Virus genome (UHGV): UHGV-0186543
Origin: a virus
DNA: 46,602 bases
Strand: one strand, 5' to 3'
Shown: positions 1-46,602 of the stretch, piece by piece
Numbering within the stretch: the stretch's first letter is position 1
Layout of the letters: each line of letters starts with the position of its first letter
Made by a program: the position numbers and the translations under genes
The notes under the pieces: generated by a model
What the model was told of the DNA's origin: nothing
The model's database searches: none
The model's input: the letters and a program-made list of their open reading frames with translations, nothing else

Positions 1-32
1 ATAGAGTATAACCGCGCCAAACATTCAACCTG

Positions 33-869
33 TCAAAATGCTGAATCAGCAACGGATACAGCCGACTTTTCCCCCATTAGCATCAATTTATCCAGCGTCA
101 TACTTCGCAGGTTGTCGCTGTGGATCACCAGATACCCTGCCCGCTCAGCGATCTCTTTGAAAGCGTCAAAGGTCATCAGATGTTCGCCTTTGGCAACATG
201 GCGCATCCTGGTCACTTTTCCATTTTTGATAGTGGTGATAAAAGAAAAATCCGGAATGGTTGGCTGATTTTCATCGAGTAGCAGGCAGTGGATGTATTCA
301 ATCGCCTCTAACATTTGCGTCTGTGACAGTTGTTCTATGTGAGAGACGGCGAAACGTTGGTGAATCATGGTGTAGGCATCGGGATACATCATGCCTTTCT
401 TACCGACCAGCATATTAACGGCATCACGTAAGGGAGTACGGTCATCGGTAGTTGTACTCCGCCTCTCTGGGCGCTGGCTAAAATAACAATCTTCAAGCTT
501 TTCGAAAACTTCCCAAGCCTGTTCTGTTTCCAGCATTTTGGCATGGCGAGCTGCGCCGCGTTCTGTCCAGAGAATGAGGGATCGGGTATGTTTAGCAACT
601 GACTGACTATCTGTCAGTCTGTTTTTGAAGTCGCGTAATTCATTACCTTCCAGCTTAAAAAAATGCTTTCCTACGACAAATCTGGCGATGTTGCGCTTGA
701 AGTTTTGCTGGATACCATTTACTTCCGTGCCATACAAACTGGCAAGCAATTCAGTAGTGATGACGGGAAGTTGGTTATGATGTAGCGGAGAAAGGGATTC
801 CGCAGATATTTGGATTGTCATCGCAGTGGCCTCACTTAGTGTTTTTTTCATCACCACCAGCGACGCCAA
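33..869 (-). CDS. phage antirepressor-like protein (ORF6N/KilA-N-type N-terminal domain)
   Basis: 278-aa ORF; N-terminal region (LASLYG...FVVGKHFFKLEGNELRDFK...LWTERGAARHAKML) resembles antirepressor/ORF6N-type DNA-binding domains from memory; preceded upstream (on minus strand) by its own terminator-bounded region. Confidence 0.5.
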   Translation of the reverse strand: MASLVVMKKTLSEATAMTIQISAESLSPLHHNQLPVITTELLASLYGTEVNGIQQNFKRNIARFVVGKHFFKLEGNELRDFKNRLTDSQSVAKHTRSLILWTERGAARHAKMLETEQAWEVFEKLEDCYFSQRPERRSTTTDDRTPLRDAVNMLVGKKGMMYPDAYTMIHQRFAVSHIEQLSQTQMLEAIEYIHCLLLDENQPTIPDFSFITTIKNGKVTRMRHVAKGEHLMTFDAFKEIAERAGYLVIHSDNLRSMTLDKLMLMGEKSAVSVADSAF

Positions 870-982
870 TCATCTGGTGGTGAACTGTGCAGGGTTGGCG
901 TAACCGGCTAAGTGAACCCGGCGCTTCCGCAGAAGCCCCCACACAGCCCACCATAATGCGAATGTGGCCGTGCCTAACACAT

Positions 983-1003
983 AAAAAAACCGCTAACGCG
1001 GCT
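983..1003 (-). terminator. putative rho-independent terminator upstream of antirepressor gene
   Basis: plus-strand A-run 983-989 followed by hairpin ACCGCTAACGCGGCT; on the minus strand this is a GC stem followed by a U-run. Confidence 0.45.
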
Positions 1004-1093
1004 ATGCGTCACTTAGATATCCGGGACGCCAATCCCGGCAACCGATTTTGCGGCTGCGCGGAAACTATAGCCCCGGGCTTTTTCTAAGTCAAT

Positions 1094-1315
1094 TCAATCA
1101 ACTTCAAACCTCCGGTGTTCACATTCCATACACTCAACGGGAACATCATCGCGATGCAAGTCCACATATCCGACCCGCTTATACAACTCAATAATGTCCG
1201 GTAACGTGACCAGATGTTTTTCCGGTTCCAACACCTCAGCCCTGGTTACTTTGTAATCTGAAATATAGAGCACTATCCGCCCGTTCCGTGGTAACTCCAG
1301 TTTATCGCCAAACAT
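1094..1315 (-). CDS. hypothetical small phage protein (nin-type region)
   Basis: 73-aa ORF in a tightly packed same-strand array of small genes between helicase and antirepressor. Confidence 0.4.
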   Translation of the reverse strand: MFGDKLELPRNGRIVLYISDYKVTRAEVLEPEKHLVTLPDIIELYKRVGYVDLHRDDVPVECMECEHRRFEVD

Positions 1316-1502
1316 GTCCTTTCCCTCCGGGAAACCAATGATATTGACGATATTACACCCACAACGATTCGTTTTACGTCACTCCGCAATCACCATACAT
1401 ACGTACCAATCCGTACATTCCCACCACAAAAATGGCATTCGGCGGGCACTGGTAATGGATTTTTAACGCGTGCTATTGCCTTGCGACGTATTTTCAACTC
1501 AC

Positions 1503-1727
1503 TCATACAGCCTCCCTGCTCTCAAATGGGCGAATATTGGTTGGTTCTCCACACGGAATAGCCCAACCCAGCCAGGTAAATATTTTCAGGTCACACATCG
1601 CGTCATACCGTTCGCCAGGATTCACATCCACCATGCTGCAGGCAATTTCATATTGTTCACCATTATCAGTCAGTGCGATCTGGTCATTAATAAACCGGGG
1701 CACAAATGCCAGAAAAAGTTCTTTCAT
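1503..1727 (-). CDS. hypothetical small phage protein
   Basis: 74-aa ORF; start overlaps stop of upstream gene (1724..2035) in ATGA fashion, typical of coupled phage genes. Confidence 0.4.
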   Translation of the reverse strand: MKELFLAFVPRFINDQIALTDNGEQYEIACSMVDVNPGERYDAMCDLKIFTWLGWAIPCGEPTNIRPFESREAV

Positions 1728-2035
1728 GAAATCCTCCGCTCAAAATAAACATACTGATTCACCGCACCGATCGACATTTCGAGTTTTTCCGCGATATCCT
1801 GGCGATTAATACCCGACTGATGTAATTCCCTTGCCAGCTCGATATCCTCCTGGCGGTATTTCACTGACTGGTGATAATTACCCCGCAGATACATACAGAT
1901 TTTCAACTCGCGCGCTTTTGTGCGTACCGCAGCACCGGTTCTTCCAATAAGCTGCCCTATACGTTCAACTGTCATGCTGCCCGCACATTGTTTGATGATT
2001 ACGACTTCCGCACGCACCCACCGTTTGTATTTCAT
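1724..2035 (-). CDS. hypothetical protein with two helix-turn-helix-like segments
   Basis: 103-aa ORF; segments TVERIGQLIGRTGAAVRTKAREL and NRQDIAEKLEMSIGAVNQYV look like HTH motifs; overlaps neighbours by 4 nt. Confidence 0.4.
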   Translation of the reverse strand: MKYKRWVRAEVVIIKQCAGSMTVERIGQLIGRTGAAVRTKARELKICMYLRGNYHQSVKYRQEDIELARELHQSGINRQDIAEKLEMSIGAVNQYVYFERRIS

Positions 2036-2268
2036 TGCTCCATCCCCCCTCTCCAGTAGTTCAGACGCTCTCTGAAAAATTCCCGGTACGTATCCGGCGT
2101 CATTCCGATTTGCTCAATCACGCTTCCCCTCGGAATACGTTTCTCAAAGAGTTGGCGGATCAGCGTCGCCGCTCGCATGTCGTAGTGCTCTTTAAGCAGG
2201 TATTCCTGAGGCCATTTGGCGCGGTTGTGTGGTAAGCCGGGCGGCAGGTAATCTGATTGCCCTGCCAT
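2032..2268 (-). CDS. hypothetical small phage protein
   Basis: 78-aa ORF, same strand, start/stop coupling with neighbours. Confidence 0.4.
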   Translation of the reverse strand: MAGQSDYLPPGLPHNRAKWPQEYLLKEHYDMRAATLIRQLFEKRIPRGSVIEQIGMTPDTYREFFRERLNYWRGGMEQ

Positions 2269-2269
2269 A

Positions 2270-2680
2270 TCACGTCCCTTTCTTTGCTATCGGAGTGATG
2301 GAACTCAGCAGCAGGCGACAGCGACCGGGCGCGCCAATGCGCTGTCCGGTTATCTTGTCGTAAGTTTCATGCGGTGAGGCACACCAGGTTGTCGCTGTTT
2401 CGTGGAGTTTCACTTGCCGCTCACCATTTCTGCGAATCGCGATCCCGATGTGCGTTTTACCCTTACATTTCACTGCTGGCGCTGCGGCTACGGATGCCTG
2501 ACGGGCAGGCTGAGCTGGTGTTGAAAAATTGCCTGCTTTGGGTCTTGGTACAAAAACCGCACGAGTGCGCGCACGTGGCCCGGCGTTCATATTCCACAAA
2601 ATGACGTCGAGATAGTTTTTACCGTCGTCTATGTGTCCTTTGTCCGACGGGTACTCTAATTTGCCTGAAATGGTGGTCAT
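2270..2680 (-). CDS. hypothetical phage protein
   Basis: 136-aa ORF immediately downstream of the helicase gene on the minus strand. Confidence 0.4.
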   Translation of the reverse strand: MTTISGKLEYPSDKGHIDDGKNYLDVILWNMNAGPRARTRAVFVPRPKAGNFSTPAQPARQASVAAAPAVKCKGKTHIGIAIRRNGERQVKLHETATTWCASPHETYDKITGQRIGAPGRCRLLLSSITPIAKKGT

Positions 2681-2718
2681 TGGTCTTTCCTCGGTTATTT
2701 CACGCTGGTCATGCGTGG

Positions 2719-4110
2719 TTAAAATGGGTCCGTATTAAAGTTTTTGTTTGAATACCGTTTTTCACGTTTTCTCGGTTGCTCTGCCTCCTTCTGGATGCGT
2801 AATTTTTCGCGTGCTACGTGTTGATCAATTGGCAGGAAATGCCCATTCCGGAATTCCTGATAAATAATTTCACCTGCCCCGCCAGAACGGTTTTTACCGA
2901 TAATCACCTCGGCGATACCCTTTGCAGGTGAATCAGGTGTGTAAACTTCATCGCGGTACAAAAACAAAATGCTGTCAGCGTCCTGCTCAACACTGCCGGA
3001 ATCGCGCAGGTCCGACATCACCGGGCGACGCTGGCCAGCAGGTCGAGAATCCACCTGGCGGGAAAGCTGGCTAAGAGCAAAAACAGGGGTATGCAGACGC
3101 ATGGCCATAGTCTTCATGTTGCGGGAGATATGCCCGACAGCGAGATCGTGGCGCTCGGCCTTCGGTTTTTTGATCAGGCCCATGTAATCAACACCAATCA
3201 ACTTCAGGTGCGGATAACGGCGTTTATGAGTCTCTGCAATGGCGCGGATCTGCTCAATCGTCAAATCAGTGGCATCAACAATCCAGATATCGCGATCCTG
3301 CATGATTGCAAGCGCGGCGGTTAATCTGGTCAAATCCTCATCGTCCATTTCTTTTGGATTACGCAGACGCGACGTGGACATATTCCCAGCCCCGGCAACG
3401 GTACGTTCAACAATCTGCTGAGCGCCCATTTCCATGCTGAAAAACAGTGCGCCGCCGCCATCTGCGGTAACGCCATCGATAATCTTCAGGGTAAATTCCG
3501 TTTTCCCCATGCCTGGACGACCGGCAACCACAACAAGGTCGGTCATGTTGATACCGCCCAGGGCGACATCCAGATCCTCGACTCCGGTTTTCAGCATCAT
3601 TTCCTGCGCGTCGCCAGACATCCGTTTATCAACGGTGTCAATGTAGAGCGGTAACAGCTCTTTGATGTGTACCGGCTGGACTGTGCCGGTAGCGGCGCTC
3701 ATATCCAGCACCTGAGCAACATGAGATTCAATAACCTCATCACGCTGACTCTGGTTTACAGCGTTACGGATACCATCCGCGCCAGATTGCAACAATGCCG
3801 CCATTTTGCGGCTCCGCCATGCCCGCACCATTTTCCCAGCATAGCCTTTCAGATTCGGTACCGTTGCCGGGATCCGGGATATTTGAGACAGATCCGCAAG
3901 GCTGGAACCGCCCAGCGCTTCGCTGATAAACAACATGTCGATCATGCCGTTCGCCAGTGCCTGCTTTTTGATTTCGCTGAAAGCGCGACGGTGAAACACG
4001 ATGCTGAAGGCTTCCTCCGGAGTAGTGGCAATCACATCAAACGCGTCAGGCGTCGCGCCACCGTTAATCAGACCAGCGAGAACGATCGCTTCCAGTTCTT
4101 CTGGATTCAT
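2719..4110 (-). CDS. replicative DNA helicase, DnaB family
   Basis: 463-aa ORF with Walker A motif GRPGMGKT and DnaB-like N- and C-terminal organisation; overlaps the upstream initiator gene by 4 nt. Confidence 0.9.
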   Translation of the reverse strand: MNPEELEAIVLAGLINGGATPDAFDVIATTPEEAFSIVFHRRAFSEIKKQALANGMIDMLFISEALGGSSLADLSQISRIPATVPNLKGYAGKMVRAWRSRKMAALLQSGADGIRNAVNQSQRDEVIESHVAQVLDMSAATGTVQPVHIKELLPLYIDTVDKRMSGDAQEMMLKTGVEDLDVALGGINMTDLVVVAGRPGMGKTEFTLKIIDGVTADGGGALFFSMEMGAQQIVERTVAGAGNMSTSRLRNPKEMDDEDLTRLTAALAIMQDRDIWIVDATDLTIEQIRAIAETHKRRYPHLKLIGVDYMGLIKKPKAERHDLAVGHISRNMKTMAMRLHTPVFALSQLSRQVDSRPAGQRRPVMSDLRDSGSVEQDADSILFLYRDEVYTPDSPAKGIAEVIIGKNRSGGAGEIIYQEFRNGHFLPIDQHVAREKLRIQKEAEQPRKREKRYSNKNFNTDPF

Positions 4111-5207
4111 AATGCCCCTTCCCTGGTTTTACGCAGTGTTTCTGGCTTCATCAGGTAATCAAACCCTGCCCGCCAGCCGGTGCGATATTCGCCGCCGAAA
4201 TAGAAGTCTGGGGCGTTATCGCGGAATTTTTCGAAGTAGCCGATAAATGCGCCAAGAGTTTGCGTGCGCATATGTGCCAGCAGGCGCAGGATTGCCCGAC
4301 GGCGGTCAGTATCAATTTCAGCTATAGGTAGCAGGTCGCCCAGAATCTCGTTGTAGCCCTTCACAACTTCAGCAGGGTCAACGGCAGCCTCAGCAGTGGC
4401 CCACGTCTCAGCGTCAGCCAGGTATCCGTCAAACCGGTTTACGCGGCAAATGTTCGCAGGTTTCGGAACGCTTCCGCTACGACGGCGCCATGTCGCAATA
4501 ACCCAACGAATTACTAACTGAATCTCAGCCACGCTGTAACCAGCGCGGGTGGTGGTGGCAGTTAGCAGCATGACAAACGGTTTAACGTCGCGGCAGCGGG
4601 TACCGACTTTCTCGTTGTAGTAGTTCAGAGCTTTTTGAGCGTCAGCGAGAATGATTTCCTCGCCCTCCCCCTTTTGGGGGTAAGGGGGATCTTTTATCTC
4701 TGTAGTACTCTCTGTTGTATTCTCTGTAAGAGATTGGGTCATTTTGACCTTAGCGCATGGGTCAACTTGACCTGATGCTTGGGTCACATTGACCTCTTCG
4801 ATTGGGTCAACTTGACCTAATCGATTGGCCACAGGGAATGTTGTCTCTTCAATCTTACATAACTGGGCATAATTGATTGAATACCACTTGGTTTTATCCC
4901 AGGCATCACTGTTAAAGTTCCCAGTAAATACCACATTCAATTTTTCCAGATTGGCCAGCACGCGTTTTATTGTCGACTCGCTCCAGAACGGGAATTGTTC
5001 TTGCCAATCGGTCACACTGTTGTACACCCAGTGGCGATTTTCGAAGAAATTTTGAGATGAATTCAGCCAGTAGTGGATTTGCTGTAGAACGATGGCTTCA
5101 TTCAACCCTATAGTGCATGCCAACGTGGGCAGGACCTGAAGGGGGTTTTCGTTAATCAGCAAACGACTCATACTCAGATCTCCAGAGCTTCGGCTATCTG
5201 ACGACAA
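4107..5207 (-). CDS. replication initiation protein (lambda O-like); probable true start at 5171
   Basis: 366-aa ORF directly upstream of the DnaB-like gene; contains the iteron array in its coding sequence (encoding repeated GQVDP peptide) as in lambda O; second Met at 5171 sits 2 nt after the stop of the upstream ORF. Confidence 0.7.
   Translation of the reverse strand: MSSDSRSSGDLSMSRLLINENPLQVLPTLACTIGLNEAIVLQQIHYWLNSSQNFFENRHWVYNSVTDWQEQFPFWSESTIKRVLANLEKLNVVFTGNFNSDAWDKTKWYSINYAQLCKIEETTFPVANRLGQVDPIEEVNVTQASGQVDPCAKVKMTQSLTENTTESTTEIKDPPYPQKGEGEEIILADAQKALNYYNEKVGTRCRDVKPFVMLLTATTTRAGYSVAEIQLVIRWVIATWRRRSGSVPKPANICRVNRFDGYLADAETWATAEAAVDPAEVVKGYNEILGDLLPIAEIDTDRRRAILRLLAHMRTQTLGAFIGYFEKFRDNAPDFYFGGEYRTGWRAGFDYLMKPETLRKTREGAL
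4735..4817. repeat. origin iterons: four copies of palindromic TGGGTCA-N4-TGACC at ~22-23 bp spacing, with adjacent AT-rich stretch (4691-4733)
   Basis: TGGGTCATTTTGACC (4735-4749), TGGGTCAACTTGACC (4758-4772), TGGGTCACATTGACC (4780-4794), TGGGTCAACTTGACC (4803-4817) seen directly; location inside the initiator gene matches lambdoid ori architecture. Confidence 0.7.
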
Positions 5208-5398
5208 CCGGCTTCATAGTCCGCATTGCTCAGCCCTTTGTCGCGCAACTCGACCTTCCTGGATTCATACTGCTCCCACACCGAAAGCGCGGCAGCCATA
5301 CGCCCATCAAAAATAGGTTGGATCTCTGCAACATGTGCCGGGCGTCCATTCAGGTGCCAGCCGTTACGCCAGGTAATGCGGTCAATATGTCTTAACAT
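5174..5398 (-). CDS. hypothetical small protein between cII-like gene and initiator
   Basis: 74-aa ORF; stop immediately precedes the 5171 start of the initiator. Confidence 0.4.
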   Translation of the reverse strand: MLRHIDRITWRNGWHLNGRPAHVAEIQPIFDGRMAAALSVWEQYESRKVELRDKGLSNADYEAGCRQIAEALEI

Positions 5399-5437
5399 CG
5401 GTCTTTCCTCGGTATAAGTTAAACGCTGGTCAGGCGC

Positions 5438-5914
5438 TCATGCATGGTGGCCTTGCGCAGTGCTTATCACTGCCCCTCGCGTCGCTACCAGCGCCGCTAT
5501 TGCTTCGTCAATTTCCTGGATAGTTAACTCTGGCGCGAAGTGGAGATGTACAGCGTTAATCGCTTCCACCCCTTCTTTTGCCGCCAGCGTTGCCAGCAAA
5601 ACGGGATCGCCCGGCGACTCCAGACGCGCCCGCCGTTCTGCGGGTAGCACGGCTTTCATCACACTGGCCAGCACCTGAGTTTTTCGGCGCGCCGCCGTTG
5701 TCTCGCCACGTAACCAGCGAAAGATTTTCTGCCGGTTGTTGTTGATGGCTCTCCAGTCCACGTTACCGTCCGCGTCCTCAAATTCATGTAGTCTCAACTC
5801 ATCATTGCGTCCCTGACTGAACCAGGCCCGGCAGATTTCAATTGTGACGAGTTCCTGCCCTGCCCTTGCCGCCCAGGTCAAAATCTCTTTTTGTAATTCC
5901 TCTGGGTTTTCCAT
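5438..5914 (-). CDS. cII-position regulatory protein, possibly YdaT-like
   Basis: 158-aa ORF directly downstream of the cro-like gene; C-terminal region resembles YdaT-family prophage proteins from memory; assignment tentative. Confidence 0.4.
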   Translation of the reverse strand: MENPEELQKEILTWAARAGQELVTIEICRAWFSQGRNDELRLHEFEDADGNVDWRAINNNRQKIFRWLRGETTAARRKTQVLASVMKAVLPAERRARLESPGDPVLLATLAAKEGVEAINAVHLHFAPELTIQEIDEAIAALVATRGAVISTAQGHHA

Positions 5915-5973
5915 AGCGTCTCCTGTCGCTAAAAATTGATTACGCTTAATCAGATGTAATAAGCCGCCCTTTG

Positions 5974-6171
5974 CTAAGCTTTTTCATGTTTTGGAACATC
6001 GTAAAAAGTCGGGTCATATTTCAGTGCTCCGTTAGTGATATGGTCGAGTCGAGCAGCTCGCTTTTCAGGAACTGTTGCCCCCCAACGAGTAACCGCCACT
6101 TGAGATATACCCAGCACCTTGGCTGTGGCTGTCTTTGAACCAAAAAAACTAATAACCGTCTCTGTTTTCAT
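5974..6171 (-). CDS. Cro-like transcriptional regulator (YdaS/Cro family HTH)
   Basis: 65-aa ORF with HTH (TAKVLGISQVAVTRW), divergent from the repressor gene across an operator-containing intergenic region. Confidence 0.7.
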   Translation of the reverse strand: MKTETVISFFGSKTATAKVLGISQVAVTRWGATVPEKRAARLDHITNGALKYDPTFYDVPKHEKA

Positions 6172-6183
6172 AATCCCTCCACG

Positions 6184-6234
6184 TAACTTTTGTTAGCAAC
6201 ATAAATACTAACGAAAGTTATGTCAAGTTAACTT
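6184..6234. promoter_or_regulatory. right operator/promoter region: operators TAACTTTTGTTA (6184-6195), TAACGAAAGTTA (6209-6220), AAGTTAACTT (6225-6234); putative pR -35 TTGACA (6221-6226, minus) and -10 TATGTT (6198-6203, minus)
   Basis: palindromic 12-bp sites with TAAC/GTTA arms seen directly; sigma70-like hexamers with 17-bp spacer on the minus strand reading toward cro. Confidence 0.6.
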
Positions 6235-6239
6235 ATATT

Positions 6240-6653
6240 ATGAGGATGAAGAATTTGATGCTTAGCGACCGTTTATCTCAAAGACGCAAACAGCTTGGTC
6301 TAACCCAACAACAGCTTGCTGATATGGTTGGAAGATCGAGTGTGAGCGTTTTTAAATGGGAAAGCGGACAAAATGAACCAAAGGGTCAGAACTTGCTGGC
6401 TTTGGCCAATGCACTTAAGTGTTCTGCCACATGGCTGCTTTTTGGTGACGAAGACCAGGCACCAACTCCGGTAGACGAATTACCAACAGAGCTGGATTCA
6501 CGTCAAAAAAGATTGTTAGAGTTATTTGATTCATTACCCGAGTCAGAAAAAGAAAAGCAACTAATTGAATTAGAAGATAAAGTTGAAAACTTTAATCGTT
6601 TATTTGAAGAGTTACTGGTTACCAGAAAGAAACTAACCCCCACCAAAAAATAA
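6240..6653 (+). CDS. CI-like phage repressor (XRE-family HTH)
   Basis: 137-aa ORF with N-terminal HTH (LTQQQLADMVGRSSVSVFKWESG); divergent from cro-like gene; alternative start at Met7 (6258). Confidence 0.75.
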   Translation: MRMKNLMLSDRLSQRRKQLGLTQQQLADMVGRSSVSVFKWESGQNEPKGQNLLALANALKCSATWLLFGDEDQAPTPVDELPTELDSRQKRLLELFDSLPESEKEKQLIELEDKVENFNRLFEELLVTRKKLTPTKK

Positions 6654-6656
6654 AAT

Positions 6657-6692
6657 AAAGGCAATGTTTTCAATGCATTGCCTTTATTTTTA
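6657..6692 (+). terminator. rho-independent terminator after repressor gene
   Basis: stem AAAGGCAATG / CATTGCCTTT followed by TTTATTTTT. Confidence 0.6.
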
Positions 6693-6702
6693 CCCCAAAT
6701 AC

Positions 6703-6749
6703 TAACCTTTGTTATAAAACGCCTTGCACATAAAATTACCTTTAGTTAT
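6703..6749 (+). promoter_or_regulatory. pL-like promoter with left operators: TAACCTTTGTTA (6703-6714) and TTACCTTTAGTTA (6736-6748); -35 TTGTTA (6709-6714), -10 TAAAAT (6731-6736)
   Basis: same TAAC-N4-GTTA operator family as the right operator region, overlapping sigma70-like hexamers. Confidence 0.5.
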
Positions 6750-7430
6750 ATTCATTCCATCAACAACGCTTACCCAGCGGCAGTTGTTCAGAAACAAGTT
6801 CTGACAGCCGGAAAGACGGCACCAAATTTTGCGCGTCGGCGCCAACACGATGACAGAGGGAAAGACTTCACCGGCATATGGCACATGTGTCGAAGCGGTC
6901 TGGATGGAAGCGGAGCCTTAACGCGTTGTCTCCATAGCAGGTAGCCGGAATGTGCAAGCCACAGCCAGGTATGAGCGATTGATTCACCATCAAGGCGATA
7001 CGGTGTGACCACCAGGGAAGAGTCCTGGCTACAACACGAGAGCGCACTTCATCGACTCAACTTTGAGCTTTGTCGTTAAATTTTGAAATGGCGGAGTGCG
7101 CTCCCGGTTGTGGTGAACAGGTGTTTAACGGGAACTCCCTGCCCGTTACCCGGTTCGATTCCGGGCGCTACACCGTAATTATTGGGACCCTCTGGTGAAA
7201 GCCAGAGCCTCTCGCAGAGAGGCGCAACGAGGAAAGACCGGGCATGACCAGCCCTGACAGCCGGAAAGACGGCACCCTTTAGATGGCAAAAGACCCGCAC
7301 AAGGCGGGCCAGTTACCCCGAACGGCGACCAAACCATTCGGATATGGTGCAAGGGACCAACCTTACACCGAGGAAAGACCAACGACAGAGCCGCTGATCG
7401 GTTCTGAGTATACCCCACCAAGGAGTCGCT

Positions 7431-7751
7431 ATGGAAGCGCGCACCATCCCAGTAACACTCTTTATTAATTATGCAACTTCAACTTTCAGCCACGAAAAGC
7501 TGCTTGTTGCGACTGTTGATATGTCAAAAAATTTTCCAGACAGGTACATCCTTCTGGAAAGCCGCGAAATTGAAATTACCGTCAACCAGCCCCAGCCAAT
7601 CGACATCATCGGTTTACAGGTCGAGCAACTGCGTGAACAAAAACAGAAAACAGTCGCCGAAGCCCAACAGCGTATTGCTGCTATCGATGACAAAATCCAG
7701 CAGTTACTTTGCATCGAATACACGCCAGATACTGATGAAATCCCCTACTAA
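7431..7751 (+). CDS. hypothetical early-left protein
   Basis: 106-aa ORF with strong SD (AAGGAG) 7 nt upstream; first sizeable ORF of the leftward operon. Confidence 0.5.
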   Translation: MEARTIPVTLFINYATSTFSHEKLLVATVDMSKNFPDRYILLESREIEITVNQPQPIDIIGLQVEQLREQKQKTVAEAQQRIAAIDDKIQQLLCIEYTPDTDEIPY

Positions 7752-7781
7752 AGACCACTGACCTGTAATGAGGAAAGACCA

Positions 7782-9995
7782 ATGACCATTTTTAACGGCT
7801 TGTTAGAAGCGAAAAAAGGCGCGCTCAAAAACGGCGCGATCCCGGCGCTGGCCATCGCCATCGACGCCCCTAACAAAAAAGTTGCCGAGAACATCATCAT
7901 CGGCAAATTGTGGGAAGCCTACCCTGACCACGGCGACAACTATTTCAAACCTAAAATCTGGGAAGATGCCCCGGGCCAACCGCGCCCAGGCGTTGGTGAG
8001 TTTGATGAGACGTTCGCCACAGAACACAGTTTTGATGGCGAAAAATGGGTAGTTAACACCCCCGTTGTAGATAGCGGTTCAGCAGATATCGCACAGGTTA
8101 ACGACCTGATGAAACTGCCGGCTCGTGAACGATTCGCCGCCGTTCTGCTGTTCAGCCACGACGCCAACGAAGTCGACAGTGAATTGCTTGCGCAGACGCG
8201 TGAATACCTGGAGATGCTCGACAACAGTGATACTGACAGTGAGGATGAGGTTGACGCATTTAACCGCATCGTTCTTGATGCCATGGTGGCGTGTAAGCCC
8301 ATCGAGTACATGCATATTGCTGGATTGAATAATCTGGTACATGCAATTTTGGCAAGTTGCGATACCCAGGAACAAAACCCGACCAGTTGGACTATCTCCA
8401 AATTTATAAAAAAATGGGTAGAGAATCCCGGTAAACGCGATGAAATGCTGCCGGAGGTAAAACCAGAAACAGCATCCGCACGTCCTTACCAACAGACTCA
8501 CGCCACACTGGATCGTGAAATTGCCTGCGCCCTGTTACCCGTTGGCCCGGAAAAAATCACCCCCAGCGTCCTGAAAGCGGCAGACGAAATAATCAGCCAG
8601 GATCGGGAGGATTTTAAACGCTGGTCAATGGCCTTGCGCACAACGGATCAGATCCTTGCCTATGACCGCGCATCAGTATTCGGTGTTATTCAGAGCGCCC
8701 CCGCAAAAGACACGTACCACTTCCCACAATCCCTGCGCAGTCACATCGACAACTGGCTGCAAGCTAACGGGCAGCGTGATGCAAATGCTGTTGAAGAGAA
8801 GCCAAAGGAAGCAGCACCAAAGGATGATGTAAAAGTCACCAACCACGGCGGCGGACGATTCTCAATTGATGGGATGATGTCAGAAACACCCTCAAATCAT
8901 GGCGAAAAAAGCGAAGCTGCAAATGCTGGAGAACGTAGTTTGCAGCAGTTGCGTGAGCGGTTTGTCACGCCTCGCCATGTGTATGACGTACCTGAAAATA
9001 ACGCCGTCTCACAGAGGGAACCTACAGCTATTACCCCGGCAGAAGAGACTCCTCCACAAGAAAAACTTAGCGAGCAGGTAAAGGATCTGGTGCAGAACGT
9101 TGACGCGCTGGTTGAGCGGATCCATACCGAAGAGCACAAGCGGCAGAATGCAATCTCAGCTATCGAAACGGAGTTAAAGGACTCCGACGACACAGATAAC
9201 CTGGCATTGTGGAAGAACGTATTCAAAACCGATGAGCGCTTCACCAGTGCTTTCTCTCAGAACGGCGGCGGCACATCCATCAACGGCACTTATATAGCGA
9301 TGAAAGCGACTCGCGAATTTGGGCCGTTTGGTATTGGCTGGGGTGTAGAGGTGGTGGAAGAGCGTTTTGATAAAGGCGCACCGATAGTTCGCAAAAAACA
9401 GGTTGGTGAAAAAATAGAATGGGATCTGATTCAAGACGGTGTTGGCGGGTACCTATGTGAAATGCACCACACCATGAAAGTTAGAGTCTGGTACATATTG
9501 AATGGAGTGCGCGGTGAGTCCGAGGCTTACGGATGCACACCTTATATCTACGACACTAAATACGGACCAACAAGCGACGGCGAAGCGCCGAAGAAATCCT
9601 GGACGGATGCTGTTAAGAAAGCGCTATCCCCTCTCGGATTCAGCGCCGATATTTTCATGGGCCTGTACGACAATCCGGAATACCGCCAGAGGAATAAAGC
9701 TGAGTTTGATATCAAGAATGCCAGCGAGAATGCGGAAGATGCTACCCGTCTGCGTAAGGAACTGGATGAGAAGCTTATCAACGTTGCCAATACGCTGGCC
9801 TCCGCGGTAACCACTAACGAAGTAAACAAGGTATTTGGCCTCATCGCCCGCGAAGTGGATGTACACCGAAAAGCAGCAGAAGCCAAAGGCGATAAAGAAT
9901 ATTCATCGTATCTGGGATCGCGCCTGCGCCGTATCACCGACATCAAAACTGAACGCCTCGCCGCCCTCACCGCTGCACAGGAGCAAACCGCATGA
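7782..9995 (+). CDS. large protein with C-terminal Rad52/Sak-like single-strand annealing domain and long acidic N-terminal extension
   Basis: 737-aa ORF; C-terminal segments REFGPFGIGWGVEV and KKSWTDAVKKALSPLGFSADIFMGLYD parallel Rad52 N-domain motifs (NEMFGYNGW; KEAVTDGLKRAL..FG) recalled from memory; preceded by conserved TAATGAGGAAAGACC translation-initiation element. Confidence 0.55.
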   Translation: MTIFNGLLEAKKGALKNGAIPALAIAIDAPNKKVAENIIIGKLWEAYPDHGDNYFKPKIWEDAPGQPRPGVGEFDETFATEHSFDGEKWVVNTPVVDSGSADIAQVNDLMKLPARERFAAVLLFSHDANEVDSELLAQTREYLEMLDNSDTDSEDEVDAFNRIVLDAMVACKPIEYMHIAGLNNLVHAILASCDTQEQNPTSWTISKFIKKWVENPGKRDEMLPEVKPETASARPYQQTHATLDREIACALLPVGPEKITPSVLKAADEIISQDREDFKRWSMALRTTDQILAYDRASVFGVIQSAPAKDTYHFPQSLRSHIDNWLQANGQRDANAVEEKPKEAAPKDDVKVTNHGGGRFSIDGMMSETPSNHGEKSEAANAGERSLQQLRERFVTPRHVYDVPENNAVSQREPTAITPAEETPPQEKLSEQVKDLVQNVDALVERIHTEEHKRQNAISAIETELKDSDDTDNLALWKNVFKTDERFTSAFSQNGGGTSINGTYIAMKATREFGPFGIGWGVEVVEERFDKGAPIVRKKQVGEKIEWDLIQDGVGGYLCEMHHTMKVRVWYILNGVRGESEAYGCTPYIYDTKYGPTSDGEAPKKSWTDAVKKALSPLGFSADIFMGLYDNPEYRQRNKAEFDIKNASENAEDATRLRKELDEKLINVANTLASAVTTNEVNKVFGLIAREVDVHRKAAEAKGDKEYSSYLGSRLRRITDIKTERLAALTAAQEQTA

Positions 9996-10561
9996 GCACC
10001 GCTATCGCTATTGCAAAAGAATATGCCAGCCTGATTGACCTGCTGGAAACCTCCGACGAACTGACGCCAGAGATGATCGCCGACACGCTTGAAGGTATGG
10101 AAGGAGAACTGGGAGACAAACTGGACGCCATGATGGTCATCTGCCGCAATTTACAGGGCAATGCCAATACCTGCGCTGAAGAAATGTCTCGCCTGGCTAC
10201 CCGTAAGACGTCCTTTGAAGACAAGGAAAAAGCAATCCGAAAGCATATGCTCGCCTGCATGCAAGCTGCTGGCCTGGATAAACTGAAAACCGCAAAAAAC
10301 ACATTTACTGATGCACAGGGGGCTATCTGGGTAATTATCGATAGCAAAGATAAGATCCCGGATGAGTATGAAGGCGTGTCACTTGTTGATGTAGAAACGG
10401 TTATTACACCAAACAAGCGAGCCATTAAAGAAGTGATTGAATCTGCGGAGGCGGTTGCCGCCGAAATACTGGCGCGTGGAGAAACACCACCAGCCGAGTT
10501 ATTAAACCCGGTACCAGGCGCACATCTGGAACGCGGCGAACGTTCACTGAGGGTACGCTAA
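9992..10561 (+). CDS. Gp157-like protein (recombinase-associated family), tentative
   Basis: 189-aa ORF overlapping stop of the annealing-protein gene; size and position match Gp157-family proteins that accompany Sak/Erf recombinases. Confidence 0.35.
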   Translation: MSTAIAIAKEYASLIDLLETSDELTPEMIADTLEGMEGELGDKLDAMMVICRNLQGNANTCAEEMSRLATRKTSFEDKEKAIRKHMLACMQAAGLDKLKTAKNTFTDAQGAIWVIIDSKDKIPDEYEGVSLVDVETVITPNKRAIKEVIESAEAVAAEILARGETPPAELLNPVPGAHLERGERSLRVR

Positions 10562-10743
10562 TGCTTAAACTCACATTAAAGCGTGGTGACGCGGTTCACC
10601 TGGTACTTGCCGATGGAACCAACGGCATTATTGAAGCACGGAGCCGCTGCGAACTTGGGCTACACCTGCCAGAAAACATTAAGGTCACTCGGGAGAAATC
10701 GGCATTCCCCCCACCAGAACTGATTACGCCTAATCAGAAATAA
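10561..10743 (+). CDS. hypothetical small protein
   Basis: 60-aa ORF; start overlaps stop of upstream gene (TAATG). Confidence 0.35.
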   Translation: MLKLTLKRGDAVHLVLADGTNGIIEARSRCELGLHLPENIKVTREKSAFPPPELITPNQK

Positions 10744-10792
10744 AAACTCACCATCGCTAGCATTGCGATTCACCAGTAACCGGAGGATCACA

Positions 10793-11017
10793 ATGCTGCG
10801 ATGGCAACCGGGAGCAACTCTGCTCTCCGCATTTGATATCAAAATTGGCCGACTGTCGGCCAGCGTCAGGAAACAGGCTGTGACCGAGTCTGATATTGCC
10901 CGTGCCTGCAAGGCGGCAGATGACGCAATAAGCTACATAATGAGGAAAGACCATGAGAAGCGATCACGACATAATCACCAGAGAAGAAATGGTCGAGCTG
11001 ACGGGAAGCCCACTTAA
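10793..11017 (+). CDS. hypothetical small protein (start set at ATG 10793 rather than the TTG at 10763)
   Basis: ATG preceded by CGGAGGA SD; overlaps the following ORF by about 65 nt, so one of the two may be spurious. Confidence 0.3.
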   Translation: MLRWQPGATLLSAFDIKIGRLSASVRKQAVTESDIARACKAADDAISYIMRKDHEKRSRHNHQRRNGRADGKPT

Positions 11018-11216
11018 ATCAAAGCAATGTGAGGCTCTTCGCCGGGCTGGAATTTTCTTCATGGAAAGGGCTGACGGGCACCCAAAAACAACCTGGGGCC
11101 ATTTCATGAACCCAATAAAATTTCGCAATTTACAGGAGGTGACGACGCGAAAAGATGATGAACCTGATTTTGGAGCAATATTTAATGGCCGGAAAGAGAA
11201 AGAACCCAGCAGATAA
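10953..11216 (+). CDS. excisionase-like small DNA-binding protein (DUF4224-like)
   Basis: 87-aa ORF immediately upstream of integrase; motif EEMVELTGSPLKSKQCEALRRAGIFF resembles DUF4224 proteins; preceded by TAATGAGGAAAGACC element. Confidence 0.5.
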   Translation: MRSDHDIITREEMVELTGSPLKSKQCEALRRAGIFFMERADGHPKTTWGHFMNPIKFRNLQEVTTRKDDEPDFGAIFNGRKEKEPSR

Positions 11217-12201
11217 CTGGATGCCGCCTCGTGTTTACCAGGGCAAAGCGGCCTACGAATTCAGGAATAAAGATAACAAAGCGATACGCCTGTGCGCATT
11301 GGATGCGCCACGATCAGCCGTATGGCTGGCATATGAAAAAGCGGTCGGTGACGAAAAAGAAAGAAATACTTTTCAGGCGCTCGCGGAACAATTCATGACC
11401 TCCCCTGATTTTATGGATTTGGCAGTCGAAACCAGGAAAGACTACACAAAATATTCCGGAAAAGTTCTGCCTGTCTTCGGGAAGATCGACCCGGATAAAA
11501 TCAAACCTGAACATATTCGGCGCTATATGGATCAACGCGGTTTATCAAGCCGAACTCAGGCAAACAGGGAAAAAAGCTTTATGTCCAGGGTATTCCGTTG
11601 GGGTTATGAACGAGGTTATGTCCAGAGGAATCCTTGTCAGGGAGTTAAGCAGTTTAAAGAGACAGCACGCGAACGTTATATTACGGATGAAGAATATCAG
11701 GCCGTTTATGAAGTATCTCCTGATGTTGTTCGCGTGGCAATGGAGATTGCCTACTTATGCGTGGCCAGACAGAGTGATGTACTTTCATTGCAGAAAGACC
11801 AGCTGTTCGATTCCGGGATCTACATTCGTCAGGGAAAAACCGGCGTTAAGCAAATCAAAGCCTGGTCGCCTCGTCTGCAGAAAGCGATAGCTCTGGCTCG
11901 TTCTCTGCCATTAAAACCGGGAATCAGTAGCCTGTTTGTGATTCATCAAACTACCGGAGGCAAGTACACCCGTGATGGTTTTAACTCTCGTTGGCGTGAT
12001 GTCAAAGCGGCAGCACAGGAAAAATATCCTCATCTGCAAATAGACTTCACATTTCATGATCTGAAAGCAAAAGGTATCTCTGATCTGGAAGGCAGCCTGG
12101 AAGAGAAGCAAGCAATTTCCGGGCATAAGAACCCACGACAGACAGCAGCATATGACCGAAAAGTTAAAGTAGTGCCCGTAGTTGGTGGCCAGAGAAAATG
12201 A
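11155..12201 (+). CDS. int: tyrosine site-specific integrase (lambda Int family)
   Basis: 348-aa ORF with C-terminal catalytic signature (HDLKAKG ... SGHKNPRQTAAYDR); ends 130 nt from the tRNA-derived att core; start may be later than 11155. Confidence 0.9.
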   Translation: MMNLILEQYLMAGKRKNPADNWMPPRVYQGKAAYEFRNKDNKAIRLCALDAPRSAVWLAYEKAVGDEKERNTFQALAEQFMTSPDFMDLAVETRKDYTKYSGKVLPVFGKIDPDKIKPEHIRRYMDQRGLSSRTQANREKSFMSRVFRWGYERGYVQRNPCQGVKQFKETARERYITDEEYQAVYEVSPDVVRVAMEIAYLCVARQSDVLSLQKDQLFDSGIYIRQGKTGVKQIKAWSPRLQKAIALARSLPLKPGISSLFVIHQTTGGKYTRDGFNSRWRDVKAAAQEKYPHLQIDFTFHDLKAKGISDLEGSLEEKQAISGHKNPRQTAAYDRKVKVVPVVGGQRK

Positions 12202-12262
12202 ATGATGATGCGTCCAGAGAAAAATCATCTTCGGACGCATCTTCGGAAATGAAAAAGAAGAT

Positions 12263-12290
12263 ACAAAAAAACCACCCGAAGGTGGTTTCA
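12263..12290 (-). terminator. putative terminator between att core and int (strongest on minus strand)
   Basis: hairpin ACCACCC-GAA-GGTGGT flanked by A-run on plus strand (U-run on minus). Confidence 0.45.
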
Positions 12291-12331
12291 CGACACTGCT
12301 TATTGCTTTGATTTTATTCTTATCTTTCCCA

Positions 12332-12387
12332 TGGTACCCGGAGCGGGACTTGAACCCGCACAGCGCGAACGCCGAGGGATTTTAAAT
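12332..12387 (-). other. attP core: 3' 56 nt of a tRNA-Leu(UAA) gene (leuZ-type), not a complete tRNA
   Basis: reverse complement reads ATTTAAAATCCCTCGGCGTTCGCGCTGTGCGGGTTCAAGTCCCGCTCCGGGTACCA, matching from anticodon loop to CCA of enterobacterial tRNA-Leu(UAA) as recalled; upstream tRNA half is absent and replaced by AT-rich phage DNA. Confidence 0.75.
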
Positions 12388-12608
12388 TGTTCGTTTTGTG
12401 CAATAAATTCAAATGATTATGGTAAATTATCCGGACATAATGGTGCGTGTGAATATCAAATAATCATATAGTTATGACACGTCTTACTCATCATCTTCTG
12501 AAGGTTTTTGGCAAAAAATGGTGATGTTTTGCGCCTTGATGTGACCAAACAGTCAGGAGCAAAGTGAGGTAAAGGGGTATGAGAAAAACTCACATACCCC
12601 AACACAAA

Positions 12609-13028
12609 TTAAAACGCAGTTGGGTGAATGCCATATTCACCGTTTGATCCATACCCTATGCGATACATCAAAGTACGATCTGTTGTCACCTTGCCCGCCT
12701 GCTCACTCATACCACCGCCACATACCCCTTTAGGCCACGCGCTGAAGACATGATCACCAATCGTTGGGTATACAACGACTTTCTGAGCTGTACCTAAATC
12801 TGCCACCTCTTTACCATCAACATAAACACGGGAAAAGCACGCGCTTCCAAAGAACCCCGAGTCACGCTTGATGATCACCTCTCCCGTACCGTCTCGTTTT
12901 TCGAGTAACACGGTACTGATAATTTGTTTTTCAGGAACAGGAGTGGCTTGTTCATTTGAGACAGGTTTTGTAGCACAACCGACAAGAGCAAGCATAATCC
13001 CACAGGCAAGAGCATTTTTAACGACCAT
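12609..13028 (-). CDS. lipoprotein moron near attP
   Basis: 139-aa ORF with signal peptide and lipobox (LALVGC); SD GGGAG upstream; sits between tail module and att site, the usual position of accessory genes. Confidence 0.55.
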   Translation of the reverse strand: MVVKNALACGIMLALVGCATKPVSNEQATPVPEKQIISTVLLEKRDGTGEVIIKRDSGFFGSACFSRVYVDGKEVADLGTAQKVVVYPTIGDHVFSAWPKGVCGGGMSEQAGKVTTDRTLMYRIGYGSNGEYGIHPTAF

Positions 13029-13194
13029 GTTTGAAAACTCCCAATATTAAAAAATGTCAGCATCTAACGATAACAACGTTCAGCACCAGAGACTCTTCGT
13101 TCTCCGGCTTACGCCTAAAAATATCGCAGGAGCCGTTTGCAGTCGACAGTCGTTAATACTAAATTCATACCCGCCACCGGCTCGCCGAGCCAAT

Positions 13195-14238
13195 TTACTC
13201 CAGAGACAGCCGAACCGAAAAGCCGTTTTCAGCAAGCGTCAGGCTCAGCGTGTTGATAGTCCAGTCCCGGTCCTCCTCGGTCCCGAATCCTTGAGTTGTG
13301 ACTTTGCATTCTGCTGTCAGCGACACTAAATCGAGCGTCGCTGGCGTCGTGTACGTCATAGAGAACTCTTTTTTAGCTGCACCGCCCTTAAGCCCTGGTG
13401 CAGCTTCTTTCGCTGCGTCGAGCGACGGCTCCACTGCTGGCCACTCGATTACAGGATCGCCGCCACTGCCTGTACGCAATTCTTTAATCTGCCCTGTTGC
13501 CGTATCGTGGTATTTGATCAGATACGTCGGCTCCGGATTTTCGCCACCGCCGCCACTATCACCGCTTTGTCCATTTCTCGAATAGCCCCAGCTGGAGTTA
13601 TCACGACGAGTTAGCGTGTAGTGCTGGAGCGGAGCACCGCTAACTGATTCGCCCGCGCCGCGCGGCAGAAATATCCAGTACCCTCCTGCGGGTTTGCTCA
13701 CCGCATCGAATCGTGTTGCTAGTCTCGACATCAGGTGCATATCTGACTCACCGACTTGATCGAGCTGCGTGATAATGTTGTCTGCAAACCGCTTTGATAC
13801 GCGAGGTTTTAGCCCGTTATCGCTCGCTATTGTTGCAACGATATTGCTGACAGTGACGTCGCTCCAGGAGCGAGTTTTTTTGCTCTGAACTGTCGGAGAG
13901 CCTTTTGATGCGTTCATCGGAGCTGCTTTTGCTGTGAAATCAACTACCCGGGGTTCACCGCCACTGCTCGCACCATCAACGATGTATACACCCTTATCAA
14001 TTATCTGATTACCGAAACCGAGCCCAATACTGATTTTTACTCCGCGGGCCGGAATTTTCAGAGTTTCAGAAACGATTGCTACGCGTAATTCGTCTGTCTG
14101 TTTACTCGAACCACCATAATCTGTGAGCGTGATATTGATCAAACCTTTTCTTATTTTATCCGTGATGTTTTCATTATCAGCAGATATATAAAAATTGGGC
14201 TTCCATGCTTCCACGCCAGTATTTACGTAATCACTCAT
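13195..14238 (-). CDS. P2 gpD-like tail protein (late control D family)
   Basis: 347-aa ORF at the distal end of a P2-ordered tail gene block (FI, FII, E, T, U, X, D). Confidence 0.55.
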   Translation of the reverse strand: MSDYVNTGVEAWKPNFYISADNENITDKIRKGLINITLTDYGGSSKQTDELRVAIVSETLKIPARGVKISIGLGFGNQIIDKGVYIVDGASSGGEPRVVDFTAKAAPMNASKGSPTVQSKKTRSWSDVTVSNIVATIASDNGLKPRVSKRFADNIITQLDQVGESDMHLMSRLATRFDAVSKPAGGYWIFLPRGAGESVSGAPLQHYTLTRRDNSSWGYSRNGQSGDSGGGGENPEPTYLIKYHDTATGQIKELRTGSGGDPVIEWPAVEPSLDAAKEAAPGLKGGAAKKEFSMTYTTPATLDLVSLTAECKVTTQGFGTEEDRDWTINTLSLTLAENGFSVRLSLE

Positions 14239-14241
14239 TCA

Positions 14242-14466
14242 TCAATCCCATAATTGCGTTTCTTTTTTAACCGGTTCGGGGTCGATTTCTGGTAAAACAA
14301 TTTTTTCTCCTGCACGAAACACGGCATACATATCCGTTACGCCGTAATTTAAAACCTGATATAACACGGTTTCTGTCGTTTTTGCTGTTCTCCCGTAGAC
14401 AGCAAGGCAGATCTGATCGAGACGGTCACCGTCCCGTGTAGTGTATGTAATCATTTGGGGCCCCAT
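14242..14466 (-). CDS. P2 gpX-like tail protein X
   Basis: 74-aa ORF; GDRLDQICLAVYGRT...TVLYQVL pattern resembles gpX family. Confidence 0.6.
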   Translation of the reverse strand: MGPQMITYTTRDGDRLDQICLAVYGRTAKTTETVLYQVLNYGVTDMYAVFRAGEKIVLPEIDPEPVKKETQLWD

Positions 14467-14485
14467 TAATTAAAAGGATTTCATA

Positions 14486-14620
14486 ATGAGAATTAATTTT
14501 AGTAGTCGGAGAGGTATTAGTATTTCGGCATCAAAAAAAATACCATCAGGTTGTTTTACATTTATGCTCGTAGTTTTTTTTATTATTTTTATACTTGTTA
14601 AGTGCTCTGATAGCGCTTGA
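14486..14620 (+). CDS. small hydrophobic peptide (44 aa) encoded antisense within the tail module; unverified
   Basis: ATG with AAGGA SD 7 nt upstream in a 160-nt AT-rich gap between tail genes; peptide MRINFSSRRGISISASKKIPSGCFTFMLVVFFIIFILVKCSDSA has one predicted TM segment; below the ORF-track length cutoff. Confidence 0.3.
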   Translation: MRINFSSRRGISISASKKIPSGCFTFMLVVFFIIFILVKCSDSA

Positions 14621-14627
14621 TTTTGTA

Positions 14628-15056
14628 TTAATCTAGCGAAGCTCCATAATATTCGAGCGTGAGTGAAAAGTCCTGCGATTTTGGGGTTCCGCCCATCAGA
14701 AAACTGTTTTGCGTTTCTGTTAACTCCCTGATAACCCAGTACCCCTTCACCTCCCCGGTCCCCAGCACCAGTTGCTGGGGTTCTCCCGAGTTCCCCAGTG
14801 CCCGCAAATCTGTTAACAAGCCAATGCCACACCCATCAAGGAATAACGCGTTTATTTTCCCATCGATCGTGATTGTGGGGTTCGGTCGTCCGGTTATCTG
14901 CAATGCGTCGTTTTTCCCGAATCGTGTTTGCTGAGCCCAGCGCCAGGCGTCACTACGTTGCAGTTTGTTGTACGCTACTGTTGATATAGCAAAAATGAAA
15001 TCACCCACGCCCAGCATGATATCCTCAGCACCGTTTATCGCATCACTCATTGTCAC
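14628..15056 (-). CDS. P2 gpU-like tail protein
   Basis: 142-aa ORF immediately downstream of tape measure gene, overlapping it by 4 nt. Confidence 0.5.
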   Translation of the reverse strand: MTMSDAINGAEDIMLGVGDFIFAISTVAYNKLQRSDAWRWAQQTRFGKNDALQITGRPNPTITIDGKINALFLDGCGIGLLTDLRALGNSGEPQQLVLGTGEVKGYWVIRELTETQNSFLMGGTPKSQDFSLTLEYYGASLD

Positions 15057-16693
15057 CCCGCCGCCGCTGGTTTATCAAACATCGCACCACGGTTGTACGA
15101 ACTCGCAACTTGTCTCAGCCCGTCGAGCACACCTGATGCAGCAGCCTGCTGTGTTGATTGTGGATCTGCCGCTCCGATAATATTGATTTCAATTTTATTG
15201 TTTTGCTCTGGCGCTGGAGTTGCGACTGCCTGTCTCAGCGCTTCAATATTCAACGTTGCTGAGTTTTGTGATTCAGGCGTTGAGTCTTTATTTATTAATC
15301 CAGTAAACGGGTTAGCAAATGAGAGCATTGATTCAGCCTGTGATTTTGCAGGCGCAAGACGCTCAGGGTGTCGCATATTATCTACGGCTTCGTCGGCTTT
15401 TGCTTTTGCTACATTATCTGCTGCCAGTCCTGGATTCGGTGAATATTTACCACCACTATCCATGAATTCCTGATACGCTTTATTATATTCTTCGTTATAT
15501 ACGCGCTGTTCCTCGTCTGTTTTCTCGTCCGGAATTAACCACTCAAGTTTTTTTGCTACTGCCCAAATTATTTTTCCGAATTTAACGCAAGCTTCGCCAA
15601 AACTGACTATCCCCTCCCACATTTTTTTCATGCTTTCGGGCTTTACCCACTCAGTAATTGTGTTGACAAATCCGCCCTGATTGTCCTTAAACCATGCTGT
15701 AAATGTTTCGCGTACTGAGTCAAACGTCGGCGCGAGTTCCCCCCCGATTTTACCGAGTGTATCTGCAAGCCCCGACGTAATAGAGCCCCACAGATTTGTC
15801 ACTGATACATGCGCACGCGCCGCTCCTTCCGCACCCTCTTTTGTTAACAGATTCGATTTTTGCGCGTCGGCCATTGTCTGTTCCCAACTTTTACCAGTGG
15901 CCTTCATATACGTCATGATTTTATTAGCTTCGCCCCCCATGAGCTGGTCAGCAAGACTCGCCGCTTGCTTCTCATCTTTCATTTCAGAGATGCGACGCAT
16001 AACCTCATTAAACTGTTTTTCCCGATCCCAGCCAGCCATTCGTTTTTTCGTCAGGCCGATTTGAAACAACATGGGATTCAGGTTTTTTTCGTTTCCGATT
16101 TCGCCGATTTTATTTGTAAGTTCTTCTGACAAATCCCCGATATTTTCGCCGTTAAGCCCGGCTGCTTTACCGATATTGTCCCACGCAGCGTATTTTTCGA
16201 CGCCAACCCCGTAGGACTTCGCCAGACCGAGTTTTTCTGACGTCTCTGCATTCATTGCCAGCGCACCAGCAGCAGCACCGCCGATGAGCCCCGCCGCGCC
16301 AAGTGTCCCCCATTTGATGCCTTTTCCTGTTGCCTTTATCGTTCTTGCAGTCGCTCCACCGCCCCATTTTGCAGCCCCTTTTGCGCGACCCGTCCACTTC
16401 TCCAGCCGTTGTTTTTTAGCAAGCTGAGTATTCAGCGCCTCCTGGTCCTGCGTTGTCGCTTTTATTCGACGGTCCAGCTTTTGATACTGAGCAGATAAAT
16501 CAGAAACGTCTTTACCTGCCAGTTTCATTGCTGCGATTTTGTCTTTTAATTTATCCTGACTTTTCGTTAATTTCCCGACAGTAGACGACGTCTGCCGAAT
16601 CGCATCATTGAGTTCTGTTGTACCGCGACGAAACGACGGGTCTATTCGCCCACCGAATACAACCTGCGTTTTAAAGTTTTGAGAAATAGCCAT
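15053..16693 (-). CDS. tail tape measure protein
   Basis: 546-aa ORF, Gly/Ala-rich and coiled-coil-like; position after tail chaperone gene. Confidence 0.8.
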   Translation of the reverse strand: MAISQNFKTQVVFGGRIDPSFRRGTTELNDAIRQTSSTVGKLTKSQDKLKDKIAAMKLAGKDVSDLSAQYQKLDRRIKATTQDQEALNTQLAKKQRLEKWTGRAKGAAKWGGGATARTIKATGKGIKWGTLGAAGLIGGAAAGALAMNAETSEKLGLAKSYGVGVEKYAAWDNIGKAAGLNGENIGDLSEELTNKIGEIGNEKNLNPMLFQIGLTKKRMAGWDREKQFNEVMRRISEMKDEKQAASLADQLMGGEANKIMTYMKATGKSWEQTMADAQKSNLLTKEGAEGAARAHVSVTNLWGSITSGLADTLGKIGGELAPTFDSVRETFTAWFKDNQGGFVNTITEWVKPESMKKMWEGIVSFGEACVKFGKIIWAVAKKLEWLIPDEKTDEEQRVYNEEYNKAYQEFMDSGGKYSPNPGLAADNVAKAKADEAVDNMRHPERLAPAKSQAESMLSFANPFTGLINKDSTPESQNSATLNIEALRQAVATPAPEQNNKIEINIIGAADPQSTQQAAASGVLDGLRQVASSYNRGAMFDKPAAAG

Positions 16694-16801
16694 CGATTTT
16701 CATGACCTCGTTTACATAGAAATTAAAAACCCGGTACGGCAGGTCCATTTGCGTATCGGGCGGGATGGCAAGTTTTTTCGCAATAAACGGAATCAGAATA
16801 A

Positions 16802-17083
16802 CTATATCTGATGTCTGTCTTTCGGGGGCTTTACCAGTTCGTTAAACGCAGCCTCCATTTGATCGTAATCGCACGCAGGCAGTGCATATAAATCCTCTCG
16901 ATCCAGATTTGCCAGGCGCGCCAGCATTGTCGCTGTCCGCTCTTCAAGACCACTTTTATCGTTACTGAACATAATGCGGTCGCGTAATTTTGGTTCGCGA
17001 ATAGTAATTGTATCGCGGCTCTCGCCCTTAATAATAAATGGTCGAGAGAGCGTAATAGTCATACTGTCTAATAATGATTCCAT
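16802..17083 (-). CDS. tail assembly chaperone (P2 gpE-like), with probable -1 frameshift extension (E') to about 16671
   Basis: 93-aa ORF between tube and tape measure genes; the -1 frame is open across the whole 108-nt gap to the tape measure start. Confidence 0.5.
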   Translation of the reverse strand: MESLLDSMTITLSRPFIIKGESRDTITIREPKLRDRIMFSNDKSGLEERTATMLARLANLDREDLYALPACDYDQMEAAFNELVKPPKDRHQI

Positions 17084-17095
17084 TTTATTTGCCTT

Positions 17096-17608
17096 TTAAT
17101 ATACATGGAGGATTCGAGCAACGCCCGCAAGGACGTCAACACCATTAATTACTCGTTTCATTTTTGCTGGATGAATCTCGTAAATAATTTTTCCATTTTG
17201 AACTCGTTTATAATAACTCGGCGCAATCGTTACTGATTGCCCAACTGCTGATTTTGAATCAGTCCCCTGAGCGTCATCAGTGATTGCCGTAATAAGACCC
17301 TCGTAGGTATCAATACGCTCAAAATTTATTCCATAGGAGTCTGTGTACGCACTACGAATTTCAAACCGCGTCCTGACTCCCGGTATTAACCCGAAATAGC
17401 TCATAACACCAGAATCAGAACCAGAAACTTTAAAACTGGCTGACATTTTCTCCATCCCCCCATCCAGTGTTATGGCTGTATCCATCGAGCCTGTTTTAAA
17501 CTCGTCCTCAATTATTTTCATATCAACAGGAGTATATTCAGTACAATTTAAAACCCGTTCACCTTGCACGAATAGCGCAAACGCGCGGTAAGCGTTGCTA
17601 TCTGACAT
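17096..17608 (-). CDS. tail tube protein (P2 FII-like)
   Basis: 170-aa ORF directly downstream of sheath gene. Confidence 0.7.
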   Translation of the reverse strand: MSDSNAYRAFALFVQGERVLNCTEYTPVDMKIIEDEFKTGSMDTAITLDGGMEKMSASFKVSGSDSGVMSYFGLIPGVRTRFEIRSAYTDSYGINFERIDTYEGLITAITDDAQGTDSKSAVGQSVTIAPSYYKRVQNGKIIYEIHPAKMKRVINGVDVLAGVARILHVY

Positions 17609-17625
17609 ATTTACTCTCCGAATTA

Positions 17626-19125
17626 TCAGGCTGTTTCTTTAAAAAGTGAGGCCAGTGCTTCAACTGTATAGTCATTATTAATGCGGTACATTAACGTAAT
17701 TGTTTGTGCCGGAGATTTCGGACCAAAATCAACATTAATATAAAGATTACCAGCGGCCAGACTTTCTTTTGTATTCAGCTCACCGTCTAACCACGCACGC
17801 CCTCCGTTAATCGCGCCCTGCTCCTCTAATTTGTGCAGATATGCGTTTATCGACTCGACAACGTCTGTTCCGAGGTGCAGGTCTATCGGACGATCAATAA
17901 AATCGGTCATCATTGCCCGGGCTATAGAATCCTCAATTACGTCAGCTGTTCGACGAACGCATTCAAAGGACCATTGGGGACTGAGGCTACACAGATAGTT
18001 ACCCCAGTGCCGGAACCCGTCATAGCGAATAATTGTGCTGACCTGACTGGCGTTCAACAGGTTCGCTGTGCAGTTTGTCTCACCAATAATAAAATCGTCG
18101 ACTTGTTCAAGCCCCGTAACTCCGTAGATGTTTTGGTTCGATTTACTCCACCAGAATCCTTTTTCATTATCAATTCTGGCTCGTAAACCAGCAGCGATAG
18201 CTGAATACGGACGAGATAACCCACTAACATCGCTCGTAGAATAAACACGAGGGCGCAGAATTTCCATTCTGCCGCCGTACCTCTGACGACGATTCACAAC
18301 GTCAGCAGGCGTAGCGCCTCGCGGTGAATCGATATACCCAACACCTCGTAATTTATTTGTCACCACTTCAAGTTGTTCAGCGATATAATCGTTAGCACTA
18401 TAATCTGGAGCAATTAAAATTCTCGGAGTCACTTGATTTATTTGTGCAGACGTCAACAATGCGTTAATCCCGTTAACGACGTTCTGCCTCATTTTTGTTT
18501 CGTCGTTGTCTTCTTCAACGCGGACAACAACAATAATAGCGTCATCCTGATTTAGTATTTCAGATACAGCGGGAGGAAGGGTGCCAGACCCACCGAGCAA
18601 TCCAGCTTTTTTCTGACTGCCTGCAATTACCGTCGGAATATTATATTTGAACGATTCGTCTTTGCCACCTGATAAATTTGTTGGAGGAAGAGCGAACACA
18701 GTCCCCGTTCCTGCGTGATCACCACCGAATGTGACATTAATATATTCCCCGATTTGTAGCCCTTCTTTATACTGCTGGTTCTGATCATACATTTTTGACG
18801 GAGTCATCGCGCCGTCTGTAAGCATTGTCAATTTTCTCGATCCGTCAGGCAGTGTACTATATCCTGGAGTTGCTACATTCCCGTTAATACCGAGATTGAC
18901 GATTTCGACAATCCAGTTGTTTCCGTCGGCCCCTGGCGTGACAGTTGAAAACTGAACAAGATTATCTGCGAGTTCAGATCCCCATAGTAGTGATGCGCAT
19001 GTTGGGGCGCTCGCATCCGGGGCCGTGCCGACGATACCGATAACGGAAATATCGACCGTGCTGATCTCTTTTGTTCCGTCGTCGTATTCGAGCGTGCGTG
19101 GGCCGTGCAAAAAATTAGTGCTCAT
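17626..19125 (-). CDS. contractile tail sheath protein (P2 FI-like)
   Basis: 499-aa ORF, size and order typical of myovirus sheath proteins. Confidence 0.8.
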   Translation of the reverse strand: MSTNFLHGPRTLEYDDGTKEISTVDISVIGIVGTAPDASAPTCASLLWGSELADNLVQFSTVTPGADGNNWIVEIVNLGINGNVATPGYSTLPDGSRKLTMLTDGAMTPSKMYDQNQQYKEGLQIGEYINVTFGGDHAGTGTVFALPPTNLSGGKDESFKYNIPTVIAGSQKKAGLLGGSGTLPPAVSEILNQDDAIIVVVRVEEDNDETKMRQNVVNGINALLTSAQINQVTPRILIAPDYSANDYIAEQLEVVTNKLRGVGYIDSPRGATPADVVNRRQRYGGRMEILRPRVYSTSDVSGLSRPYSAIAAGLRARIDNEKGFWWSKSNQNIYGVTGLEQVDDFIIGETNCTANLLNASQVSTIIRYDGFRHWGNYLCSLSPQWSFECVRRTADVIEDSIARAMMTDFIDRPIDLHLGTDVVESINAYLHKLEEQGAINGGRAWLDGELNTKESLAAGNLYINVDFGPKSPAQTITLMYRINNDYTVEALASLFKETA

Positions 19126-19130
19126 TTATT

Positions 19131-19364
19131 TTACTCTCCTGATTCGATTATAATTGGAGCCACATATTCAGCAACATCACCAAATTCACCGGCCACAGCT
19201 CGCCCGTATAGATTTCTACCGTATAATGTGGAATCGGTTTTAGATGCGGTAAATAAAATATCACTACCGATACCTCTGATATCACAATTAATATCAATAC
19301 TATTGCCTGATGTGCTAGAATAACGCGGTAATTTTATATTTGAAAAATCATCATCTTTAAACAT
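19131..19364 (-). CDS. hypothetical small protein, possibly tail fibre-associated
   Basis: 77-aa ORF between tail fibre and sheath genes, the position of a fibre assembly factor in P2. Confidence 0.3.
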   Translation of the reverse strand: MFKDDDFSNIKLPRYSSTSGNSIDINCDIRGIGSDILFTASKTDSTLYGRNLYGRAVAGEFGDVAEYVAPIIIESGE

Positions 19365-19369
19365 TTTAT

Positions 19370-20323
19370 TTAGGCCACTCTAATGAAATTTGTTGCAAAA
19401 CTCGCTGTAAAAATATCTTCGGCATTACCGTCTGTCGGTTCGGAACTCGACGGCATATACCCTGAGAGCGCCCACAGGCCAGGCAGGGATTCTGCTGAAA
19501 ATCCTATACTAATAATAACGTCGCTAATTAACTGCGCATTTCGTCTATATGTATACGCAGGAAAAATCAATGAACCTGCAATAGTATCCCCGGGTTTATA
19601 GTGCATAACAGTCTCGTTACTAAATCCAAATCCTGCATAAACAACTGAGCCGACAGCTGCAAACGCAGGCACCACCGGTGCAGGGTCATCGTTAGCATCA
19701 ATTAAATTGTCAATGTCTTCTTTGGTGTAATAATCATCAAGATTGACGCCGATATTTTCCCGCGCCGTTTTTTGCGCCGCCGCGCCTTTATCTTTGATTT
19801 CAGATAAATTTTTGCTTATCTGCAAATAACGCTTATCTGCATCTGTCTGACTAATTCCACTACTATTATCAATAATAACGTTAACAGTAGACGTGCTGGA
19901 CACCGCGAGTGTGTATTTATACGTGATTGAAATCAACGCACCGTTACTGTCCGTCGGTTTCAAAATATCCGGTGAACGTGCAACTGAGTACAGCTCCCCT
20001 TTATCTGTTAATATCCCCACCTCGCGGATGGTATAACCGCCGGTTTCCGGCGGTACGTACAGTGTAAAAATGACCTGATTACCGCTATTTTCTGACGATT
20101 TAATATCTCCGCGATACGTCTCGTGAATTAATGCTGTTCGGGCCGGGTCTGGCGTCACGTCGCCGTTTCCGTTTGCGTCACCAATAACGAATTTATTCAG
20201 CACCACGGGTACACCCGATGCCAGCGCAGCGGCTTCAAGTTGCGCCCCCCGGTCTGTCAGCACCGCATAAACCTGGCTCGCGCTCACTTTCAGATTTGAT
20301 TTTAATTTAGCCATTAGGTCCAA
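19370..20323 (-). CDS. tail fibre protein with N-terminal tail-collar domain (short P2 gpH-like)
   Basis: 317-aa ORF; N-terminal region (VIGDANG...TIREVGILTDKGELYSVARSP...IDNSSG) resembles phage tail-collar fibre domain. Confidence 0.55.
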   Translation of the reverse strand: MDLMAKLKSNLKVSASQVYAVLTDRGAQLEAAALASGVPVVLNKFVIGDANGNGDVTPDPARTALIHETYRGDIKSSENSGNQVIFTLYVPPETGGYTIREVGILTDKGELYSVARSPDILKPTDSNGALISITYKYTLAVSSTSTVNVIIDNSSGISQTDADKRYLQISKNLSEIKDKGAAAQKTARENIGVNLDDYYTKEDIDNLIDANDDPAPVVPAFAAVGSVVYAGFGFSNETVMHYKPGDTIAGSLIFPAYTYRRNAQLISDVIISIGFSAESLPGLWALSGYMPSSSEPTDGNAEDIFTASFATNFIRVA

Positions 20324-20933
20324 TCTCCACTAACAGACTCACAATTGGTGAGCCTGATATATATAATCCGCCATTTAATTTCACGCCACCATCACCATCG
20401 GCTGGTATATCAACATCCAATTTTGCGTAAGGACTTCCGGCAATAAAAAACTCACCGTCAACACCTGTTTCGAAATTTATTTCCTTTAATAATGAACGAC
20501 AATTTTTTGCATCAAATATTTGTGCAATAAATGTATTCAATAGCTCTAAATCTAACCCCATACTTTTTAGCAGATATATTTTAATTGCGAATGTATACGG
20601 GTCGTCCCTGGGTGTGGCTTCAAACCACTCTCTCATTTTGCTCTCAAATCCAACTGTTAATAACGCTCGTTCAACAGCTCCACGCGTTCCGCGGTGCTTG
20701 TTCTGCCACGCAGCTGCTTTAATAATTTCGCGTTTTTGCTGCTCGCTCCAGTCGGGGTTCCAGTAGGTGACGGCGTATTCCCACGCCAACCACGGCAACA
20801 GATTTGCAGGACACAAATCGGGATTTTTAATAATTCGAATATCGCCAGGCAGATCGCCAACGTGAGATAAAACAGATTCCAGCGCTCTCTCGGGGGTTAT
20901 TGCGTTCGGAGGCAGTACGCTTTGACTTGTCAT
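20307..20933 (-). CDS. tail protein I (P2 gpI-like)
   Basis: 208-aa ORF with LLPWLAWEYAVTYW...EQQKREIIK pattern. Confidence 0.6.
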   Translation of the reverse strand: MTSQSVLPPNAITPERALESVLSHVGDLPGDIRIIKNPDLCPANLLPWLAWEYAVTYWNPDWSEQQKREIIKAAAWQNKHRGTRGAVERALLTVGFESKMREWFEATPRDDPYTFAIKIYLLKSMGLDLELLNTFIAQIFDAKNCRSLLKEINFETGVDGEFFIAGSPYAKLDVDIPADGDGGVKLNGGLYISGSPIVSLLVEIGPNG

Positions 20934-20935
20934 GG

Positions 20936-21856
20936 CTACCCCATTTGCACGCTGAGTTTGATTTCTGTGCAGTGCGGGGCCTGTCCGACGCCAGCGATCA
21001 CATCCTCTGTTGGCGATATCAGAATCACACGCTCAGTGCCGTCACGGTGTATCGCATCGTAAATTCCCGACAGGGCTGCTGTCGCCCCGATTTTATGTTG
21101 TGTAGCCACGTATATAGCTAAATCGCTTTGTGCACCGTTGAGCAACACGTTCTGATCGGGACCGAGCCCCGCTACGATAACGGCTTCAACCCGGTAATTC
21201 AGGTTCGACGCAGGTTTTACTGTCACGAAATCAGTTAGTGGCCGAGTGTCGTCAGGAGACAGGGCCGCGTTCACTGTATTCAGTAGTGATTGTGGCGGAG
21301 TGCCGTCGCCGGTTCGCGACAGGACATACATATCGACGTATCCAGGCTGGGTCACGGGGGGGCCGTATGCCTGAGCAGACAAAACGTCTGGATCACTCGA
21401 TAGCGCGAAATAGTTATAGGCGTTCGTACTGCCGGCAGTATTCCGCGCGTACCACGATAGCTGTATGCGATGACGATACTCGTCGTCACTCTCGTAAACC
21501 GCCTCAGTCGGGGGAATTACATCGGGATTAGCTGGCGTTATCAACAGCCGCAGGCAGTCAAAATTAACGCCAATCTGGTCGAGGTCACTCCCTTTTGCAA
21601 ACGCGAGCAATACAGCGAGCATCCCCTGATTTACCCGGGCTGTAATAATGATTTCTCTGTATGCAACTATTTCCAGCAGTTTAACGGCCGGGTCTGACTC
21701 CAGGAGTGCGTTAAATTGTGGATATAATATCTGCAGCTCTGACAGTAGATTAGATTTAACATCTGAAAATAACGGGGTTTTAACGAATGCTGGCGGCGGC
21801 AGCAGACTCATATCAATAGTTTTCACTATCGAACTCTGAACTGTTGATGTTATCAA
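20936..21856 (-). CDS. baseplate protein J-like
   Basis: 306-aa ORF between gpW-like and gpI-like genes. Confidence 0.6.
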   Translation of the reverse strand: MITSTVQSSIVKTIDMSLLPPPAFVKTPLFSDVKSNLLSELQILYPQFNALLESDPAVKLLEIVAYREIIITARVNQGMLAVLLAFAKGSDLDQIGVNFDCLRLLITPANPDVIPPTEAVYESDDEYRHRIQLSWYARNTAGSTNAYNYFALSSDPDVLSAQAYGPPVTQPGYVDMYVLSRTGDGTPPQSLLNTVNAALSPDDTRPLTDFVTVKPASNLNYRVEAVIVAGLGPDQNVLLNGAQSDLAIYVATQHKIGATAALSGIYDAIHRDGTERVILISPTEDVIAGVGQAPHCTEIKLSVQMG

Positions 21857-22194
21857 AATATCAGCTCCATATTATTAAACTCTAATCGCTGTTGTGTTTC
21901 GATATCTGTTGCGATAATTAATATTGTTATTTTCCCGATATCCACTGCTAACACATTTATTCTGTCAATTCTGACGCGTGGTTCCCAGCGTGCTATTGCT
22001 CCTGCACTTTCCATTATTATTCTCATAGCAAGCGACGGATCAGTGGGATTATCAACGAGGTCAAATAATTTGCAGCCGTATTCCGGCAACATTACACGGG
22101 TTCCCAGCGGGGTCGTTAAAATATCAACGATAGACTGACAAATGTGATCAGTCCCCGATAAAGACTTACCAGTGTTACGGTCCATTCCAAGCAT
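21853..22194 (-). CDS. baseplate protein GPW/gp25 family
   Basis: 113-aa ORF with GPW-like sequence (SIVDILTTPLGTRVMLPEYG). Confidence 0.65.
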   Translation of the reverse strand: MLGMDRNTGKSLSGTDHICQSIVDILTTPLGTRVMLPEYGCKLFDLVDNPTDPSLAMRIIMESAGAIARWEPRVRIDRINVLAVDIGKITILIIATDIETQQRLEFNNMELIF

Positions 22195-22196
22195 AT

Positions 22197-23114
22197 TTAC
22201 GCCATTGGTTGATTTGGTTTATCTGTTTCTCCGTCAGGGCATATGTGCGTATGCCCGTTATATGTAATACGCATCTCATTCATTGTGCCTTGTCGGTCCT
22301 GTACCTCTTGCCCTGCTAACACACTACCGCGAGTTGTGATATTACCGGTTCCACCGTTATCTCCAGTGACAGAAATATCGTTACGGAATATCGCTAATTT
22401 ATCTACTACTAATGTCTCGGTAATATGAGTTGGACCAGCTAGTGTTATCCCACCCGGAGCCCACGCACTGATTGTTTGAGCTGTCAGCGATATTTTGTTC
22501 GCAGCAGTAATACTAACAGAACTCGTTGCTATAACGTTCACTAAATCAGCATGTGCGTTAATTGTGTCTGTTGCTGTCACATTAATAATATCAGCGTCTG
22601 CGTTAATTAATTTTCCACCGTGAATATTGACAACATTTTCGCTATTAATAGTAACGTCTGCACGTCCGAATATTTCTATTTCAGACTCACCGAGTATTTT
22701 TACTACGCCGTCCGGTACGCCCTGCCATGTCAGAGTGTGATTTTTTGTGTTATACGTCATCGTAGCCCCATCACAGTATGCAGTGACATGATCATGGGGG
22801 TCATTGCTTGGCGGAGCTTTGTCGTCAATGTGCAGCCCGAGCATAACTACACCATTACGCGTGTCCCCACCCTCAGAAACAACAGTAACGGGATCGCCCA
22901 CTGATGGTGCGCTCCAGTCGACGCGTTCTGAGGTGGCGTGAGTAAACCACTGCAGCCAGCCTGACTGGTGTTCACCACCAAATGAGACTCGGCAGCGGGG
23001 AGGATTCATTTTAACTGCAGCTATCGTGCCGCGTTTAACTGCGTCACGCAGCCTGCGCGCGTTCTCCGCTGCAGCATATTCATCGTCCGATTGGGCCATA
23101 ATAGTCGCCCTCAT
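22197..23114 (-). CDS. baseplate central spike/assembly protein V
   Basis: 305-aa ORF; N-terminal OB-like region, C-terminal repetitive beta-helix-like segment ending in HTHICPDG (His-rich apex). Confidence 0.65.
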   Translation of the reverse strand: MRATIMAQSDDEYAAAENARRLRDAVKRGTIAAVKMNPPRCRVSFGGEHQSGWLQWFTHATSERVDWSAPSVGDPVTVVSEGGDTRNGVVMLGLHIDDKAPPSNDPHDHVTAYCDGATMTYNTKNHTLTWQGVPDGVVKILGESEIEIFGRADVTINSENVVNIHGGKLINADADIINVTATDTINAHADLVNVIATSSVSITAANKISLTAQTISAWAPGGITLAGPTHITETLVVDKLAIFRNDISVTGDNGGTGNITTRGSVLAGQEVQDRQGTMNEMRITYNGHTHICPDGETDKPNQPMA

Positions 23115-23616
23115 GTTCTGCGCCGATATCTGGCGCTATTCCGACATATAAATTTTTCAGGGTTCCCTGTGATGGGTAATCGAAAATATCTGGACCAACG
23201 CCTACAACCTGCGTGAACGACACGCACTGAACTGAATGCGAACCGACTGACTGCCCGTTTTTAATCCAGTCGCACGGTTCCGCGTCGCTGAATTTTGCCG
23301 GTTTAGTTCCGGGACCGAACATTCGCCCATTGATCCAGCTCGTCATATAGAGCGCTGCATTCTGCGATTTCAGTCCGTACTGATCAGCTGCAAACTCCCG
23401 CAGCAAATACAAATTACACGACAGCTCGACTGACTGAATTGAGCCTGGAACCGATTCGTCACTCTGTGACCAGTTGCTGATTTCCATGAACAGAGCTGGC
23501 GTTTCAAATCCTGCCGGAATTTCTGGATAAATGCCGAATGTTTTGATGAACGGTATTTGTAAAACCGCGCCTTTAACGCGATCAAGATATTCGTCAAATG
23601 CATCCAGTCCGCTCAT
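23080..23616 (-). CDS. putative tail completion or neck protein
   Basis: 178-aa ORF between head-tail joining genes and baseplate genes; function inferred from position only. Confidence 0.3.
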   Translation of the reverse strand: MSGLDAFDEYLDRVKGAVLQIPFIKTFGIYPEIPAGFETPALFMEISNWSQSDESVPGSIQSVELSCNLYLLREFAADQYGLKSQNAALYMTSWINGRMFGPGTKPAKFSDAEPCDWIKNGQSVGSHSVQCVSFTQVVGVGPDIFDYPSQGTLKNLYVGIAPDIGAEHEGDYYGPIGR

Positions 23617-24317
23617 AATCGTTTCCCTGTTTTTGGGTCTACGTGGACATTACCTTTCACGCGACCACGCAAGTCCTGTTCAAAAAAACCTATGAACACG
23701 GTGCCAATGTTTTCAAAAATATAATCATCGATAGCATCCTCCAGCGCTTCGTGCACCGGTACGCGAGCCTCTTCGATTCCTCCGCGAGCCAGTCGAATCC
23801 AGACACTTTTCGCACCGTAGCGTTTCGCTACGAATGAATCGGGCCAGCTCATCATCGCCAGCCCCGCGCTCCTGGGGGTAAACGTTGCGCCGCGAGCGCC
23901 TTTTTTTGTTTTCAAAAACAGACCGGTCTCAGGATCGCGAGGCTGTTTTTGCCTCCGTGGATTTTGTAATCGCCCCTTTAGCTCAGATACCCGGAAATCA
24001 TTCAGACCGTACCAGAGCTTGGCGCTGCTCAGGTCTCCTGCAGTTTCTTTTGATATGTTCCGGATTTTGACGAACGGTTTTACGCGTTTTTCTGCGGCCT
24101 TACGCCCTTTAACCGCCAGCGATTCGATGATCATTCCCACCGAGACCCGGTGCATATGTTTTGCAGTTCGGTTCAGTGCCCTGTTGTATGCCATTAACAT
24201 TTGATGTTGCGTCGCGCTGATTTCGACTCTGAGCTGCTCCAGCGCCGAAACATCGATATCGAACATCTGCGCGTTACTACGTAAATCAGCCACGGTTCCC
24301 CCCTTAAGTGGGACCAC
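23613..24317 (-). CDS. putative tail completion or head-tail connector protein
   Basis: 234-aa ORF; position only. Confidence 0.3.
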   Translation of the reverse strand: MVPLKGGTVADLRSNAQMFDIDVSALEQLRVEISATQHQMLMAYNRALNRTAKHMHRVSVGMIIESLAVKGRKAAEKRVKPFVKIRNISKETAGDLSSAKLWYGLNDFRVSELKGRLQNPRRQKQPRDPETGLFLKTKKGARGATFTPRSAGLAMMSWPDSFVAKRYGAKSVWIRLARGGIEEARVPVHEALEDAIDDYIFENIGTVFIGFFEQDLRGRVKGNVHVDPKTGKRL

Positions 24318-24325
24318 GGTCCCAC

Positions 24326-24706
24326 TTAGTATTTTGAATACTCGCTGTTTTCGCTGGACGTATGAGGCTCTAAAAAAATATTCGTGAGCCCGACGCCGTC
24401 TGCTTGTGGCTCTTTAACTACGTAATCGGTCCAGCCAGACCAGGTAACAGAGCCGTCAGCAGCGATACTGCGCTGCTTTGGGACCTGGACAACGTCACGC
24501 GCAACAACGCCAGCGACGTCGTCTGAGAGCGCCGTCAGGCTCGTTACTGTACCGGTAATAAAACCGGCATGAGGAACGTCAACGCGCGCGTAAGGCTCGT
24601 TAAAAATAGCGATAACGGGGTCGGTTTTACCGCCTAATTTGATTGGCCGTCCCCACTCACGAATCATCTCTTCGTCGCCAGCCCGGAGGTCATCGTAGTA
24701 GCTCAT
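24326..24706 (-). CDS. head-tail joining protein (lambda FII-like), tentative
   Basis: 126-aa ORF following FI-like gene, lambda gene order. Confidence 0.45.
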   Translation of the reverse strand: MSYYDDLRAGDEEMIREWGRPIKLGGKTDPVIAIFNEPYARVDVPHAGFITGTVTSLTALSDDVAGVVARDVVQVPKQRSIAADGSVTWSGWTDYVVKEPQADGVGLTNIFLEPHTSSENSEYSKY

Positions 24707-25122
24707 AGAGCGTAAACGTGACCAGCTGCGATGAGGTCTGCGACTTCAGGCGAATCGACAATAATTTCACGGCCTTCGGCAACAATCTCGCGAACACGAC
24801 GCCCGTTCACGTAGTGATAAATATCCAGTGTGTTACGCAGCTTTACGCGACGCGTAATTAATGCGATTTTCTGCTCTTGTGACTGTGAAACGATGGTGCT
24901 CGTAATTGATTGAGCGAGATCGCTATCAGTCCCGGGCGCAGTATTCACCGCGATCTCGATGCCTCCCGCGTCACCAGATTGCTCATTCAGAATATCGAGC
25001 TCTGACTCAGCACCGGCGACGATTGATTCAAGTTCCGCAGTAGTCCCGCTACGCGGTAATTCGCGACCGAGCTGTGCGCTCAGATCGTCGATTCTCGCCA
25101 GCAATTCTGTTTTTGTGCTCAT
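24703..25122 (-). CDS. DNA packaging protein FI-like
   Basis: 139-aa ORF; N-terminus MSTKTELLARIDDLSAQLGRE parallels lambda gpFI MTKDELIARLRSLGEQLNRD. Confidence 0.65.
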   Translation of the reverse strand: MSTKTELLARIDDLSAQLGRELPRSGTTAELESIVAGAESELDILNEQSGDAGGIEIAVNTAPGTDSDLAQSITSTIVSQSQEQKIALITRRVKLRNTLDIYHYVNGRRVREIVAEGREIIVDSPEVADLIAAGHVYAL

Positions 25123-25156
25123 GTTGATTCCTTAACAAAAAAGAGCCTTTCGGCTC

Positions 25157-26191
25157 TTACGCGATTTTTACGACAACGAACGCGTCGGCATCCGTGAGGA
25201 CCATTGCTGGCGCGGATTGCGTCATTGTTTGCGTCACTGCCGGATCACCGGTAGTGGTCCAGACTTTTGGATAGCGCGTCGCTTCGCAAATACCCTCTTT
25301 CAAAGCGTCTTCGTCCTGGATTGCGCCATAAGTGCGGAGTCCGCGATTTTTTGTGTTGCCCAAAATCATCGTGCTATCCGGCATATAACGCTTTTCAGTG
25401 CCTGTCTCTGGATCGATGTATTGTCCTTTGTAGACAAACAACGCTGTGTCGCCGTAATAGCCCTTAAAGCTAACGACGTCGCCCAGGTTTTTCAGCGCGA
25501 CTTCGAGCTGGCTGTTTGAGCCACGGCGCGTATCCAGTGCCGTCCAGAACTTTTTAAAACGCTTCAACTGCTTCCAGGCTTTACCATCCATAATGATGAC
25601 GTTAACAGCACCGGATGCAAGGTCCGCATAAGATTCGATATCGTCGCTCGGGTCATACGTTTCCGCATCCTGAGTCGACCAAGCTGTCGAACCGGACTGA
25701 GTGACGTTATTCGTCGCGCTGCGGCTCATGTCGATCTCATAGGTCTCGATATTGCTGCCGGAAACTGTGTATTTACCGTACAGAACAGCCTGTACCGCCT
25801 GATATTCTTCGAGCTGGCTGATGCTCAGTTCCTCATCGAGCAGGTTCTGCATGATGAGTTTGGCGCGACGAATTACGGGAGTTAATGGCTCACTAATCGG
25901 CTCTCCGCCGGCGCGCTTGATGCTCATATTCGGATTGATCGTGTGTTTCGGCTTCGTGTAACCCGGTTTGAAATGGTTCGTTGAATAGCCGCGAGTGCGG
26001 TCAACTTTGCCGGTGATCATCGGCGCGCAGTACACAGCCATATTCACTTTTCCCGGGATTTTATCCAGAAAAACCTCTTCGCTCGTAAACGTGTATGTCT
26101 CACGGAAAAAAAGTCTTAAAAATAACGGATTGAACTTAAATACCTGCTGTGTCGCGGTAATGAGTTCTGACGTAGTAAACGAATCGCTCAT
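25157..26191 (-). CDS. E: major capsid protein (lambda gpE family)
   Basis: 344-aa ORF; extensive similarity to recalled lambda gpE (FKFNPLFLRLFFRE, KPKH, DTRRGSNS, RGLRTYG, TTGDPA). Confidence 0.9.
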   Translation of the reverse strand: MSDSFTTSELITATQQVFKFNPLFLRLFFRETYTFTSEEVFLDKIPGKVNMAVYCAPMITGKVDRTRGYSTNHFKPGYTKPKHTINPNMSIKRAGGEPISEPLTPVIRRAKLIMQNLLDEELSISQLEEYQAVQAVLYGKYTVSGSNIETYEIDMSRSATNNVTQSGSTAWSTQDAETYDPSDDIESYADLASGAVNVIIMDGKAWKQLKRFKKFWTALDTRRGSNSQLEVALKNLGDVVSFKGYYGDTALFVYKGQYIDPETGTEKRYMPDSTMILGNTKNRGLRTYGAIQDEDALKEGICEATRYPKVWTTTGDPAVTQTMTQSAPAMVLTDADAFVVVKIA

Positions 26192-26250
26192 TTATATATC
26201 CTGTATAAAAAAACCGCCCGGAGGCGGCTTGTTTTGAGTTTTTTTTGCTA

Positions 26251-26580
26251 TCAGCCGACGCTGACTGGCGTACCCGCAAACGCTGATTTGCGTTTAGCTA
26301 CGTCGGTAACAGTACCCCAGTTAATCGCCGTATAACGGAACGAGCCTGATTTGTAGTACGAGCAGTCTGCAGAACTTGCACCAGTGTTTACCGCTGTTGC
26401 CGTCAACCCAATGGCCTTTCCTACTGAACCATCCCAGACCTTGAGCGTCCCAACGCTTGTATCGAGCATAATCGGAGTCAATCGTGGAACGTTGATCCCA
26501 CCCTGAAAATGGCCAATAGTCGTAACAACAAGATCTGGACCCAGAATAAAATCGTCCGGACTGTATGTTTCAGTTGTCAT
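26251..26580 (-). CDS. D: head decoration protein (lambda gpD family)
   Basis: 109-aa ORF; LTPIMLDTS...LKVWDG...YYKSGSFRY...AFAGT matches lambda gpD pattern. Confidence 0.85.
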   Translation of the reverse strand: MTTETYSPDDFILGPDLVVTTIGHFQGGINVPRLTPIMLDTSVGTLKVWDGSVGKAIGLTATAVNTGASSADCSYYKSGSFRYTAINWGTVTDVAKRKSAFAGTPVSVG

Positions 26581-27890
26581 TATTCATCCCCTAAAATTGA
26601 ACGCCCTGCCGCGACGAGCATCGAGACGTTTGCGGTTGTTCCTATTACCGTCGTGCTGCCGGCATCCTGAATAGTCGCCGGTGATTCAGTGCTCATTAGT
26701 GTATCGAGCGCCGTTTCTGTCCGCGCCTGCGCCGTTTGCGGTGCTGCCGCAAGGACCACCTGTGCCTGTTCGACGGTCATCCCGGGGACGCCGGCGAGCG
26801 CTTTTGCCTGCGCCTCGCGCCCGACCGCTTCGGGACAATTGATGATGGCCATCACGCGCGCCAGTTCGCTCGATGCGGCGTCCGCGCGAATCTGCTCCGT
26901 GTTGAACTCAACCGGCGCGTCCGTAGTCGTGGTCGCGGTTTGTTCTGTGGTCGTGGTCTCCGCCGTGGTTTCTGTTGTACCTGGCATAAATCGCTCCATT
27001 TTTGGTTTCAGTGCGTCGGCCATAACTGCGATAGCGTCCGCGTAATTAACGAGTTGATCAGCGAGACCAGATTTAATCGCGTCCGCGCCGATAAATACTG
27101 CAGCTTCCGTGGCCAGCACCCTGGATTTTTTCAGCCCGGTATAATCCGAGACTTTTTGCGCGAACTGCTCGCGCGTGCTGTTAATACTCAGCTGGAATTC
27201 GTCGCGAACGTCGTCGGGCAGCTGGGAATACGGGTTCCCGTCGACTTTGTGCGCGCCGGCGTAAATCAGCGTCACGTCAACGCCGGCAATCTCCAGCGCC
27301 TTTTCGACGCAGCGGTGAGCCATCAGGACACCAATTGAACCAACCGTGCCGGTCTGCGTTATCAGCCGGCGCGAACACGCTGACGCCAGCAAATATGCGG
27401 CGCTGCAGGCCGTATCGCTGGCCAGCGCCCACACCGGTTTTTGCTCTCGCGCCCGGGCGATTAAATCAGCGGTATCAAACGCGCCGGCGACCTCACCACC
27501 TGGGGAGTCAATATCCAGCAAAATCCCCTTAACATCGGGATCAGAAATCGCCTGCTGCAGGCGTTTTACGATTCCGTCGTAACCGCTCATACCGCTAACC
27601 GGATTGATATAACCCAATTTATGAACCAGTGTCCCGGTAACCGGCAGAACAGCTATACCACGCTCCACGCGGTACGATTTCTGACGTGTTCGCTCGCTGC
27701 TGTCCCACCCCATCGCGAGGGCGTTCATTTCGTCGCTGTTCATTACCTCTCCAGACGCTGTATCAATCAGTCGCCCGGTACCGAACCGGTCGCTCAGCGC
27801 AGAAAAAAATACCCGCGCGTAGGCGGGCTCCAGCAAAAGCGGTTGATTGAACGCCCTGGCGGCGAGGTGCGGAAAATTGTTCCACGGCAT
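26580..27890 (-). CDS. C: head maturation protease/scaffold (lambda gpC-like, ClpP/S49 fold)
   Basis: 436-aa ORF between portal and decoration genes, lambda order and size. Confidence 0.75.
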   Translation of the reverse strand: MPWNNFPHLAARAFNQPLLLEPAYARVFFSALSDRFGTGRLIDTASGEVMNSDEMNALAMGWDSSERTRQKSYRVERGIAVLPVTGTLVHKLGYINPVSGMSGYDGIVKRLQQAISDPDVKGILLDIDSPGGEVAGAFDTADLIARAREQKPVWALASDTACSAAYLLASACSRRLITQTGTVGSIGVLMAHRCVEKALEIAGVDVTLIYAGAHKVDGNPYSQLPDDVRDEFQLSINSTREQFAQKVSDYTGLKKSRVLATEAAVFIGADAIKSGLADQLVNYADAIAVMADALKPKMERFMPGTTETTAETTTTEQTATTTTDAPVEFNTEQIRADAASSELARVMAIINCPEAVGREAQAKALAGVPGMTVEQAQVVLAAAPQTAQARTETALDTLMSTESPATIQDAGSTTVIGTTANVSMLVAAGRSILGDE

Positions 27891-29464
27891 CAGTTACCTC
27901 CCCAGCCGTTATCGTTGGTATTTGAGGGGTGAGATACAGACCATGACGGTTCGCTCAGCCCCATTTCACGCCGGCGCTGAATTTCGTATTCCTGTTGCTC
28001 CATAACCTCTTCGTAGTCCTGCCCCTGCAGCGCTAGTTCGTTCTGATACGTACTGAGGCCGGTTGTGATTCGCATGGCACTCTCCTGGACCTCTTTCAGC
28101 CCATCGATAGCCATACGGCCAGCGCCGATCCAGAGAGAGTTAGTCCAAGAGTTCCGCGCCTCGTAAAACGACCGAACCGCGGAGCGGGGCAGAGTGATAA
28201 TCCCGCGCGCCAGCGCCTCCTCAAACCAGCAGCAAAACATCAGTGACGCCTGGCGCGCAGCGATAAAACGTCGACGCCCCATAAAAAATCGCCAGCTCAC
28301 GTTCGCGCTAGCGCGTGCGCTGGAGTAACTGACCTGACTGTAGTCCCGGCTCAGTTCCTCATATGACGCTCCGACGCCGGCAGCAACGTAACGCAGGAGT
28401 GATTTTTCCAGTGAACTAAAACCAGCGTCAGCGTTCTGAGCGGTCTGTAAACTGAGTTTGTCGCCAGGGTGCAGGTGAGGAACTTTCACGCCACCGAGCT
28501 TGATATTTGCGCCGTTGTAGTACGTCACGTAACTCTGAATAAACGAATTCAGCGGGTTCGAGTCGATATCAGTACCCGCGCCGGCGATATATTCAAACGC
28601 CTGCTGGCTGTCGAGCTCTGATTCGATTGTCGCGGCATACATCGCCTTCACAATGGCGCTCTGCAGTTGTGTTTGCTGCAGCGTGTCGAGCATTTTCAGA
28701 CGCTCCATCACGCTGTAGAAAATGTTGTCGCCTCGGGTTTGCCCATCCTCGAGCGGCTCGAATATGTGAATGAATGCGTGTCTGCCGCTGCTGAGCTGCG
28801 CTGGTATACGCCGGCACTTGCCGACTCCACCGAGTGGATAGGTGTCCTCGGCTATCCAGTAGCCCACTGCGGCTCCATTTTTATCAATATCAACACCGGC
28901 GCGGCGAAATTGAGTGTCAGCTGCGTAACCGGGGTTTCGAATTCGTTTCGGTGAGATCATTTTGAATCGCGTCCGAAAAACGCTGCCAGCACTGCTTTCC
29001 CAGACCGGTTGTACGCAGGTTTCACCATTAAACGCGTGAGTTGCCACGCCCTCGCGGATCATCATTGTGAACGTCCGTTTCCGCTCGATATCAATCGTGC
29101 AGTGAGGGTCCTCAGCGTATTCAGTCCACGCTACTTCGACGTCACGCGCCAGCGCCCTGGCGTCCTCGCGGGATATCCCGAGGTAACGCCAGTTAGGGCG
29201 ATAACTCAACTTAAACAGATTGCCGACGATATGATCCTGGTGCAGCTGCACGGCGTTCGATGCAACGCCGTTATTGCGAACGAGATCGTCTGCTCGCGCG
29301 TTACCGCGATAAAAATTTGGCAGCAGTGCTGCGTCGGCGCTCTGCTGTGGTGCGTTCCAGTCAATCAGCTGGCCACCGAAACCGGGACCGCCGCCGTTAT
29401 ACCCCGCGTAACGGCGTAGTGGCGTTTTACCGTCAGGCCCGAGCAGCTGCTGCTGAGCAGTCAT
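27890..29464 (-). CDS. B: portal protein (lambda gpB-like)
   Basis: 524-aa ORF in portal position and size. Confidence 0.85.
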   Translation of the reverse strand: MTAQQQLLGPDGKTPLRRYAGYNGGGPGFGGQLIDWNAPQQSADAALLPNFYRGNARADDLVRNNGVASNAVQLHQDHIVGNLFKLSYRPNWRYLGISREDARALARDVEVAWTEYAEDPHCTIDIERKRTFTMMIREGVATHAFNGETCVQPVWESSAGSVFRTRFKMISPKRIRNPGYAADTQFRRAGVDIDKNGAAVGYWIAEDTYPLGGVGKCRRIPAQLSSGRHAFIHIFEPLEDGQTRGDNIFYSVMERLKMLDTLQQTQLQSAIVKAMYAATIESELDSQQAFEYIAGAGTDIDSNPLNSFIQSYVTYYNGANIKLGGVKVPHLHPGDKLSLQTAQNADAGFSSLEKSLLRYVAAGVGASYEELSRDYSQVSYSSARASANVSWRFFMGRRRFIAARQASLMFCCWFEEALARGIITLPRSAVRSFYEARNSWTNSLWIGAGRMAIDGLKEVQESAMRITTGLSTYQNELALQGQDYEEVMEQQEYEIQRRREMGLSEPSWSVSHPSNTNDNGWGGN

Positions 29465-29694
29465 AATCGAACTCCCACGGGACGGCGGCGTCCCGTACTC
29501 AGACCGAGCTGTGATTTCAGCTCGATGATGTACGTTCGGAGCTGCTCAATACTCGACTGGGAGTACTGATAGCTCCGGTTATTTCCTGCTGAATCGCCGT
29601 GAGACAGCGACACGGTCGATTTACCCGTTAATAATTTGTGCAGAGCGATTTCCGCTTCCAGCAGTCGTTCCGTTAAAACCTCGCGCGACGTCAT
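29461..29694 (-). CDS. W: head-tail joining protein W (lambda gpW-like)
   Basis: 77-aa ORF; LLEAEIALHKLLTGK...YIIELKSQLG parallels lambda gpW. Confidence 0.75.
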   Translation of the reverse strand: MTSREVLTERLLEAEIALHKLLTGKSTVSLSHGDSAGNNRSYQYSQSSIEQLRTYIIELKSQLGLSTGRRRPVGVRL

Positions 29695-31655
29695 TAGCTC
29701 CCTCCGAGCATTCTCGCCATCTCCTCGAGAGACAGTTTGTTTTGTGATTTTTTCCGTTGCTCAGCGAGCGTCTCGAGATTGAGCTGGAAACGAATTTTAC
29801 TGATACGCAGCGCTGCCAGCCCGTACACCCAACAGTCGAGCGCCTCATTTCGCCGGCCCTGGTTGTCCCAGCGATAAACGACGCGACCGTTAATGAGTTT
29901 CGGGATCAGTACCTCGGAGACGAGCTGCTTTGCTTCTGTCGTGCCGAATATTTCGTCGTCGTTGGGAAAATGAATCGCACCTGGTGTCGCCGATTTAGAG
30001 TCAGGTTCCAGCTGCAGGCGCATCGCGAGCAAATCTTTTGCCGTGTCAGTACCGATTAACGATAAATAAACTTTATTCGCGTTACGGGTACGCGGCATAT
30101 TTACGACCGGCTGGCCGTATGAGCTCGCGCCTTTGATCGGAATGACCCACAGCGGACCGAGTTTCAGCGAGCGGTTATAAACGACCTGCGCGTCTATACC
30201 ACCGGTATCCCACGCCCAGCGACTGACACCGATTGTGGTCCCGTCGCTGCGCCGGTATTGTTTGCGAATGACACCGTCGACGCGCTGCAGCGTGTCCTCC
30301 TCGTCGTAGCGACCGAGGACGATTGTTTTATCAATCAACCAGCACTCTTCCTCGGCTCCCCAGCCCCATACGTAACACTCGTAGCGCCCGGACGTCTGAG
30401 AGTCGATGCCACCGGTCAGATAAACAACACCGTCAGGAACCTGGCTGGCGTATTTTTCCCGGCGATTAACGAGAATATCGTGCTCCAGCTGCTCGCTGGC
30501 TACGTCGCTCCAGAGTTCGCCGAGCGTCGTGTTATGAAACGTCTTCTCCTTGAGCGGGTCACCTTTCGCTTTCAGCCACTCGCTGACAATCTCGCCCCAG
30601 CCGTCGAGATTCAGTGAATACAGGGCGTTTATCACGATCGCCGCGTGTTTCGGCGCGCGAACGACGCCACCGTCGTGATCAAAAAAATGAATGCCGTCCC
30701 GCGTCCAGGTGCAGTCCTCTGCTATCCAGCGCCCCGCGAGCTCCATTTTTTCGAGATCGCGATAGTAAAAATGCTCAGGACAGTGGCAGCACTGGTAATA
30801 CGCGGACGACGATTTCGCCTCATTGGTCTGTAAGCTGTTATCCCATTTGAGGCCGTATTCGATACCGTCGAAACCAAATACCAGGACCTGCTCCTCGCCA
30901 CAATGAGGGCATTTCAGGTAAAAACGAAACGTCAGATCGGCGGCATCCTCCAGCATTTCGATATGACTTTTGCCGGTAACGGTCGGCGTCGAACCAAAAA
31001 TCGCCTTCGGGTACGCTGCCCCTTTAATTCGAACGAGCGCCATTTCGATGGGCGAGCCCTCGCCTTTGCCTTTTTTGGCAACTTCCAGCGGCCAGCCGTC
31101 AACTTCGTCACCCTCGACAACCTGTTTCGTTAGTCGCCGGAAATTTCCTGGTGCACTCGCGCCGCGAAAATCAAGAATCGCGCCGCTCATTTCTTTACGC
31201 TGGAGATTGTTACGCTCGTTGCTTTTATCCCAGTCGGGGAAAATTTTCTGAATCACCGGCATTTCGGCGATAGCGGGGTCAACCTCGTCGGCGACAAACC
31301 CATCCGATTCGTCATCGATAGGCTGATAGACCACGGCACTACGTTTTTTGTGCTCAGCGAAATAGAGCAGCGCCGCGACGAGTATTTTTGTATAACCGAG
31401 ACGAGCTGATTTGCGAACAGACACGATTTTTATCACGTCGTTAGTCATCATATTGAGCATCACTACCTGGACCGGCTGAGTCGTCCAGTGGCCAGCGATG
31501 TGGCTGGAGCCCTCAGGGAGATAAAAATGTTTATCAGCCCACTCAACCCCCGTCATCGGTATCGTCACGCGCAAGGGATTCAACCCTGTCGAGATCGCGT
31601 TCGATATCGCTGACATCGTAATCGCTGAAGTCGACTCGTATGTCTGCCAGTTCAT
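29694..31655 (-). CDS. A: terminase large subunit (lambda gpA family); start uncertain (31556 or 31616 also possible)
   Basis: 653-aa ORF with VEWAD..YLP, VRKSARLGY, CPHCGEEQ, NTTLGE, WDTGGID motifs as in lambda gpA; annotated start overlaps small subunit by 113 nt. Confidence 0.9.
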   Translation of the reverse strand: MNWQTYESTSAITMSAISNAISTGLNPLRVTIPMTGVEWADKHFYLPEGSSHIAGHWTTQPVQVVMLNMMTNDVIKIVSVRKSARLGYTKILVAALLYFAEHKKRSAVVYQPIDDESDGFVADEVDPAIAEMPVIQKIFPDWDKSNERNNLQRKEMSGAILDFRGASAPGNFRRLTKQVVEGDEVDGWPLEVAKKGKGEGSPIEMALVRIKGAAYPKAIFGSTPTVTGKSHIEMLEDAADLTFRFYLKCPHCGEEQVLVFGFDGIEYGLKWDNSLQTNEAKSSSAYYQCCHCPEHFYYRDLEKMELAGRWIAEDCTWTRDGIHFFDHDGGVVRAPKHAAIVINALYSLNLDGWGEIVSEWLKAKGDPLKEKTFHNTTLGELWSDVASEQLEHDILVNRREKYASQVPDGVVYLTGGIDSQTSGRYECYVWGWGAEEECWLIDKTIVLGRYDEEDTLQRVDGVIRKQYRRSDGTTIGVSRWAWDTGGIDAQVVYNRSLKLGPLWVIPIKGASSYGQPVVNMPRTRNANKVYLSLIGTDTAKDLLAMRLQLEPDSKSATPGAIHFPNDDEIFGTTEAKQLVSEVLIPKLINGRVVYRWDNQGRRNEALDCWVYGLAALRISKIRFQLNLETLAEQRKKSQNKLSLEEMARMLGGS

Positions 31656-32109
31656 TCAGGGCTATCGCCAGCTCCTCTCGTAATACACTGCTCGCCTCCT
31701 GCGGCATTTCAGGCCACACCTTTTTCAATCGTGGTGGCCACGACTCGACGCGGGTACGTAATTCAACGGCGACGCGAGATACAGCGACGCTAATTAATTC
31801 AATTGGCGCGTAGCGTTTAGCGAGAATGCGGCGTTTTACTCGTGCCATCAGGATTCGCTCCTGTCGTTCCTCATTTTTCAGCCACTGCTCGCGATTTTTT
31901 TCGGGAGAATTGTCCCCCGCTTCCGGTTCGTCTGTACCAATTGTGTCGCGTCTATTGCTCCGGAGATAATGAATATAAAAATGGCGCCAGGCATCAAGGT
32001 CCCAATCGCCACGTCCTTGGGGGACTGGAGCTCCCGGAAGTTTTGCGAGATCGCGCAGACGACGATCAGATAGCAGTAAATGTGCTGCAACCTCAGCCTG
32101 ACTTGCCAT
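31543..32109 (-). CDS. Nu1: terminase small subunit (lambda Nu1-like)
   Basis: 188-aa ORF directly upstream of large terminase; N-terminal HTH-like region followed by G.PV..G motif. Confidence 0.6.
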   Translation of the reverse strand: MASQAEVAAHLLLSDRRLRDLAKLPGAPVPQGRGDWDLDAWRHFYIHYLRSNRRDTIGTDEPEAGDNSPEKNREQWLKNEERQERILMARVKRRILAKRYAPIELISVAVSRVAVELRTRVESWPPRLKKVWPEMPQEASSVLREELAIALNELADIRVDFSDYDVSDIERDLDRVESLARDDTDDGG

Positions 32110-32213
32110 TAAAAATCCTCACCGGAACCGGAAACACCCAAAATGAAAAAATACTAAAAACGAGCGAGTTTTTGCGCGTCTACCGACCCTCGGTGTTTTG
32201 GATTTCGGAAAGG

Positions 32214-32232
32214 ACCCGCGACCAGGGGGGCT
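32214..32232 (-). other. candidate cosN region
   Basis: on the minus strand reads CCCCCCTGGTCGCGGGTCC about 100 nt upstream of Nu1 start, resembling lambda cosN GGGCGGCGACCTCGCGGGTTT; tentative. Confidence 0.3.
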
Positions 32233-32481
32233 ATCTCCCTTTCAGGACAGGAATCGGGGGCTCTCATCAGGTTCATCAAACTCGACTGTAGCCTCGCGGC
32301 GTACTTGTTTGCATACATCAGCTTTGTGTATCTGATTATCAGCGTAAGCTTTCACTTTGGCTGCGAGCCATCCTTTTGCGCTGTATCGATAGACTACCGA
32401 ACAATGTTTTCCCTATGTGTATATATCTTGAAATTATTGATATTCTTACAGAAAAGCAACAACCATGAGCACACAAAAAAA

Positions 32482-32727
32482 ATGAACAAAGAAAAAATCG
32501 AAGCCTTAATGAGCGTAATATTAAAAGAAGCTGACCCCAAAAAATTTCCTGAGAAGTTATCAGAGGACGCCATCGTATCTTTTTATCGTGCGAACTCCTC
32601 TTACCTACATTGTCCAACTTTAAGAGAATGGTTAAGCGGCGAAGCAGAGCCTTCAGATGAGATACTTGAGGAGATTATGATTCAGAACAACTGGCGCGCA
32701 ACTAAATGGTCAAATCGGTTACCTTAA
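32482..32727 (+). CDS. hypothetical small protein (moron between cos and lysis genes)
   Basis: 81 aa counting from the internal ATG at 32482; opposite strand to late operon. Confidence 0.35.
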   Translation: MNKEKIEALMSVILKEADPKKFPEKLSEDAIVSFYRANSSYLHCPTLREWLSGEAEPSDEILEEIMIQNNWRATKWSNRLP

Positions 32728-32995
32728 CCTGTTGAATGTGTGCCGCCTTAAAACTAAAAGGCGGCCTCTCGTTTAAGTAAAGCGTCTCTTTCATCAGCCA
32801 CCAGCTCTTTGGCACATTGCGCAGTTGTTTTTTATACGTCGGCGAGCTGTTGCGAAGCTCAGTCCCTGCGCGTCACACCATTCTTTCGGTGATATACATG
32901 ATTTGACGTACTCGGACAGGAATCGCTTCTGAAGCTCAAGCCCAGTCCCGGTTTGCTCATGTAATTAAATCCTACTGTATTCTCATGGTGCCCAG

Positions 32996-33337
32996 ATGTC
33001 GTCTATGCTTTTAACTCGAACATTCAATGAAGAGAAATGCTCTATGGTTATTGGTATGCAGGAATCAAAAAATTGCCCTGTATGCGGCTCTGATGCCACA
33101 TGGACAAATCACGATACGTGCTGGAAAATTCATTGCAGTGGTTTTTGCGGTGATTTTTTAATCACAACCACTACAATAAATTATCTGAAGGGCGATGCAC
33201 TAAGGCGTCTTGATGCCAACGATCTCTTAAGAGAGCCAACAACACTCAAGACACCTTTAACAAACAAAATCCTTGCTGAATATGCTCGTACAAAACATCC
33301 CGTGCACATCTTTGAAGGTCACTATCCGGGCTATTAG
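32996..33337 (+). CDS. hypothetical Cys-rich protein (possible zinc ribbon)
   Basis: 113-aa ORF with CPVC...C..HC..FC spacing. Confidence 0.35.
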   Translation: MSSMLLTRTFNEEKCSMVIGMQESKNCPVCGSDATWTNHDTCWKIHCSGFCGDFLITTTTINYLKGDALRRLDANDLLREPTTLKTPLTNKILAEYARTKHPVHIFEGHYPGY

Positions 33338-33612
33338 TCAGTGCTAGTAACTTTCGAAATAGGAGAAATTTTAGATGTGTGATAATTCATCTCGTCGATA
33401 GTCTGAGGAATTAACTCACTCGCGCCATTTGCAACTGCAACGCGATAATGCGGTCCATTCCATCGACTAAAATCGGAGCGCTCATAAATTACTACCTCAT
33501 CCCCCACAGAAACCCTTAACTCCGTGCTACCTACGGGTTCAATAGCGGAATTAGAATAAATGTCTTCAACACGACCGTGAAAAGGCCCTCCAACGAACAA
33601 AAACTGTGACAT
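33334..33612 (-). CDS. hypothetical protein
   Basis: 92-aa ORF downstream of lysis cassette. Confidence 0.35.
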   Translation of the reverse strand: MSQFLFVGGPFHGRVEDIYSNSAIEPVGSTELRVSVGDEVVIYERSDFSRWNGPHYRVAVANGASELIPQTIDEMNYHTSKISPISKVTSTD

Positions 33613-33750
33613 ATAATTTCCTATTAAAAAATAACCAGTTAAATCGGCATTTAAAAATATGTCATATTTATGATTCTGTCTTTAGCACCTTTGTGTGGTC
33701 AGGTTGCCTGGGCCAAATGACCAATCATCAATTCATTAAGATAAATTACC

Positions 33751-33945
33751 CTATTTTCCAACGGGGCATGAAGCCACTGCCCCGGTAGAATCAATACAAC
33801 CACCGTCCGCAGTGGTAATTTTCGTACCCGGCGTGATCATCACGTGTTTAATACTGCTGCCGTCAGCGCGAGTCGCTTCGGTGTATGTCGAATGTGTGCA
33901 GCCTGCCATCGTGAAGAACGCGACAGCTAAGGGAAGTTTTTTCAC
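33751..33945 (-). CDS. small lipoprotein at end of lysis cassette (possible o-spanin-like or exclusion lipoprotein)
   Basis: 64-aa ORF with lipobox (FTMAGC); no partner i-spanin recognised. Confidence 0.45.
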   Translation of the reverse strand: MKKLPLAVAFFTMAGCTHSTYTEATRADGSSIKHVMITPGTKITTADGGCIDSTGAVASCPVGK

Positions 33946-33952
33946 GTTTTAC

Positions 33953-34432
33953 CTACGCTTCTGAGATAGATTTCTCAGCATTCACCAATGGAAGTGATTG
34001 TGGAACATCCGTTTGACCTGCTGGCCAGCGATAGCCAGTAACGCGTGAGCTCGGAAACGCTTTGATATTCACTGCGTCTGCCTGGTTGCCACCCAAAATC
34101 ATTAAATCCCCGGCGGCATTTTTCCCGACAACAAAACCAACGTGGCCACCGCCAGACCGAGACAGAATAGCAATGCATCCATAGGCGGGCTCCTTCAGTT
34201 CATTACCCCAATCGAGATAAGAATTCGCAGACTCAAAACGCGTTGAGCGAATACCTACACGTTCCAGCATTGCTCCGGTGAAGGCAGCGCACCACGGGGT
34301 TTCATCATTCATAATGCCGCCGCGTTTGATATCTTTCCAGTACTGCACAATTTCTGCAGCATGTTGCTTCCCTTTCATTTCCCGAATGCCGAGGTTTTTT
34401 CGAGCCTCAATTAGCCATTTAGGATCCGTCAT
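33953..34432 (-). CDS. putative endolysin, papain-like (CHAP/NlpC-P60-type) peptidase
   Basis: 159-aa ORF in lysis cassette; ordered Cys (ETPWCAAF) then His (GGHVGFVVG) typical of papain-fold cell-wall peptidases; no N-terminal signal-anchor. Confidence 0.55.
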   Translation of the reverse strand: MTDPKWLIEARKNLGIREMKGKQHAAEIVQYWKDIKRGGIMNDETPWCAAFTGAMLERVGIRSTRFESANSYLDWGNELKEPAYGCIAILSRSGGGHVGFVVGKNAAGDLMILGGNQADAVNIKAFPSSRVTGYRWPAGQTDVPQSLPLVNAEKSISEA

Positions 34433-34704
34433 TACCTGTCTCTTGTTATTTTTGAAATATTCCCTCGTGCCCGCCAGACAGCAATACAGATGGTGAGGTT
34501 GAGAAAGAACTCTGCGGGATCAACCTGCGTATATTTCCCGTAAAAAATTCGTAGGGCTATCCACGCAGCAGACAGAATCGCGAGGTAAGCAGTTAGTGAG
34601 ATAAAAAAACGATAGCGGCCTGTTTTTTGAAAAAACATCAACCGTAGTGCCAGCATCAGACAGATAATTGCATTGGCATTAATGAGGACAGAGTGCAGGG
34701 TCAT
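34432..34704 (-). CDS. lysis-associated membrane protein (holin/antiholin-like)
   Basis: 90-aa ORF with 2-3 predicted TM segments, between holin-like and endolysin genes. Confidence 0.45.
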   Translation of the reverse strand: MTLHSVLINANAIICLMLALRLMFFQKTGRYRFFISLTAYLAILSAAWIALRIFYGKYTQVDPAEFFLNLTICIAVWRARGNISKITRDR

Positions 34705-35087
34705 TATTTCATCCCCTTATCTGATTTCCATAAACGAGCTTGTGACATGATCCGCAACAGTGATGTAACGCTGATTACTGATGCAACCAGTGCACCAATG
34801 GCGGGAGAGACTTTTACTGTTACGGGAGGGTTCAGGTGACTCAGCACCGCGTTCAGAATACCGGTAATGATTGCTGACGCTGTCTCAGCGCAATACACAC
34901 CGCCAACAAACGAAATGAGTGCGAAAATAACCTGCTTCCAGAATCGATGCTGCCCGGATGACAACACATAGAGAGCTGCGCCTGCCAGCGCACAGATCAT
35001 CACTGCAGGTGTTGCCTCAGGAAATAACGCAGCAAACGTCACCCCCGCCGAGCCAGCAGCAACGCCAGCGGTTAGAGGTTCAGACAT
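34704..35087 (-). CDS. putative holin
   Basis: 127-aa ORF with multiple hydrophobic segments and charged C-terminus, first gene after Q. Confidence 0.5.
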   Translation of the reverse strand: MSEPLTAGVAAGSAGVTFAALFPEATPAVMICALAGAALYVLSSGQHRFWKQVIFALISFVGGVYCAETASAIITGILNAVLSHLNPPVTVKVSPAIGALVASVISVTSLLRIMSQARLWKSDKGMK

Positions 35088-35199
35088 GATTTTTCCTGAT
35101 TCAGAAACGACAAAACCCCGCCGTGGCGAGGTTCTTAGAAATTTGGCAATATACCAAATTAGCGTTAAATATGGCCTATTTTGTTCGGTTTTGCAAGCA

Positions 35200-35871
35200 T
35201 TATACGCAAACGTCGTCTAAATGGTTTTGATAATGATGCAAAGTTGCAAGAAGTGCCACTTCATCAAGTGCTCTCACCGCCTCTTTCATTCCTGCCCAGT
35301 GCGGGGAGTATGTTTCGCACCAGGTGGAACGAGAAACAGACAACATTCCAGCTAGCGCAGATCCGGCCATCTCCTTAAAATCCTCGCGTTTATTTGATGC
35401 TGCGACCGCCTGCACGGACAACCACACCAACGAAAGCAGGCGCTTAACTACTTTTCTCTGAGTTGACGAGGGGATGTGTCCTTTATAGCGACTCCAGACA
35501 GCCTCACAAATAGCTGTTTGGTGTTTGAATGCCAGGTTACCACCGTAGCAATAACGCAACCACGCTTGCTGACTTGCATCCAGCGAGTTCACAGAACGCC
35601 GCCAGGATGAATCAGCAAATTCAAAATCACTCATCGGCGGCGCGGGGCGACGTCTGCTGAAACTTTCCAGAGCGTAAACTGGCGTAACCAGAGCATCAAC
35701 GGTCCGGTCCTCCAGCTGCACACGGTGAATATGTTTGCGTGGGTATGCGTTTTTGTCTGCCGGTGGGTGCTCACACAATGCTTCCAGTTGCCCCTTAGAA
35801 CCACCAGACAAATCCCGCAATGCAGCGCGCAGTTTTATGCGGGTATATTCCAATAAATACTCGTTACTCAT
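35200..35871 (-). CDS. late-gene antiterminator Q-like protein
   Basis: 223-aa ORF immediately upstream of lysis genes and downstream of YbcO-like gene; position typical of lambdoid Q; sequence family assignment from memory is tentative. Confidence 0.5.
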   Translation of the reverse strand: MSNEYLLEYTRIKLRAALRDLSGGSKGQLEALCEHPPADKNAYPRKHIHRVQLEDRTVDALVTPVYALESFSRRRPAPPMSDFEFADSSWRRSVNSLDASQQAWLRYCYGGNLAFKHQTAICEAVWSRYKGHIPSSTQRKVVKRLLSLVWLSVQAVAASNKREDFKEMAGSALAGMLSVSRSTWCETYSPHWAGMKEAVRALDEVALLATLHHYQNHLDDVCV

Positions 35872-36164
35872 CAGATAAACTCCTCATCGCGCCAGATAGC
35901 CAGTGTTCTGAAAACTCCCTCAGCGTGCATCAACAGCAATGAGTCGTGCTCGTAATCCGTTTTTGTACGTCCGTCGATAGCATCGTGACACGCACTACAG
36001 GCGATAGCGCCCTGCATATCGTGAGGTTTGATGGCTGTGCCGCACGTTCCGGCGAGACGATAATGAGCCAGTACGCTGGTTTCAGGATTGTGATTGCACA
36101 CACCGGGGATACGCACAGTACAAGCGCGACCACGTGCAGCTTTTCTCAGGTCGATTTTTTTCAT
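35871..36164 (-). CDS. ybcO: YbcO-like protein (DUF1364, putative nuclease)
   Basis: 97-aa ORF; LRKAARGRACTVRIPGVCNHNPETSVLAH...ACSACHD closely parallels recalled E. coli DLP12 YbcO. Confidence 0.8.
   Translation of the reverse strand: MKKIDLRKAARGRACTVRIPGVCNHNPETSVLAHYRLAGTCGTAIKPHDMQGAIACSACHDAIDGRTKTDYEHDSLLLMHAEGVFRTLAIWRDEEFI

Positions 36165-46602: not shown

Follow-up and report, generated by a model that had tools for sequence, protein, structure and literature searches.

The window analyzed here is a single stretch of 46,602 nucleotides from a viral genome (UHGV-0186543). In its early region, a cI-like repressor gene (6240-6653, + strand; Pfam HTH_3, 1.4e-14) lies divergent from a cro-like gene of the P22_Cro type (5974-6171, - strand), and the repressor gene ends in a bidirectional terminator (6652-6691, + strand), that is, a hairpin made of a perfect 15-nt inverted repeat (6652-6666/6676-6690) followed by TTTTT. 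A pL-like promoter comes next on the + strand (6724-6752), with TTGCAC at 6724-6729, a 17-nt spacer and TATATT at 6747-6752; a promoter scan placed it at 6725-6752, and transcription probably starts near 6759-6761. The first conserved gene of the operon, taken with its Shine-Dalgarno sequence AAGGAG, occupies positions 7420-7751 (+ strand); its ORF starts at 7431 and encodes an acidic protein of 106 amino acids (phrog_2479). Genes for a RecE-like exonuclease, Gp157, an excisionase and an integrase lie 3' of it.

Once the repressor gene, its terminator and the promoter are passed, about 670 nt hold no conserved ORF. A preliminary description of this DNA had seen here a long, structured, non-coding leader with the first sizeable ORF at 7431, and both the annotation and the fold agree: the whole leader folds at -244 kcal/mol, compared to -221 +/- 8.3 for shuffled sequences (z = -2.8). 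All hairpins and repeats listed in that description do exist, at positions that differ from the stated ones by no more than 1 to 2 nt, and alignments show that the leader is conserved in related phages. The largest and most conserved element, a 160-nt RNA at 6871-7031 (the core RNA), was absent from it. The stretch of about 680 bases 3' of the early leftward promoter of this prophage is a conserved, modular structured RNA, and the region, which begins 3' of the repressor gene, is the untranslated leader of an early leftward (pL-type) operon, built of conserved RNA modules.

Indels in the leader alignment are not multiples of three. The 12-codon mini-ORF noted earlier does exist on the + strand at 7244-7282, behind the ribosome binding site (RBS) cassette GAGGAAAGACC (cassette and ORF together, 7229-7282), which is common to real early genes; it is not a conserved gene, since its ATG at 7244 is replaced by CTG in Z0117, SE11, TUM13936 and BUCT708. 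A 61-amino-acid ORF (7283-7468) was rejected as a gene, its ATG being lost in relatives. A further copy of the cassette (GAGGAAAGACCAACGAC, 7370-7386, + strand) has no start codon and shares 94% identity with the real one at 7770-7786; it is a relic of a gene start, with ACG in the window and ATG in BUCT708. As had been suspected, searches of the early region yielded no arginine-rich ORF of the N type.

Conservation of the window with BUCT708 and ZF40 begins at 'CATCAACAACG', and these two phages have different promoter and operator sequences of their own. The whole-leader fold predicts a 5'-terminal stem-loop (AACAAC ... GUUGUU, 6762-6788, + strand), whose BUCT708 counterpart, AACGAC/GUUGUU, still pairs, one of the pairs being G.U; the corresponding CAACAGCG of ZF40 can, as read by eye, pair with CGCUGUU about 130 nt downstream. 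Then comes a repeated hairpin. The motif TGACAG-NN-GGAAAGAC-NN-CACC is found at 6802-6823, 6851-6872 and 7255-7276, where 0.02 occurrences are expected in shuffles, and, as previously noticed, each copy can form a hairpin and two of them are identical over 23 nt (copies 1 and 3, 6801-6823 and 7254-7276). All three fold into a 4-bp stem with a GAAAGA loop (-7.7, -3.7 and -7.7 kcal/mol, respectively). On the + strand, copy 1 (6801-6823) reads CUGACA, GCCG-GAAAGA-CGGC, ACC, and copy 3 (7254-7276) consists of the same 23 nt; copy 2 (6850-6872; AUGACA, GAGG-GAAAGA-CUUC, ACC) abuts the core, and is kept in all close relatives, always immediately 5' of it. An inserted moron replaces copy 1 in SE11 and TUM13936. 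Between copies 1 and 2, a small hairpin, GCGC-GUCG-GCGC (6831-6842, + strand), has as its counterpart UCGG-GUCG-CCGA at the same place in relatives, a compensatory change.

When copies or phages are compared, the stems of the repeats differ by compensatory substitutions and paired insertions, so the repeats are real RNA hairpins. In BUCT708, copy 1 has become GCCCG-GAAAGA-CGGGC and copy 3 GCCGG-GAAAGA-CCGGC, each by a paired insertion, while copy 2 of BUCT708 and TUM13936 is GCGG-GAAAGA-CUGC, an A-U pair having changed to C-G. Across copies and phages, the UGACA 5' flank and the purine loop are conserved and the stems covary. The last helix of the core, P5, belongs to the same motif, which brings the leader to four copies; the boxB-like repeats are copies of the terminal hairpin motif of the core RNA (UGACA, covarying stem, GAAAGA or GAAGAGA loop).

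It is conceivable that the UGACA hairpins are nut-like sites for an unrecognised phage or host protein, used in antitermination or translational control, with the core acting as a scaffold for P5. Their fourfold occurrence, with a conserved flank and loop on covarying stems, suits this view, as does the P5 loop, which begins with GAAGA, a sequence that we take to be the loop of the lambda nutL boxB. The loop sequence GGAAAGAC, with 10 copies in the window versus 1.4 expected, is also found within the RBS cassette that early genes of both operons use; loop and cassette are identical, not complementary, and given this common sequence one factor could bind both hairpins and cassettes. However, the idea that the repeats are classical nut sites does not hold, as boxA, N and a pR-side copy are all missing. 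Indeed, boxA (CGCTCTTA or GCTCTTTA) has no match in 6750-7430, the nearest + strand matches being at 2187, 24409 and 40618, and in a scan of the window the hairpin motif has no copy in the pR operon, its + strand occurrences all falling inside the leader. Moreover, the loops of 6 to 7 nt are not GNRA-like pentaloops, and the motif is common to phages with unrelated early proteins (gp09 of ZF40 versus the 106-amino-acid protein of the window). Among the explanations considered here, we regard this one as the least likely.

The core RNA itself (6871-7031, + strand) was captured in covariance model R1, which scores 135.1 bits (E = 1.4e-42) at this place as its sole match in the window; the scan found the + strand leader copy only, and none on the pR side. 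It consists of helices P1 (6872-6892), P2, P3, P4 and P5 (7012-7028), and of a pseudoknot in which the P4 loop (CACC) pairs with GGUG. Segment GGUAGCCGGAAUGUGCAAGCC (6941-6960 plus one base) is invariant. Among 67 distinct sequences, 96.9% of cells are paired and 15 pairs have changed on both sides, a level of covariation that none of 500 shuffles matched, and slid controls pair at 31 to 42%; covariation was also assessed on an independent MAFFT alignment. In the local P1 hairpin, the six lower pairs covary, and the G.U pairs identify the + strand as the RNA strand. The core is a real structured RNA under selection for a specific fold, and it is a member of an RNA family that has so far gone unannotated. 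It has neither an Rfam match nor a RefSeq annotation. With Rfam 15, the window gives only isrK, C4 and c4-a1b1, all at 873-1070, and within 6600-7500 the top score is 28 bits against a 55-bit threshold, on the cI terminator; nothing relevant appears in SPN1S or in the window leader at gathering or permissive thresholds. Neither an Rfam-known element nor an N-like gene accounts for the region, as the Rfam and ORF searches were both negative. Segments of RNase P RNA such as GGAAAGUCC and GGUAAGAGCGCAC presumably resemble the leader, a likeness that was dropped because cmscan gives no RNase P match even at E <= 10. Literature searches for the core or M sequences (M being the hairpin described below), or for cis antiterminator RNAs in prophages, returned nothing relevant, and the Pas sRNA and Minerva preprints do not cover the leader element.

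Such a fold invites comparison with riboswitch-like sensors or self-cleaving ribozymes that would tune the early genes to a host metabolite or signal. A size of about 160 nt, five helices with at least one pseudoknot, long invariant unpaired segments such as GGUAGCCGGAAUGUGCAAGCC, and a position at the transcript start before varied genes are all aptamer-like, and the top of P1 could alternatively pair with AUGUGC. This long-range P1-loop pairing (GCACAU/AUGUGC, proposed by RNAalifold) is invariant on both sides and shows no covariation, its rare variants being unpaired singletons, so that it is at most a possible pairing; a kissing contact between the P2 and P5 loops was also considered, and a by-eye check gave no consistent covariation. 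Against a sensor or ribozyme, no expression platform adjoins the core: the sequence after P5 varies by locus, being M, an RBS or an ORF, and no common platform was seen. The downstream genes have no common metabolic theme, and known ribozyme and riboswitch models do not match the core. We consider this explanation improbable.

The core is widespread. It was found in at least 186 viral contigs, in 695 of 5426 E. coli genomes and in 22 species of Enterobacterales; its share of complete E. coli genomes is about 13%, or about one in eight, ST131 among them, and the genomes that bear it include hundreds of sequenced E. coli, Klebsiella, Citrobacter, Salmonella-phage and P1-like plasmid genomes. In lambdoid phages, the core lies just after the early promoter and 3' of cI, as it does in the window. 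At 66 of 144 loci it is 3' of a same-strand cI-type repressor gene and/or 5' of early-left genes, and the five loci inspected closely have the same layout as the window. In several groups, the core starts about 10 to 50 nt from a -10 element flanked by operator-like palindromes, and variants with only its 3' half sit immediately behind a TTGACA-17-TAATAT promoter. Some copies belong to promoter cassettes that have been duplicated and point towards a convergent gene.

Immediately after the core comes module M (7030-7112, + strand), a long interrupted hairpin with an ACAAC/GUUGU outer helix, an 11-bp inner helix (GAGCGCACUUC/GGAGUGCGCUC) and a variable interior; it folds with about 22 bp at -33.5 kcal/mol (z = -4.9). 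At other loci, 114 distinct covarying versions of a 9-bp helix are found between the same flanks. Phage lambda itself (NC_001416, about 44789-44865) has module M immediately after tR'; its flanks, ACAACAGGUAAGAGCAUUG ... CAGUGCUCUUUCCGUUGUG, are those of many loci. The window has its own covarying form, in which both the ACAAC/GUUGU flanks and the inner helix correspond to those of lambda. Further on, lambda has long-loop hairpins ending in CUUUUACACA that resemble, by eye, elements of core-type leaders, while in a 1.8-kb stretch of its late leader the invariant motifs of the core are absent by eye. RNase III processing in the lambda late leader was reportedly described by Daniels et al. in 1988. 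Judging from helix length (about 20 bp or more) and homologous flanks, module M is of the lambda late-leader type and is a candidate site for cleavage by RNase III.

A small tRNA-like element follows (7120-7174, + strand), made of an anticodon-arm-like hairpin, a T-arm and a closing helix (GGUGU/ACACC), with no D-arm. Its T-arm-like hairpin (7149-7165, + strand) has the canonical consensus CCCGG-TTCGATT-CCGGG; it is present as first described, and is part of an element also found in ZF40. The version shared by ZF40 and locus L237 is 85.7% identical, and in SPN1S a real tRNA-Arg begins at the equivalent point, after GUUGUG. The possibility of a tRNA gene at 7120-7174 was rejected: among the Rfam tRNA models only tRNA-Sec matches, with a score of 17.2 bits where 47 are required, and ARAGORN, which searches for tRNA and tmRNA, returned 0 genes in the window. 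The element occurs with two alternative 3' junctions, that of the window being found also at loci L231, L134 and L239.

The two contiguous hairpins of the preliminary description fold at 7190-7207 and 7208-7222 (+ strand; -19.9 kcal/mol, z = -2.5) and have no U-run. In the alignment with relatives, their position is taken by an intrinsic terminator, GCCCA..TGGGC-CATTTTTT or GCCCGGG..CCCGGGC-ATTTTTTT, as at 4417-4433 in BUCT708, with T7, and at 2054-2068 in Z0117. No intrinsic terminator was found in the window leader. Over a broader set of 109 distinct regions 3' of the core, 49 have one or more terminators that pass strict criteria on the sense strand within 1.5 kb, and the first of these clusters at about 220 or 400 to 470 nt from the core; the mean number is 0.64 on the sense strand versus 0.37 on the antisense strand. 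As no terminator lies directly 3' of the core, transcripts that contain it always extend further. Beyond copy 3, three conserved distal hairpins complete the leader (7294-7308, 7318-7341 and 7346-7369, + strand; z = -2.5, -2.8 and -3.3, respectively). The last two have a GACCAA loop, and the stem at 7346-7369 covaries (GGUGCAAGG/CCUUACACC, AUCACAAGU/ACUUGUGAU, CCGUAGGG/CCCUACGG).

These features lend themselves to an explanation that is the main rival of the one we prefer below, namely that the leader is a cluster of RNA genes with trans-acting products. RNase III at M, RNase P at tRNAs or tRNA-like elements, and RNase E would release stable cores, M interiors, and tRNAs or their mimics; as the first RNAs made after induction or infection, these might act on the host, for instance as regulators, or by titrating its nucleases or defence proteins in the manner of decoys or sponges. 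Indeed, in the lambdoid phages, Uetakevirus and the P1-like plasmids, three lineages unrelated to one another, tRNA genes or tRNA-like elements accompany the core. In Uetakevirus, it lies between structural genes as a unit of its own with a tRNA-Arg and an operator-like promoter, in an orientation opposite to its neighbours; in P1-like plasmids, it is between a tRNA and ban. Module M, with conserved flanks around a hypervariable interior, looks like a scaffold for variable cargo, and the fixed distances of the first sense terminators point to discrete RNAs of about 300 to 600 nt. Precedents exist, since the P4 CI RNA and the P1 C4 RNA are cut from operon leaders by RNase P, and the large prophage RNAs GOLLD and ROOL adjoin tRNAs. 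On the other hand, no target or partner came to light, the core is not directly followed by a terminator and at many loci stands immediately 5' of a protein gene, and the only complementarity found, between the M interior (7067-7077) and 7381-7391, was discarded as it is not conserved in relatives. A trans-acting role is thus possible, albeit doubtful.

It could also be argued that the leader is a mosaic of processing or stability cassettes and recombination leftovers, with no dedicated regulation beyond the making of mRNA ends. The modules are shuffled between loci, with M before or after the core, inserted morons, duplicated promoter cassettes and two tRNA-like junctions; the leader contains start-less RBS cassettes, and M resembles phage RNase III sites. 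However, the compensatory changes of the core around invariant unpaired segments, its wide distribution and its fixed strand argue for selection on a specific fold and not on a mere stable hairpin, and we hold such a mosaic to be unlikely.

The explanation that we tentatively favor, by analogy with put of phage HK022, is that the leader acts in cis in antitermination or against Rho, although each functional step of this model is one that we infer. Transcription from near 6760 would yield, in this order, the 5' stem, two UGACA hairpins, the core, M, the tRNA-like element and further hairpins. The promoter-proximal part, that is, the core with the UGACA hairpins and their GAARAGA loops, would act on its own polymerase, alone or with host factors, which would let RNA polymerase pass Rho-dependent and intrinsic terminators in or after the long untranslated leader. 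Recombination, excision and integration genes could thereby be expressed without an N protein, following the logic of HK022 put by means of an unrelated RNA, and module M and the tRNA-like element might be RNase III and RNase P processing points at which the leader is trimmed. Antitermination gains indirect support from the close relatives, whose leader has a terminator and in which no promoter-like site was found between this terminator and the first gene. The M-bearing late leader of lambda is read by antiterminated polymerase, and the operon of the window, in the absence of an N-like ORF, encodes the exonuclease, Gp157, Xis and Int. In the window variant, antitermination at intrinsic terminators is not needed, as its leader has none. 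Several points speak against cis-acting antitermination: the core occurs in Uetakevirus and P1-like contexts where such a function is less obvious, there is no pR-side element and no similarity to put, ZF40 has the hairpin motif without the core, and some copies face a convergent gene.

Whatever its function, a well-supported RNA family is missing from both Rfam and RefSeq. It is possible, if somewhat unlikely, that the core and the UGACA motif form an undescribed class of RNA at the start of early transcripts of temperate Enterobacterales phages, and as such either a second protein-independent solution to antitermination or a modular, host-acting RNA hub (core, M cargo and tRNAs). Either way, an abundant functional RNA would then lie unannotated in about 13% of complete E. 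coli genomes, those of ST131 among them. To our knowledge, passage through the early operon of lambdoid phages devoid of N has been explained for one small group only, by HK022 put, and the leader is a concrete and widespread candidate for another N-independent solution. The conserved hairpin of the lambda late leader, for which we know of no explanation, now becomes part of a broader set of modules. Finally, the phages that bear the core carry recombination, integration and moron genes in clinically important lineages.

Compared to HK022 put, the system proposed here shares a phage without N, a cis RNA (as we propose) just 3' of the early promoter, terminators downstream (here, in close relatives) and a presumed independence from phage proteins. 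It differs in that put is about 70 nt long with two stems, whereas the core has about 160 nt, five helices and a pseudoknot; HK022 has putL and putR, whereas the core is in the leftward operon only; and the core also occurs outside lambdoid early operons. There is no similarity of sequence or model: blastn-short gave chance-level matches only, the longest being 16 nt within an unannotated ORF that we read as cII-like, the core model has no match in the HK022 early region, and no likeness was seen on reading both put regions. Antitermination by put relies on the zinc-binding domain of the beta' subunit of RNA polymerase. The ops element GGCGGTAGnnTG of the RfaH system is absent from the leader, even with one mismatch allowed. 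With the nutL/N leader of lambda, the window shares the map order of cI, pL and leader, purine-rich hairpin loops beginning with GAA, and a long hairpin of the RNase III type in a more distal part of the leader, but it has no boxA, N gene or nutR counterpart. Compared to lambda boxB, with its 5-bp stem and GNRA-like pentaloop, the hairpins here have covarying stems of 4 to 5 bp and loops that begin in the same way and are longer, GAAAGA (6 nt) or GAAGAGA (7 nt); they occur four times, each with its own conserved 5' flank, UGACA. The lambda late leader after tR' shares module M; it is Q-dependent, whereas that of the window is early and leftward, with M directly after the core. Like the P4 CI RNA and the P1/P7 C4 RNA, the RNA described here would be regulatory, lie within the leader of an operon and be accompanied by signals for tRNA-like processing; the leader gives no match to Rfam, and complementary target repeats were not found, the C4/isrK-type element of the window being the one elsewhere, at 873-1070. 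As for GOLLD and ROOL, they too are long, ornate and modular non-coding prophage RNAs, often beside tRNA genes; the RNA described here has no similarity to their Rfam models, has a different host range (Enterobacterales) and, in addition, leads a protein-coding operon.

The prophage is of lambdoid type, and the leader belongs to its immunity region. Two genes there point leftward, one P22_Cro-like (5974-6171, - strand) and one YdaT-like; the repressor gene, of the HTH_3 type (6240-6653, + strand), points rightward into a terminator made of a perfect 15-nt inverted repeat and a T-run (6652-6691). On the 3' side of this terminator is a sigma-70-like promoter (6724-6752; TTGCAC, 17 nt, TATATT), and the first conserved ORF beyond it starts at 7431 (phrog_2479, function unknown). 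The operon that opens there continues with a RecE-like exonuclease, Gp157, excisionase and integrase, and is the equivalent of the lambda pL operon. Elsewhere in the same prophage, Rfam matches above threshold on the - strand correspond to isrK (983-1057, 80 bits), a C4 antisense RNA (873-958, 74.5 bits) and the C4 a1/b1 targets (1018-1070); together, these matches (873-1070) are a P1/P7/P4-type RNA-based immunity module.

The preliminary description of a long structured leader was confirmed as an observation, and its interpretation, that the RNA itself may have an antitermination or regulatory role, is partly supported. Its three repeats lie at 6802-6823, 6851-6872 and 7255-7276 (0.02 matches in shuffles), and every copy folds into a stem of 4 bp capped by a GAAAGA loop; the twin hairpins (7190-7222) and the T-arm-like hairpin (7149-7165) were also recovered. 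The mini-ORF at 7244-7282 exists but is not a conserved gene, its ATG being CTG in all relatives. A 61-aa ORF at 7283 was rejected as a conserved gene as well (ATG is ATA in E. coli relatives). Folding of the 671-nt leader yields -244 kcal/mol versus -221 +/- 8.3 in its own shuffles (z = -2.8). The leader is carried by 449 E. coli chromosomes at 94-98% identity, and that of phage vB_SmeS_BUCT708 is 78% identical to it. In an alignment of five versions, homology starts at the transcribed CATCAACAACG, and promoter and operator sequences diverge. Stems of the repeat hairpins change by compensation: from the window to BUCT708, copy 1 goes from GCCG/CGGC to GCCCG/CGGGC, copy 2 from GAGG/CUUC to GCGG/CUGC, and copy 3 from GCCG/CGGC to GCCGG/CCGGC. 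Two further hairpins covary, at 6831-6842 (GCGC/GCGC in the window versus UCGG/CCGA in relatives) and at 7346-7369 (three distinct complementary stems among the aligned versions). In SE11 and TUM13936, copy 1 is replaced by a 0.65-0.8 kb moron. The leader is non-coding, modular and selected for RNA structure. The morons (L128 1650-2190 in E. coli SE11, L129 1650-2360 in TUM13936) contain one small ORF or two, including an antisense one in TUM13936, and leave copy 2 and the core RNA described below unbroken.

The element that had been overlooked is this core RNA. Distant BLAST matches showed that 6872-7043 is common to unrelated phages, in unannotated DNA every time: Uetakevirus (SPN1S, Tyrion), P1-like phages (SJ46, D6), Lastavirus (SopranoGao) and Klebsiella phages. 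An invariant 20-mer of the core, GTAGCCGGAATGTGCAAGCC, occurs in at least 120 IMG/VR contigs, and a pattern for its 3' part retrieves 66 further contigs devoid of the exact 20-mer. With a 174-nt query, 695 of 5426 complete E. coli genomes were positive, at 498 chromosomal and 218 plasmid places, none of them annotated. A pattern for the 5' part located the core in 22 species genomes, of the genera Kosakonia, Phytobacter, Escherichia, Citrobacter, Klebsiella, Kluyvera, Enterobacter, Superficieibacter, Pseudescherichia and Candidatus Erwinia, with a short contig of one Bacillota-labelled MAG besides. Seven pattern matches outside the 22-species set were rejected as members.

A model with five helices (P1 to P5) and a pseudoknot that pairs the P4 loop (CACC) with GGUG was tested on 32 diverse members aligned with MAFFT, in which 96.8% of cells are paired (29-48% in slid controls) and 11 pairs show changes on both sides; none of 500 shuffles matched these values. 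A second, model-based alignment of 67 distinct sequences, divergent set included, gave 96.9% paired cells, both-side changes at 15 pairs (197 cells) and a covariation score of 0.360 versus 0.172 in shuffles. The pseudoknot shows one compensatory change (UCACC/GGUG to UAACC/GGUU), found in two sequences. At several pairs the majority of members have G.U, which identifies the + strand as the RNA strand. The covariance model, R1, finds a single copy in the window (6871-7031, 135 bits). Two variants retain just the 3' half (P3, P4, pseudoknot and P5) directly behind a consensus-like promoter. These mini-cores (L169 8740-9060, L203 5507-5656) stand immediately 3' of TTGACA-17-TAATAT; that of L169 is followed by module M, a long interrupted hairpin, and by the first ORF's RBS, with no intervening terminator.

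Among 144 loci with the exact 20-mer, 66 have early-left genes on the downstream side, a same-strand cI-type repressor gene at most 2.5 kb upstream, or both features; 40 are close to a portal gene of Uetakevirus type, and the other 38 include P1-like loci as well as short contigs. Five lambdoid loci examined closely share the window's layout, in the order cro and cII-like genes, cI, promoter, leader and early-left genes, with a non-coding leader of 0.6-1 kb and the core at its start. In several groups the core begins about 10-50 nt from a -10 element flanked by operator-like palindromes. The core is located close to the promoter in early operons of phages that lack a recognisable N. In six loci (L015, L023, L043, L111, L116, L120) a hairpin followed by GCTCTTTA comes right behind the core, about 120-130 nt past the 20-mer, with a full rrn-type boxA, TGCTCTTTAACAA, in L043, L116 and L120; in L043 this hairpin doubles as terminator for a convergent ORF of 152 aa, with a duplicate of the promoter cassette farther along.

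At the position of the window's twin hairpins, relatives have an intrinsic terminator (GCCCGGG-CGC-CCCGGGC-AT7 in BUCT708, GTCCG..TGGGC-CAT6 in Z0117), and no promoter-like site was found in them between it and the first gene. Polymerase must pass an intrinsic terminator within the leader of these relatives. Downstream of the core, sense-strand terminators are commoner, at preferred distances, with none directly after it. Our tentative reading, held at clearly less than even confidence, is that the promoter-proximal RNA would act in cis on the elongating polymerase, suppressing Rho-dependent and intrinsic termination along a long untranslated, partly C-rich leader, while M and a tRNA-like element may serve as processing points. 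The window's variant has no intrinsic terminator in its own leader; its junction, with the twin hairpins, recurs in other contigs and is therefore a natural variant. This lack of a terminator, like the lack of a copy on the pR side, keeps rival explanations viable. A sensor or ribozyme would be one of them, and seems to us distinctly improbable.

A scan of all fetched loci gave about 40 GAAAGA-loop hairpins with a UGAC(A/G) 5' flank, which in core-bearing loci share the strand of the core and lie no more than about 450 nt away. Some directly precede M (CUGACA-GCCUG-GAAAGA-CAGGC-AC-ACAAC), the very position of P5 at the core's end (GUGUGACA-CCUCG-GAAGAGA-CGAGG-AU-GCAAC). Since these hairpins occupy the place of P5, the repeats previously called boxB-like are further instances of the motif that ends the core. 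A single hairpin of this kind stands in the pL leader of Pectobacterium phage ZF40, which has no core, and this keeps the rivals alive. That the hairpins are nut-like and bound by a protein is the least probable reading. The loop sequence GGAAAGAC, identical to the loop side of the repeated hairpins, is also contained in an RBS cassette, (CC)GAGGAAAGACC(N)ATG, common to early genes of both divergent operons (7770-7786 and 10942-10955, + strand; 5398-5410 and 2680-2692, - strand). It occurs 10 times in the window (1.4 expected), each time oriented with transcription, and two relic cassettes with no stable start codon remain in the leader (7229-7246, 7370-7386).

M itself (7030-7112) is an interrupted hairpin of about 22 bp (-33.5 kcal/mol, z = -4.9). 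Its flanks, ACAAC ... GUUGUGG, enclose an inner helix found in 114 distinct complementary 9-bp versions across loci, and its interiors are hypervariable (25-100 nt). Lambda has an M directly after tR', CACAACAGGTAAGAGCATTG ... CAGTGCTCTTTCCGTTGTG (L161 990-1066; NC_001416, about 44789-44865), confirmed in the record. Daniels et al. in 1988 reportedly described how RNase III processes the late leader of lambda, and we infer that M is that site. Beyond the lambda M, long-loop hairpins ending in CTTTTACACA resemble pL-leader elements by eye, and orf-64 is annotated across part of this region. The SPN1S unit opens with an operator-like promoter and continues through core and M to a genuine tRNA-Arg, which starts exactly at the GUUGUG boundary, then to terminators and small ORFs; that of SJ46 leads from tRNA-Met through the core to ban. 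The window has, at the equivalent place, a tRNA-like element (7120-7174), rejected as a tRNA gene. It has a canonical T-arm and an arm like that of an anticodon, lacks a D-arm, and turns up repeatedly in early leaders: the versions of ZF40 (L131 1490-1560) and L237 (2120-2200) are 85.7% identical to it, and the closing helix is TAGCG/CGCUA in ZF40 and GGUGU/ACACC in the window type. Two alternative 3' junctions immediately past the T-arm suggest a recombination point there. The core's presence in tRNA units of unrelated phages likewise leaves the rivals viable: a processed RNA acting in trans is conceivable though unlikely, and a mosaic governing processing and stability is improbable.

The actual finding is bigger than that of the preliminary description: a widespread, well-supported, unannotated structured RNA family, together with its companion modules, placed where early transcripts of temperate Enterobacterales phages begin. 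Suppression of termination in cis, the leading hypothesis, is open to direct test.

The leader RNA matches no family of Rfam 15, full-text literature searches with its sequences gave no match, and it is not of the ops/RfaH type. An exact 16-nt match, AACAACGCTTACCCAG-like, links 6764-6779 to HK022 (L127 2638-2653; E = 0.002 in a small search), where it falls in an unannotated ORF of the rightward operon, read as cII-like; it is probably due to chance. The leader resembles the lambda nutL/N leader in map position, in its purine-loop hairpins and in a hairpin of the RNase III type, but none of the defining features boxA, N and nutR was found. HK022 put is the closest known system in logic and position, but the leader does not belong to it, having no similarity to it and differing in size and fold.

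What the first reader, a model, noticed from the sequence alone, without database searches (positions are those of the whole stretch)
6807..10952. Enrichment of the GGAAAGAC / TAATGAGGAAAGACC element in the leftward operon
GGAAAGAC occurs at least seven times on the plus strand within about 4 kb (around 6811, 6860, 7231, 7263, 7371, 7771, 10943), where roughly one or two would be expected by chance in the whole window. The extended 15-mer TAATGAGGAAAGACC is identical immediately upstream of the start codons of the annealing-protein gene (7782) and the excisionase-like gene (10953). This suggests a reused translation-initiation module or a binding motif for a common regulator, with further copies in the untranslated leader possibly acting as decoys or mini-ORF start sites.
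Basis: seen in the sequence. Interest (0 to 1): 0.45.

Follow-up and report, generated by a model that had tools for sequence, protein, structure and literature searches.

The report
Shared ribosome-site cassette, predicted antisense RNA
The repeated GGAAAGAC(C) word is real and conserved: it marks the ribosome-binding sites of four early prophage genes, and it probably serves as the common target of a previously undescribed small antisense RNA encoded on the opposite strand of the long untranslated leader.

Summary
GGAAAGAC occurs 10 times against 1.4 expected, always in the sense of local transcription. The 11-mer GAGGAAAGACC occurs 6 times exactly.

The copies fall into two separable elements.
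- Class B is GGAAAGACC placed 0-4 nt before the ATG of four early genes in both divergent operons, often preceded by a covarying hairpin with a CUGACCA loop. Two further copies lie in the ~670-nt ORF-free leader.
- Class A is three leader hairpins with a GAAAGA loop.

Class B sits at the same genes in more than 100 related prophages from Escherichia to Serratia. Two divergent relatives carry their own variants (GGCAAGACC in phage ZF40, GGUAUAACC in a metagenomic relative). Each variant is repeated at the same genes and in the leader, which is concerted evolution.

The leader copy at 7370-7380 lies inside a ~115-nt segment that looks like a minus-strand sRNA gene:
- a conserved -10 element;
- two covarying hairpins whose wobble pairs exist only on the minus strand;
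- a terminator with a conserved U-tail;
- a 5' seed complementary to the four ribosome sites.

Expression is untested. Rivals are a protein regulator or a plain reused ribosome site. I found no description of it in Rfam or in the paper library.

The parts
2682..2692 (-). Class B module GAGGAAAGACC, followed by A then ATG, at the ribosome site of the 136-aa gene after dnaB (ORF 2270..2680)
   Evidence: Best predicted seed duplex of 232 initiation regions, -37.6 kcal/mol.
2701..2717 (-). Type-1 hairpin CACGC-AUGACCA-GCGUG upstream of the 2682 module
   Evidence: Stem covariation in 54 unique homologous hairpins.
5400..5410 (-). Class B module at the ribosome site of the 74-aa gene after ydaT (ORF 5174..5398, PHROG 2465)
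   Evidence: Seed duplex -36.2 kcal/mol, rank 2 of 232.
5422..5438 (-). Type-1 hairpin AGCGC-CUGACCA-GCGUU directly after the ydaT stop codon
7770..7780 (+). Class B module at the ribosome site of the 737-aa recombination gene (7782..9995; PHROG 2489)
   Evidence: Seed duplex -31.1 kcal/mol, rank 3. In this window the upstream hairpin is degenerate.
10942..10952 (+). Class B module at the ribosome site of the DUF4224 excisionase-like gene (10953..11216). It lies inside an overlapping small upstream ORF.
   Evidence: Seed duplex -26.3 kcal/mol, rank 4. Conserved in L014, L139, L151, L152 and ZF40 gp03.
6725..6752 (+). Early-left promoter candidate (TGCACA-16-TATATT) with repeated operator-like ACCTTTNGTTATA. 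The leader RNA starts near 6760 (conserved CATCAACARCG).
   Evidence: Equivalent promoters in L014 and ZF40.
6760..7430 (+). ORF-free, highly structured leader between the repressor gene (6240..6653) and the 106-aa gene (7431..7751)
   Evidence: No conserved ORF. MFE -253 kcal/mol, z = -4.25. No Rfam family.
6807..6820 (+). Class A hairpin 1, GCCG-GAAAGA-CGGC
   Evidence: Compensatory changes versus BUCT708.
6856..6869 (+). Class A hairpin 2, GAGG-GAAAGA-CUUC
7229..7239 (+). Leader class B copy 1 (GAGGAAAGACC). No conserved start codon. Candidate target mimic in the leader RNA.
7240..7254 (+). Leader type-1 hairpin GGGC-AUGACCA-GCCC
7260..7273 (+). Class A hairpin 3, GCCG-GAAAGA-CGGC
7287..7400 (-). 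Predicted ~115-nt antisense sRNA. Its 5' seed is the complement of + 7366-7398 (GUCGUUGGUCUUUCCUCGG) and contains the complement of the 7370-7380 copy. It has hairpins over + 7347-7370 and 7318-7341 with UUGGUC loops, and a terminator over + 7292-7310 with a UUUU tail (+ 7288-7291).
7407..7412 (-). Candidate -10 element (TATACT) of the sRNA promoter. The -35 is weak.
   Evidence: TATA[AC]T at this place in 63 of 64 unique relatives. Not picked up by the consensus promoter scan.
11435..11442 (+). GGAAAGAC inside the integrase ORF. Probably coding or chance, not part of the system.
   Evidence: No start codon nearby. Absent from the integrase of BUCT708.

Best explanation
GGAAAGACC is the conserved core of a portable translation-initiation cassette. 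It is placed in front of a fixed set of early genes in both divergent operons: the gene after ydaT, the gene after dnaB, the large recombination gene, and xis. I propose that the cassette is the common target of a ~115-nt Rho-independent sRNA transcribed from the minus strand of the last part of the early-left leader (about 7400 to 7287).

The single-stranded 5' end of the sRNA (GUCGUUGGUCUUUCCUCGG) can pair with up to about 20 nt covering the Shine-Dalgarno sequence and start codon of each cassette. Pairing would block ribosome binding. Its two hairpin loops (UUGGUC) are complementary to the GACCA in the loop of the hairpin that precedes most cassettes, which would allow a loop-loop first contact.

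The plus-strand leader RNA is fully complementary to the sRNA at 7287-7400 and carries one more cassette-like site at 7229-7254. Strong early-left transcription could therefore titrate or destroy the sRNA.

Shown:
- the motif, its positions, and its conservation;
- concerted variants;
- hairpin covariation;
- strand-specific wobble pairs;
- the terminator and the -10 element;
- the complementarity.

Inferred:
- that the minus strand is transcribed;
- that pairing represses translation;
- the sponge role of the leader;
- the kissing contact.

The three class A hairpins (GAAAGA loop) are a separate leader element of unknown role.
For: 1. Enrichment and orientation.
2. The same genes carry the cassette in unbiased relatives at 36-57% protein identity, while dnaB, gp157, ydaT, the 60-aa gene and the 106-aa gene keep other ribosome sites.
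3. Concerted variants: GGCAAGA(C/U)C at gp03, gp05, gp07, gp13 and in the leader of ZF40; GGUAUAACC at three genes and in the leader of L137.
4. The seed of a genome pairs better with that genome's own targets than with those of other genomes: -31.3 versus -26.1 kcal/mol, and it ranks 1-2 of 13 for 14 of 23 targets.
5. The strand of the two hairpins next to the leader copy: wobble pairs on the minus strand against A.C are 17:1 and 35:4. An independent census gave 19:1 and 35:2, against about 2.5:1 expected from composition.
6. Minus-strand alignment: 85% of cells paired, 22 pairs with changes on both sides, covariation score 0.383 versus 0.198 in shuffles, 0 of 500 shuffles as high.
7. The A-tract 5' of hairpin Ha is invariant, which is the U-tail on the minus strand.
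8. TATA[AC]T is present on the minus strand in 63 of 64 unique relatives.
9. The four cassette genes rank 1-4 of 232 initiation regions for pairing with the seed.
10. The covariance model finds one full copy, at 7272-7408(-), 148 bits.
Against: - There is no expression data.
- The -35 is poor, and the consensus promoter scan finds no minus-strand promoter here.
- Most of the folding-energy advantage of the minus strand is explained by base composition: -8.8 of -13.6 kcal/mol.
- The ranking of targets follows by construction from the shared word.
- In this window the U-tail has only four U.
- Hairpin Hc favours the plus strand, so the 5' end of the sRNA is uncertain.
- The co-variation rests on three major lineages plus small variants, and the sequences are phylogenetically related.
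- A protein that reads the same word would explain the conservation equally well, though not the strand bias.
Confidence: 0.55

Rival explanations
1. A phage-encoded RNA-binding protein recognises GGAAAGACC, and perhaps the GACCA loops. It would act as a translational operator system like T4 RegA or CsrA, with the leader copies as decoys. Candidates are the always-linked 60-aa and 106-aa proteins of the left operon.
For: - The 60-aa protein is present in all 75 loci with room downstream of gp157.
- It aligns in register with CsrA (Pfam PF02599, positions 1-45). CsrA is the commonest family hit, in 11 of 22 relatives, with a best E-value of 9e-4.
- The motif follows the left operon even where the right operon is replaced (L151).
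- The invariant part of the word (AAAGACC) lies outside the anti-SD pairing region.
Against: - The CsrA score is 13 bits against a cut-off of 27.
- hhalign probability is 6%.
- The fold of the 106-aa protein is uninformative.
- A protein does not explain why the hairpins beside the leader copy carry wobble pairs only on the minus strand, nor the minus-strand terminator and -10 element.
Confidence: 0.15
2. The word is simply a very good ribosome-binding cassette copied between genes. Leader copies would be non-initiating ribosome standby or stabilising sites, and no dedicated regulator exists.
For: - GAGGA is a good Shine-Dalgarno sequence at 6-7 nt from the ATG.
- Leader copies often lack a start codon, as in mRNA-stabilising SD-like sites (own knowledge).
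Against: - The least conserved part is the SD-proximal GA, while AAAGACC is invariant from Escherichia to Serratia.
- Other genes of the same phages use different, equally conserved ribosome sites.
- Genome-specific variants change at all copies together.
Confidence: 0.12
3. The hairpins and the word are nut/put-like RNA sites for processive transcription antitermination, or sites that control Rho.
For: - Short GC hairpins with purine-rich (GAAAGA) or U-turn-like (CUGACCA) loops resemble lambda, P22 and phi21 boxB (own knowledge).
- They sit after the cro/cII-like genes and in the early-left leader.
- Leaders of relatives contain intrinsic terminators.
Against: - No boxA-like element was seen.
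- No arginine-rich N-like protein was seen among the translated early proteins.
- In short leaders the sites lie downstream of the first terminator.
- This window's leader has no canonical plus-strand terminator.
- The exact spacing to start codons is unexplained.
Confidence: 0.05
4. At the DNA level, the conserved short sequences at gene boundaries are recombination linkers, or are products of gene conversion that drive mosaicism.
For: - The genes downstream of the dnaB-proximal cassette differ between relatives.
- The phage encodes its own recombination genes.
Against: - The hairpin stems covary rather than stay identical.
- The copies are strictly in the sense of transcription.
- The 9-mer is conserved while the flanks diverge.
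- Direct repeats would promote deletions (inference).
Confidence: 0.05

Closest known systems
C4 antisense RNA of phages P1/P7 (Rfam RF01695) and its a/b target sites
   Same: It is a phage-encoded structured antisense RNA whose exposed sequences pair with repeated target boxes that overlap a ribosome-binding site, and it controls early or antirepressor functions. A true C4/isrK copy lies elsewhere in this window, at 873-1070(-).
   Different: There is no sequence or model similarity at the leader. The predicted RNA has its own terminator and lies antisense to the leader, and is not processed from the target transcript. Its targets are at least four initiation regions in two divergent operons.
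P22 sar RNA, lambda OOP RNA and P4 CI RNA (own knowledge)
   Same: These are small phage antisense RNAs that act within the immunity or early region to damp early gene expression.
   Different: sar and OOP act only on the overlapping (cis) transcript. CI acts through premature termination. Here the same seed would act in trans on a reused ribosome-site cassette.
Trans-acting enterobacterial sRNAs with a 5' seed and Rho-independent terminator, and prophage sRNAs such as DicF (own knowledge)
   Same: The architecture matches: 5' single-stranded seed, two hairpins, then a terminator with a U-tail. The seed pairs across the SD and start codon of several mRNAs.
   Different: The targets are the phage's own genes. 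The target sites are near-identical cassettes that co-vary with the seed. Dependence on Hfq or ProQ is unknown.
CsrA/CsrB and T4 RegA translational operator systems
   Same: One factor reads a short word at many ribosome sites. Multi-copy non-coding sites could titrate it.
   Different: Membership of the 60-aa protein in CsrA is not supported. The strand-specific structure points to an RNA regulator.
lambda/P22/phi21 nut (boxA-boxB) sites
   Same: Both are short GC hairpins with conserved loops in early transcripts.
   Different: There is no boxA and no N-like protein was found. The sites are tied to start codons.

Membership tests
Shine-Dalgarno translation-initiation region | Purine-rich SD 5-10 nt upstream of the start codon of a real gene | tested here: met
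   GAGGA lies 6-8 nt before the ATG of four ORFs that have PHROG or Pfam support.
Rho-independent trans-acting antisense sRNA (generic class) | Conserved secondary structure with covariation on the proposed strand | tested here: met
   85% of cells paired, 22 pairs with changes on both sides, 0 of 500 shuffles as high. Wobble pairs are specific to the minus strand.
Rho-independent trans-acting antisense sRNA (generic class) | Intrinsic terminator (GC hairpin plus U-tract) at the 3' end | tested here: met
   The hairpin over + 7292-7310 is followed on the minus strand by UUUU here and by 6-7 U in many relatives. The A-tract is invariant in A6.
Rho-independent trans-acting antisense sRNA (generic class) | Own promoter | tested here: inconclusive
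   The -10 element TATA[AC]T is conserved in 63 of 64 relatives, with an extended -10 in one lineage. The -35 is poor and the consensus scan gives no hit.
Rho-independent trans-acting antisense sRNA (generic class) | Seed complementary to target initiation regions, co-varying with them | tested here: met
   Lineage-specific variants appear in ZF40 and L137.
Rho-independent trans-acting antisense sRNA (generic class) | The RNA is expressed and represses its targets | not testable with these tools
   This needs RNA-seq or northern blots, and reporter assays.
C4 antisense RNA (RF01695) | Match to the Rfam covariance model | tested here: not met
   No hit in 6600-7500 even at E<=10. The true C4 copy is at 873-958(-).
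CsrA (PF02599), for the 60-aa protein 10561..10743 | Score above the Pfam gathering threshold | tested here: not met
   13 bits against 27. The best relative reaches E = 9e-4.
CsrA (PF02599), for the 60-aa protein 10561..10743 | CsrA fold | tested here: not met
nut site (boxA + boxB) | A boxA (CGCUCUUA-like) upstream of the hairpin, and an N-type arginine-rich protein | tested here: not met
   No boxA-like word lies next to the hairpins. No arginine-rich small protein appears among the translated early proteins. This was checked by eye only.

The most novel reading that the evidence does not exclude
A widespread clade of enterobacterial temperate phages runs an RNA-based second layer of early-gene control. 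One antisense sRNA, encoded opposite the early-left leader, would hold down replication, recombination and excision genes in both divergent operons. It would do so by pairing with a portable ribosome-site cassette that co-evolves with its seed. The long leader transcript would act as its sponge when the lytic promoter fires. The clade's leader matches about 8% of complete E. coli genomes and occurs in Klebsiella, Enterobacter, Citrobacter, Serratia, Pectobacterium and others.
Probability: 0.45. Interest if true: 0.78.

Novelty: new variant of a known kind. Interest (0 to 1): 0.66.

Why it matters
If the predicted sRNA is real, it defines a new phage RNA family and a compact, self-contained sRNA regulon. 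The target sites are near-identical cassettes, so seed-target co-variation is directly readable from genomes.

It would add an RNA layer to the lysis-lysogeny switch of a common but almost unstudied prophage group. Only BUCT708/709 and ZF40 are isolated phages among its members.

It is easy to test with a northern blot and four reporter fusions. It would also offer an orthogonal sRNA-cassette pair for synthetic control of several genes at once.

Even if the regulator turns out to be a protein, the conserved cassette marks a co-regulated gene set.

Tried and rejected
- **Rfam.** The gathering-threshold scan of the window and the E<=10 scan of the leader found nothing in the leader.
- **tRNA or tmRNA.** ARAGORN was negative.
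- **rRNA mimicry.** GGAAAGACC equals 23S rRNA 2056-2064, and AUGACCAGCC equals 16S rRNA 303-312. However, the leader shares 9-mers with rRNA barely more often than shuffles do (23 versus 13.6, P = 0.05). I treat this as chance.
- **A complementary copy in sense orientation elsewhere in the window or in L137.** None was found. The complement exists only opposite the motif copies themselves, which led to the antisense-gene idea.
- **Folding-energy asymmetry as a strand test.** It is largely a composition effect, so I used wobble-pair counts instead.
- **Literature string searches for the motif and the seed.** No relevant paper was found.


Full report
**Observation**

GGAAAGAC occurs 10 times in the window, against 1.36 expected from dinucleotide shuffles (maximum 5; 0 of 100 shuffles reach 10). 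Eight copies are on the plus strand (6810, 6859, 7231, 7263, 7372, 7772, 10944, 11435). Two are on the minus strand (2683, 5401). Every copy is in the sense of the local genes.

The 15-mer TAATGAGGAAAGACC is exact at 7766 and 10938, directly before the ATGs at 7782 and 10953. GAGGAAAGACC occurs six times exactly. There are no one-mismatch copies, and two-mismatch copies occur at chance level.

**Context**

The region is the immunity and early region of a prophage.
- On the minus strand lie YdaS-like, YdaT-like, RepO and DnaB genes.
- On the plus strand lie an HTH repressor (6240..6653), a terminator, about 740 nt without a conserved ORF, and then these genes:
  - a 106-aa gene;
  - a 737-aa recombination gene (PHROG 2489);
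  - a Gp157-like gene;
  - a 60-aa gene;
  - a DUF4224 excisionase-like gene;
  - an integrase.

In E. coli GF131 the same prophage sits next to tRNA-Leu/Cys/Gly and pgsA. The leader matches 449 of 5426 complete E. coli genomes.

**Two elements share the 8-mer**

*Class B.* This is GGAAAGACC placed 0-4 nt before a start codon. It occurs at ORFs 2270..2680(-), 5174..5398(-), 7782..9995(+) and 10953..11216(+). Two more copies lie in the leader, at 7229 and 7370.

Most intercistronic copies are preceded, 10-35 nt upstream, by a 4-6 bp GC hairpin with the loop (C/A)UGACCA. In 54 unique hairpins the stem covaries:
- covariation score 0.273 versus 0.160 in shuffles, with 0 of 500 shuffles as high;
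- slid controls score at most 0.158.

*Class A.* This is three leader hairpins with a GAAAGA loop (6807-6820, 6856-6869, 7260-7273). They show compensatory stem changes relative to phage BUCT708. They form in the minimum-energy fold of the leader (z = -4.25).

**Conservation**

I also examined relatives found independently of the motif, through the 60-aa or 106-aa proteins. They come from Escherichia, Raoultella, Citrobacter, Enterobacter, Rosenbergiella and Serratia. In all of them except L137, GGAAAGACC tops or nearly tops the list of over-represented 9-mers of the early region. It stands before the homologues of the same genes at 36-57% protein identity. DnaB, Gp157, YdaT, the 60-aa gene and the 106-aa gene keep different ribosome sites of their own.

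**Concerted variants**

Two divergent relatives have replaced the word at all positions together.
- The metagenomic prophage L137 has AGGUAUAACCAAUGACC at three genes and in its leader.
- Pectobacterium phage ZF40 has GGCAAGA(C/U)C at gp03 (xis), gp05, gp07 and gp13, and twice in its leader.

Both keep a class A-like GGAAAGAC stretch in the leader, so class A and class B are separable. Smaller variants (UAGG......ACCGA) are also shared between the leader copy and the targets of the same genome.

**A gene on the other strand**

The leader copy at 7370-7380 sits in the most conserved 150 nt of the leader. It is flanked by two hairpins with invariant GACCAA loops and strong covariation.

The non-Watson-Crick positions in these hairpins are A.C on the plus strand. 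These are G.U on the minus strand.
- In one count the ratios were 17:1 and 35:4.
- In an independent census they were 19:1 and 35:2, against roughly 2.5:1 expected from composition.
- The hairpin next to the 106-aa ribosome site shows the opposite bias, 6:16.

On the minus strand the segment ends in a GC hairpin followed by a U-tract. The corresponding A-tract is invariant in the plus-strand alignment. The segment begins just downstream of TATA[AC]T, which is present in 63 of 64 unique relatives, including ZF40 and the L137 type.

The minus-strand alignment gives 85% paired cells, 22 pairs with changes on both sides, and a covariation score of 0.383 versus 0.198 in shuffles, with 0 of 500 shuffles as high. 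A covariance model built from it finds one full copy in the window, at 7272-7408(-), with 148 bits.

The raw folding-energy advantage of the minus strand was seen in 82 of 83 sequences. It is mostly a composition effect, so I do not rely on it.

**Pairing**

The predicted 5' single-stranded part (…GUCGUUGGUCUUUCCUCGG…) is complementary to the cassettes across the SD and the start codon. For the 136-aa gene the predicted duplex is about 20 bp and includes a G.U pair at the U of AUG.

Among 232 ORF initiation regions of the window, the four cassette genes rank 1-4. Their energies are -37.6, -36.2, -31.1 and -26.3 kcal/mol, against a mean of -13.7 and an sd of 4.6. This partly follows from the shared word.

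Across 13 genomes, a genome's own seed pairs better with its own targets than with the targets of other genomes (-31.3 versus -26.1 kcal/mol). It ranks first or second of 13 for 14 of 23 targets.

The sRNA loops (UUGGUC) are complementary to the GACCA of the target hairpin loops. This suggests a kissing contact, which is an inference.

**Interpretation**

The best reading (about 0.55) is a phage sRNA regulon. One antisense sRNA is encoded opposite the early-left leader. It represses translation of early replication, recombination and excision genes through a reused, co-evolving ribosome-site cassette. The plus-strand leader is complementary to the sRNA and carries a further cassette-like site at 7229-7254, so it could titrate the sRNA when the early-left promoter fires.

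Expression, repression and the sponge role are not shown. The promoter has a weak -35 and is not detected by the consensus scan.

**Rivals**

- *A plain optimised ribosome site.* This does not explain the invariant spacer or the concerted variants.
- *nut-like antitermination or recombination linkers.* These fit the data less well. Details are in the rival entries.

**Comparison and novelty**

The system works like the antisense immunity RNAs of P1/P7 (C4), P4 (CI) and P22 (sar). It is not a member of the C4 family. It differs by acting in trans on several near-identical cassettes in two operons.

No Rfam family matches, and no paper in the searchable library contains the motif or seed strings in a relevant context. 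Among isolated phages in the collection, the 106-aa gene occurs only in BUCT708/709. ZF40 carries a divergent version of the whole system.

Noticed in passing
window 6872-7043 (+): A ~170-nt module lies inside the leader. It is absent from the short (351-nt) leaders of relatives. It is 70-77% identical to unannotated intergenic DNA of unrelated phages: Uetakevirus SPN1S, Tyrion, PAT1 and BUCT554 between the terminase and portal genes; P1-like SJ46 and D6; and Klebsiella SopranoGao, ST512-KPC3phi13.3 and ST11-OXA245phi3.2. RNAalifold on 11 copies predicts a long-range helix and two hairpins, and 4 of the 30 predicted pairs show compensatory changes. There is no Rfam hit. It looks like an undescribed mobile structured RNA.
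   Followed up: partly
window 7115-7170 (+); ZF40 record 5469-5522: A tRNA-like T-arm segment (GGTTCGATTCCGGGCGC) lies in the leader and is 86% identical to the equivalent place in the ZF40 leader. ARAGORN finds no tRNA, and there is only a 17-bit tRNA-Sec hit.
   Followed up: partly
window 873-1070 (-): Full-length matches to C4 antisense RNA, its a1/b1 target element, and isrK (75, 53 and 80 bits). This is a P1/P7-type immI-like RNA module in the same prophage.
   Followed up: no
window 10561-10743 (+): The 60-aa protein (PHROG 2482) is always found after the Gp157-like gene. It aligns in register with CsrA (M1 L2 L4 T5 G9 D10 P37 V42 R44) but below all thresholds. ZF40 gp05 is a homologue, and there it carries the cassette itself.
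   Followed up: yes
window 10794-11017 (+), listed as ORF 10763..11017: A small ORF overlaps the xis start out of frame, so the xis cassette lies inside its coding sequence (…IMRKDHE…). Homologues are called in relatives (ZF40 gp04, and 66-69-aa genes in L014 and L139).
   Followed up: partly
window 7231-7239, 7372-7380 and 7244-7253: GGAAAGACC is identical to E. coli 23S rRNA 2056-2064, the A2058 macrolide/Erm/TLR13 site. AUGACCAGCC is identical to 16S rRNA 303-312. Overall sharing of 9-mers between the leader and rRNA is only borderline above shuffles (P = 0.05), so I treat this as coincidence.
   Followed up: yes
L001 8650-8700; L139, L146, L152 and L032 leaders (columns 126-150 of alignment A6): In several relatives the class A hairpin keeps its stem (GCCGG/CCGGC), but its loop is AUAACGUAA or AAACGUAA in place of GAAAGA.
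   Followed up: no
L014 6380-6410 and 6480-6510; BUCT708, GF131 and L139 leaders: Leaders of many relatives contain one or two plus-strand intrinsic terminators before the first gene. This window's leader lacks the first one.
   Followed up: partly
L002 (OM816834.1, 'Stenotrophomonas' phage BUCT708): This phage and BUCT709 share the whole early region with enterobacterial prophages (78% identity in the leader). They are the only isolated phages in the collection with the 106-aa gene. Their stated Stenotrophomonas host is surprising for that reason.
   Followed up: no
L151 (Raoultella scottii) 9700-13600: This is a hybrid or remnant prophage. It keeps the leader, sRNA region, left operon and cassettes, but lacks the ydaT, 74-aa and 136-aa genes. 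The system therefore travels with the left operon.
   Followed up: partly

Follow-up and report, generated by a model that had tools for sequence, protein, structure and literature searches.

The 737-aa protein encoded at positions 7782..9995 of the window, the 46,602-nt virus genome UHGV-0186543, probably serves a ZF40-like temperate phage as its single-strand annealing protein (recombinase), with an N-terminal scaffold of the RecE family. The window is a complete, circularly permuted phage genome. From N- to C-terminus, the fusion protein consists of a RecE-type scaffold, an acidic linker, a Rad52-fold domain and a helical tail. This architecture is new and the kind of annealase is already known; the mechanism is one that we infer. 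The features of this protein and of its operon described below are all on the plus strand.

The ORF is genuine and uninterrupted, and purifying selection acts on it. Its ATG start codon is preceded, 7 nt upstream, by the Shine-Dalgarno sequence GAGGAAAG. The gene was present in 463 of 5426 complete E. coli genomes (~8.5%), and a full-length 737-aa-type ORF was found in 450 complete E. coli genomes. Prophages of E. coli and Salmonella frequently carry it, and it occurs in very many Salmonella genomes; a homologue search with the N-terminal 455 residues returned hardly anything but near-identical Salmonella sequences. Among related viral contigs, 61 of 80 carried the full-length fusion; the architecture was retained down to 34% identity and across ~30 clusters at 50% identity. 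Among isolated phages, ZF40 has a full-length homologue (35% identity), and the protein is also present in BUCT708/709. The dN/dS ratio was lowest in the Rad52 part (0.05-0.11), followed by the scaffold domains D1-D3 (0.10-0.23), and reached 0.7-0.9 in the linker. A stand-alone annealase made from an internal in-frame start was considered and discarded, as no Met is found between aa 366 and 508.

A minority of the relatives are shorter (570, 549, 396, 376 and 360 aa), and some E. coli strains have an IS element in the region. Both observations could suggest a decaying or artefactual fusion, in which two genes were joined by error (a sequencing error had been envisaged in the preliminary description) or a RecE was pseudogenised, leaving at most the Rad52-like part functional. 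The recurrence of the full-length ORF in E. coli genomes, viral contigs and isolated phages, its ribosome-binding site and the purifying selection acting on D1-D3 make this explanation barely credible.

The C-terminus had been proposed to be that of an oversized Rad52/Sak-like annealing protein, and this proposal was borne out by the predicted structure. The AF2 model of aa 456-737 (mean pLDDT 90) displayed the Rad52 N-terminal-domain fold, with its beta-beta-beta-alpha core and the long helix lining the DNA groove. The predicted ssDNA-annealing core (9189..9701, aa ~470-640) is followed by a three-helix tail (9702..9992, aa 641-737), whose long helices (aa 632-673, 678-701 and 705-736) were modelled with high pLDDT. 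Residues K612 and K613 were invariant in 62 sequences and aligned with K152/R153 of human RAD52, the basic pair of the ssDNA groove; RAD52 residues R156 and Y65 were not conserved. Profile searches supported the proposal for the homologues but not for the protein itself. Neither the protein nor its C-terminal fragment matched PF04098 (Rad52_Rad22) at E<=0.01, and whole-protein scans of Pfam-A, NCBIfam and PDB sequences gave no Rad52 match. PF04098 was matched by 46 of the 62 homologues at 35-61% identity (best E 1.5e-7) and is carried by stand-alone homologues of ~240 aa (40-45% identity), some of which are named as Rad52/Rad22 family members. When searched against the PDB, the family profile aligned with RAD52 aa 56-159 at an E value of only 0.5. 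Given this value and the missing Pfam match, the basis of the Rad52 assignment is predicted structure together with transitive homology. Computation showed a predicted Rad52 fold for aa ~470-640, with the basic pair of the RAD52 groove retained.

The helical tail, a candidate Gp157-binding module, was also found in the stand-alone homologues. Comparison of homologues P0006 and P0014 revealed a mosaic boundary between the Rad52 core and the tail: the tails are 92-100% identical and the cores just 20-52%.

The N-terminal half was modelled by AF2 as three folded domains and a disordered linker. D1 (7782..8060, aa 1-93) is a small alpha/beta domain. D2 (8097..8456, aa 106-225; pLDDT 74-92) is helical and aligns to homologue P0244 and to the HannyBb protein. 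D3 (8478..8792, aa 233-337; pLDDT ~90) is also helical and shows the clearest overlap with RecE (RecE aa ~261-370). The acidic, predicted-disordered linker (8793..9176, aa 338-465) had a pLDDT below 50 except for a weak hairpin at aa 352-362. It contains the motif GGGRFSIDG (aa 356-364, 8847..8873), and the pattern GxG[RK]FS[IV][DE]G recurs across most fusion homologues. As stated in the preliminary description, the N-terminal region (455 aa) is acidic, with a pI of 4.9 and a net charge of -26. Contrary to that description, it is not repetitive, since the fusion gene contains neither DNA tandem repeats nor internal protein repeats, and it is no longer unassigned, being homologous to the N-terminal region of RecE.

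This homology was established through several intermediates. D3 matched phrog_607 (8.3e-25), phrog_2082 (1.3e-19) and NCBIfam PRK09709 (1.3e-12), the latter with 46.6 bits against a cut-off of 1269, below the equivalog threshold. The span matched by the PHROG and NCBIfam RecE profiles was aa 231-335, and the BLASTP alignment with RecE was confined to aa 242-307. The Pfam family PF27430, precomputed on homologues, roughly corresponds to D3, judging from fragments P0148 and P0122. Direct homology to RecE is confined to D3 and the linker; the homology of D1-D2 runs via HannyBb-type proteins. Residues 18-330 align to residues 20-339 of the HannyBb 823-aa protein (E 1.5e-17), the C-terminus of which is a DnaQ-like Rv2179c domain (PF16473, E 2.4e-67). 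Homologue P0244 has 34% identity to RecE aa 6-366 and matches aa 141-378 of the fusion protein with an E value of 3e-23. For another homologue, P0249, the identity is 49% with Rac RecE aa 1-518 (E 6e-156) and 62% with aa 423-737 of the fusion protein, indicating a nuclease-for-annealase domain swap. Both P0249 and P0244 thus link a genuine RecE N-terminus, of the Pfam Exonuc_VIII type, to the Rad52-like C-terminus. A scan of viral contigs for diverse RecE relatives yielded 80 identical Rac copies. Computation resolves aa 1-337 into three folded domains, whose homology is to the N-terminal, non-nuclease region of RecE-type proteins. With a RecE-family scaffold and linker at its N-terminus, the protein is therefore best read as RecE-type, with a Rad52-fold domain in place of the nuclease.

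A fused nuclease had been one of the functions suggested for the N-terminal extension, and the protein could be a genuine exonuclease with an active site within its N-terminal 450 aa. Labels of this kind come from PGAP ('exonuclease family protein') and from PHROGs ('exonuclease'), part of the protein is homologous to RecE, and no function is assigned to D1 or to the helical domains. However, the RecE homology is limited to the non-nuclease scaffold, and the PD-(D/E)XK domain of RecE (PF12684, aa 615-850) has no counterpart: the 737-aa protein did not match PF12684, which RecE itself matches at 4.1e-28. PF06630, the N-terminal Exonuc_VIII domain, was not matched either. The PHROG 'exonuclease' family phrog_7838 spans exactly the Rad52-fold part, so this label looks carried over from RecE. 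In addition, AF3 showed no nuclease domain in the 'RecE-2' proteins, according to Zheng et al. (PMC12315714). We therefore regard an N-terminal exonuclease as highly improbable.

Rac RecE (exonuclease VIII), which pairs with RecT, is one of the nearest known counterparts. Its gene and the fusion gene both lie in an early-left operon beside xis-int, and in both proteins a multi-domain scaffold leads into a long acidic linker that bears short motifs. At its C-terminus RecE has a PD-(D/E)XK 5'-3' exonuclease (PF12684, aa ~564-866), and recT is the next gene, whereas the fusion protein ends in the predicted Rad52-fold annealase, with the Gp157 gene next to it; D1-D2 of the fusion protein are of the HannyBb type, as opposed to the Pfam Exonuc_VIII type in RecE. 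The same D1-D3 scaffold type is found in the DnaQ-type 'exonuclease' of EHEC/e14-like prophages (HannyBb 823 aa; PPompW ECO26_1771-like). In these proteins the linker has motifs in common with RecE, the gene sits just upstream of xis-int at the same operon position, and the effector is an Rv2179c-like 3'-5' exonuclease (PF16473); unlike the fusion gene, theirs is not followed by a Gp157 gene. One scaffold type, as judged by sequence comparison, thus appears with three effectors: a PD-(D/E)XK exonuclease, a DnaQ-like exonuclease and a Rad52-fold annealase.

This combination bears on the possibility that the acidic half works as a separate module for counter-defence or host takeover (a DNA mimic, or a decoy against RecBCD or restriction) that is merely fused to the annealase and has no part in recombination. 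The acidity of this region, the lack of a known fold and the conserved short linker motifs, which are typical of protein-protein interaction, would be consistent with such a module, as would the stand-alone annealase homologues, which appear to work without the N-terminal half. Against it, the same scaffold occurs on two kinds of recombination nucleases at the same operon position, which points to a function connected with DNA-end processing. Linear-linear recombination is also enhanced by the RecE N-terminus, full-length RecE being preferred for linear-linear direct cloning (PMC11611040), and a 102-aa fragment of this N-terminus (aa 121-222) boosts homology-directed repair, even in human cells (PMC12825301). 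A counter-defence module is therefore unlikely in our view. In the literature, the RecE N-terminus (~560 aa) is still listed with no assigned function (PMC11611040). No recognisable functional fold was found in the scaffold, and its role is therefore one that we can only infer.

Directly downstream, as noticed in the preliminary description, lies a gene for a Sipho_Gp157 family protein of 189 aa (9992..10561; PF05565, E 3.8e-29, 102.2 bits against a gathering cut-off of 28.6; phrog_253, 1.2e-46). The two ORFs overlap by 4 nt (ATGA), and through this overlap the Gp157 gene is translationally coupled to the fusion gene. A Gp157 gene directly follows the Rad52-like gene, fused or stand-alone, in 80 of 80 related viral loci, usually with the 4-nt overlap, and is likewise downstream in the annotated phages ZF40, BUCT708, PMG1, PseuP_222 and Vibrio D171. 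The Gp157 protein has a coiled-coil-like N-terminal half and conserved charged residues (D31, K43, D45, E64, D117, D124, H178 and E180).

PHROGs label phrog_253 as 'Mu Gam-like end protection', and Gp157 and Mu Gam genes hold equivalent positions beside erf and sak4 (PMC8093625). A relationship to Mu Gam was not supported by any of the comparisons made. BLASTP of Gp157 against Mu Gam gave an E value of 3.3, Mu Gam belongs to phrog_491/2205, the Phage_Mu_Gam Pfam profile did not match Gp157 even at E 10, and an hhalign comparison between 65 Gp157 and 53 Gam sequences, both in shallow alignments (Neff ~3), returned a probability of 1.5%. A Gp157 profile searched against the PDB retrieved coiled-coil noise only.

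The obligatory adjacency and translational coupling, an arrangement typical of exonuclease/annealase pairs, raise the question of whether Gp157 is itself the missing nuclease and the pair a non-canonical two-component recombinase. The conserved charged residues and the unsupported link to Gam could be taken in its favour. Nonetheless, searches of Pfam, PHROGs, NCBIfam and the PDB found no nuclease family or fold in Gp157, its N-terminal half is coiled-coil-like, and the Gp157 slot of Firmicutes phages is elsewhere taken by Mu Gam, DUF2483 or DUF1351 and not by nucleases (PMC8093625). A nuclease role for Gp157 is thus very unlikely.

The absence of a partner exonuclease, claimed in the preliminary description, was confirmed wherever it was looked for. 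The early-left operon encodes no recombination exonuclease, whether of the RecE, the lambda-Exo or another type, and therefore has no adjacent 5'-3' exonuclease gene of the kind that defines two-component systems (lambda Red, RecET, 'SynExo'). Among ten long ORFs scanned outside the operon, chosen from genes other than the virion genes (~14,240-32,000, about a third of the window), the only nucleases were GIY-YIG and HNH proteins, whose genes sit in a cargo island. In a PGAP-annotated prophage that is 93-95% identical, the only exonuclease label is that on the fusion gene, and no further nuclease is named. Such an absence is not unusual, since 84 of 246 lambdoid Rec modules have no nuclease gene according to Zheng et al. 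2025 (PMC12315714). Three Chi sites were found in the window against 1.0 expected; 9 of 100 shuffles reached three, and Chi is therefore not enriched.

The first gene of the module (7431..7751) encodes a 106-aa protein (phrog_2479, 2.6e-51) whose homologues precede the fusion gene in 49 of the 80 loci. Its C-terminal tail, DTDEIPY, resembles the SSB tip DDDIPF. An end of the form [DE][ILVM]P[FYW] was found in 46 of the 5638 complete ORFs of these loci, all 46 being the 106-aa gene. We considered whether this protein corresponds to RacC, encoded upstream of recE, and rejected this assignment as the 80 loci contain no RacC homologue. A conserved fourth gene (10561..10743; 60 aa; phrog_2482, 5.4e-35) lies downstream in 49 loci and in ZF40. 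The excisionase (DUF4224; 10953..11216) and tyrosine integrase (11155..12201) genes together (10953..12201) close the early-left operon.

The closest annealases are stand-alone proteins of ~245 aa from Pseudomonas phages PMG1, MPK9 and PseuP_222 and Vibrio phage D171, which are 31-43% identical to aa 471-722; Sak of 80alpha and ul36 are more distant stand-alone Rad52-like annealases. Like the fusion, the stand-alone proteins have a Rad52 core and a helical tail, and their genes overlap a downstream Gp157 gene; unlike the fusion, they have no RecE-type scaffold and linker (~465 aa). In the literature, fusion proteins of this type from lambdoid phages probably fall under the name 'RecE-2', to which no role is assigned (Zheng, Casjens, Davidson, Amundsen, Smith 2025, PMC12315714). 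ZF40 is part of the phage panel of that paper, where, according to the text, its module is scored as anti-RecBCD only, with no annealase. As compared with that account, the C-terminus is here identified as a predicted Rad52-fold annealase with an obligate Gp157 partner. Other host-reliant systems that combine accessory proteins with the lack of a phage exonuclease are P22 Erf/Abc1/Abc2/Arf and the HK620 pair of Sak4 and its cognate SSB. Stimulation of Sak4 by this SSB depends on the C-terminal NDYPPF tip of the latter (PMC5928155), a parallel to the DEIPY/SDIPF tip of the 106-aa protein. The P22 and HK620 modules differ in annealase families, accessory proteins and architectures, and contain nothing like the RecE-type scaffold.

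We propose the following mechanism for the RecE-type annealase. Its Rad52 domain would oligomerise, bind ssDNA and anneal complementary strands, like RAD52, Sak and Erf. The helical tail may bind Gp157, by analogy with the Red-beta C-terminal domain and lambda Exo and in keeping with the one mosaic example described above. Gp157 would take the role that Mu Gam homologues have at the same slot, in DNA-end protection or in handling host nucleases. The ssDNA would be supplied by host nucleases or replication forks; P22, HK620 and about one third of lambdoid Rec modules are likewise without a nuclease. The scaffold and linker would act as a tethering or recruitment module, delivering interchangeable effectors (a 5'-3' exonuclease, a 3'-5' exonuclease or an annealase) to the same place or partner, and the 106-aa protein with its SSB-like tip could be a cognate mediator. 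Host-factor recruitment by the N-terminal extension, one of the functions first suggested for it, is plausible. More tentatively, the scaffold may be a general delivery module which, with the annealase, Gp157 and the 106-aa SSB-tip mimic, makes up an undescribed exonuclease-free recombination system, obtaining ssDNA via host SSB-interacting enzymes (RecQ/RecJ, ExoI, PriA) or by docking to the replisome; we consider this extended model possible but doubtful.

These results have consequences for how such phages are annotated and compared. Current labels of the fusion gene, 'hypothetical' or 'exonuclease', do not reflect its catalytic half, which is predicted to be an annealase, and reassigning it alters a census (PMC12315714) that scores phages like ZF40 as having no strand-annealing protein. 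The real conserved partner (80/80 loci) is Gp157 and not an exonuclease. The same scaffold occurs with an annealase or with either of two unrelated nucleases, which implies a scaffold function that does not depend on the effector, and these natural chimeras provide a means of testing the function of the RecE N-terminus. The annealase-Gp157 pair and the protein with the SSB-like tip are candidate recombineering parts that may need no dedicated exonuclease.

The ORF at 7782..9995 (+) encodes a protein of 737 aa, starts with ATG and has a Shine-Dalgarno sequence, GAGGAAAG, 7 nt 5' of the start. Its stop codon overlaps (ATGA) the start codon of an ORF at 9992..10561 encoding Gp157, a 189-aa protein matching PF05565 (Sipho_Gp157; E 3.8e-29). 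The neighbouring genes make up a lambdoid early region: the + strand carries a cI-like HTH repressor gene (6240..6653) and a 106-aa gene (phrog_2479; 7431..7751), then the 737-aa gene, Gp157, a 60-aa gene, excisionase and integrase (to 12201); the divergent genes of the - strand are cro-like, YdaT/CII-like, O-like and DnaB-like. No convincing ORF was found in the ~780 bp separating the cI-like repressor and 106-aa genes (6654..7430), where the sole annotation in related E. coli records is a 74-aa hypothetical protein; this interval could host an antitermination element or an RNA. A Chi sequence (GCTGGTGG) at 10487..10494 (-) lies inside the Gp157 gene and is one of just three in the window, a number not significantly different from the 1.0 expected.

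Of 5426 complete E. coli genomes, 463 contain the region 7400-10800 at 95-99% nucleotide identity, and 450 of these cover 80% or more of it; the copies are annotated as "hypothetical protein" or "exonuclease family protein". Isolated phages of Stenotrophomonas (BUCT708/709, 53%) and Pectobacterium (ZF40, 35%) encode full-length homologues, and a search of cluster representatives indicated that ~30 clusters at 50% identity share the fusion architecture, down to 34% identity. The long ORF is therefore genuine rather than the product of a sequencing error. The protein is under purifying selection: in comparisons with close E. coli alleles, dN/dS was 0.10-0.23 in the N-terminal domains D1-D3 and 0.05-0.11 in the Rad52 part, against 0.7-0.9 in the linker. 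Shortened fusion genes (360-570 aa) occur in a few viral contigs, and ISEc52 (IS3-family) is inserted within the recombination region of E. coli R8 (NZ_CP107172.1) and 1448 (NZ_CP184062.1).

The preliminary description presented the N-terminus as acidic, repetitive and unassigned. Residues 1-455 are indeed acidic (pI 4.9, net charge -26), with neither DNA tandem repeats nor internal protein repeats, and they can be assigned. Exonuclease VIII profiles (PHROG, NCBIfam) matched aa 231-335; the equivalent part of RecE is aa ~261-370, outside its nuclease domain, and this homology does not support the suggestion that the extension could be a fused nuclease. The relationship to RecE is unambiguous because of two bridging proteins. 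P0249 (775 aa), which has Pfam Exonuc_VIII, shares 49% identity with Rac RecE aa 1-518 (E 6e-156), and over its final ~310 aa it shares 62% identity with aa 423-737 of the 737-aa protein; the intermediate P0244 is 34% identical to RecE aa 6-366 and matches aa 141-378 of the 737-aa protein (E 3e-23). Homology thus identifies the N-terminal half as a putative RecE-family scaffold, neither an orphan nor a nuclease. AF2 prediction on aa 1-400 gave three folded domains, an alpha/beta D1 (aa 1-93), a helical D2 (aa 106-225) and a helical D3 (aa 233-337), followed by a segment predicted to be disordered apart from a weak hairpin at the conserved GGGRFSIDG motif (aa 356-364). Linkers of the scaffold family carry a combinatorial set of short motifs, one of which, GRGE[YF]V[ED]GISDPxD, is common to Rac RecE and some annealase fusions.

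Residues 18-330 are also homologous to the N-terminus of an 823-aa "exonuclease" from phage HannyBb and EHEC prophages (pairwise BLAST, E 1.5e-17). The 823-aa protein ends in a DnaQ-like Rv2179c domain (PF16473, E 2.4e-67), and its D3 and linker share 39% identity with RecE aa 278-592. By these homologies, a single scaffold family is joined to three unrelated effectors: a PD-(D/E)XK exonuclease (RecE), a DnaQ-like exonuclease and a Rad52-fold annealase. Scaffold-effector examples are found in phage HannyBb (L252:3375-5846), PPompW (L251:2875-5342) and Rac recE (L002:4787-7387). At least two sequence types of D1-D2 exist, and they combine freely with the effectors. RecE aa 121-222 alone enhances homology-directed repair in human cells (PMC12825301); this and a second published RecE observation are compatible with an effector-independent scaffold function.

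The Rad52-like C-terminus was recovered through its relatives, since the 737-aa protein itself matched no model in a Pfam-A scan. Searches with aa 456-737 returned many stand-alone ~240-aa proteins at 40-45% identity, many containing PF04098 and some named Rad52/Rad22 family, and 46 of the 62 aligned family members matched Rad52_Rad22. The family-alignment profile aligned to human RAD52 aa 56-159, at an E-value of only 0.5. Both the Rad52 superfamily fold and its key residues, the groove lysines (K612/K613, aligned with human RAD52 K152/R153), were found in the protein. The C-terminal third is accordingly modelled as a Rad52-fold annealing domain, followed by three long helices (aa ~632-736) that are present in the stand-alone proteins too.

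As the preliminary description had proposed, no partner exonuclease was found. The direct scan took in the early-left operon plus ten long ORFs that lie neither in that operon nor in the virion-gene region (~14,240-32,000), and detected no recombination exonuclease; the only nuclease genes found encode a LEM-3-like GIY-YIG protein (42221..43072) and an HNH_2 endonuclease (43153..44388). No further nuclease is named in a 93-95% identical annotated prophage. The 737-aa protein differs from the RecE exonuclease in lacking a nuclease domain, and its gene from two-component exonuclease/annealase systems in lacking an adjacent exonuclease. Both nuclease genes sit in a low-GC (34-45%) cargo island (~37000..46600), a possible defence or moron region that also encodes an LprI-domain protein (45534..46457) and several ORFs with no assignment, including one of 455 aa (40573..41940). 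At ~46.6 kb, the window appears to be an entire phage genome in circular permutation with respect to the E. coli TUM13936 prophage (L170). Late-control gpD-like and contractile-tail genes lie directly 3' of the integrase gene; with its contractile tail module and lambdoid early region, the phage is a myovirus of the ZF40-like kind. No tRNA was found in the window, and attP should lie just after int (12202..12610). The region made up of 873..1070 (-) and 33..869 (-) has Rfam matches to C4 antisense RNA (74.5 bits), isrK (80.4 bits) and c4-a1b1 targets (52.9 bits), which lie just upstream of an ORF6N-domain gene; this region is a P1/P7-like immI (c4-ant) antirepressor module within a lambdoid phage.

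The actual partner of the annealase is Gp157, not an exonuclease. The 80 IMG/VR loci that encode a C-terminal-domain relative comprised 61 fusions (632-814 aa), 13 stand-alone genes (242-300 aa) and 6 genes of intermediate length. In all 80, the next gene in the same orientation was Gp157, usually overlapping by 4 nt, and the annotated phages ZF40, BUCT708, PMG1, PseuP_222 and Vibrio D171 share this arrangement. The coupling is obligate, and the Gp157-like gene noted earlier is confirmed. PHROGs labels Gp157 "Mu Gam-like end protection". This link was not reproduced: BLASTP returned nothing, the two fall in different PHROGs, no Pfam Gam match was found, hhalign gave a probability of 1.5% from shallow alignments and a PDB profile search yielded coiled-coil noise only. 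Genes for sipho_gp157, Mu gam, DUF2483 and DUF1351 occupy the same position beside erf and sak4, "implying analogous function" (PMC8093625). Homologues P0006 (837 aa) and P0014 (844 aa) illustrate a natural cassette swap, with 92-100% identity in the scaffold (aa 1-519) and helical tail (aa 750-837) and only 20-52% in the intervening Rad52 core. The tail therefore moves together with the downstream gene, consistent with a tail-Gp157 contact analogous to that between the Red-beta C-terminal domain and lambda Exo (PMC11611040). Both proteins have an extra ~100-aa insertion after D2.

The 106-aa protein, encoded by the first gene of the module, ends in DTDEIPY, resembling the SSB C-terminal hexapeptide DDDIPF that mediates SSB protein interactions (PMC5872125) and recalling the NDYPPF tip required by HK620 SSB for stimulation of Sak4 (PMC5928155). 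Diverged homologues keep the tip as [DE]-[ILV]-P-[FY] (ESDIPF, ESDVPF, ADELPY, FDEIPF); the ZF40 homologue is without it. Such a tip terminates 46 of 5638 complete ORFs in the 80 loci, all 46 being homologues of the 106-aa protein. Given this resemblance, the protein may mimic an SSB tail, act as the cognate mediator or recruit host enzymes that bind SSB.

Computation established the architecture, fold, groove lysines, purifying selection, Gp157 coupling and lack of a detected phage recombination exonuclease. We propose that the Rad52 domain would oligomerise on ssDNA and anneal it to complementary ssDNA. The ssDNA would come from host nucleases or be exposed at replication forks, as in P22, HK620 and the nuclease-free lambdoid Rec modules, which number 84 of 246 (PMC12315714). 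Gp157 might bind the helical tail and handle DNA ends or host nucleases, and the RecE-type scaffold and linker might hold the effector at a shared site or partner. Zheng et al. scored the ZF40 module as anti-RecBCD only, without a strand-annealing protein (PMC12315714), and our literature search found no description of a RecE-scaffold/Rad52 fusion. Each of the three components (annealase fold, Gp157, RecE scaffold) was already known; new are the combination of the three, the recognition of "RecE-2" of Zheng et al. as a predicted annealase and the three-effector modularity of the scaffold.

Follow-up and report, generated by a model that had tools for sequence, protein, structure and literature searches.

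The region from position 12226 to 12501 of the window, that is, of the whole 46,602-bp stretch of virus DNA analyzed here, is very probably the attP of a temperate E. coli phage that integrates into the tRNA gene leuZ, and with the same high confidence the window can be read as one circularly permuted genome of this phage. The head and lysis genes of this phage are lambda-like, and its tail is of the contractile, P2-like type. The nucleotide sequence of the minus strand at 12332-12387 was compared to that of E. coli K-12 and it is an exact copy of the last 56 nt of leuZ, which codes for a tRNA-Leu(UAA). ARAGORN places the anticodon taa at position 35 of the 87-nt leuZ gene; the fragment therefore begins at gene position 32, the final base of the 5′ strand of the anticodon stem. 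It includes this base, the anticodon loop (12380-12386, with the anticodon at 12384-12382 on the minus strand), which is proposed below as the strand-exchange or overlap region, the variable arm, the T arm, the 3′ strand of the acceptor stem and the CCA end, located at 12332 and pointing to int. The fragment constitutes the right part of a larger block. The 125 consecutive bp between 12263 and 12387 are identical to K-12 and correspond to leuZ positions 32-87 followed by a 69-nt trailer, a length of uninterrupted identity that rules out a chance match. The left part of the block, 12263-12331 on the minus strand, is the 69-bp copy of the leuZ 3′ trailer and contains the whole 67-nt 3′ETS-leuZ as well as the terminator hairpin, all of it at 100% identity to K-12. 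These 125 bp thus extend from inside the tRNA to its 3′ end and beyond, are identical to the chromosomal attB, and restore the gene on integration.

A complete tRNA-Leu gene with a full cloverleaf was not found in the window. ARAGORN detected no tRNA gene in the 46,602 bp, and the first 31 nt of leuZ share no word of at least 12 nt with either strand of the window. A search of Rfam at a permissive threshold across 11900-12800 produced chance-level matches only, none of them to a tRNA or a 3′ETS family. The sequence-only reading had stated that only the 3′ 56 nt of a tRNA-Leu(UAA) gene are present, and the exact leuZ match, the lack of an ARAGORN call and the absence of 5′ words bear this out; the length, orientation and isotype that it gave for the fragment were all accurate. 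It had also put the CCA end toward int, which ends at 12201, and the anticodon side against AT-rich DNA, a lipoprotein gene and the tail genes, and both placements agree with what was found (221 bp of 36.7% GC content, then the lipoprotein gene and the tail module). The extent of the host identity had to be corrected. While the 56-nt fragment stood, the 69 bp adjoining it on the int side are host trailer rather than phage-specific DNA, and the block is 125 bp long. A full-length tRNA-Leu or host genes flanking the fragment, either of which had been named as fatal to the interpretation, were looked for and neither was found in the window.

The left side of the block is occupied by the recombination genes. 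An excisionase gene, coding for an 87-amino acid recombination directionality factor of the DUF4224 family, is located at 10953-11216 on the plus strand (Pfam PF13986, E = 1.1e-14; PHROG 1266 'excisionase', E = 9e-35). The open reading frame at 11155-12201, also on the plus strand, codes for a tyrosine integrase, as indicated by matches to Pfam PF00589 and PF22022, to PHROG 1, and to lambda Int in the PDB, so that a tyrosine recombinase gene lies directly adjacent to the site. Translation probably starts at the ATG at 11185, which results in a protein of 338 amino acids as in the prophage annotation; the homologous gene in the prophages of E. coli ETEC1738 and Z0117EC0036 is a RefSeq CDS of 1017 nt. 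The Int amino acid sequence shares 64% identity with those of the integrases of phages mEp390 and ZF40, both of which adjoin a leuZ fragment, and its best relative of solved structure, as judged by sequence, is lambda Int (E about 1e-8). In the phmmer alignment with lambda Int (1p7d), HDLK aligns with HELR, with a Lys where the second catalytic Arg stands; this Lys of the Int family occupies the position of lambda Arg311. The motif, FHDLKAKG, is found at about residues 299-306, and HDLKAKG is also present in the Int proteins of mEp390 and ZF40. Since a Lys takes the place of the second catalytic Arg, activity should not be assumed from motifs alone. The high frequency of lysogens argues that this integrase family works.

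On the right side, the putative AT-rich P′ arm (12388-12608) extends from the core to the lipoprotein gene. The GC content of its first 113 bp is 31.9%, and that of the whole window is 47.7%. The lipoprotein gene (12609-13028, minus strand) codes for 139 amino acids with the lipobox LVGC (PHROG 890 'lipoprotein', E = 4e-52) and is the gene closest to attP on the tail side. A hairpin at 12574-12600 (inverted repeat I4) lies just past its stop codon. The tail module follows to the right of this gene, where the region 13195-14238 has a sub-threshold Pfam match to the GPD baseplate hub. The prophage homologues of the tail genes are annotated as late control protein, tail protein X, tail tube and tail sheath, and the head genes of the prophages as gpW, portal, S49 peptidase and FI, all lambda-like. 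With int, xis, replication, lysis, head and tail genes all there, the phage looks intact. Another inverted repeat, 17 nt with 82% complementarity and a 7-nt loop, is located right behind the int stop codon at 12204-12244 and overlaps the tandem arm-type repeats described below; it has no T-run and is therefore not a typical terminator. A scan for sigma-70 promoters and terminators across 11900-13400 returned counts at or below chance, with the leuZ terminator as the only credible element.

The integrated state of the phage was found in E. coli genomes. The two junctions predicted from the window attP and the K-12 attB were constructed as sequences and used to search 5426 complete E. coli genomes. 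The junction int–core–leuZ 5′ part–cysT is present in 429 of these genomes, with 100% identity over 574 bp in Z0117EC0036, and the junction yecA–core–tail side in 433. The attP-type junction, searched as at least 80% of the window region 12150-12650 at one place, was found in none of the 5426. The maps of ETEC1738 and Z0117EC0036 show the same order, uvrC–pgsA–glyW–cysT–leuZ (complete)–int–xis–replication–Q–lysis–terminase–head–tail–lipoprotein–leuZ fragment–yecA–tyrP. Both attL and attR are then present in the lysogens, with the full tRNA gene on one side and the fragment on the other. In a six-way alignment of attP, attB and four prophage junctions, every junction has a phage half and a host half, with the switch inside the 125-bp block. 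The window itself does not show the end of an integrated prophage: the core is flanked by int to the left and by the lipoprotein and tail genes to the right, with neither yecA nor cysT/glyW beside it. It had been anticipated that an integrated prophage would have a complete tRNA gene next to int, that the fragment would reveal the chromosomal target, and that attL and attR might be recovered at leuZ-type loci. ETEC1738, Z0117EC0036 and the genomes that carry the int-side junction agree with the first of these, both prophages and the two groups of junction-bearing genomes identify the target as leuZ, and the search recovered both attachment sites.

Other elements also use this locus. The 125-bp leuZ core occurs in about 7,100 copies in 5,425 E. 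coli genomes, up to four per genome. The copies outnumber the genomes by ~1,680, which would mean that leuZ is occupied by an element of some kind in about 30% of E. coli genomes. Among the genomes with such an element, only about 430 have this integrase. Genomic studies of STEC list leuZ as a prophage site (PMC8767318). In the ETEC1738 sequence (L002), PGAP calls a 105-nt 'tRNA-OTHER' at 47826-47930, on the yecA side, equivalent to 12332-12436 of the window. It consists of the 56-nt leuZ fragment and 49 nt of phage arm and is not called by ARAGORN. The far end of its phage-arm portion, GTCCGGA, resembles the 5′ acceptor strand of leuZ, GCCCGGA, and overlaps the inverted arm-type site at +43 described below.

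The two ends of the window are contiguous. The last 700 bp joined to the first 700 bp are found in one piece in 438 E. coli genomes, and the base-level alignment to Z0117EC0036 (L003) is gap-free across the join, in agreement with the earlier proposal that the ends meet in a circular map. The ends have no terminal overlap. When the window is rotated to the start of the core, it is collinear end to end with the ETEC1738 and Z0117EC0036 prophages, with mosaic divergence. The region ~37990-45130, which has no match of at least 300 bp in either of the two compared prophages, was interpreted as accessory DNA that has been replaced. The final segment, 46453-46602, continues into position 1, in the intergenic region that separates an LprI-family gene from an ORF6N gene. 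The window is then exactly one genome unit, complete and circularly permuted, with its opening point between these two genes. Given the lambda-like head genes, the ends of the virion DNA would be expected near the terminase genes and not at the window ends.

Several features of the opening point and of the accessory region are worth describing. The opening is flanked by a gene at 33-869 on the minus strand, coding for an ORF6N-domain protein with weak matches to PADLOC PDC-S05, and by a gene at 45534-46457 on the plus strand, coding for a 307-amino acid protein with an LprI lysozyme-inhibitor domain. About 86 bp at the join (46520-46602 plus 1-3) recur with 92% identity at 18780-18865 of L003; this second copy lies elsewhere, in accessory DNA of the prophage of Z0117EC0036, beside an ImmA/IrrE-associated gene pair. 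The ~86-bp repeat may be the boundary of a recombination module. Within the stretch unmatched in the two prophages, a plus-strand gene at 42221-43072 codes for a 283-amino acid protein whose match to the anti-phage defense protein PD-T4-3 covers almost the full length (PADLOC PDLC04031, E = 6.9e-138) and which includes a GIY-YIG nuclease domain (Pfam PF22945). Directly 3′ of it, the plus-strand gene at 43153-44388 codes for 411 amino acids with a C-terminal HNH_2 endonuclease domain and a weak PADLOC 'HNH' match.

The sequence-only reading had offered a free, circular or excised phage genome, or else the junction of a tandem prophage, as the origin of the window. The circular unit was confirmed and the tandem option was not, and for the free or excised state, which is reached by inference, there is an explanation that fits equally well. 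The source could have been a lysogen in which the assembly graph closed the prophage into a loop through its 125-bp flanking direct repeat, with no physical excision. Lysogens do hold two exact copies of the 125-bp core (at 1850 and 45506 in L003), and such a loop would account for a window that is exactly one unit, has an arbitrary opening point and lacks terminal overlap. It would also account for the lack of further attP-form copies. A pattern that demanded both the int-side and the tail-side junctions found none in IMG/VR, JGI metagenomes or GTDB genomes, and none was found at the megablast level among INPHARED phages or in PLSDB, so that the free form rests on this window. On the other hand, the spontaneous induction of a functional prophage or the sequencing of a lysate yields the same contig, and the phage looks intact; the sequence is compatible with both origins, and we consider the graph loop unlikely and physical excision the more probable. 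The junction is the true attP sequence under excision and graph loop alike. Two kinds of candidates that came up in the search for other copies were rejected. The 'plasmid' matches in PLSDB are mislabelled chromosomal leuZ loci, and 'Escherichia phage 520873' is a prophage excerpt that begins in yecA.

Two other explanations have far less in their favor. The window could have been cut from a head-to-tail array of prophages at leuZ with a regenerated attP-type junction, in which case the local sequence would match what is seen. However, no attP-type junction exists in the complete E. coli genomes, about 430 of which are lysogens, and the ends of the window abut exactly, which would need a cut of precisely one unit from the array. 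A double prophage is, for these reasons, highly improbable. It is scarcely credible that the tRNA fragment is a relic of an old integration or of an imprecise excision, with no present role in recombination. The 69 bp of host trailer past the tRNA could resemble transduced host DNA, but on the anticodon side the block ends at one common base in four phages, of which mEp390 and ZF40 have integrases 64% identical to that of the window, phage-specific repeats surround it at conserved offsets, and hundreds of lysogens show exactly the predicted junctions. The reading of the region as the functional attP of a leuZ phage is the one followed below.

To locate the point of crossover within the block, the attP sequences of the window and of mEp390, Fostie and ZF40 can be considered together with attB. 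In this five-way alignment all attPs stop matching attB at the same base, immediately after GGGATTTTAAAT, and the neighboring stretch is invariant. Toward the tRNA 3′ end and the trailer the attPs diverge. A shared boundary with divergence beyond it is the pattern expected if the strands are exchanged at the anticodon side of the block, whose remaining length would have no role other than to restore the gene. One lysogen adds information. ETEC1738 has a T-to-C change in the trailer at a distance of 69 bp from the boundary, on its left, which is present in the int-side copy of the core only. This is consistent with a crossover to the right of the SNP, within 12319-12387, as far as one SNP in one lysogen can define it. 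In SA186 and Z0117EC0036 both copies of the core are identical and uninformative on this matter. Lysogens of the mEp390 type, which would permit mapping with the T-stem variants, were absent from the E. coli set, where the best match was 84.7%. Judging from these comparisons, the most likely place for strand exchange is the right-hand end of the 125-bp block, within the anticodon loop or directly beside it.

The sequences at both sides of the core include repeats with the arrangement of arm-type sites. There are exactly three copies of the 10-mer CATCTTCKGA in the window where 0.15 would be expected, and none of 100 shuffled sequences reached three. All three copies are around the core, at -161, -149 and +105 from the anticodon-side boundary. 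Two tandem copies of CATCTTCGGA at 12226-12235 and 12238-12247, on the plus strand, are candidate arm-type Int-binding sites of the P arm (-161 and -149). In the P′ arm there is a direct copy, CATCTTCTGA, at 12492-12501 (+105), and a degenerate inverted copy that conserves 7 of 10 positions at 12430-12439 (+43). Similar arrangements surround the core in the other phages. The repeat of mEp390 is AATGGCGAA, found at -157, -146, -139, +42 (inverted) and +106; that of Fostie is TATTATGAA, at -160, -147 and +42 (inverted, with one mismatch); and that of ZF40 is ATATTAGGAA, at -161, -149, +42 (inverted) and +104 (one mismatch). At the sequence level, repeats of the arm type therefore flank the core in all four attPs, with offsets that are kept and repeat sequences that differ. 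A geometry that is conserved while the sequence is phage-specific points to integrase arm-type sites, and the short direct repeats that flank the core at set distances are probably bound by the N-terminal domain of Int. No exact site for the IHF consensus WATCAANNNNTTR is present in the att region.

A recombination pathway can be proposed in which Int (11185-12201), probably attached to arm and core sites at once like lambda Int, would exchange strands between attP and the chromosomal leuZ, in the anticodon loop or directly beside it. Integration would join the 5′ 31 nt of the chromosomal leuZ to the 56 nt, trailer and terminator supplied by the phage. The phage copy would in this way replace the 3′ half of the host tRNA gene, the 3′ETS-leuZ sponge and the terminator, and the glyW-cysT-leuZ operon, including the sponge, would stay complete beside int. 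The displaced 125 bp of host DNA would become the tRNA fragment beside yecA at the tail end of the prophage. In excision, the DUF4224 excisionase would aid Int, the integration reaction would be reversed and the junction seen in the window would be regenerated.

The trailer carried by the phage coincides with a regulatory RNA of the host. K-12 annotates this interval as a 67-nt small regulatory RNA, 3′ETS-leuZ (b4759), which is described as a sponge for the sRNAs RyhB and RybB (Lalaouna et al. 2015 as cited in PMC13501541), and its entire 67 nt are found in the phage block at 100% identity. The terminator scan located the hairpin of the glyW-cysT-leuZ operon terminator at 12289-12268 on the minus strand. 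While the K-12 3′ETS-leuZ is part of this operon, the copy in the phage is outside of it and follows a truncated tRNA, and the sole promoter-like match upstream of it, at 12453-12426 on the minus strand, is no better than chance. Lysogens have two copies of 3′ETS-leuZ, the phage-derived one in the native operon and the host-derived one downstream of the phage lipoprotein gene and the truncated tRNA. The phage-borne 3′ETS-leuZ could do more than passively repair the locus if the second copy, or that of the replicating phage, were transcribed from promoters of the phage and processed, which would raise the dosage of the sponge and damp RyhB and RybB. We regard this as quite improbable. If it were true, the integration of a leuZ phage whose trailer is diverged, as in mEp390 and Fostie, would exchange the sponge allele of the host, and a side question is whether prophages at leuZ alter sRNA buffering. 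In the literature searched, where co-occurrences were judged by title and abstract, no report was found that ties 3′ETS-leuZ to prophage att sites.

The free-phage genomes of the lambdoid phage mEp390, the Escherichia phage Fostie and the Pectobacterium phage ZF40 also have int followed by a leuZ 3′ fragment. In mEp390 (JQ182729), a 121-bp GenBank feature, 'putative prophage insertion site (attP)', lies over the homologous block. This phage and the window share the xis–int–attP layout, the orientation of the leuZ fragment, with its CCA end toward int, and the anticodon-side boundary. However, the block is 88.6% identical, the trailer is diverged, the arm repeat differs from CATCTTCKGA, and the rest of the phage is unrelated, with a siphovirus-type tail fiber neighborhood where the window has a contractile tail module. 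The T-stem changes of mEp390 and Fostie are paired, that is, compensatory, so that these phages mirror the leuZ of another host. ZF40 and Fostie share with the window the leuZ 3′ fragment, its boundary, the tandem repeats and the inverted copy at +42, although the repeat sequences differ in both, and in ZF40 the tRNA part is all that is common at the megablast level and the trailer is Pectobacterium-like. An attP architecture that is kept while the sequences of the arm sites diverge could help in the design of orthogonal integration vectors. Three characteristics seem undescribed in the literature searched: the presence of the whole 3′ETS-leuZ in the block of a leuZ phage, the arm geometry common to the four phages, and the Lys of Int. 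The value of the present results is mainly one of annotation, in that they fix the integration site at leuZ, show a complete circularly permuted genome, and supply the precise coordinates of the att elements, together with candidate arm sites, of an integrase family found in about 8% of complete E. coli genomes.

Lambda Int is a heterobivalent tyrosine integrase with arm-type and core-type sites. The attP of the window, which spans about 275 bp, is comparable to that of lambda in its span, in the repeats on both arms and in the adjoining xis. In contrast, lambda has a 15-bp core and an intergenic attB, whereas the window has a 125-bp identity block inside a tRNA gene and no IHF consensus was found in its att region. 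An anticodon-loop class of tRNA-gene integration sites was reportedly defined by Williams in 2002. As in that class, the block of the window extends from the anticodon loop through the tRNA 3′ end and beyond, and attB has a symmetric anticodon stem, AGGGA/TCCCT, around the 7-nt loop. The position of the boundary suggests that the attP of the window belongs to this anticodon-loop class. In its general features it is a textbook tRNA-gene attP, a new but ordinary instance, and the annotated attP of mEp390 is the closest to it.

Follow-up and report, generated by a model that had tools for sequence, protein, structure and literature searches.

We confirm that the window, i.e. the whole stretch of 46,602 nucleotides analysed here, holds an intact temperate E. 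coli phage that combines lambda-like capsid genes with contractile-tail genes resembling those of P2 and the R-type pyocins. With a probability of about 0.88, we regard it as a complete temperate lambdoid phage whose head is built by the lambda pathway and whose tail is built by the P2/R-pyocin pathway, with a PA0615-type terminator at the switch and no adaptor. The window is apparently a circular permutation of the complete, seemingly intact phage genome of about 46.6 kb. The virion genes form a single late array of intact, tightly packed ORFs on the minus strand (32109 to 13195), in which ten lambda-type genes in the order of lambda (Nu1, A, W, B, C, D, E, FI, FII, Z) are followed by 14 contractile-tail genes. 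Pfam, PHROG and the identities to lambda and P2 agree with the sequence-only reading, which had proposed a lambda-type head and packaging block joined to a P2-type contractile tail, and the genes it had named, Nu1 to FII and the tail set, are all present as intact ORFs. Neighbouring genes overlap or abut across the head-tail junction, as in one late array, and promoter-like sites in this array are below chance (12 vs 22.9 expected). A Q antiterminator followed by a tR'-like hairpin lies upstream of the lysis genes, and the setting is lambdoid, with an HTH repressor, a P22-type Cro, a DnaB helicase and a tyrosine integrase. A cos site was not located in the window.

Lambda-type head and packaging genes

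All features described below are encoded on the minus strand. By tblastn, identity to lambda is 63% for B, 57% for E, 55% for C, 43% for A, 42% for D and 35% for W; Nu1, FI and FII match lambda at the profile level only. The small terminase subunit (31543–32109) matches the lambda Nu1 family over its full length (phrog_57, E 8.8e-40), as does lambda Nu1 itself (E 1.3e-76). This protein has no match in Pfam, BLASTP against lambda Nu1 aligns the C-terminal 51 aa alone (E 2e-4), and it is 46% identical to the small terminase of Vibrio phage Valp1, a myovirus. The gpA-type large terminase subunit (29694–31655) carries the Pfam domains GpA_ATPase (E 1e-46) and GpA_nuclease (E 6e-64) and shares 59% identity with its Valp1 counterpart. 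Its true start codon may lie further downstream than 31655; the homologue in the E. coli relative 705R4 is annotated at 620 aa. The gpW head-tail adaptor (Ad1; 29461–29694; Pfam gpW, E 1.5e-15) falls into phrog_75, which is also the family of lambda W. It is followed by the portal of the lambda B family (27890–29464; Phage_portal_2, E 4e-91), which is 49% identical to that of Valp1 and 21% to that of yong2, and by an S49 prohead protease of lambda C type (26580–27890; Peptidase_S49, E 3e-38). The gpD-type head decoration protein (26251–26580; HDPD, E 6e-7) scores 30.0 bits, the cut-off being 29.1. The gpE-type major capsid protein (25157–26191; Phage_cap_E, E 4e-58) aligns over 99% of its length with the capsid proteins of lambda and N15, both at 57% identity, and is 34% identical to that of Valp1. 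The FI DNA-packaging chaperone (24703–25122; Packaging_FI, E 8.5e-9) and the FII head-closure/tail-attachment protein (Hc1; 24326–24706; Phage_attach, E 5.7e-9) share phrog_92 and phrog_82, respectively, with their lambda namesakes. In pairwise comparison, FII reaches no better than E 0.013 with lambda FII; with Valp1 it gives E 4e-8.

The ten head and neck genes of lambda from Nu1 to Z thus have the same families and order as those of the window, although Nu1, FI, FII and Z have diverged beyond, or nearly beyond, pairwise detection. After Z the two genomes differ: in lambda, gpU comes next, followed by the genes of a non-contractile tail (V, G/T, H, M, L, K, I, J).

The head-tail junction and the contractile-tail block

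The sequence-only reading had let the lambda block end at FII and had left two proteins at the junction unassigned, as candidate adaptors. The block extends by one more gene, a 226-aa gpZ counterpart, and both proteins can be assigned. The predicted tail completion protein of 226 aa (Ne1; 23613–24293) matches phrog_27 over its full length (E 9e-42), the family of lambda gpZ (E 3e-69). Its longest ORF opens at 24317, but the likely start is 24293 because the homologues are 226 aa long. The Valp1 orthologue (35% identity) matches Pfam Minor_tail_Z over its full length below the threshold (E 7e-4). Neither hhalign nor BLASTP aligned the 226-aa protein with lambda Z, and its fold found no match in the PDB. 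The shared PHROG profile and the one sub-threshold Pfam match via Valp1 suggest that it belongs with lambda gpZ as its counterpart. The neighbouring 178-aa protein (23080–23616) is a predicted tail terminator or collar (Tc1) of the R2-pyocin PA0615 family: PA0615 is its sole PDB sequence match and shares phrog_1072 with it. A P2 cryo-EM preprint takes PA0615 as the equivalent of the terminator/cap, and we assign the roles of terminator and gpZ-type tail completion protein as in PMC11784142. The interface position that had been proposed for an adaptor is borne out for the 178-aa protein, but its family points to a conventional tail terminator and not to a novel adaptor. Both junction proteins are ordinary neck parts in established families rather than new adaptors. 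Since both are assigned, the switch from lambda-type to contractile-tail genes falls exactly at the position of lambda's gpU.

Homology searches keep the tail as a contractile type, with sheath, tube and baseplate matching P2 and the R2 pyocin. Matches above the Pfam threshold were obtained for V, W/gp25, J, I, the fibre N-terminus, sheath, tube, E chaperone, U and X, and identities to P2 are 40% for J and X, 36% for W, 35% for sheath, V and U, 34% for I and 26% for D. The block comprises a gpV-type baseplate spike (22197–23114; Phage_base_V; aligned with P2 V across 117 aa), baseplate wedges of gpW/gp25 type (21853–22194; GPW_gp25, E 8e-17) and gpJ type (20936–21856; Baseplate_J; E 9e-59 with R2-pyocin PA0618) and a gpI-type baseplate protein (20307–20933; Tail_P2_I, E 2e-37). 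The tail fibre of 317 aa (19370–20323; Phage_tail_fib, residues 16–155) and a short ORF of 77 aa where P2 has its fibre-assembly gene G (19131–19364) precede the sheath (17626–19125; Phage_sheath_1 and Phage_sheath_1C; E 3e-48 with PA0622). Relative to P2 FI the sheath has an insertion of about 115 aa, and its identities are 46.5% to yong2, 45.5% to Chris1 and 41.4% to Valp1. The tail tube (17096–17608; Phage_tube, E 5e-22) matches PA0623 (E 2e-15) and is related to the P2 tube at the Pfam level; its direct match to P2 is weak.

The tail assembly chaperone E (16802–17083; Phage_TAC_7, E 2.5e-15) is accompanied by E', whose presence had been claimed and is borne out: the −1 frame has no stop over 56 codons (16671–16841) across the gap between E and T and runs into the beginning of the tape measure gene. 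It carries a motif, ..M(D/E)LP..(F/L)..F, common to P2 E' and to the small ORFs that are annotated at the equivalent place in yong2 and Valp1. Ribosomes would slip by −1 from E into E' within 16841–16805. The lone homopolymer there is C5 (16828–16824), a non-canonical site and not an X XXY YYZ heptamer. The tape measure protein of 546 aa (15053–16693), recognised by position, size and phrog_3654 (E 4.5e-248), is 34–35% identical to its counterparts in Chris1, yong2 and Valp1 and has no match in Pfam. The array closes with a gpU-type tail protein (14628–15056; Phage_P2_GpU, E 4e-32), a gpX-type tail protein (14242–14466; Phage_tail_X, E 9e-16) and a gpD-type baseplate hub (13195–14238), which matches phrog_52 (E 3e-92) and, by BLASTP, P2 D (E 6e-25) but stays below the threshold for Pfam Phage_GPD.

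The claimed P2 gene order held only loosely. In P2 (Peduoviridae), X belongs to the O operon beside the lysis genes, R and S precede V, and fun(Z) separates G from FI, whereas the window fits the R-pyocin cassette: PA0615–PA0628 of the R2 pyocin of Pseudomonas aeruginosa comprise 14 genes with the sheath eighth, an arrangement that recurs at 23616–13195 of the window. The R2 pyocin is also the closest solved structure (collar PA0615, J-type wedge PA0618, sheath PA0622, tube PA0623). The other window tail genes presumably pair one to one with those of the cassette. Unlike the window phage, the R2 pyocin lacks a head, FII, Z and DNA, and its sheath is without the roughly 115 additional residues of the window sheath. 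With P2 the window shares homologous V, W, J, I, fibre N-terminus, FI, E/E', U, X and D as well as the contractile-tail assembly pathway with its frameshifted chaperone. However, the P2 head genes Q, P, O, N, M and L, the terminator R and the completion gene S have no counterparts in the window, and P2 expresses its tail from separate operons with their own activator-binding sites, whereas the window has one unbroken array after a lambda-type Q.

Relatives and the age of the joint

Synteny with other lambda-head/myovirus-tail phages, which had been proposed as a check, is found in Valp1 and in Burkholderia phage vB_HM795. The virion gene order of Valp1 is the same as that of the window from the small terminase to D, with a shared stretch of Z-type, collar-type (28% identity), V, W, J, I, fibre, sheath, tube, E, T, U, X and D genes; vB_HM795 shares the order head-FII-Z-collar-V. 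TEM of Valp1 shows a 60 nm head and a contractile tail of 90 nm, while the window phage is known from its genes alone. Lambda/P2 chimeric virion modules have been published for the VHML/HAP-1/VP882 group (PMC2771037, PMC10612066). Valp1 and the VHML/VP58.5/MAR/HAP-1 myoviruses, a group whose genomes are described as lambda- or N15-like apart from their P2-like tail genes, encode a protelomerase and parA/parB, typical of linear-plasmid (telomere) prophages, a state that for Valp1 is putative and based on gene content. The window phage, by contrast, has a tyrosine integrase and is found integrated in chromosomes. The joint is also present in Citrobacter phage Chris1, Hafnia phage yong2 and E. 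coli phage Bas97, whose related head type has a fused protease-capsid. In the published chimeras Wolbachia WO and Xylella XfP1/XfP2, the genes for packaging and head are lambda-like and those for baseplate and tail P2-like, and the WORiC gene table runs from a lambda-family portal to minor tail protein Z, a hypothetical protein and baseplate V and on to U, X and D (PMC3235987). WO records contain a PA0615-like protein; WO has an obligate intracellular alphaproteobacterial host and very distant sequences, and is likened to the window by its published description. The combination of a lambda-type head and a P2-type tail is therefore already in the literature, and the window phage is an ordinary example of it.

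Closest to the window are the E. coli prophages of E24377A/SE11 type and the GenBank entries vB_EcoM-705R4, -720R5, -569R10 and -783R5, in which the whole virion module is collinear at 92–93% DNA identity, most virion proteins are 89–99% identical and the lambdoid setting and cargo island are the same. The vB_EcoM names derive from PHASTER homology alone, and the tails of this E. coli group are known from genes. The junction occurs in 449 of 5426 complete E. coli genomes, about 8%, and its DNA from FI to V reaches a coverage of at least 80% in 446. This distribution, together with four GenBank prophage records and independent isolates of other genera, refutes the hardly credible notion that an assembly error joined two separate prophages, which the composition step at the junction might have suggested.

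That step is part of a deep mosaicism that is real: similarity changes block by block, and GC3 falls from 0.60 in the head (W to E) through about 0.51 at FI/FII and Z/terminator to 0.44 in the tail (V to D), whereas head and tail differ by at most 0.04 in Valp1, yong2 and lambda. Portal, protease, D and E are also nearer to lambda than to Valp1 (63 vs 49% for the portal, 57 vs 34% for the capsid). Both observations would suit a recent cross of a lambda-like siphovirus with a P2-like myovirus in E. coli, in which the junction proteins were newly recruited as adaptors. The joint itself, however, is not recent. FII-Z-collar-V is the same in Vibrio and Burkholderia phages at 28–38% identity and must therefore be old, PA0615-like proteins occur in Wolbachia WO, and both junction proteins fall in established neck families. 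The megablast match to lambda covers just about 150 bp of the portal gene, with blastn patches of 65–68%, P2 proteins are only 26–40% identical, and 705R4 is collinear straight across the junction at 89–98% DNA identity without a break. A recent hybrid origin is thus largely refuted and in our judgement very improbable.

Somewhat less remote, but still unlikely, is a defective prophage or tailocin-like remnant that retains a seemingly complete gene set and no longer makes infectious myovirus particles. Relatives are often damaged: the portal gene of E24377A contains an IS21 element and the D gene of 705R4 is split. In the window both genes are intact, and all virion ORFs have the full length of their homologues. 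The genome also retains its head, lysis, Q, replication, repressor and integrase genes, and its order appears circularly permuted relative to the prophage with an intact attP, as expected of an excised or packaged genome. The fibre region also speaks for a remnant. The fibre N-terminus is conserved and its C-terminal cassette is swapped: DNA homology with 705R4 ends at about 19797 and restarts at 19127, so that the fibre C-terminus and the next ORF are unlike those of the E24377A/SE11-type prophages. This foreign cassette is low in GC, and the truncated 77-aa ORF (GC 0.355, GC3 0.22) matches N-terminal parts only of phrog_1795 and phrog_1141 and shares 46% identity with the N-terminal 68 aa of a 129-aa protein of 705R4. 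Because the fibre is short and this ORF at the chaperone position is just 77 aa long, adsorption competence is uncertain.

Proposed virion assembly

For the preferred reading of a complete temperate phage we propose the following assembly. The head would be built and filled by the lambda pathway, with the Nu1/A terminase, portal B, protease C, E, D and the FI chaperone, and the filled head would be closed by gpW and gpFII. The tail would be made separately by the P2/R-pyocin pathway from the baseplate proteins V, W, J, I and D together with U and X, with the fibre joined to the baseplate. E and frameshifted E+E' would hold the tape measure, around which tube and sheath polymerise, until a hexamer of the PA0615-type terminator halts polymerisation and caps both. 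The gpZ-family protein may next complete the tail, and the terminator ring would offer the docking surface for gpFII. No special adaptor would be needed because the neck plan of W, FII, Z and terminator is common to siphoviruses and myoviruses. Scaled by Valp1, in which a tape measure of 596 aa goes with the 90 nm tail, 546 aa would give about 82 nm, which suggests a tail length of roughly 80–90 nm.

Lambda-type head, packaging and connector genes

The 24 tightly packed minus-strand ORFs of 13195-32109 had been described in a sequence-only reading as lambda head and packaging genes joined to a P2-type contractile tail, and Pfam, PHROG and BLASTP confirm, at these coordinates, the joining of lambda-type head and packaging genes to a contractile tail. 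Transcribed from 32109 toward 13195, the array appears to consist of a lambda-type block of ten genes, Nu1 to Z, followed by a contractile-tail block of fourteen genes, collar to D. The large terminase is of the gpA type with both domains present, the ATPase (PF05876, E 1e-46) and the nuclease (PF20454, E 6e-64). Portal, S49 protease C, decoration protein D and capsid E (PF05136, PF01343, PF02924 and PF03864) stand in lambda order, and gpW, Packaging_FI and Phage_attach (FII) are also supported by Pfam. The first gene found no match in the Pfam search and its pairwise match to lambda Nu1 is weak; it lies directly upstream of gpA and falls in phrog_57 together with lambda Nu1, as a Nu1-type small terminase. 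The connectors W, FI, FII and Z belong to phrog_75, phrog_92, phrog_82 and phrog_27, each of which also holds the respective lambda protein.

Identity to lambda reaches 63% for B (portal), 57% for E (capsid) and 55% for C (protease), followed by A (large terminase, 43%), D (decoration, 42%) and W (adaptor, 35%); Nu1, FI and FII resemble lambda at the profile level only. At the DNA level, the megablast match to lambda is confined to a stretch of about 150 bp within the portal gene, and the blastn matches at 65-68% are to lambda sequence. P2 counterparts (Q, P, O, N, M, L) were not found: tblastn comparison with the P2 genome gave no match for the window's head and neck proteins. The major capsid gene is bracketed, on its coding strand (-), by GC-rich hairpins with T-runs, at 26211-26230 upstream and at 25141-25158 downstream; these could be mRNA-stabilising or attenuating elements within the late transcript.

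Two neck proteins and the position of the switch

Between FII and V lie two proteins of 226 aa (23613-24293, -) and 178 aa (23080-23616, -) that had been left unassigned and suggested as adaptors between the two module types. HMM annotation assigns them instead to the families of lambda gpZ and of the R2-pyocin collar PA0615, and novel adaptor proteins at the junction are therefore rejected. The longest ORF for the first protein has 234 aa, while its homologues have 226 aa. Along its full length it aligns with phrog_27 ("tail completion or Neck1 protein") at E 9e-42, and lambda gpZ is found in the same family (E 3e-69). Its orthologue in the Vibrio myophage Valp1, 35% identical, matches Pfam Minor_tail_Z over nearly the full length at a sub-threshold score. 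The 226-aa protein itself gave nothing against lambda Z in BLASTP or hhalign and nothing in a profile search of PDB sequences; its AF2 model (pLDDT 76.6) had no Foldseek match in the PDB with E <0.38, and in Pfam searches to E 10 neither junction protein matched, so that Minor_tail_Z was not reached. The hhalign comparisons of the junction families with lambda Z and U and P2 R and S used profiles of Neff ~2 against single-sequence targets and, given this shallowness, their null results count little against homology. According to PMC11784142, the structure of a tail completion protein had yet to be determined when that paper was written. Common membership in phrog_27 and the link through Valp1, in place of a direct match to lambda Z, provide good but indirect support for predicting a gpZ-family tail completion protein.

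The 178-aa protein matches phrog_1072, a family labelled "unknown function". Its sole match among PDB sequences is PA0615, nearly over the full length, with E 0.02 when the single sequence is the query and E 8.6e-4 with a ten-homologue profile; PA0615 in turn matches phrog_1072 with residues 22-167 at E 1.3e-43. When 1.84 billion cluster representatives were searched with a profile, 120 members of the family were retrieved at E <=1e-3, mostly of 170-190 aa. The window thus has a protein of about 170-190 aa that is homologous to PA0615 and located directly upstream of V, and in a recent cryo-EM preprint on P2, PA0615 is taken as the terminator counterpart. The family found nothing in hhalign against gpU, and it stands outside the P2 gpR family, as hhalign against R and S gave nothing and Pfam P2_Phage_GpR is absent. 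The AF2 model is poor (pLDDT 54.5) and was used as supporting evidence only. On these homologies, the protein can now be named as a putative PA0615-type tail terminator.

With the 226-aa protein of the Z type and the 178-aa protein of the collar type, the change from lambda-type to contractile-type genes falls exactly at the terminator position, the place of gpU in lambda. The locus clearly shows that the lambda neck plan of W, FII, Z and terminator takes either tail type and that the terminator alone changes, which is of use for the engineering of head- or tail-swapped phages. Both junction genes become nameable in annotation, as gpZ-family tail completion protein and PA0615-type terminator. 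In the E24377A prophage (L008), a close E. coli relative, they correspond to WP_000774515.1 (12507-13187) and WP_000015611.1 (13184-13720). RefSeq and GenBank label both as hypothetical, and phrog_1072 is carried as "unknown function" despite the solved structure of PA0615.

A contractile tail in R-pyocin order

The tail genes follow the order collar, V, W, J, I, fibre, small ORF, sheath, tube, E, T, U, X, D. The baseplate proteins V, W, J, I, U and X match PF04717, PF04965, PF04865, PF09684, PF06995 and PF05489, the sheath PF04984 and PF17482, the tube PF04985 and the E chaperone PF10109. D belongs to phrog_52 and matches P2 D in BLASTP at E 6e-25, the fibre has a collar-fibre N-terminus (Pfam), and the tape measure protein of 546 aa is assigned from size and position. 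Identity to P2 amounts to 40% for J and X, 36% for W, 35% for V and U, 34% for I and 26% for D; the sheath is 35% identical to P2 FI and about 115 residues longer, and the tube matches P2 weakly. The closest solved structures are those of the R2 pyocin, namely sheath PA0622 (E 3e-48), tube PA0623 (E 2e-15) and the J-type wedge PA0618. From FI onward, tblastn detected no lambda match at E <=0.01, and counterparts of lambda U, V and H-J were not found. With a sheath gene present, the tail is not reassigned to a siphovirus type.

The proposal of a P2-type tail in P2 order holds for the homology of the genes but not for their arrangement. In P2, X is located in the O operon beside the lysis genes, R and S precede V and fun(Z) lies between G and FI, whereas the order in the window fits the R-pyocin structural cassette PA0615-PA0628, where the sheath PA0622 is likewise the eighth gene. 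The remaining genes presumably pair one to one between the two sets. In a phage collection, tblastn with PA0615 found matches in Wolbachia WO, vB_HM795, Mica and phiRSP as well as in the ep3 / ECO1230-10 / Bas97 group, Arya, MQ-4 and some Vibrio phages. No PA0615-like collar was found in the Peduoviridae records of this collection, from which phiCTX is perhaps absent. The presence of phrog_1072 collars in both lambda-head myoviruses and the R pyocin bears on the origin of R pyocins. We raise, as a speculative proposal that we think is probably wrong, that phrog_1072 is the signature terminator of a large unnamed myovirus supergroup combining gpA-terminase / lambda-portal heads with P2-like tails, which would include this E. 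coli prophage and VHML-like, WO, ep3/Bas97-like, Mica/phiRSP and vB_HM795 phages. If it were true, the R-pyocin collar, and perhaps the whole of PA0615-PA0628, would come from a lambda-head myovirus and not from a P2-like phage, and the FI/FII boundary would be a natural exchange point at which different heads are swapped onto one conserved neck-plus-tail block.

The E' frame (-1) is open from 16841 to 16671 and contains a motif common to P2 E' and small ORFs of yong2 (Hafnia) and Valp1. A canonical slippery heptamer was not found for E/E', the sole homopolymer in the slip window being a C5 at 16828-16824. The reading frame appears to be genuine at the sequence level and the frameshifting itself is putative.

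An insertion of about 115 residues (protein residues ~43-157) distinguishes the sheath (17626-19125) from P2 FI and the R2-pyocin sheath and probably forms an additional surface domain. As the sheaths of yong2, Chris1 (Citrobacter) and Valp1 align nearly over the full length, they probably carry the same insertion. The segment 19127-19797, comprising the fibre C-terminus and a 77-aa ORF (19131-19364), is not homologous to the cassettes of vB_EcoM-705R4 (705R4, L001), another close E. coli relative, and E24377A and is GC-poor (GC 0.355, GC3 0.22); similarity of the ORF to longer fibre or fibre-assembly families is confined to their N-terminal part, and it may therefore be a truncated chaperone. 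The U-X gap (161 bp) contains, in antisense, an ORF of 44 aa (14486-14620, +) that includes a hydrophobic segment and had no match in a PHROG search. At this position, 705R4 is annotated with a 44-aa hypothetical protein and E24377A with a "superinfection immunity protein".

Age of the mosaic and prophage setting

A synteny comparison recovered the same joint in other genera. Valp1 and the Burkholderia phage vB_HM795 have the series of head, FII, Z-type, collar-type and V genes as in the window. Chris1, yong2 and the E. coli phage Bas97 also have FII, Z, collar and V joined, and their head has a fused protease-capsid gene. Wolbachia WO has PA0615-like proteins, and in the WORiC gene table baseplate V is immediately preceded by a minor tail protein Z and a hypothetical protein (PMC3235987). 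A joint common to Vibrio, Burkholderia, Citrobacter, Hafnia and E. coli phages, together with the WO collar, indicates that the architecture is old. Within the head, the nearest relative changes by block: the terminases (29694-32109) are closer to Valp1, and the genes from W to the capsid (25157-29694) are closer to lambda. Nu1 is 46% identical to Valp1 without a match in lambda or yong2/Chris1, and A is 59% identical to Valp1, 43% to lambda and 27% to yong2/Chris1. W, B, C, D and E share 35-63% with lambda (Valp1: B 49%, C 37%, E 34%), and in yong2/Chris1 the portal shares 21-22% and the capsid has no match. GC3 is 0.60 in the head and 0.44 in the tail, a difference that is at most 0.04 in Valp1, yong2 and lambda. 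Taken together, the block-wise relatives and the GC3 step indicate that head blocks have been swapped onto a conserved neck-plus-tail over long time scales.

A recent hybrid of lambda and P2 would also join these modules. We reject this origin because the joint is shared across genera and because identity to the closest E. coli relative, 705R4, is even across the junction (89-98%), the sole non-homologous stretch being 19127-19797; no recent joint between head and tail blocks is apparent. An assembly chimera is rejected as well, since the junction DNA is found in hundreds of complete E. coli genomes, namely in 449/5426 (~8%) at 90-95% identity, all chromosomal and including E24377A and SE11. 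The combination of P2-like tails with lambda-like head and packaging genes has been published for Wolbachia WO and Xylella XfP1/XfP2 (PMC3235987) and for the VHML / HAP-1 / VP882 group (PMC2771037, PMC10612066). The VHML / HAP-1-like telomere myoviruses are characterised by a protelomerase and a linear-plasmid prophage; the window appears to differ, having a tyrosine integrase and relatives that are chromosomally integrated. Peduoviridae have a P2-type head and neck (Q-L) with R and S, which were not found in the window by tblastn, hhalign and Pfam. The phage is thus an intact, ordinary member of a widespread and already described lambdoid myovirus class. The names of the junction genes, the switch at the terminator position, the match to R-pyocin order and the block-wise mosaic pattern are useful additions, of small value as discovery and of some value for annotation and for classing the prophage type in ~8% of complete E. 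coli genomes. Valp1, whose head measures 60 nm and whose contractile tail measures 90 nm in TEM (PMC11054321), is the best available experimental proxy for the window phage; scaling the Valp1 tape measure (596 aa) to 546 aa predicts a tail of ~82 nm.

Four records entered in GenBank as "phage" are prophages of the same type predicted by PHASTER, and their myovirus label comes from homology only. The portal of E24377A is split by an IS21-family element (L008 5215-8915) and the D gene of 705R4 is annotated in two pieces (L001 24251-25295); the window has intact copies of both. Strain TUM13936 has window 37800-46602 running straight into window 1-12387, which indicates that the window is a circular permutation of the prophage with attP near 12387/12388, flanked by the integrase (11155-12201) and a lipoprotein gene (12609-13028). 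A short match of at least 99% within window 1-13200 occurs in nearly every E. coli genome and may be the att core. An HTH repressor (6240-6653) faces a P22-type Cro (5974-6171); a DnaB helicase, holins and an endolysin are present, and tRNA genes were not found.

Neighbouring virion genes abut or overlap throughout the array, which has fewer promoter-like sites than expected by chance. This fits a single predicted late transcript dependent on the Q antiterminator (35200-35871), unlike the separate late operons of P2. Between Q and the first holin-like gene (34704-35087), a terminator-like hairpin with a 10-bp stem (35112-35135, -) occupies the position of lambda tR'. On the opposite strand, between the nin-like region and the DUF1367/Q genes, lies a GC-poor island (38300-46460, +; GC 0.34-0.45) encoding a LEM-3-like GIY-YIG protein, an HNH endonuclease, an LprI-family protein and several hypotheticals, with a 455-aa minus-strand ORF (40573-41940) inside it. 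It could be defence or moron cargo; six E. coli genomes share it at 99.2% identity, their virion genes being only ~94% identical.
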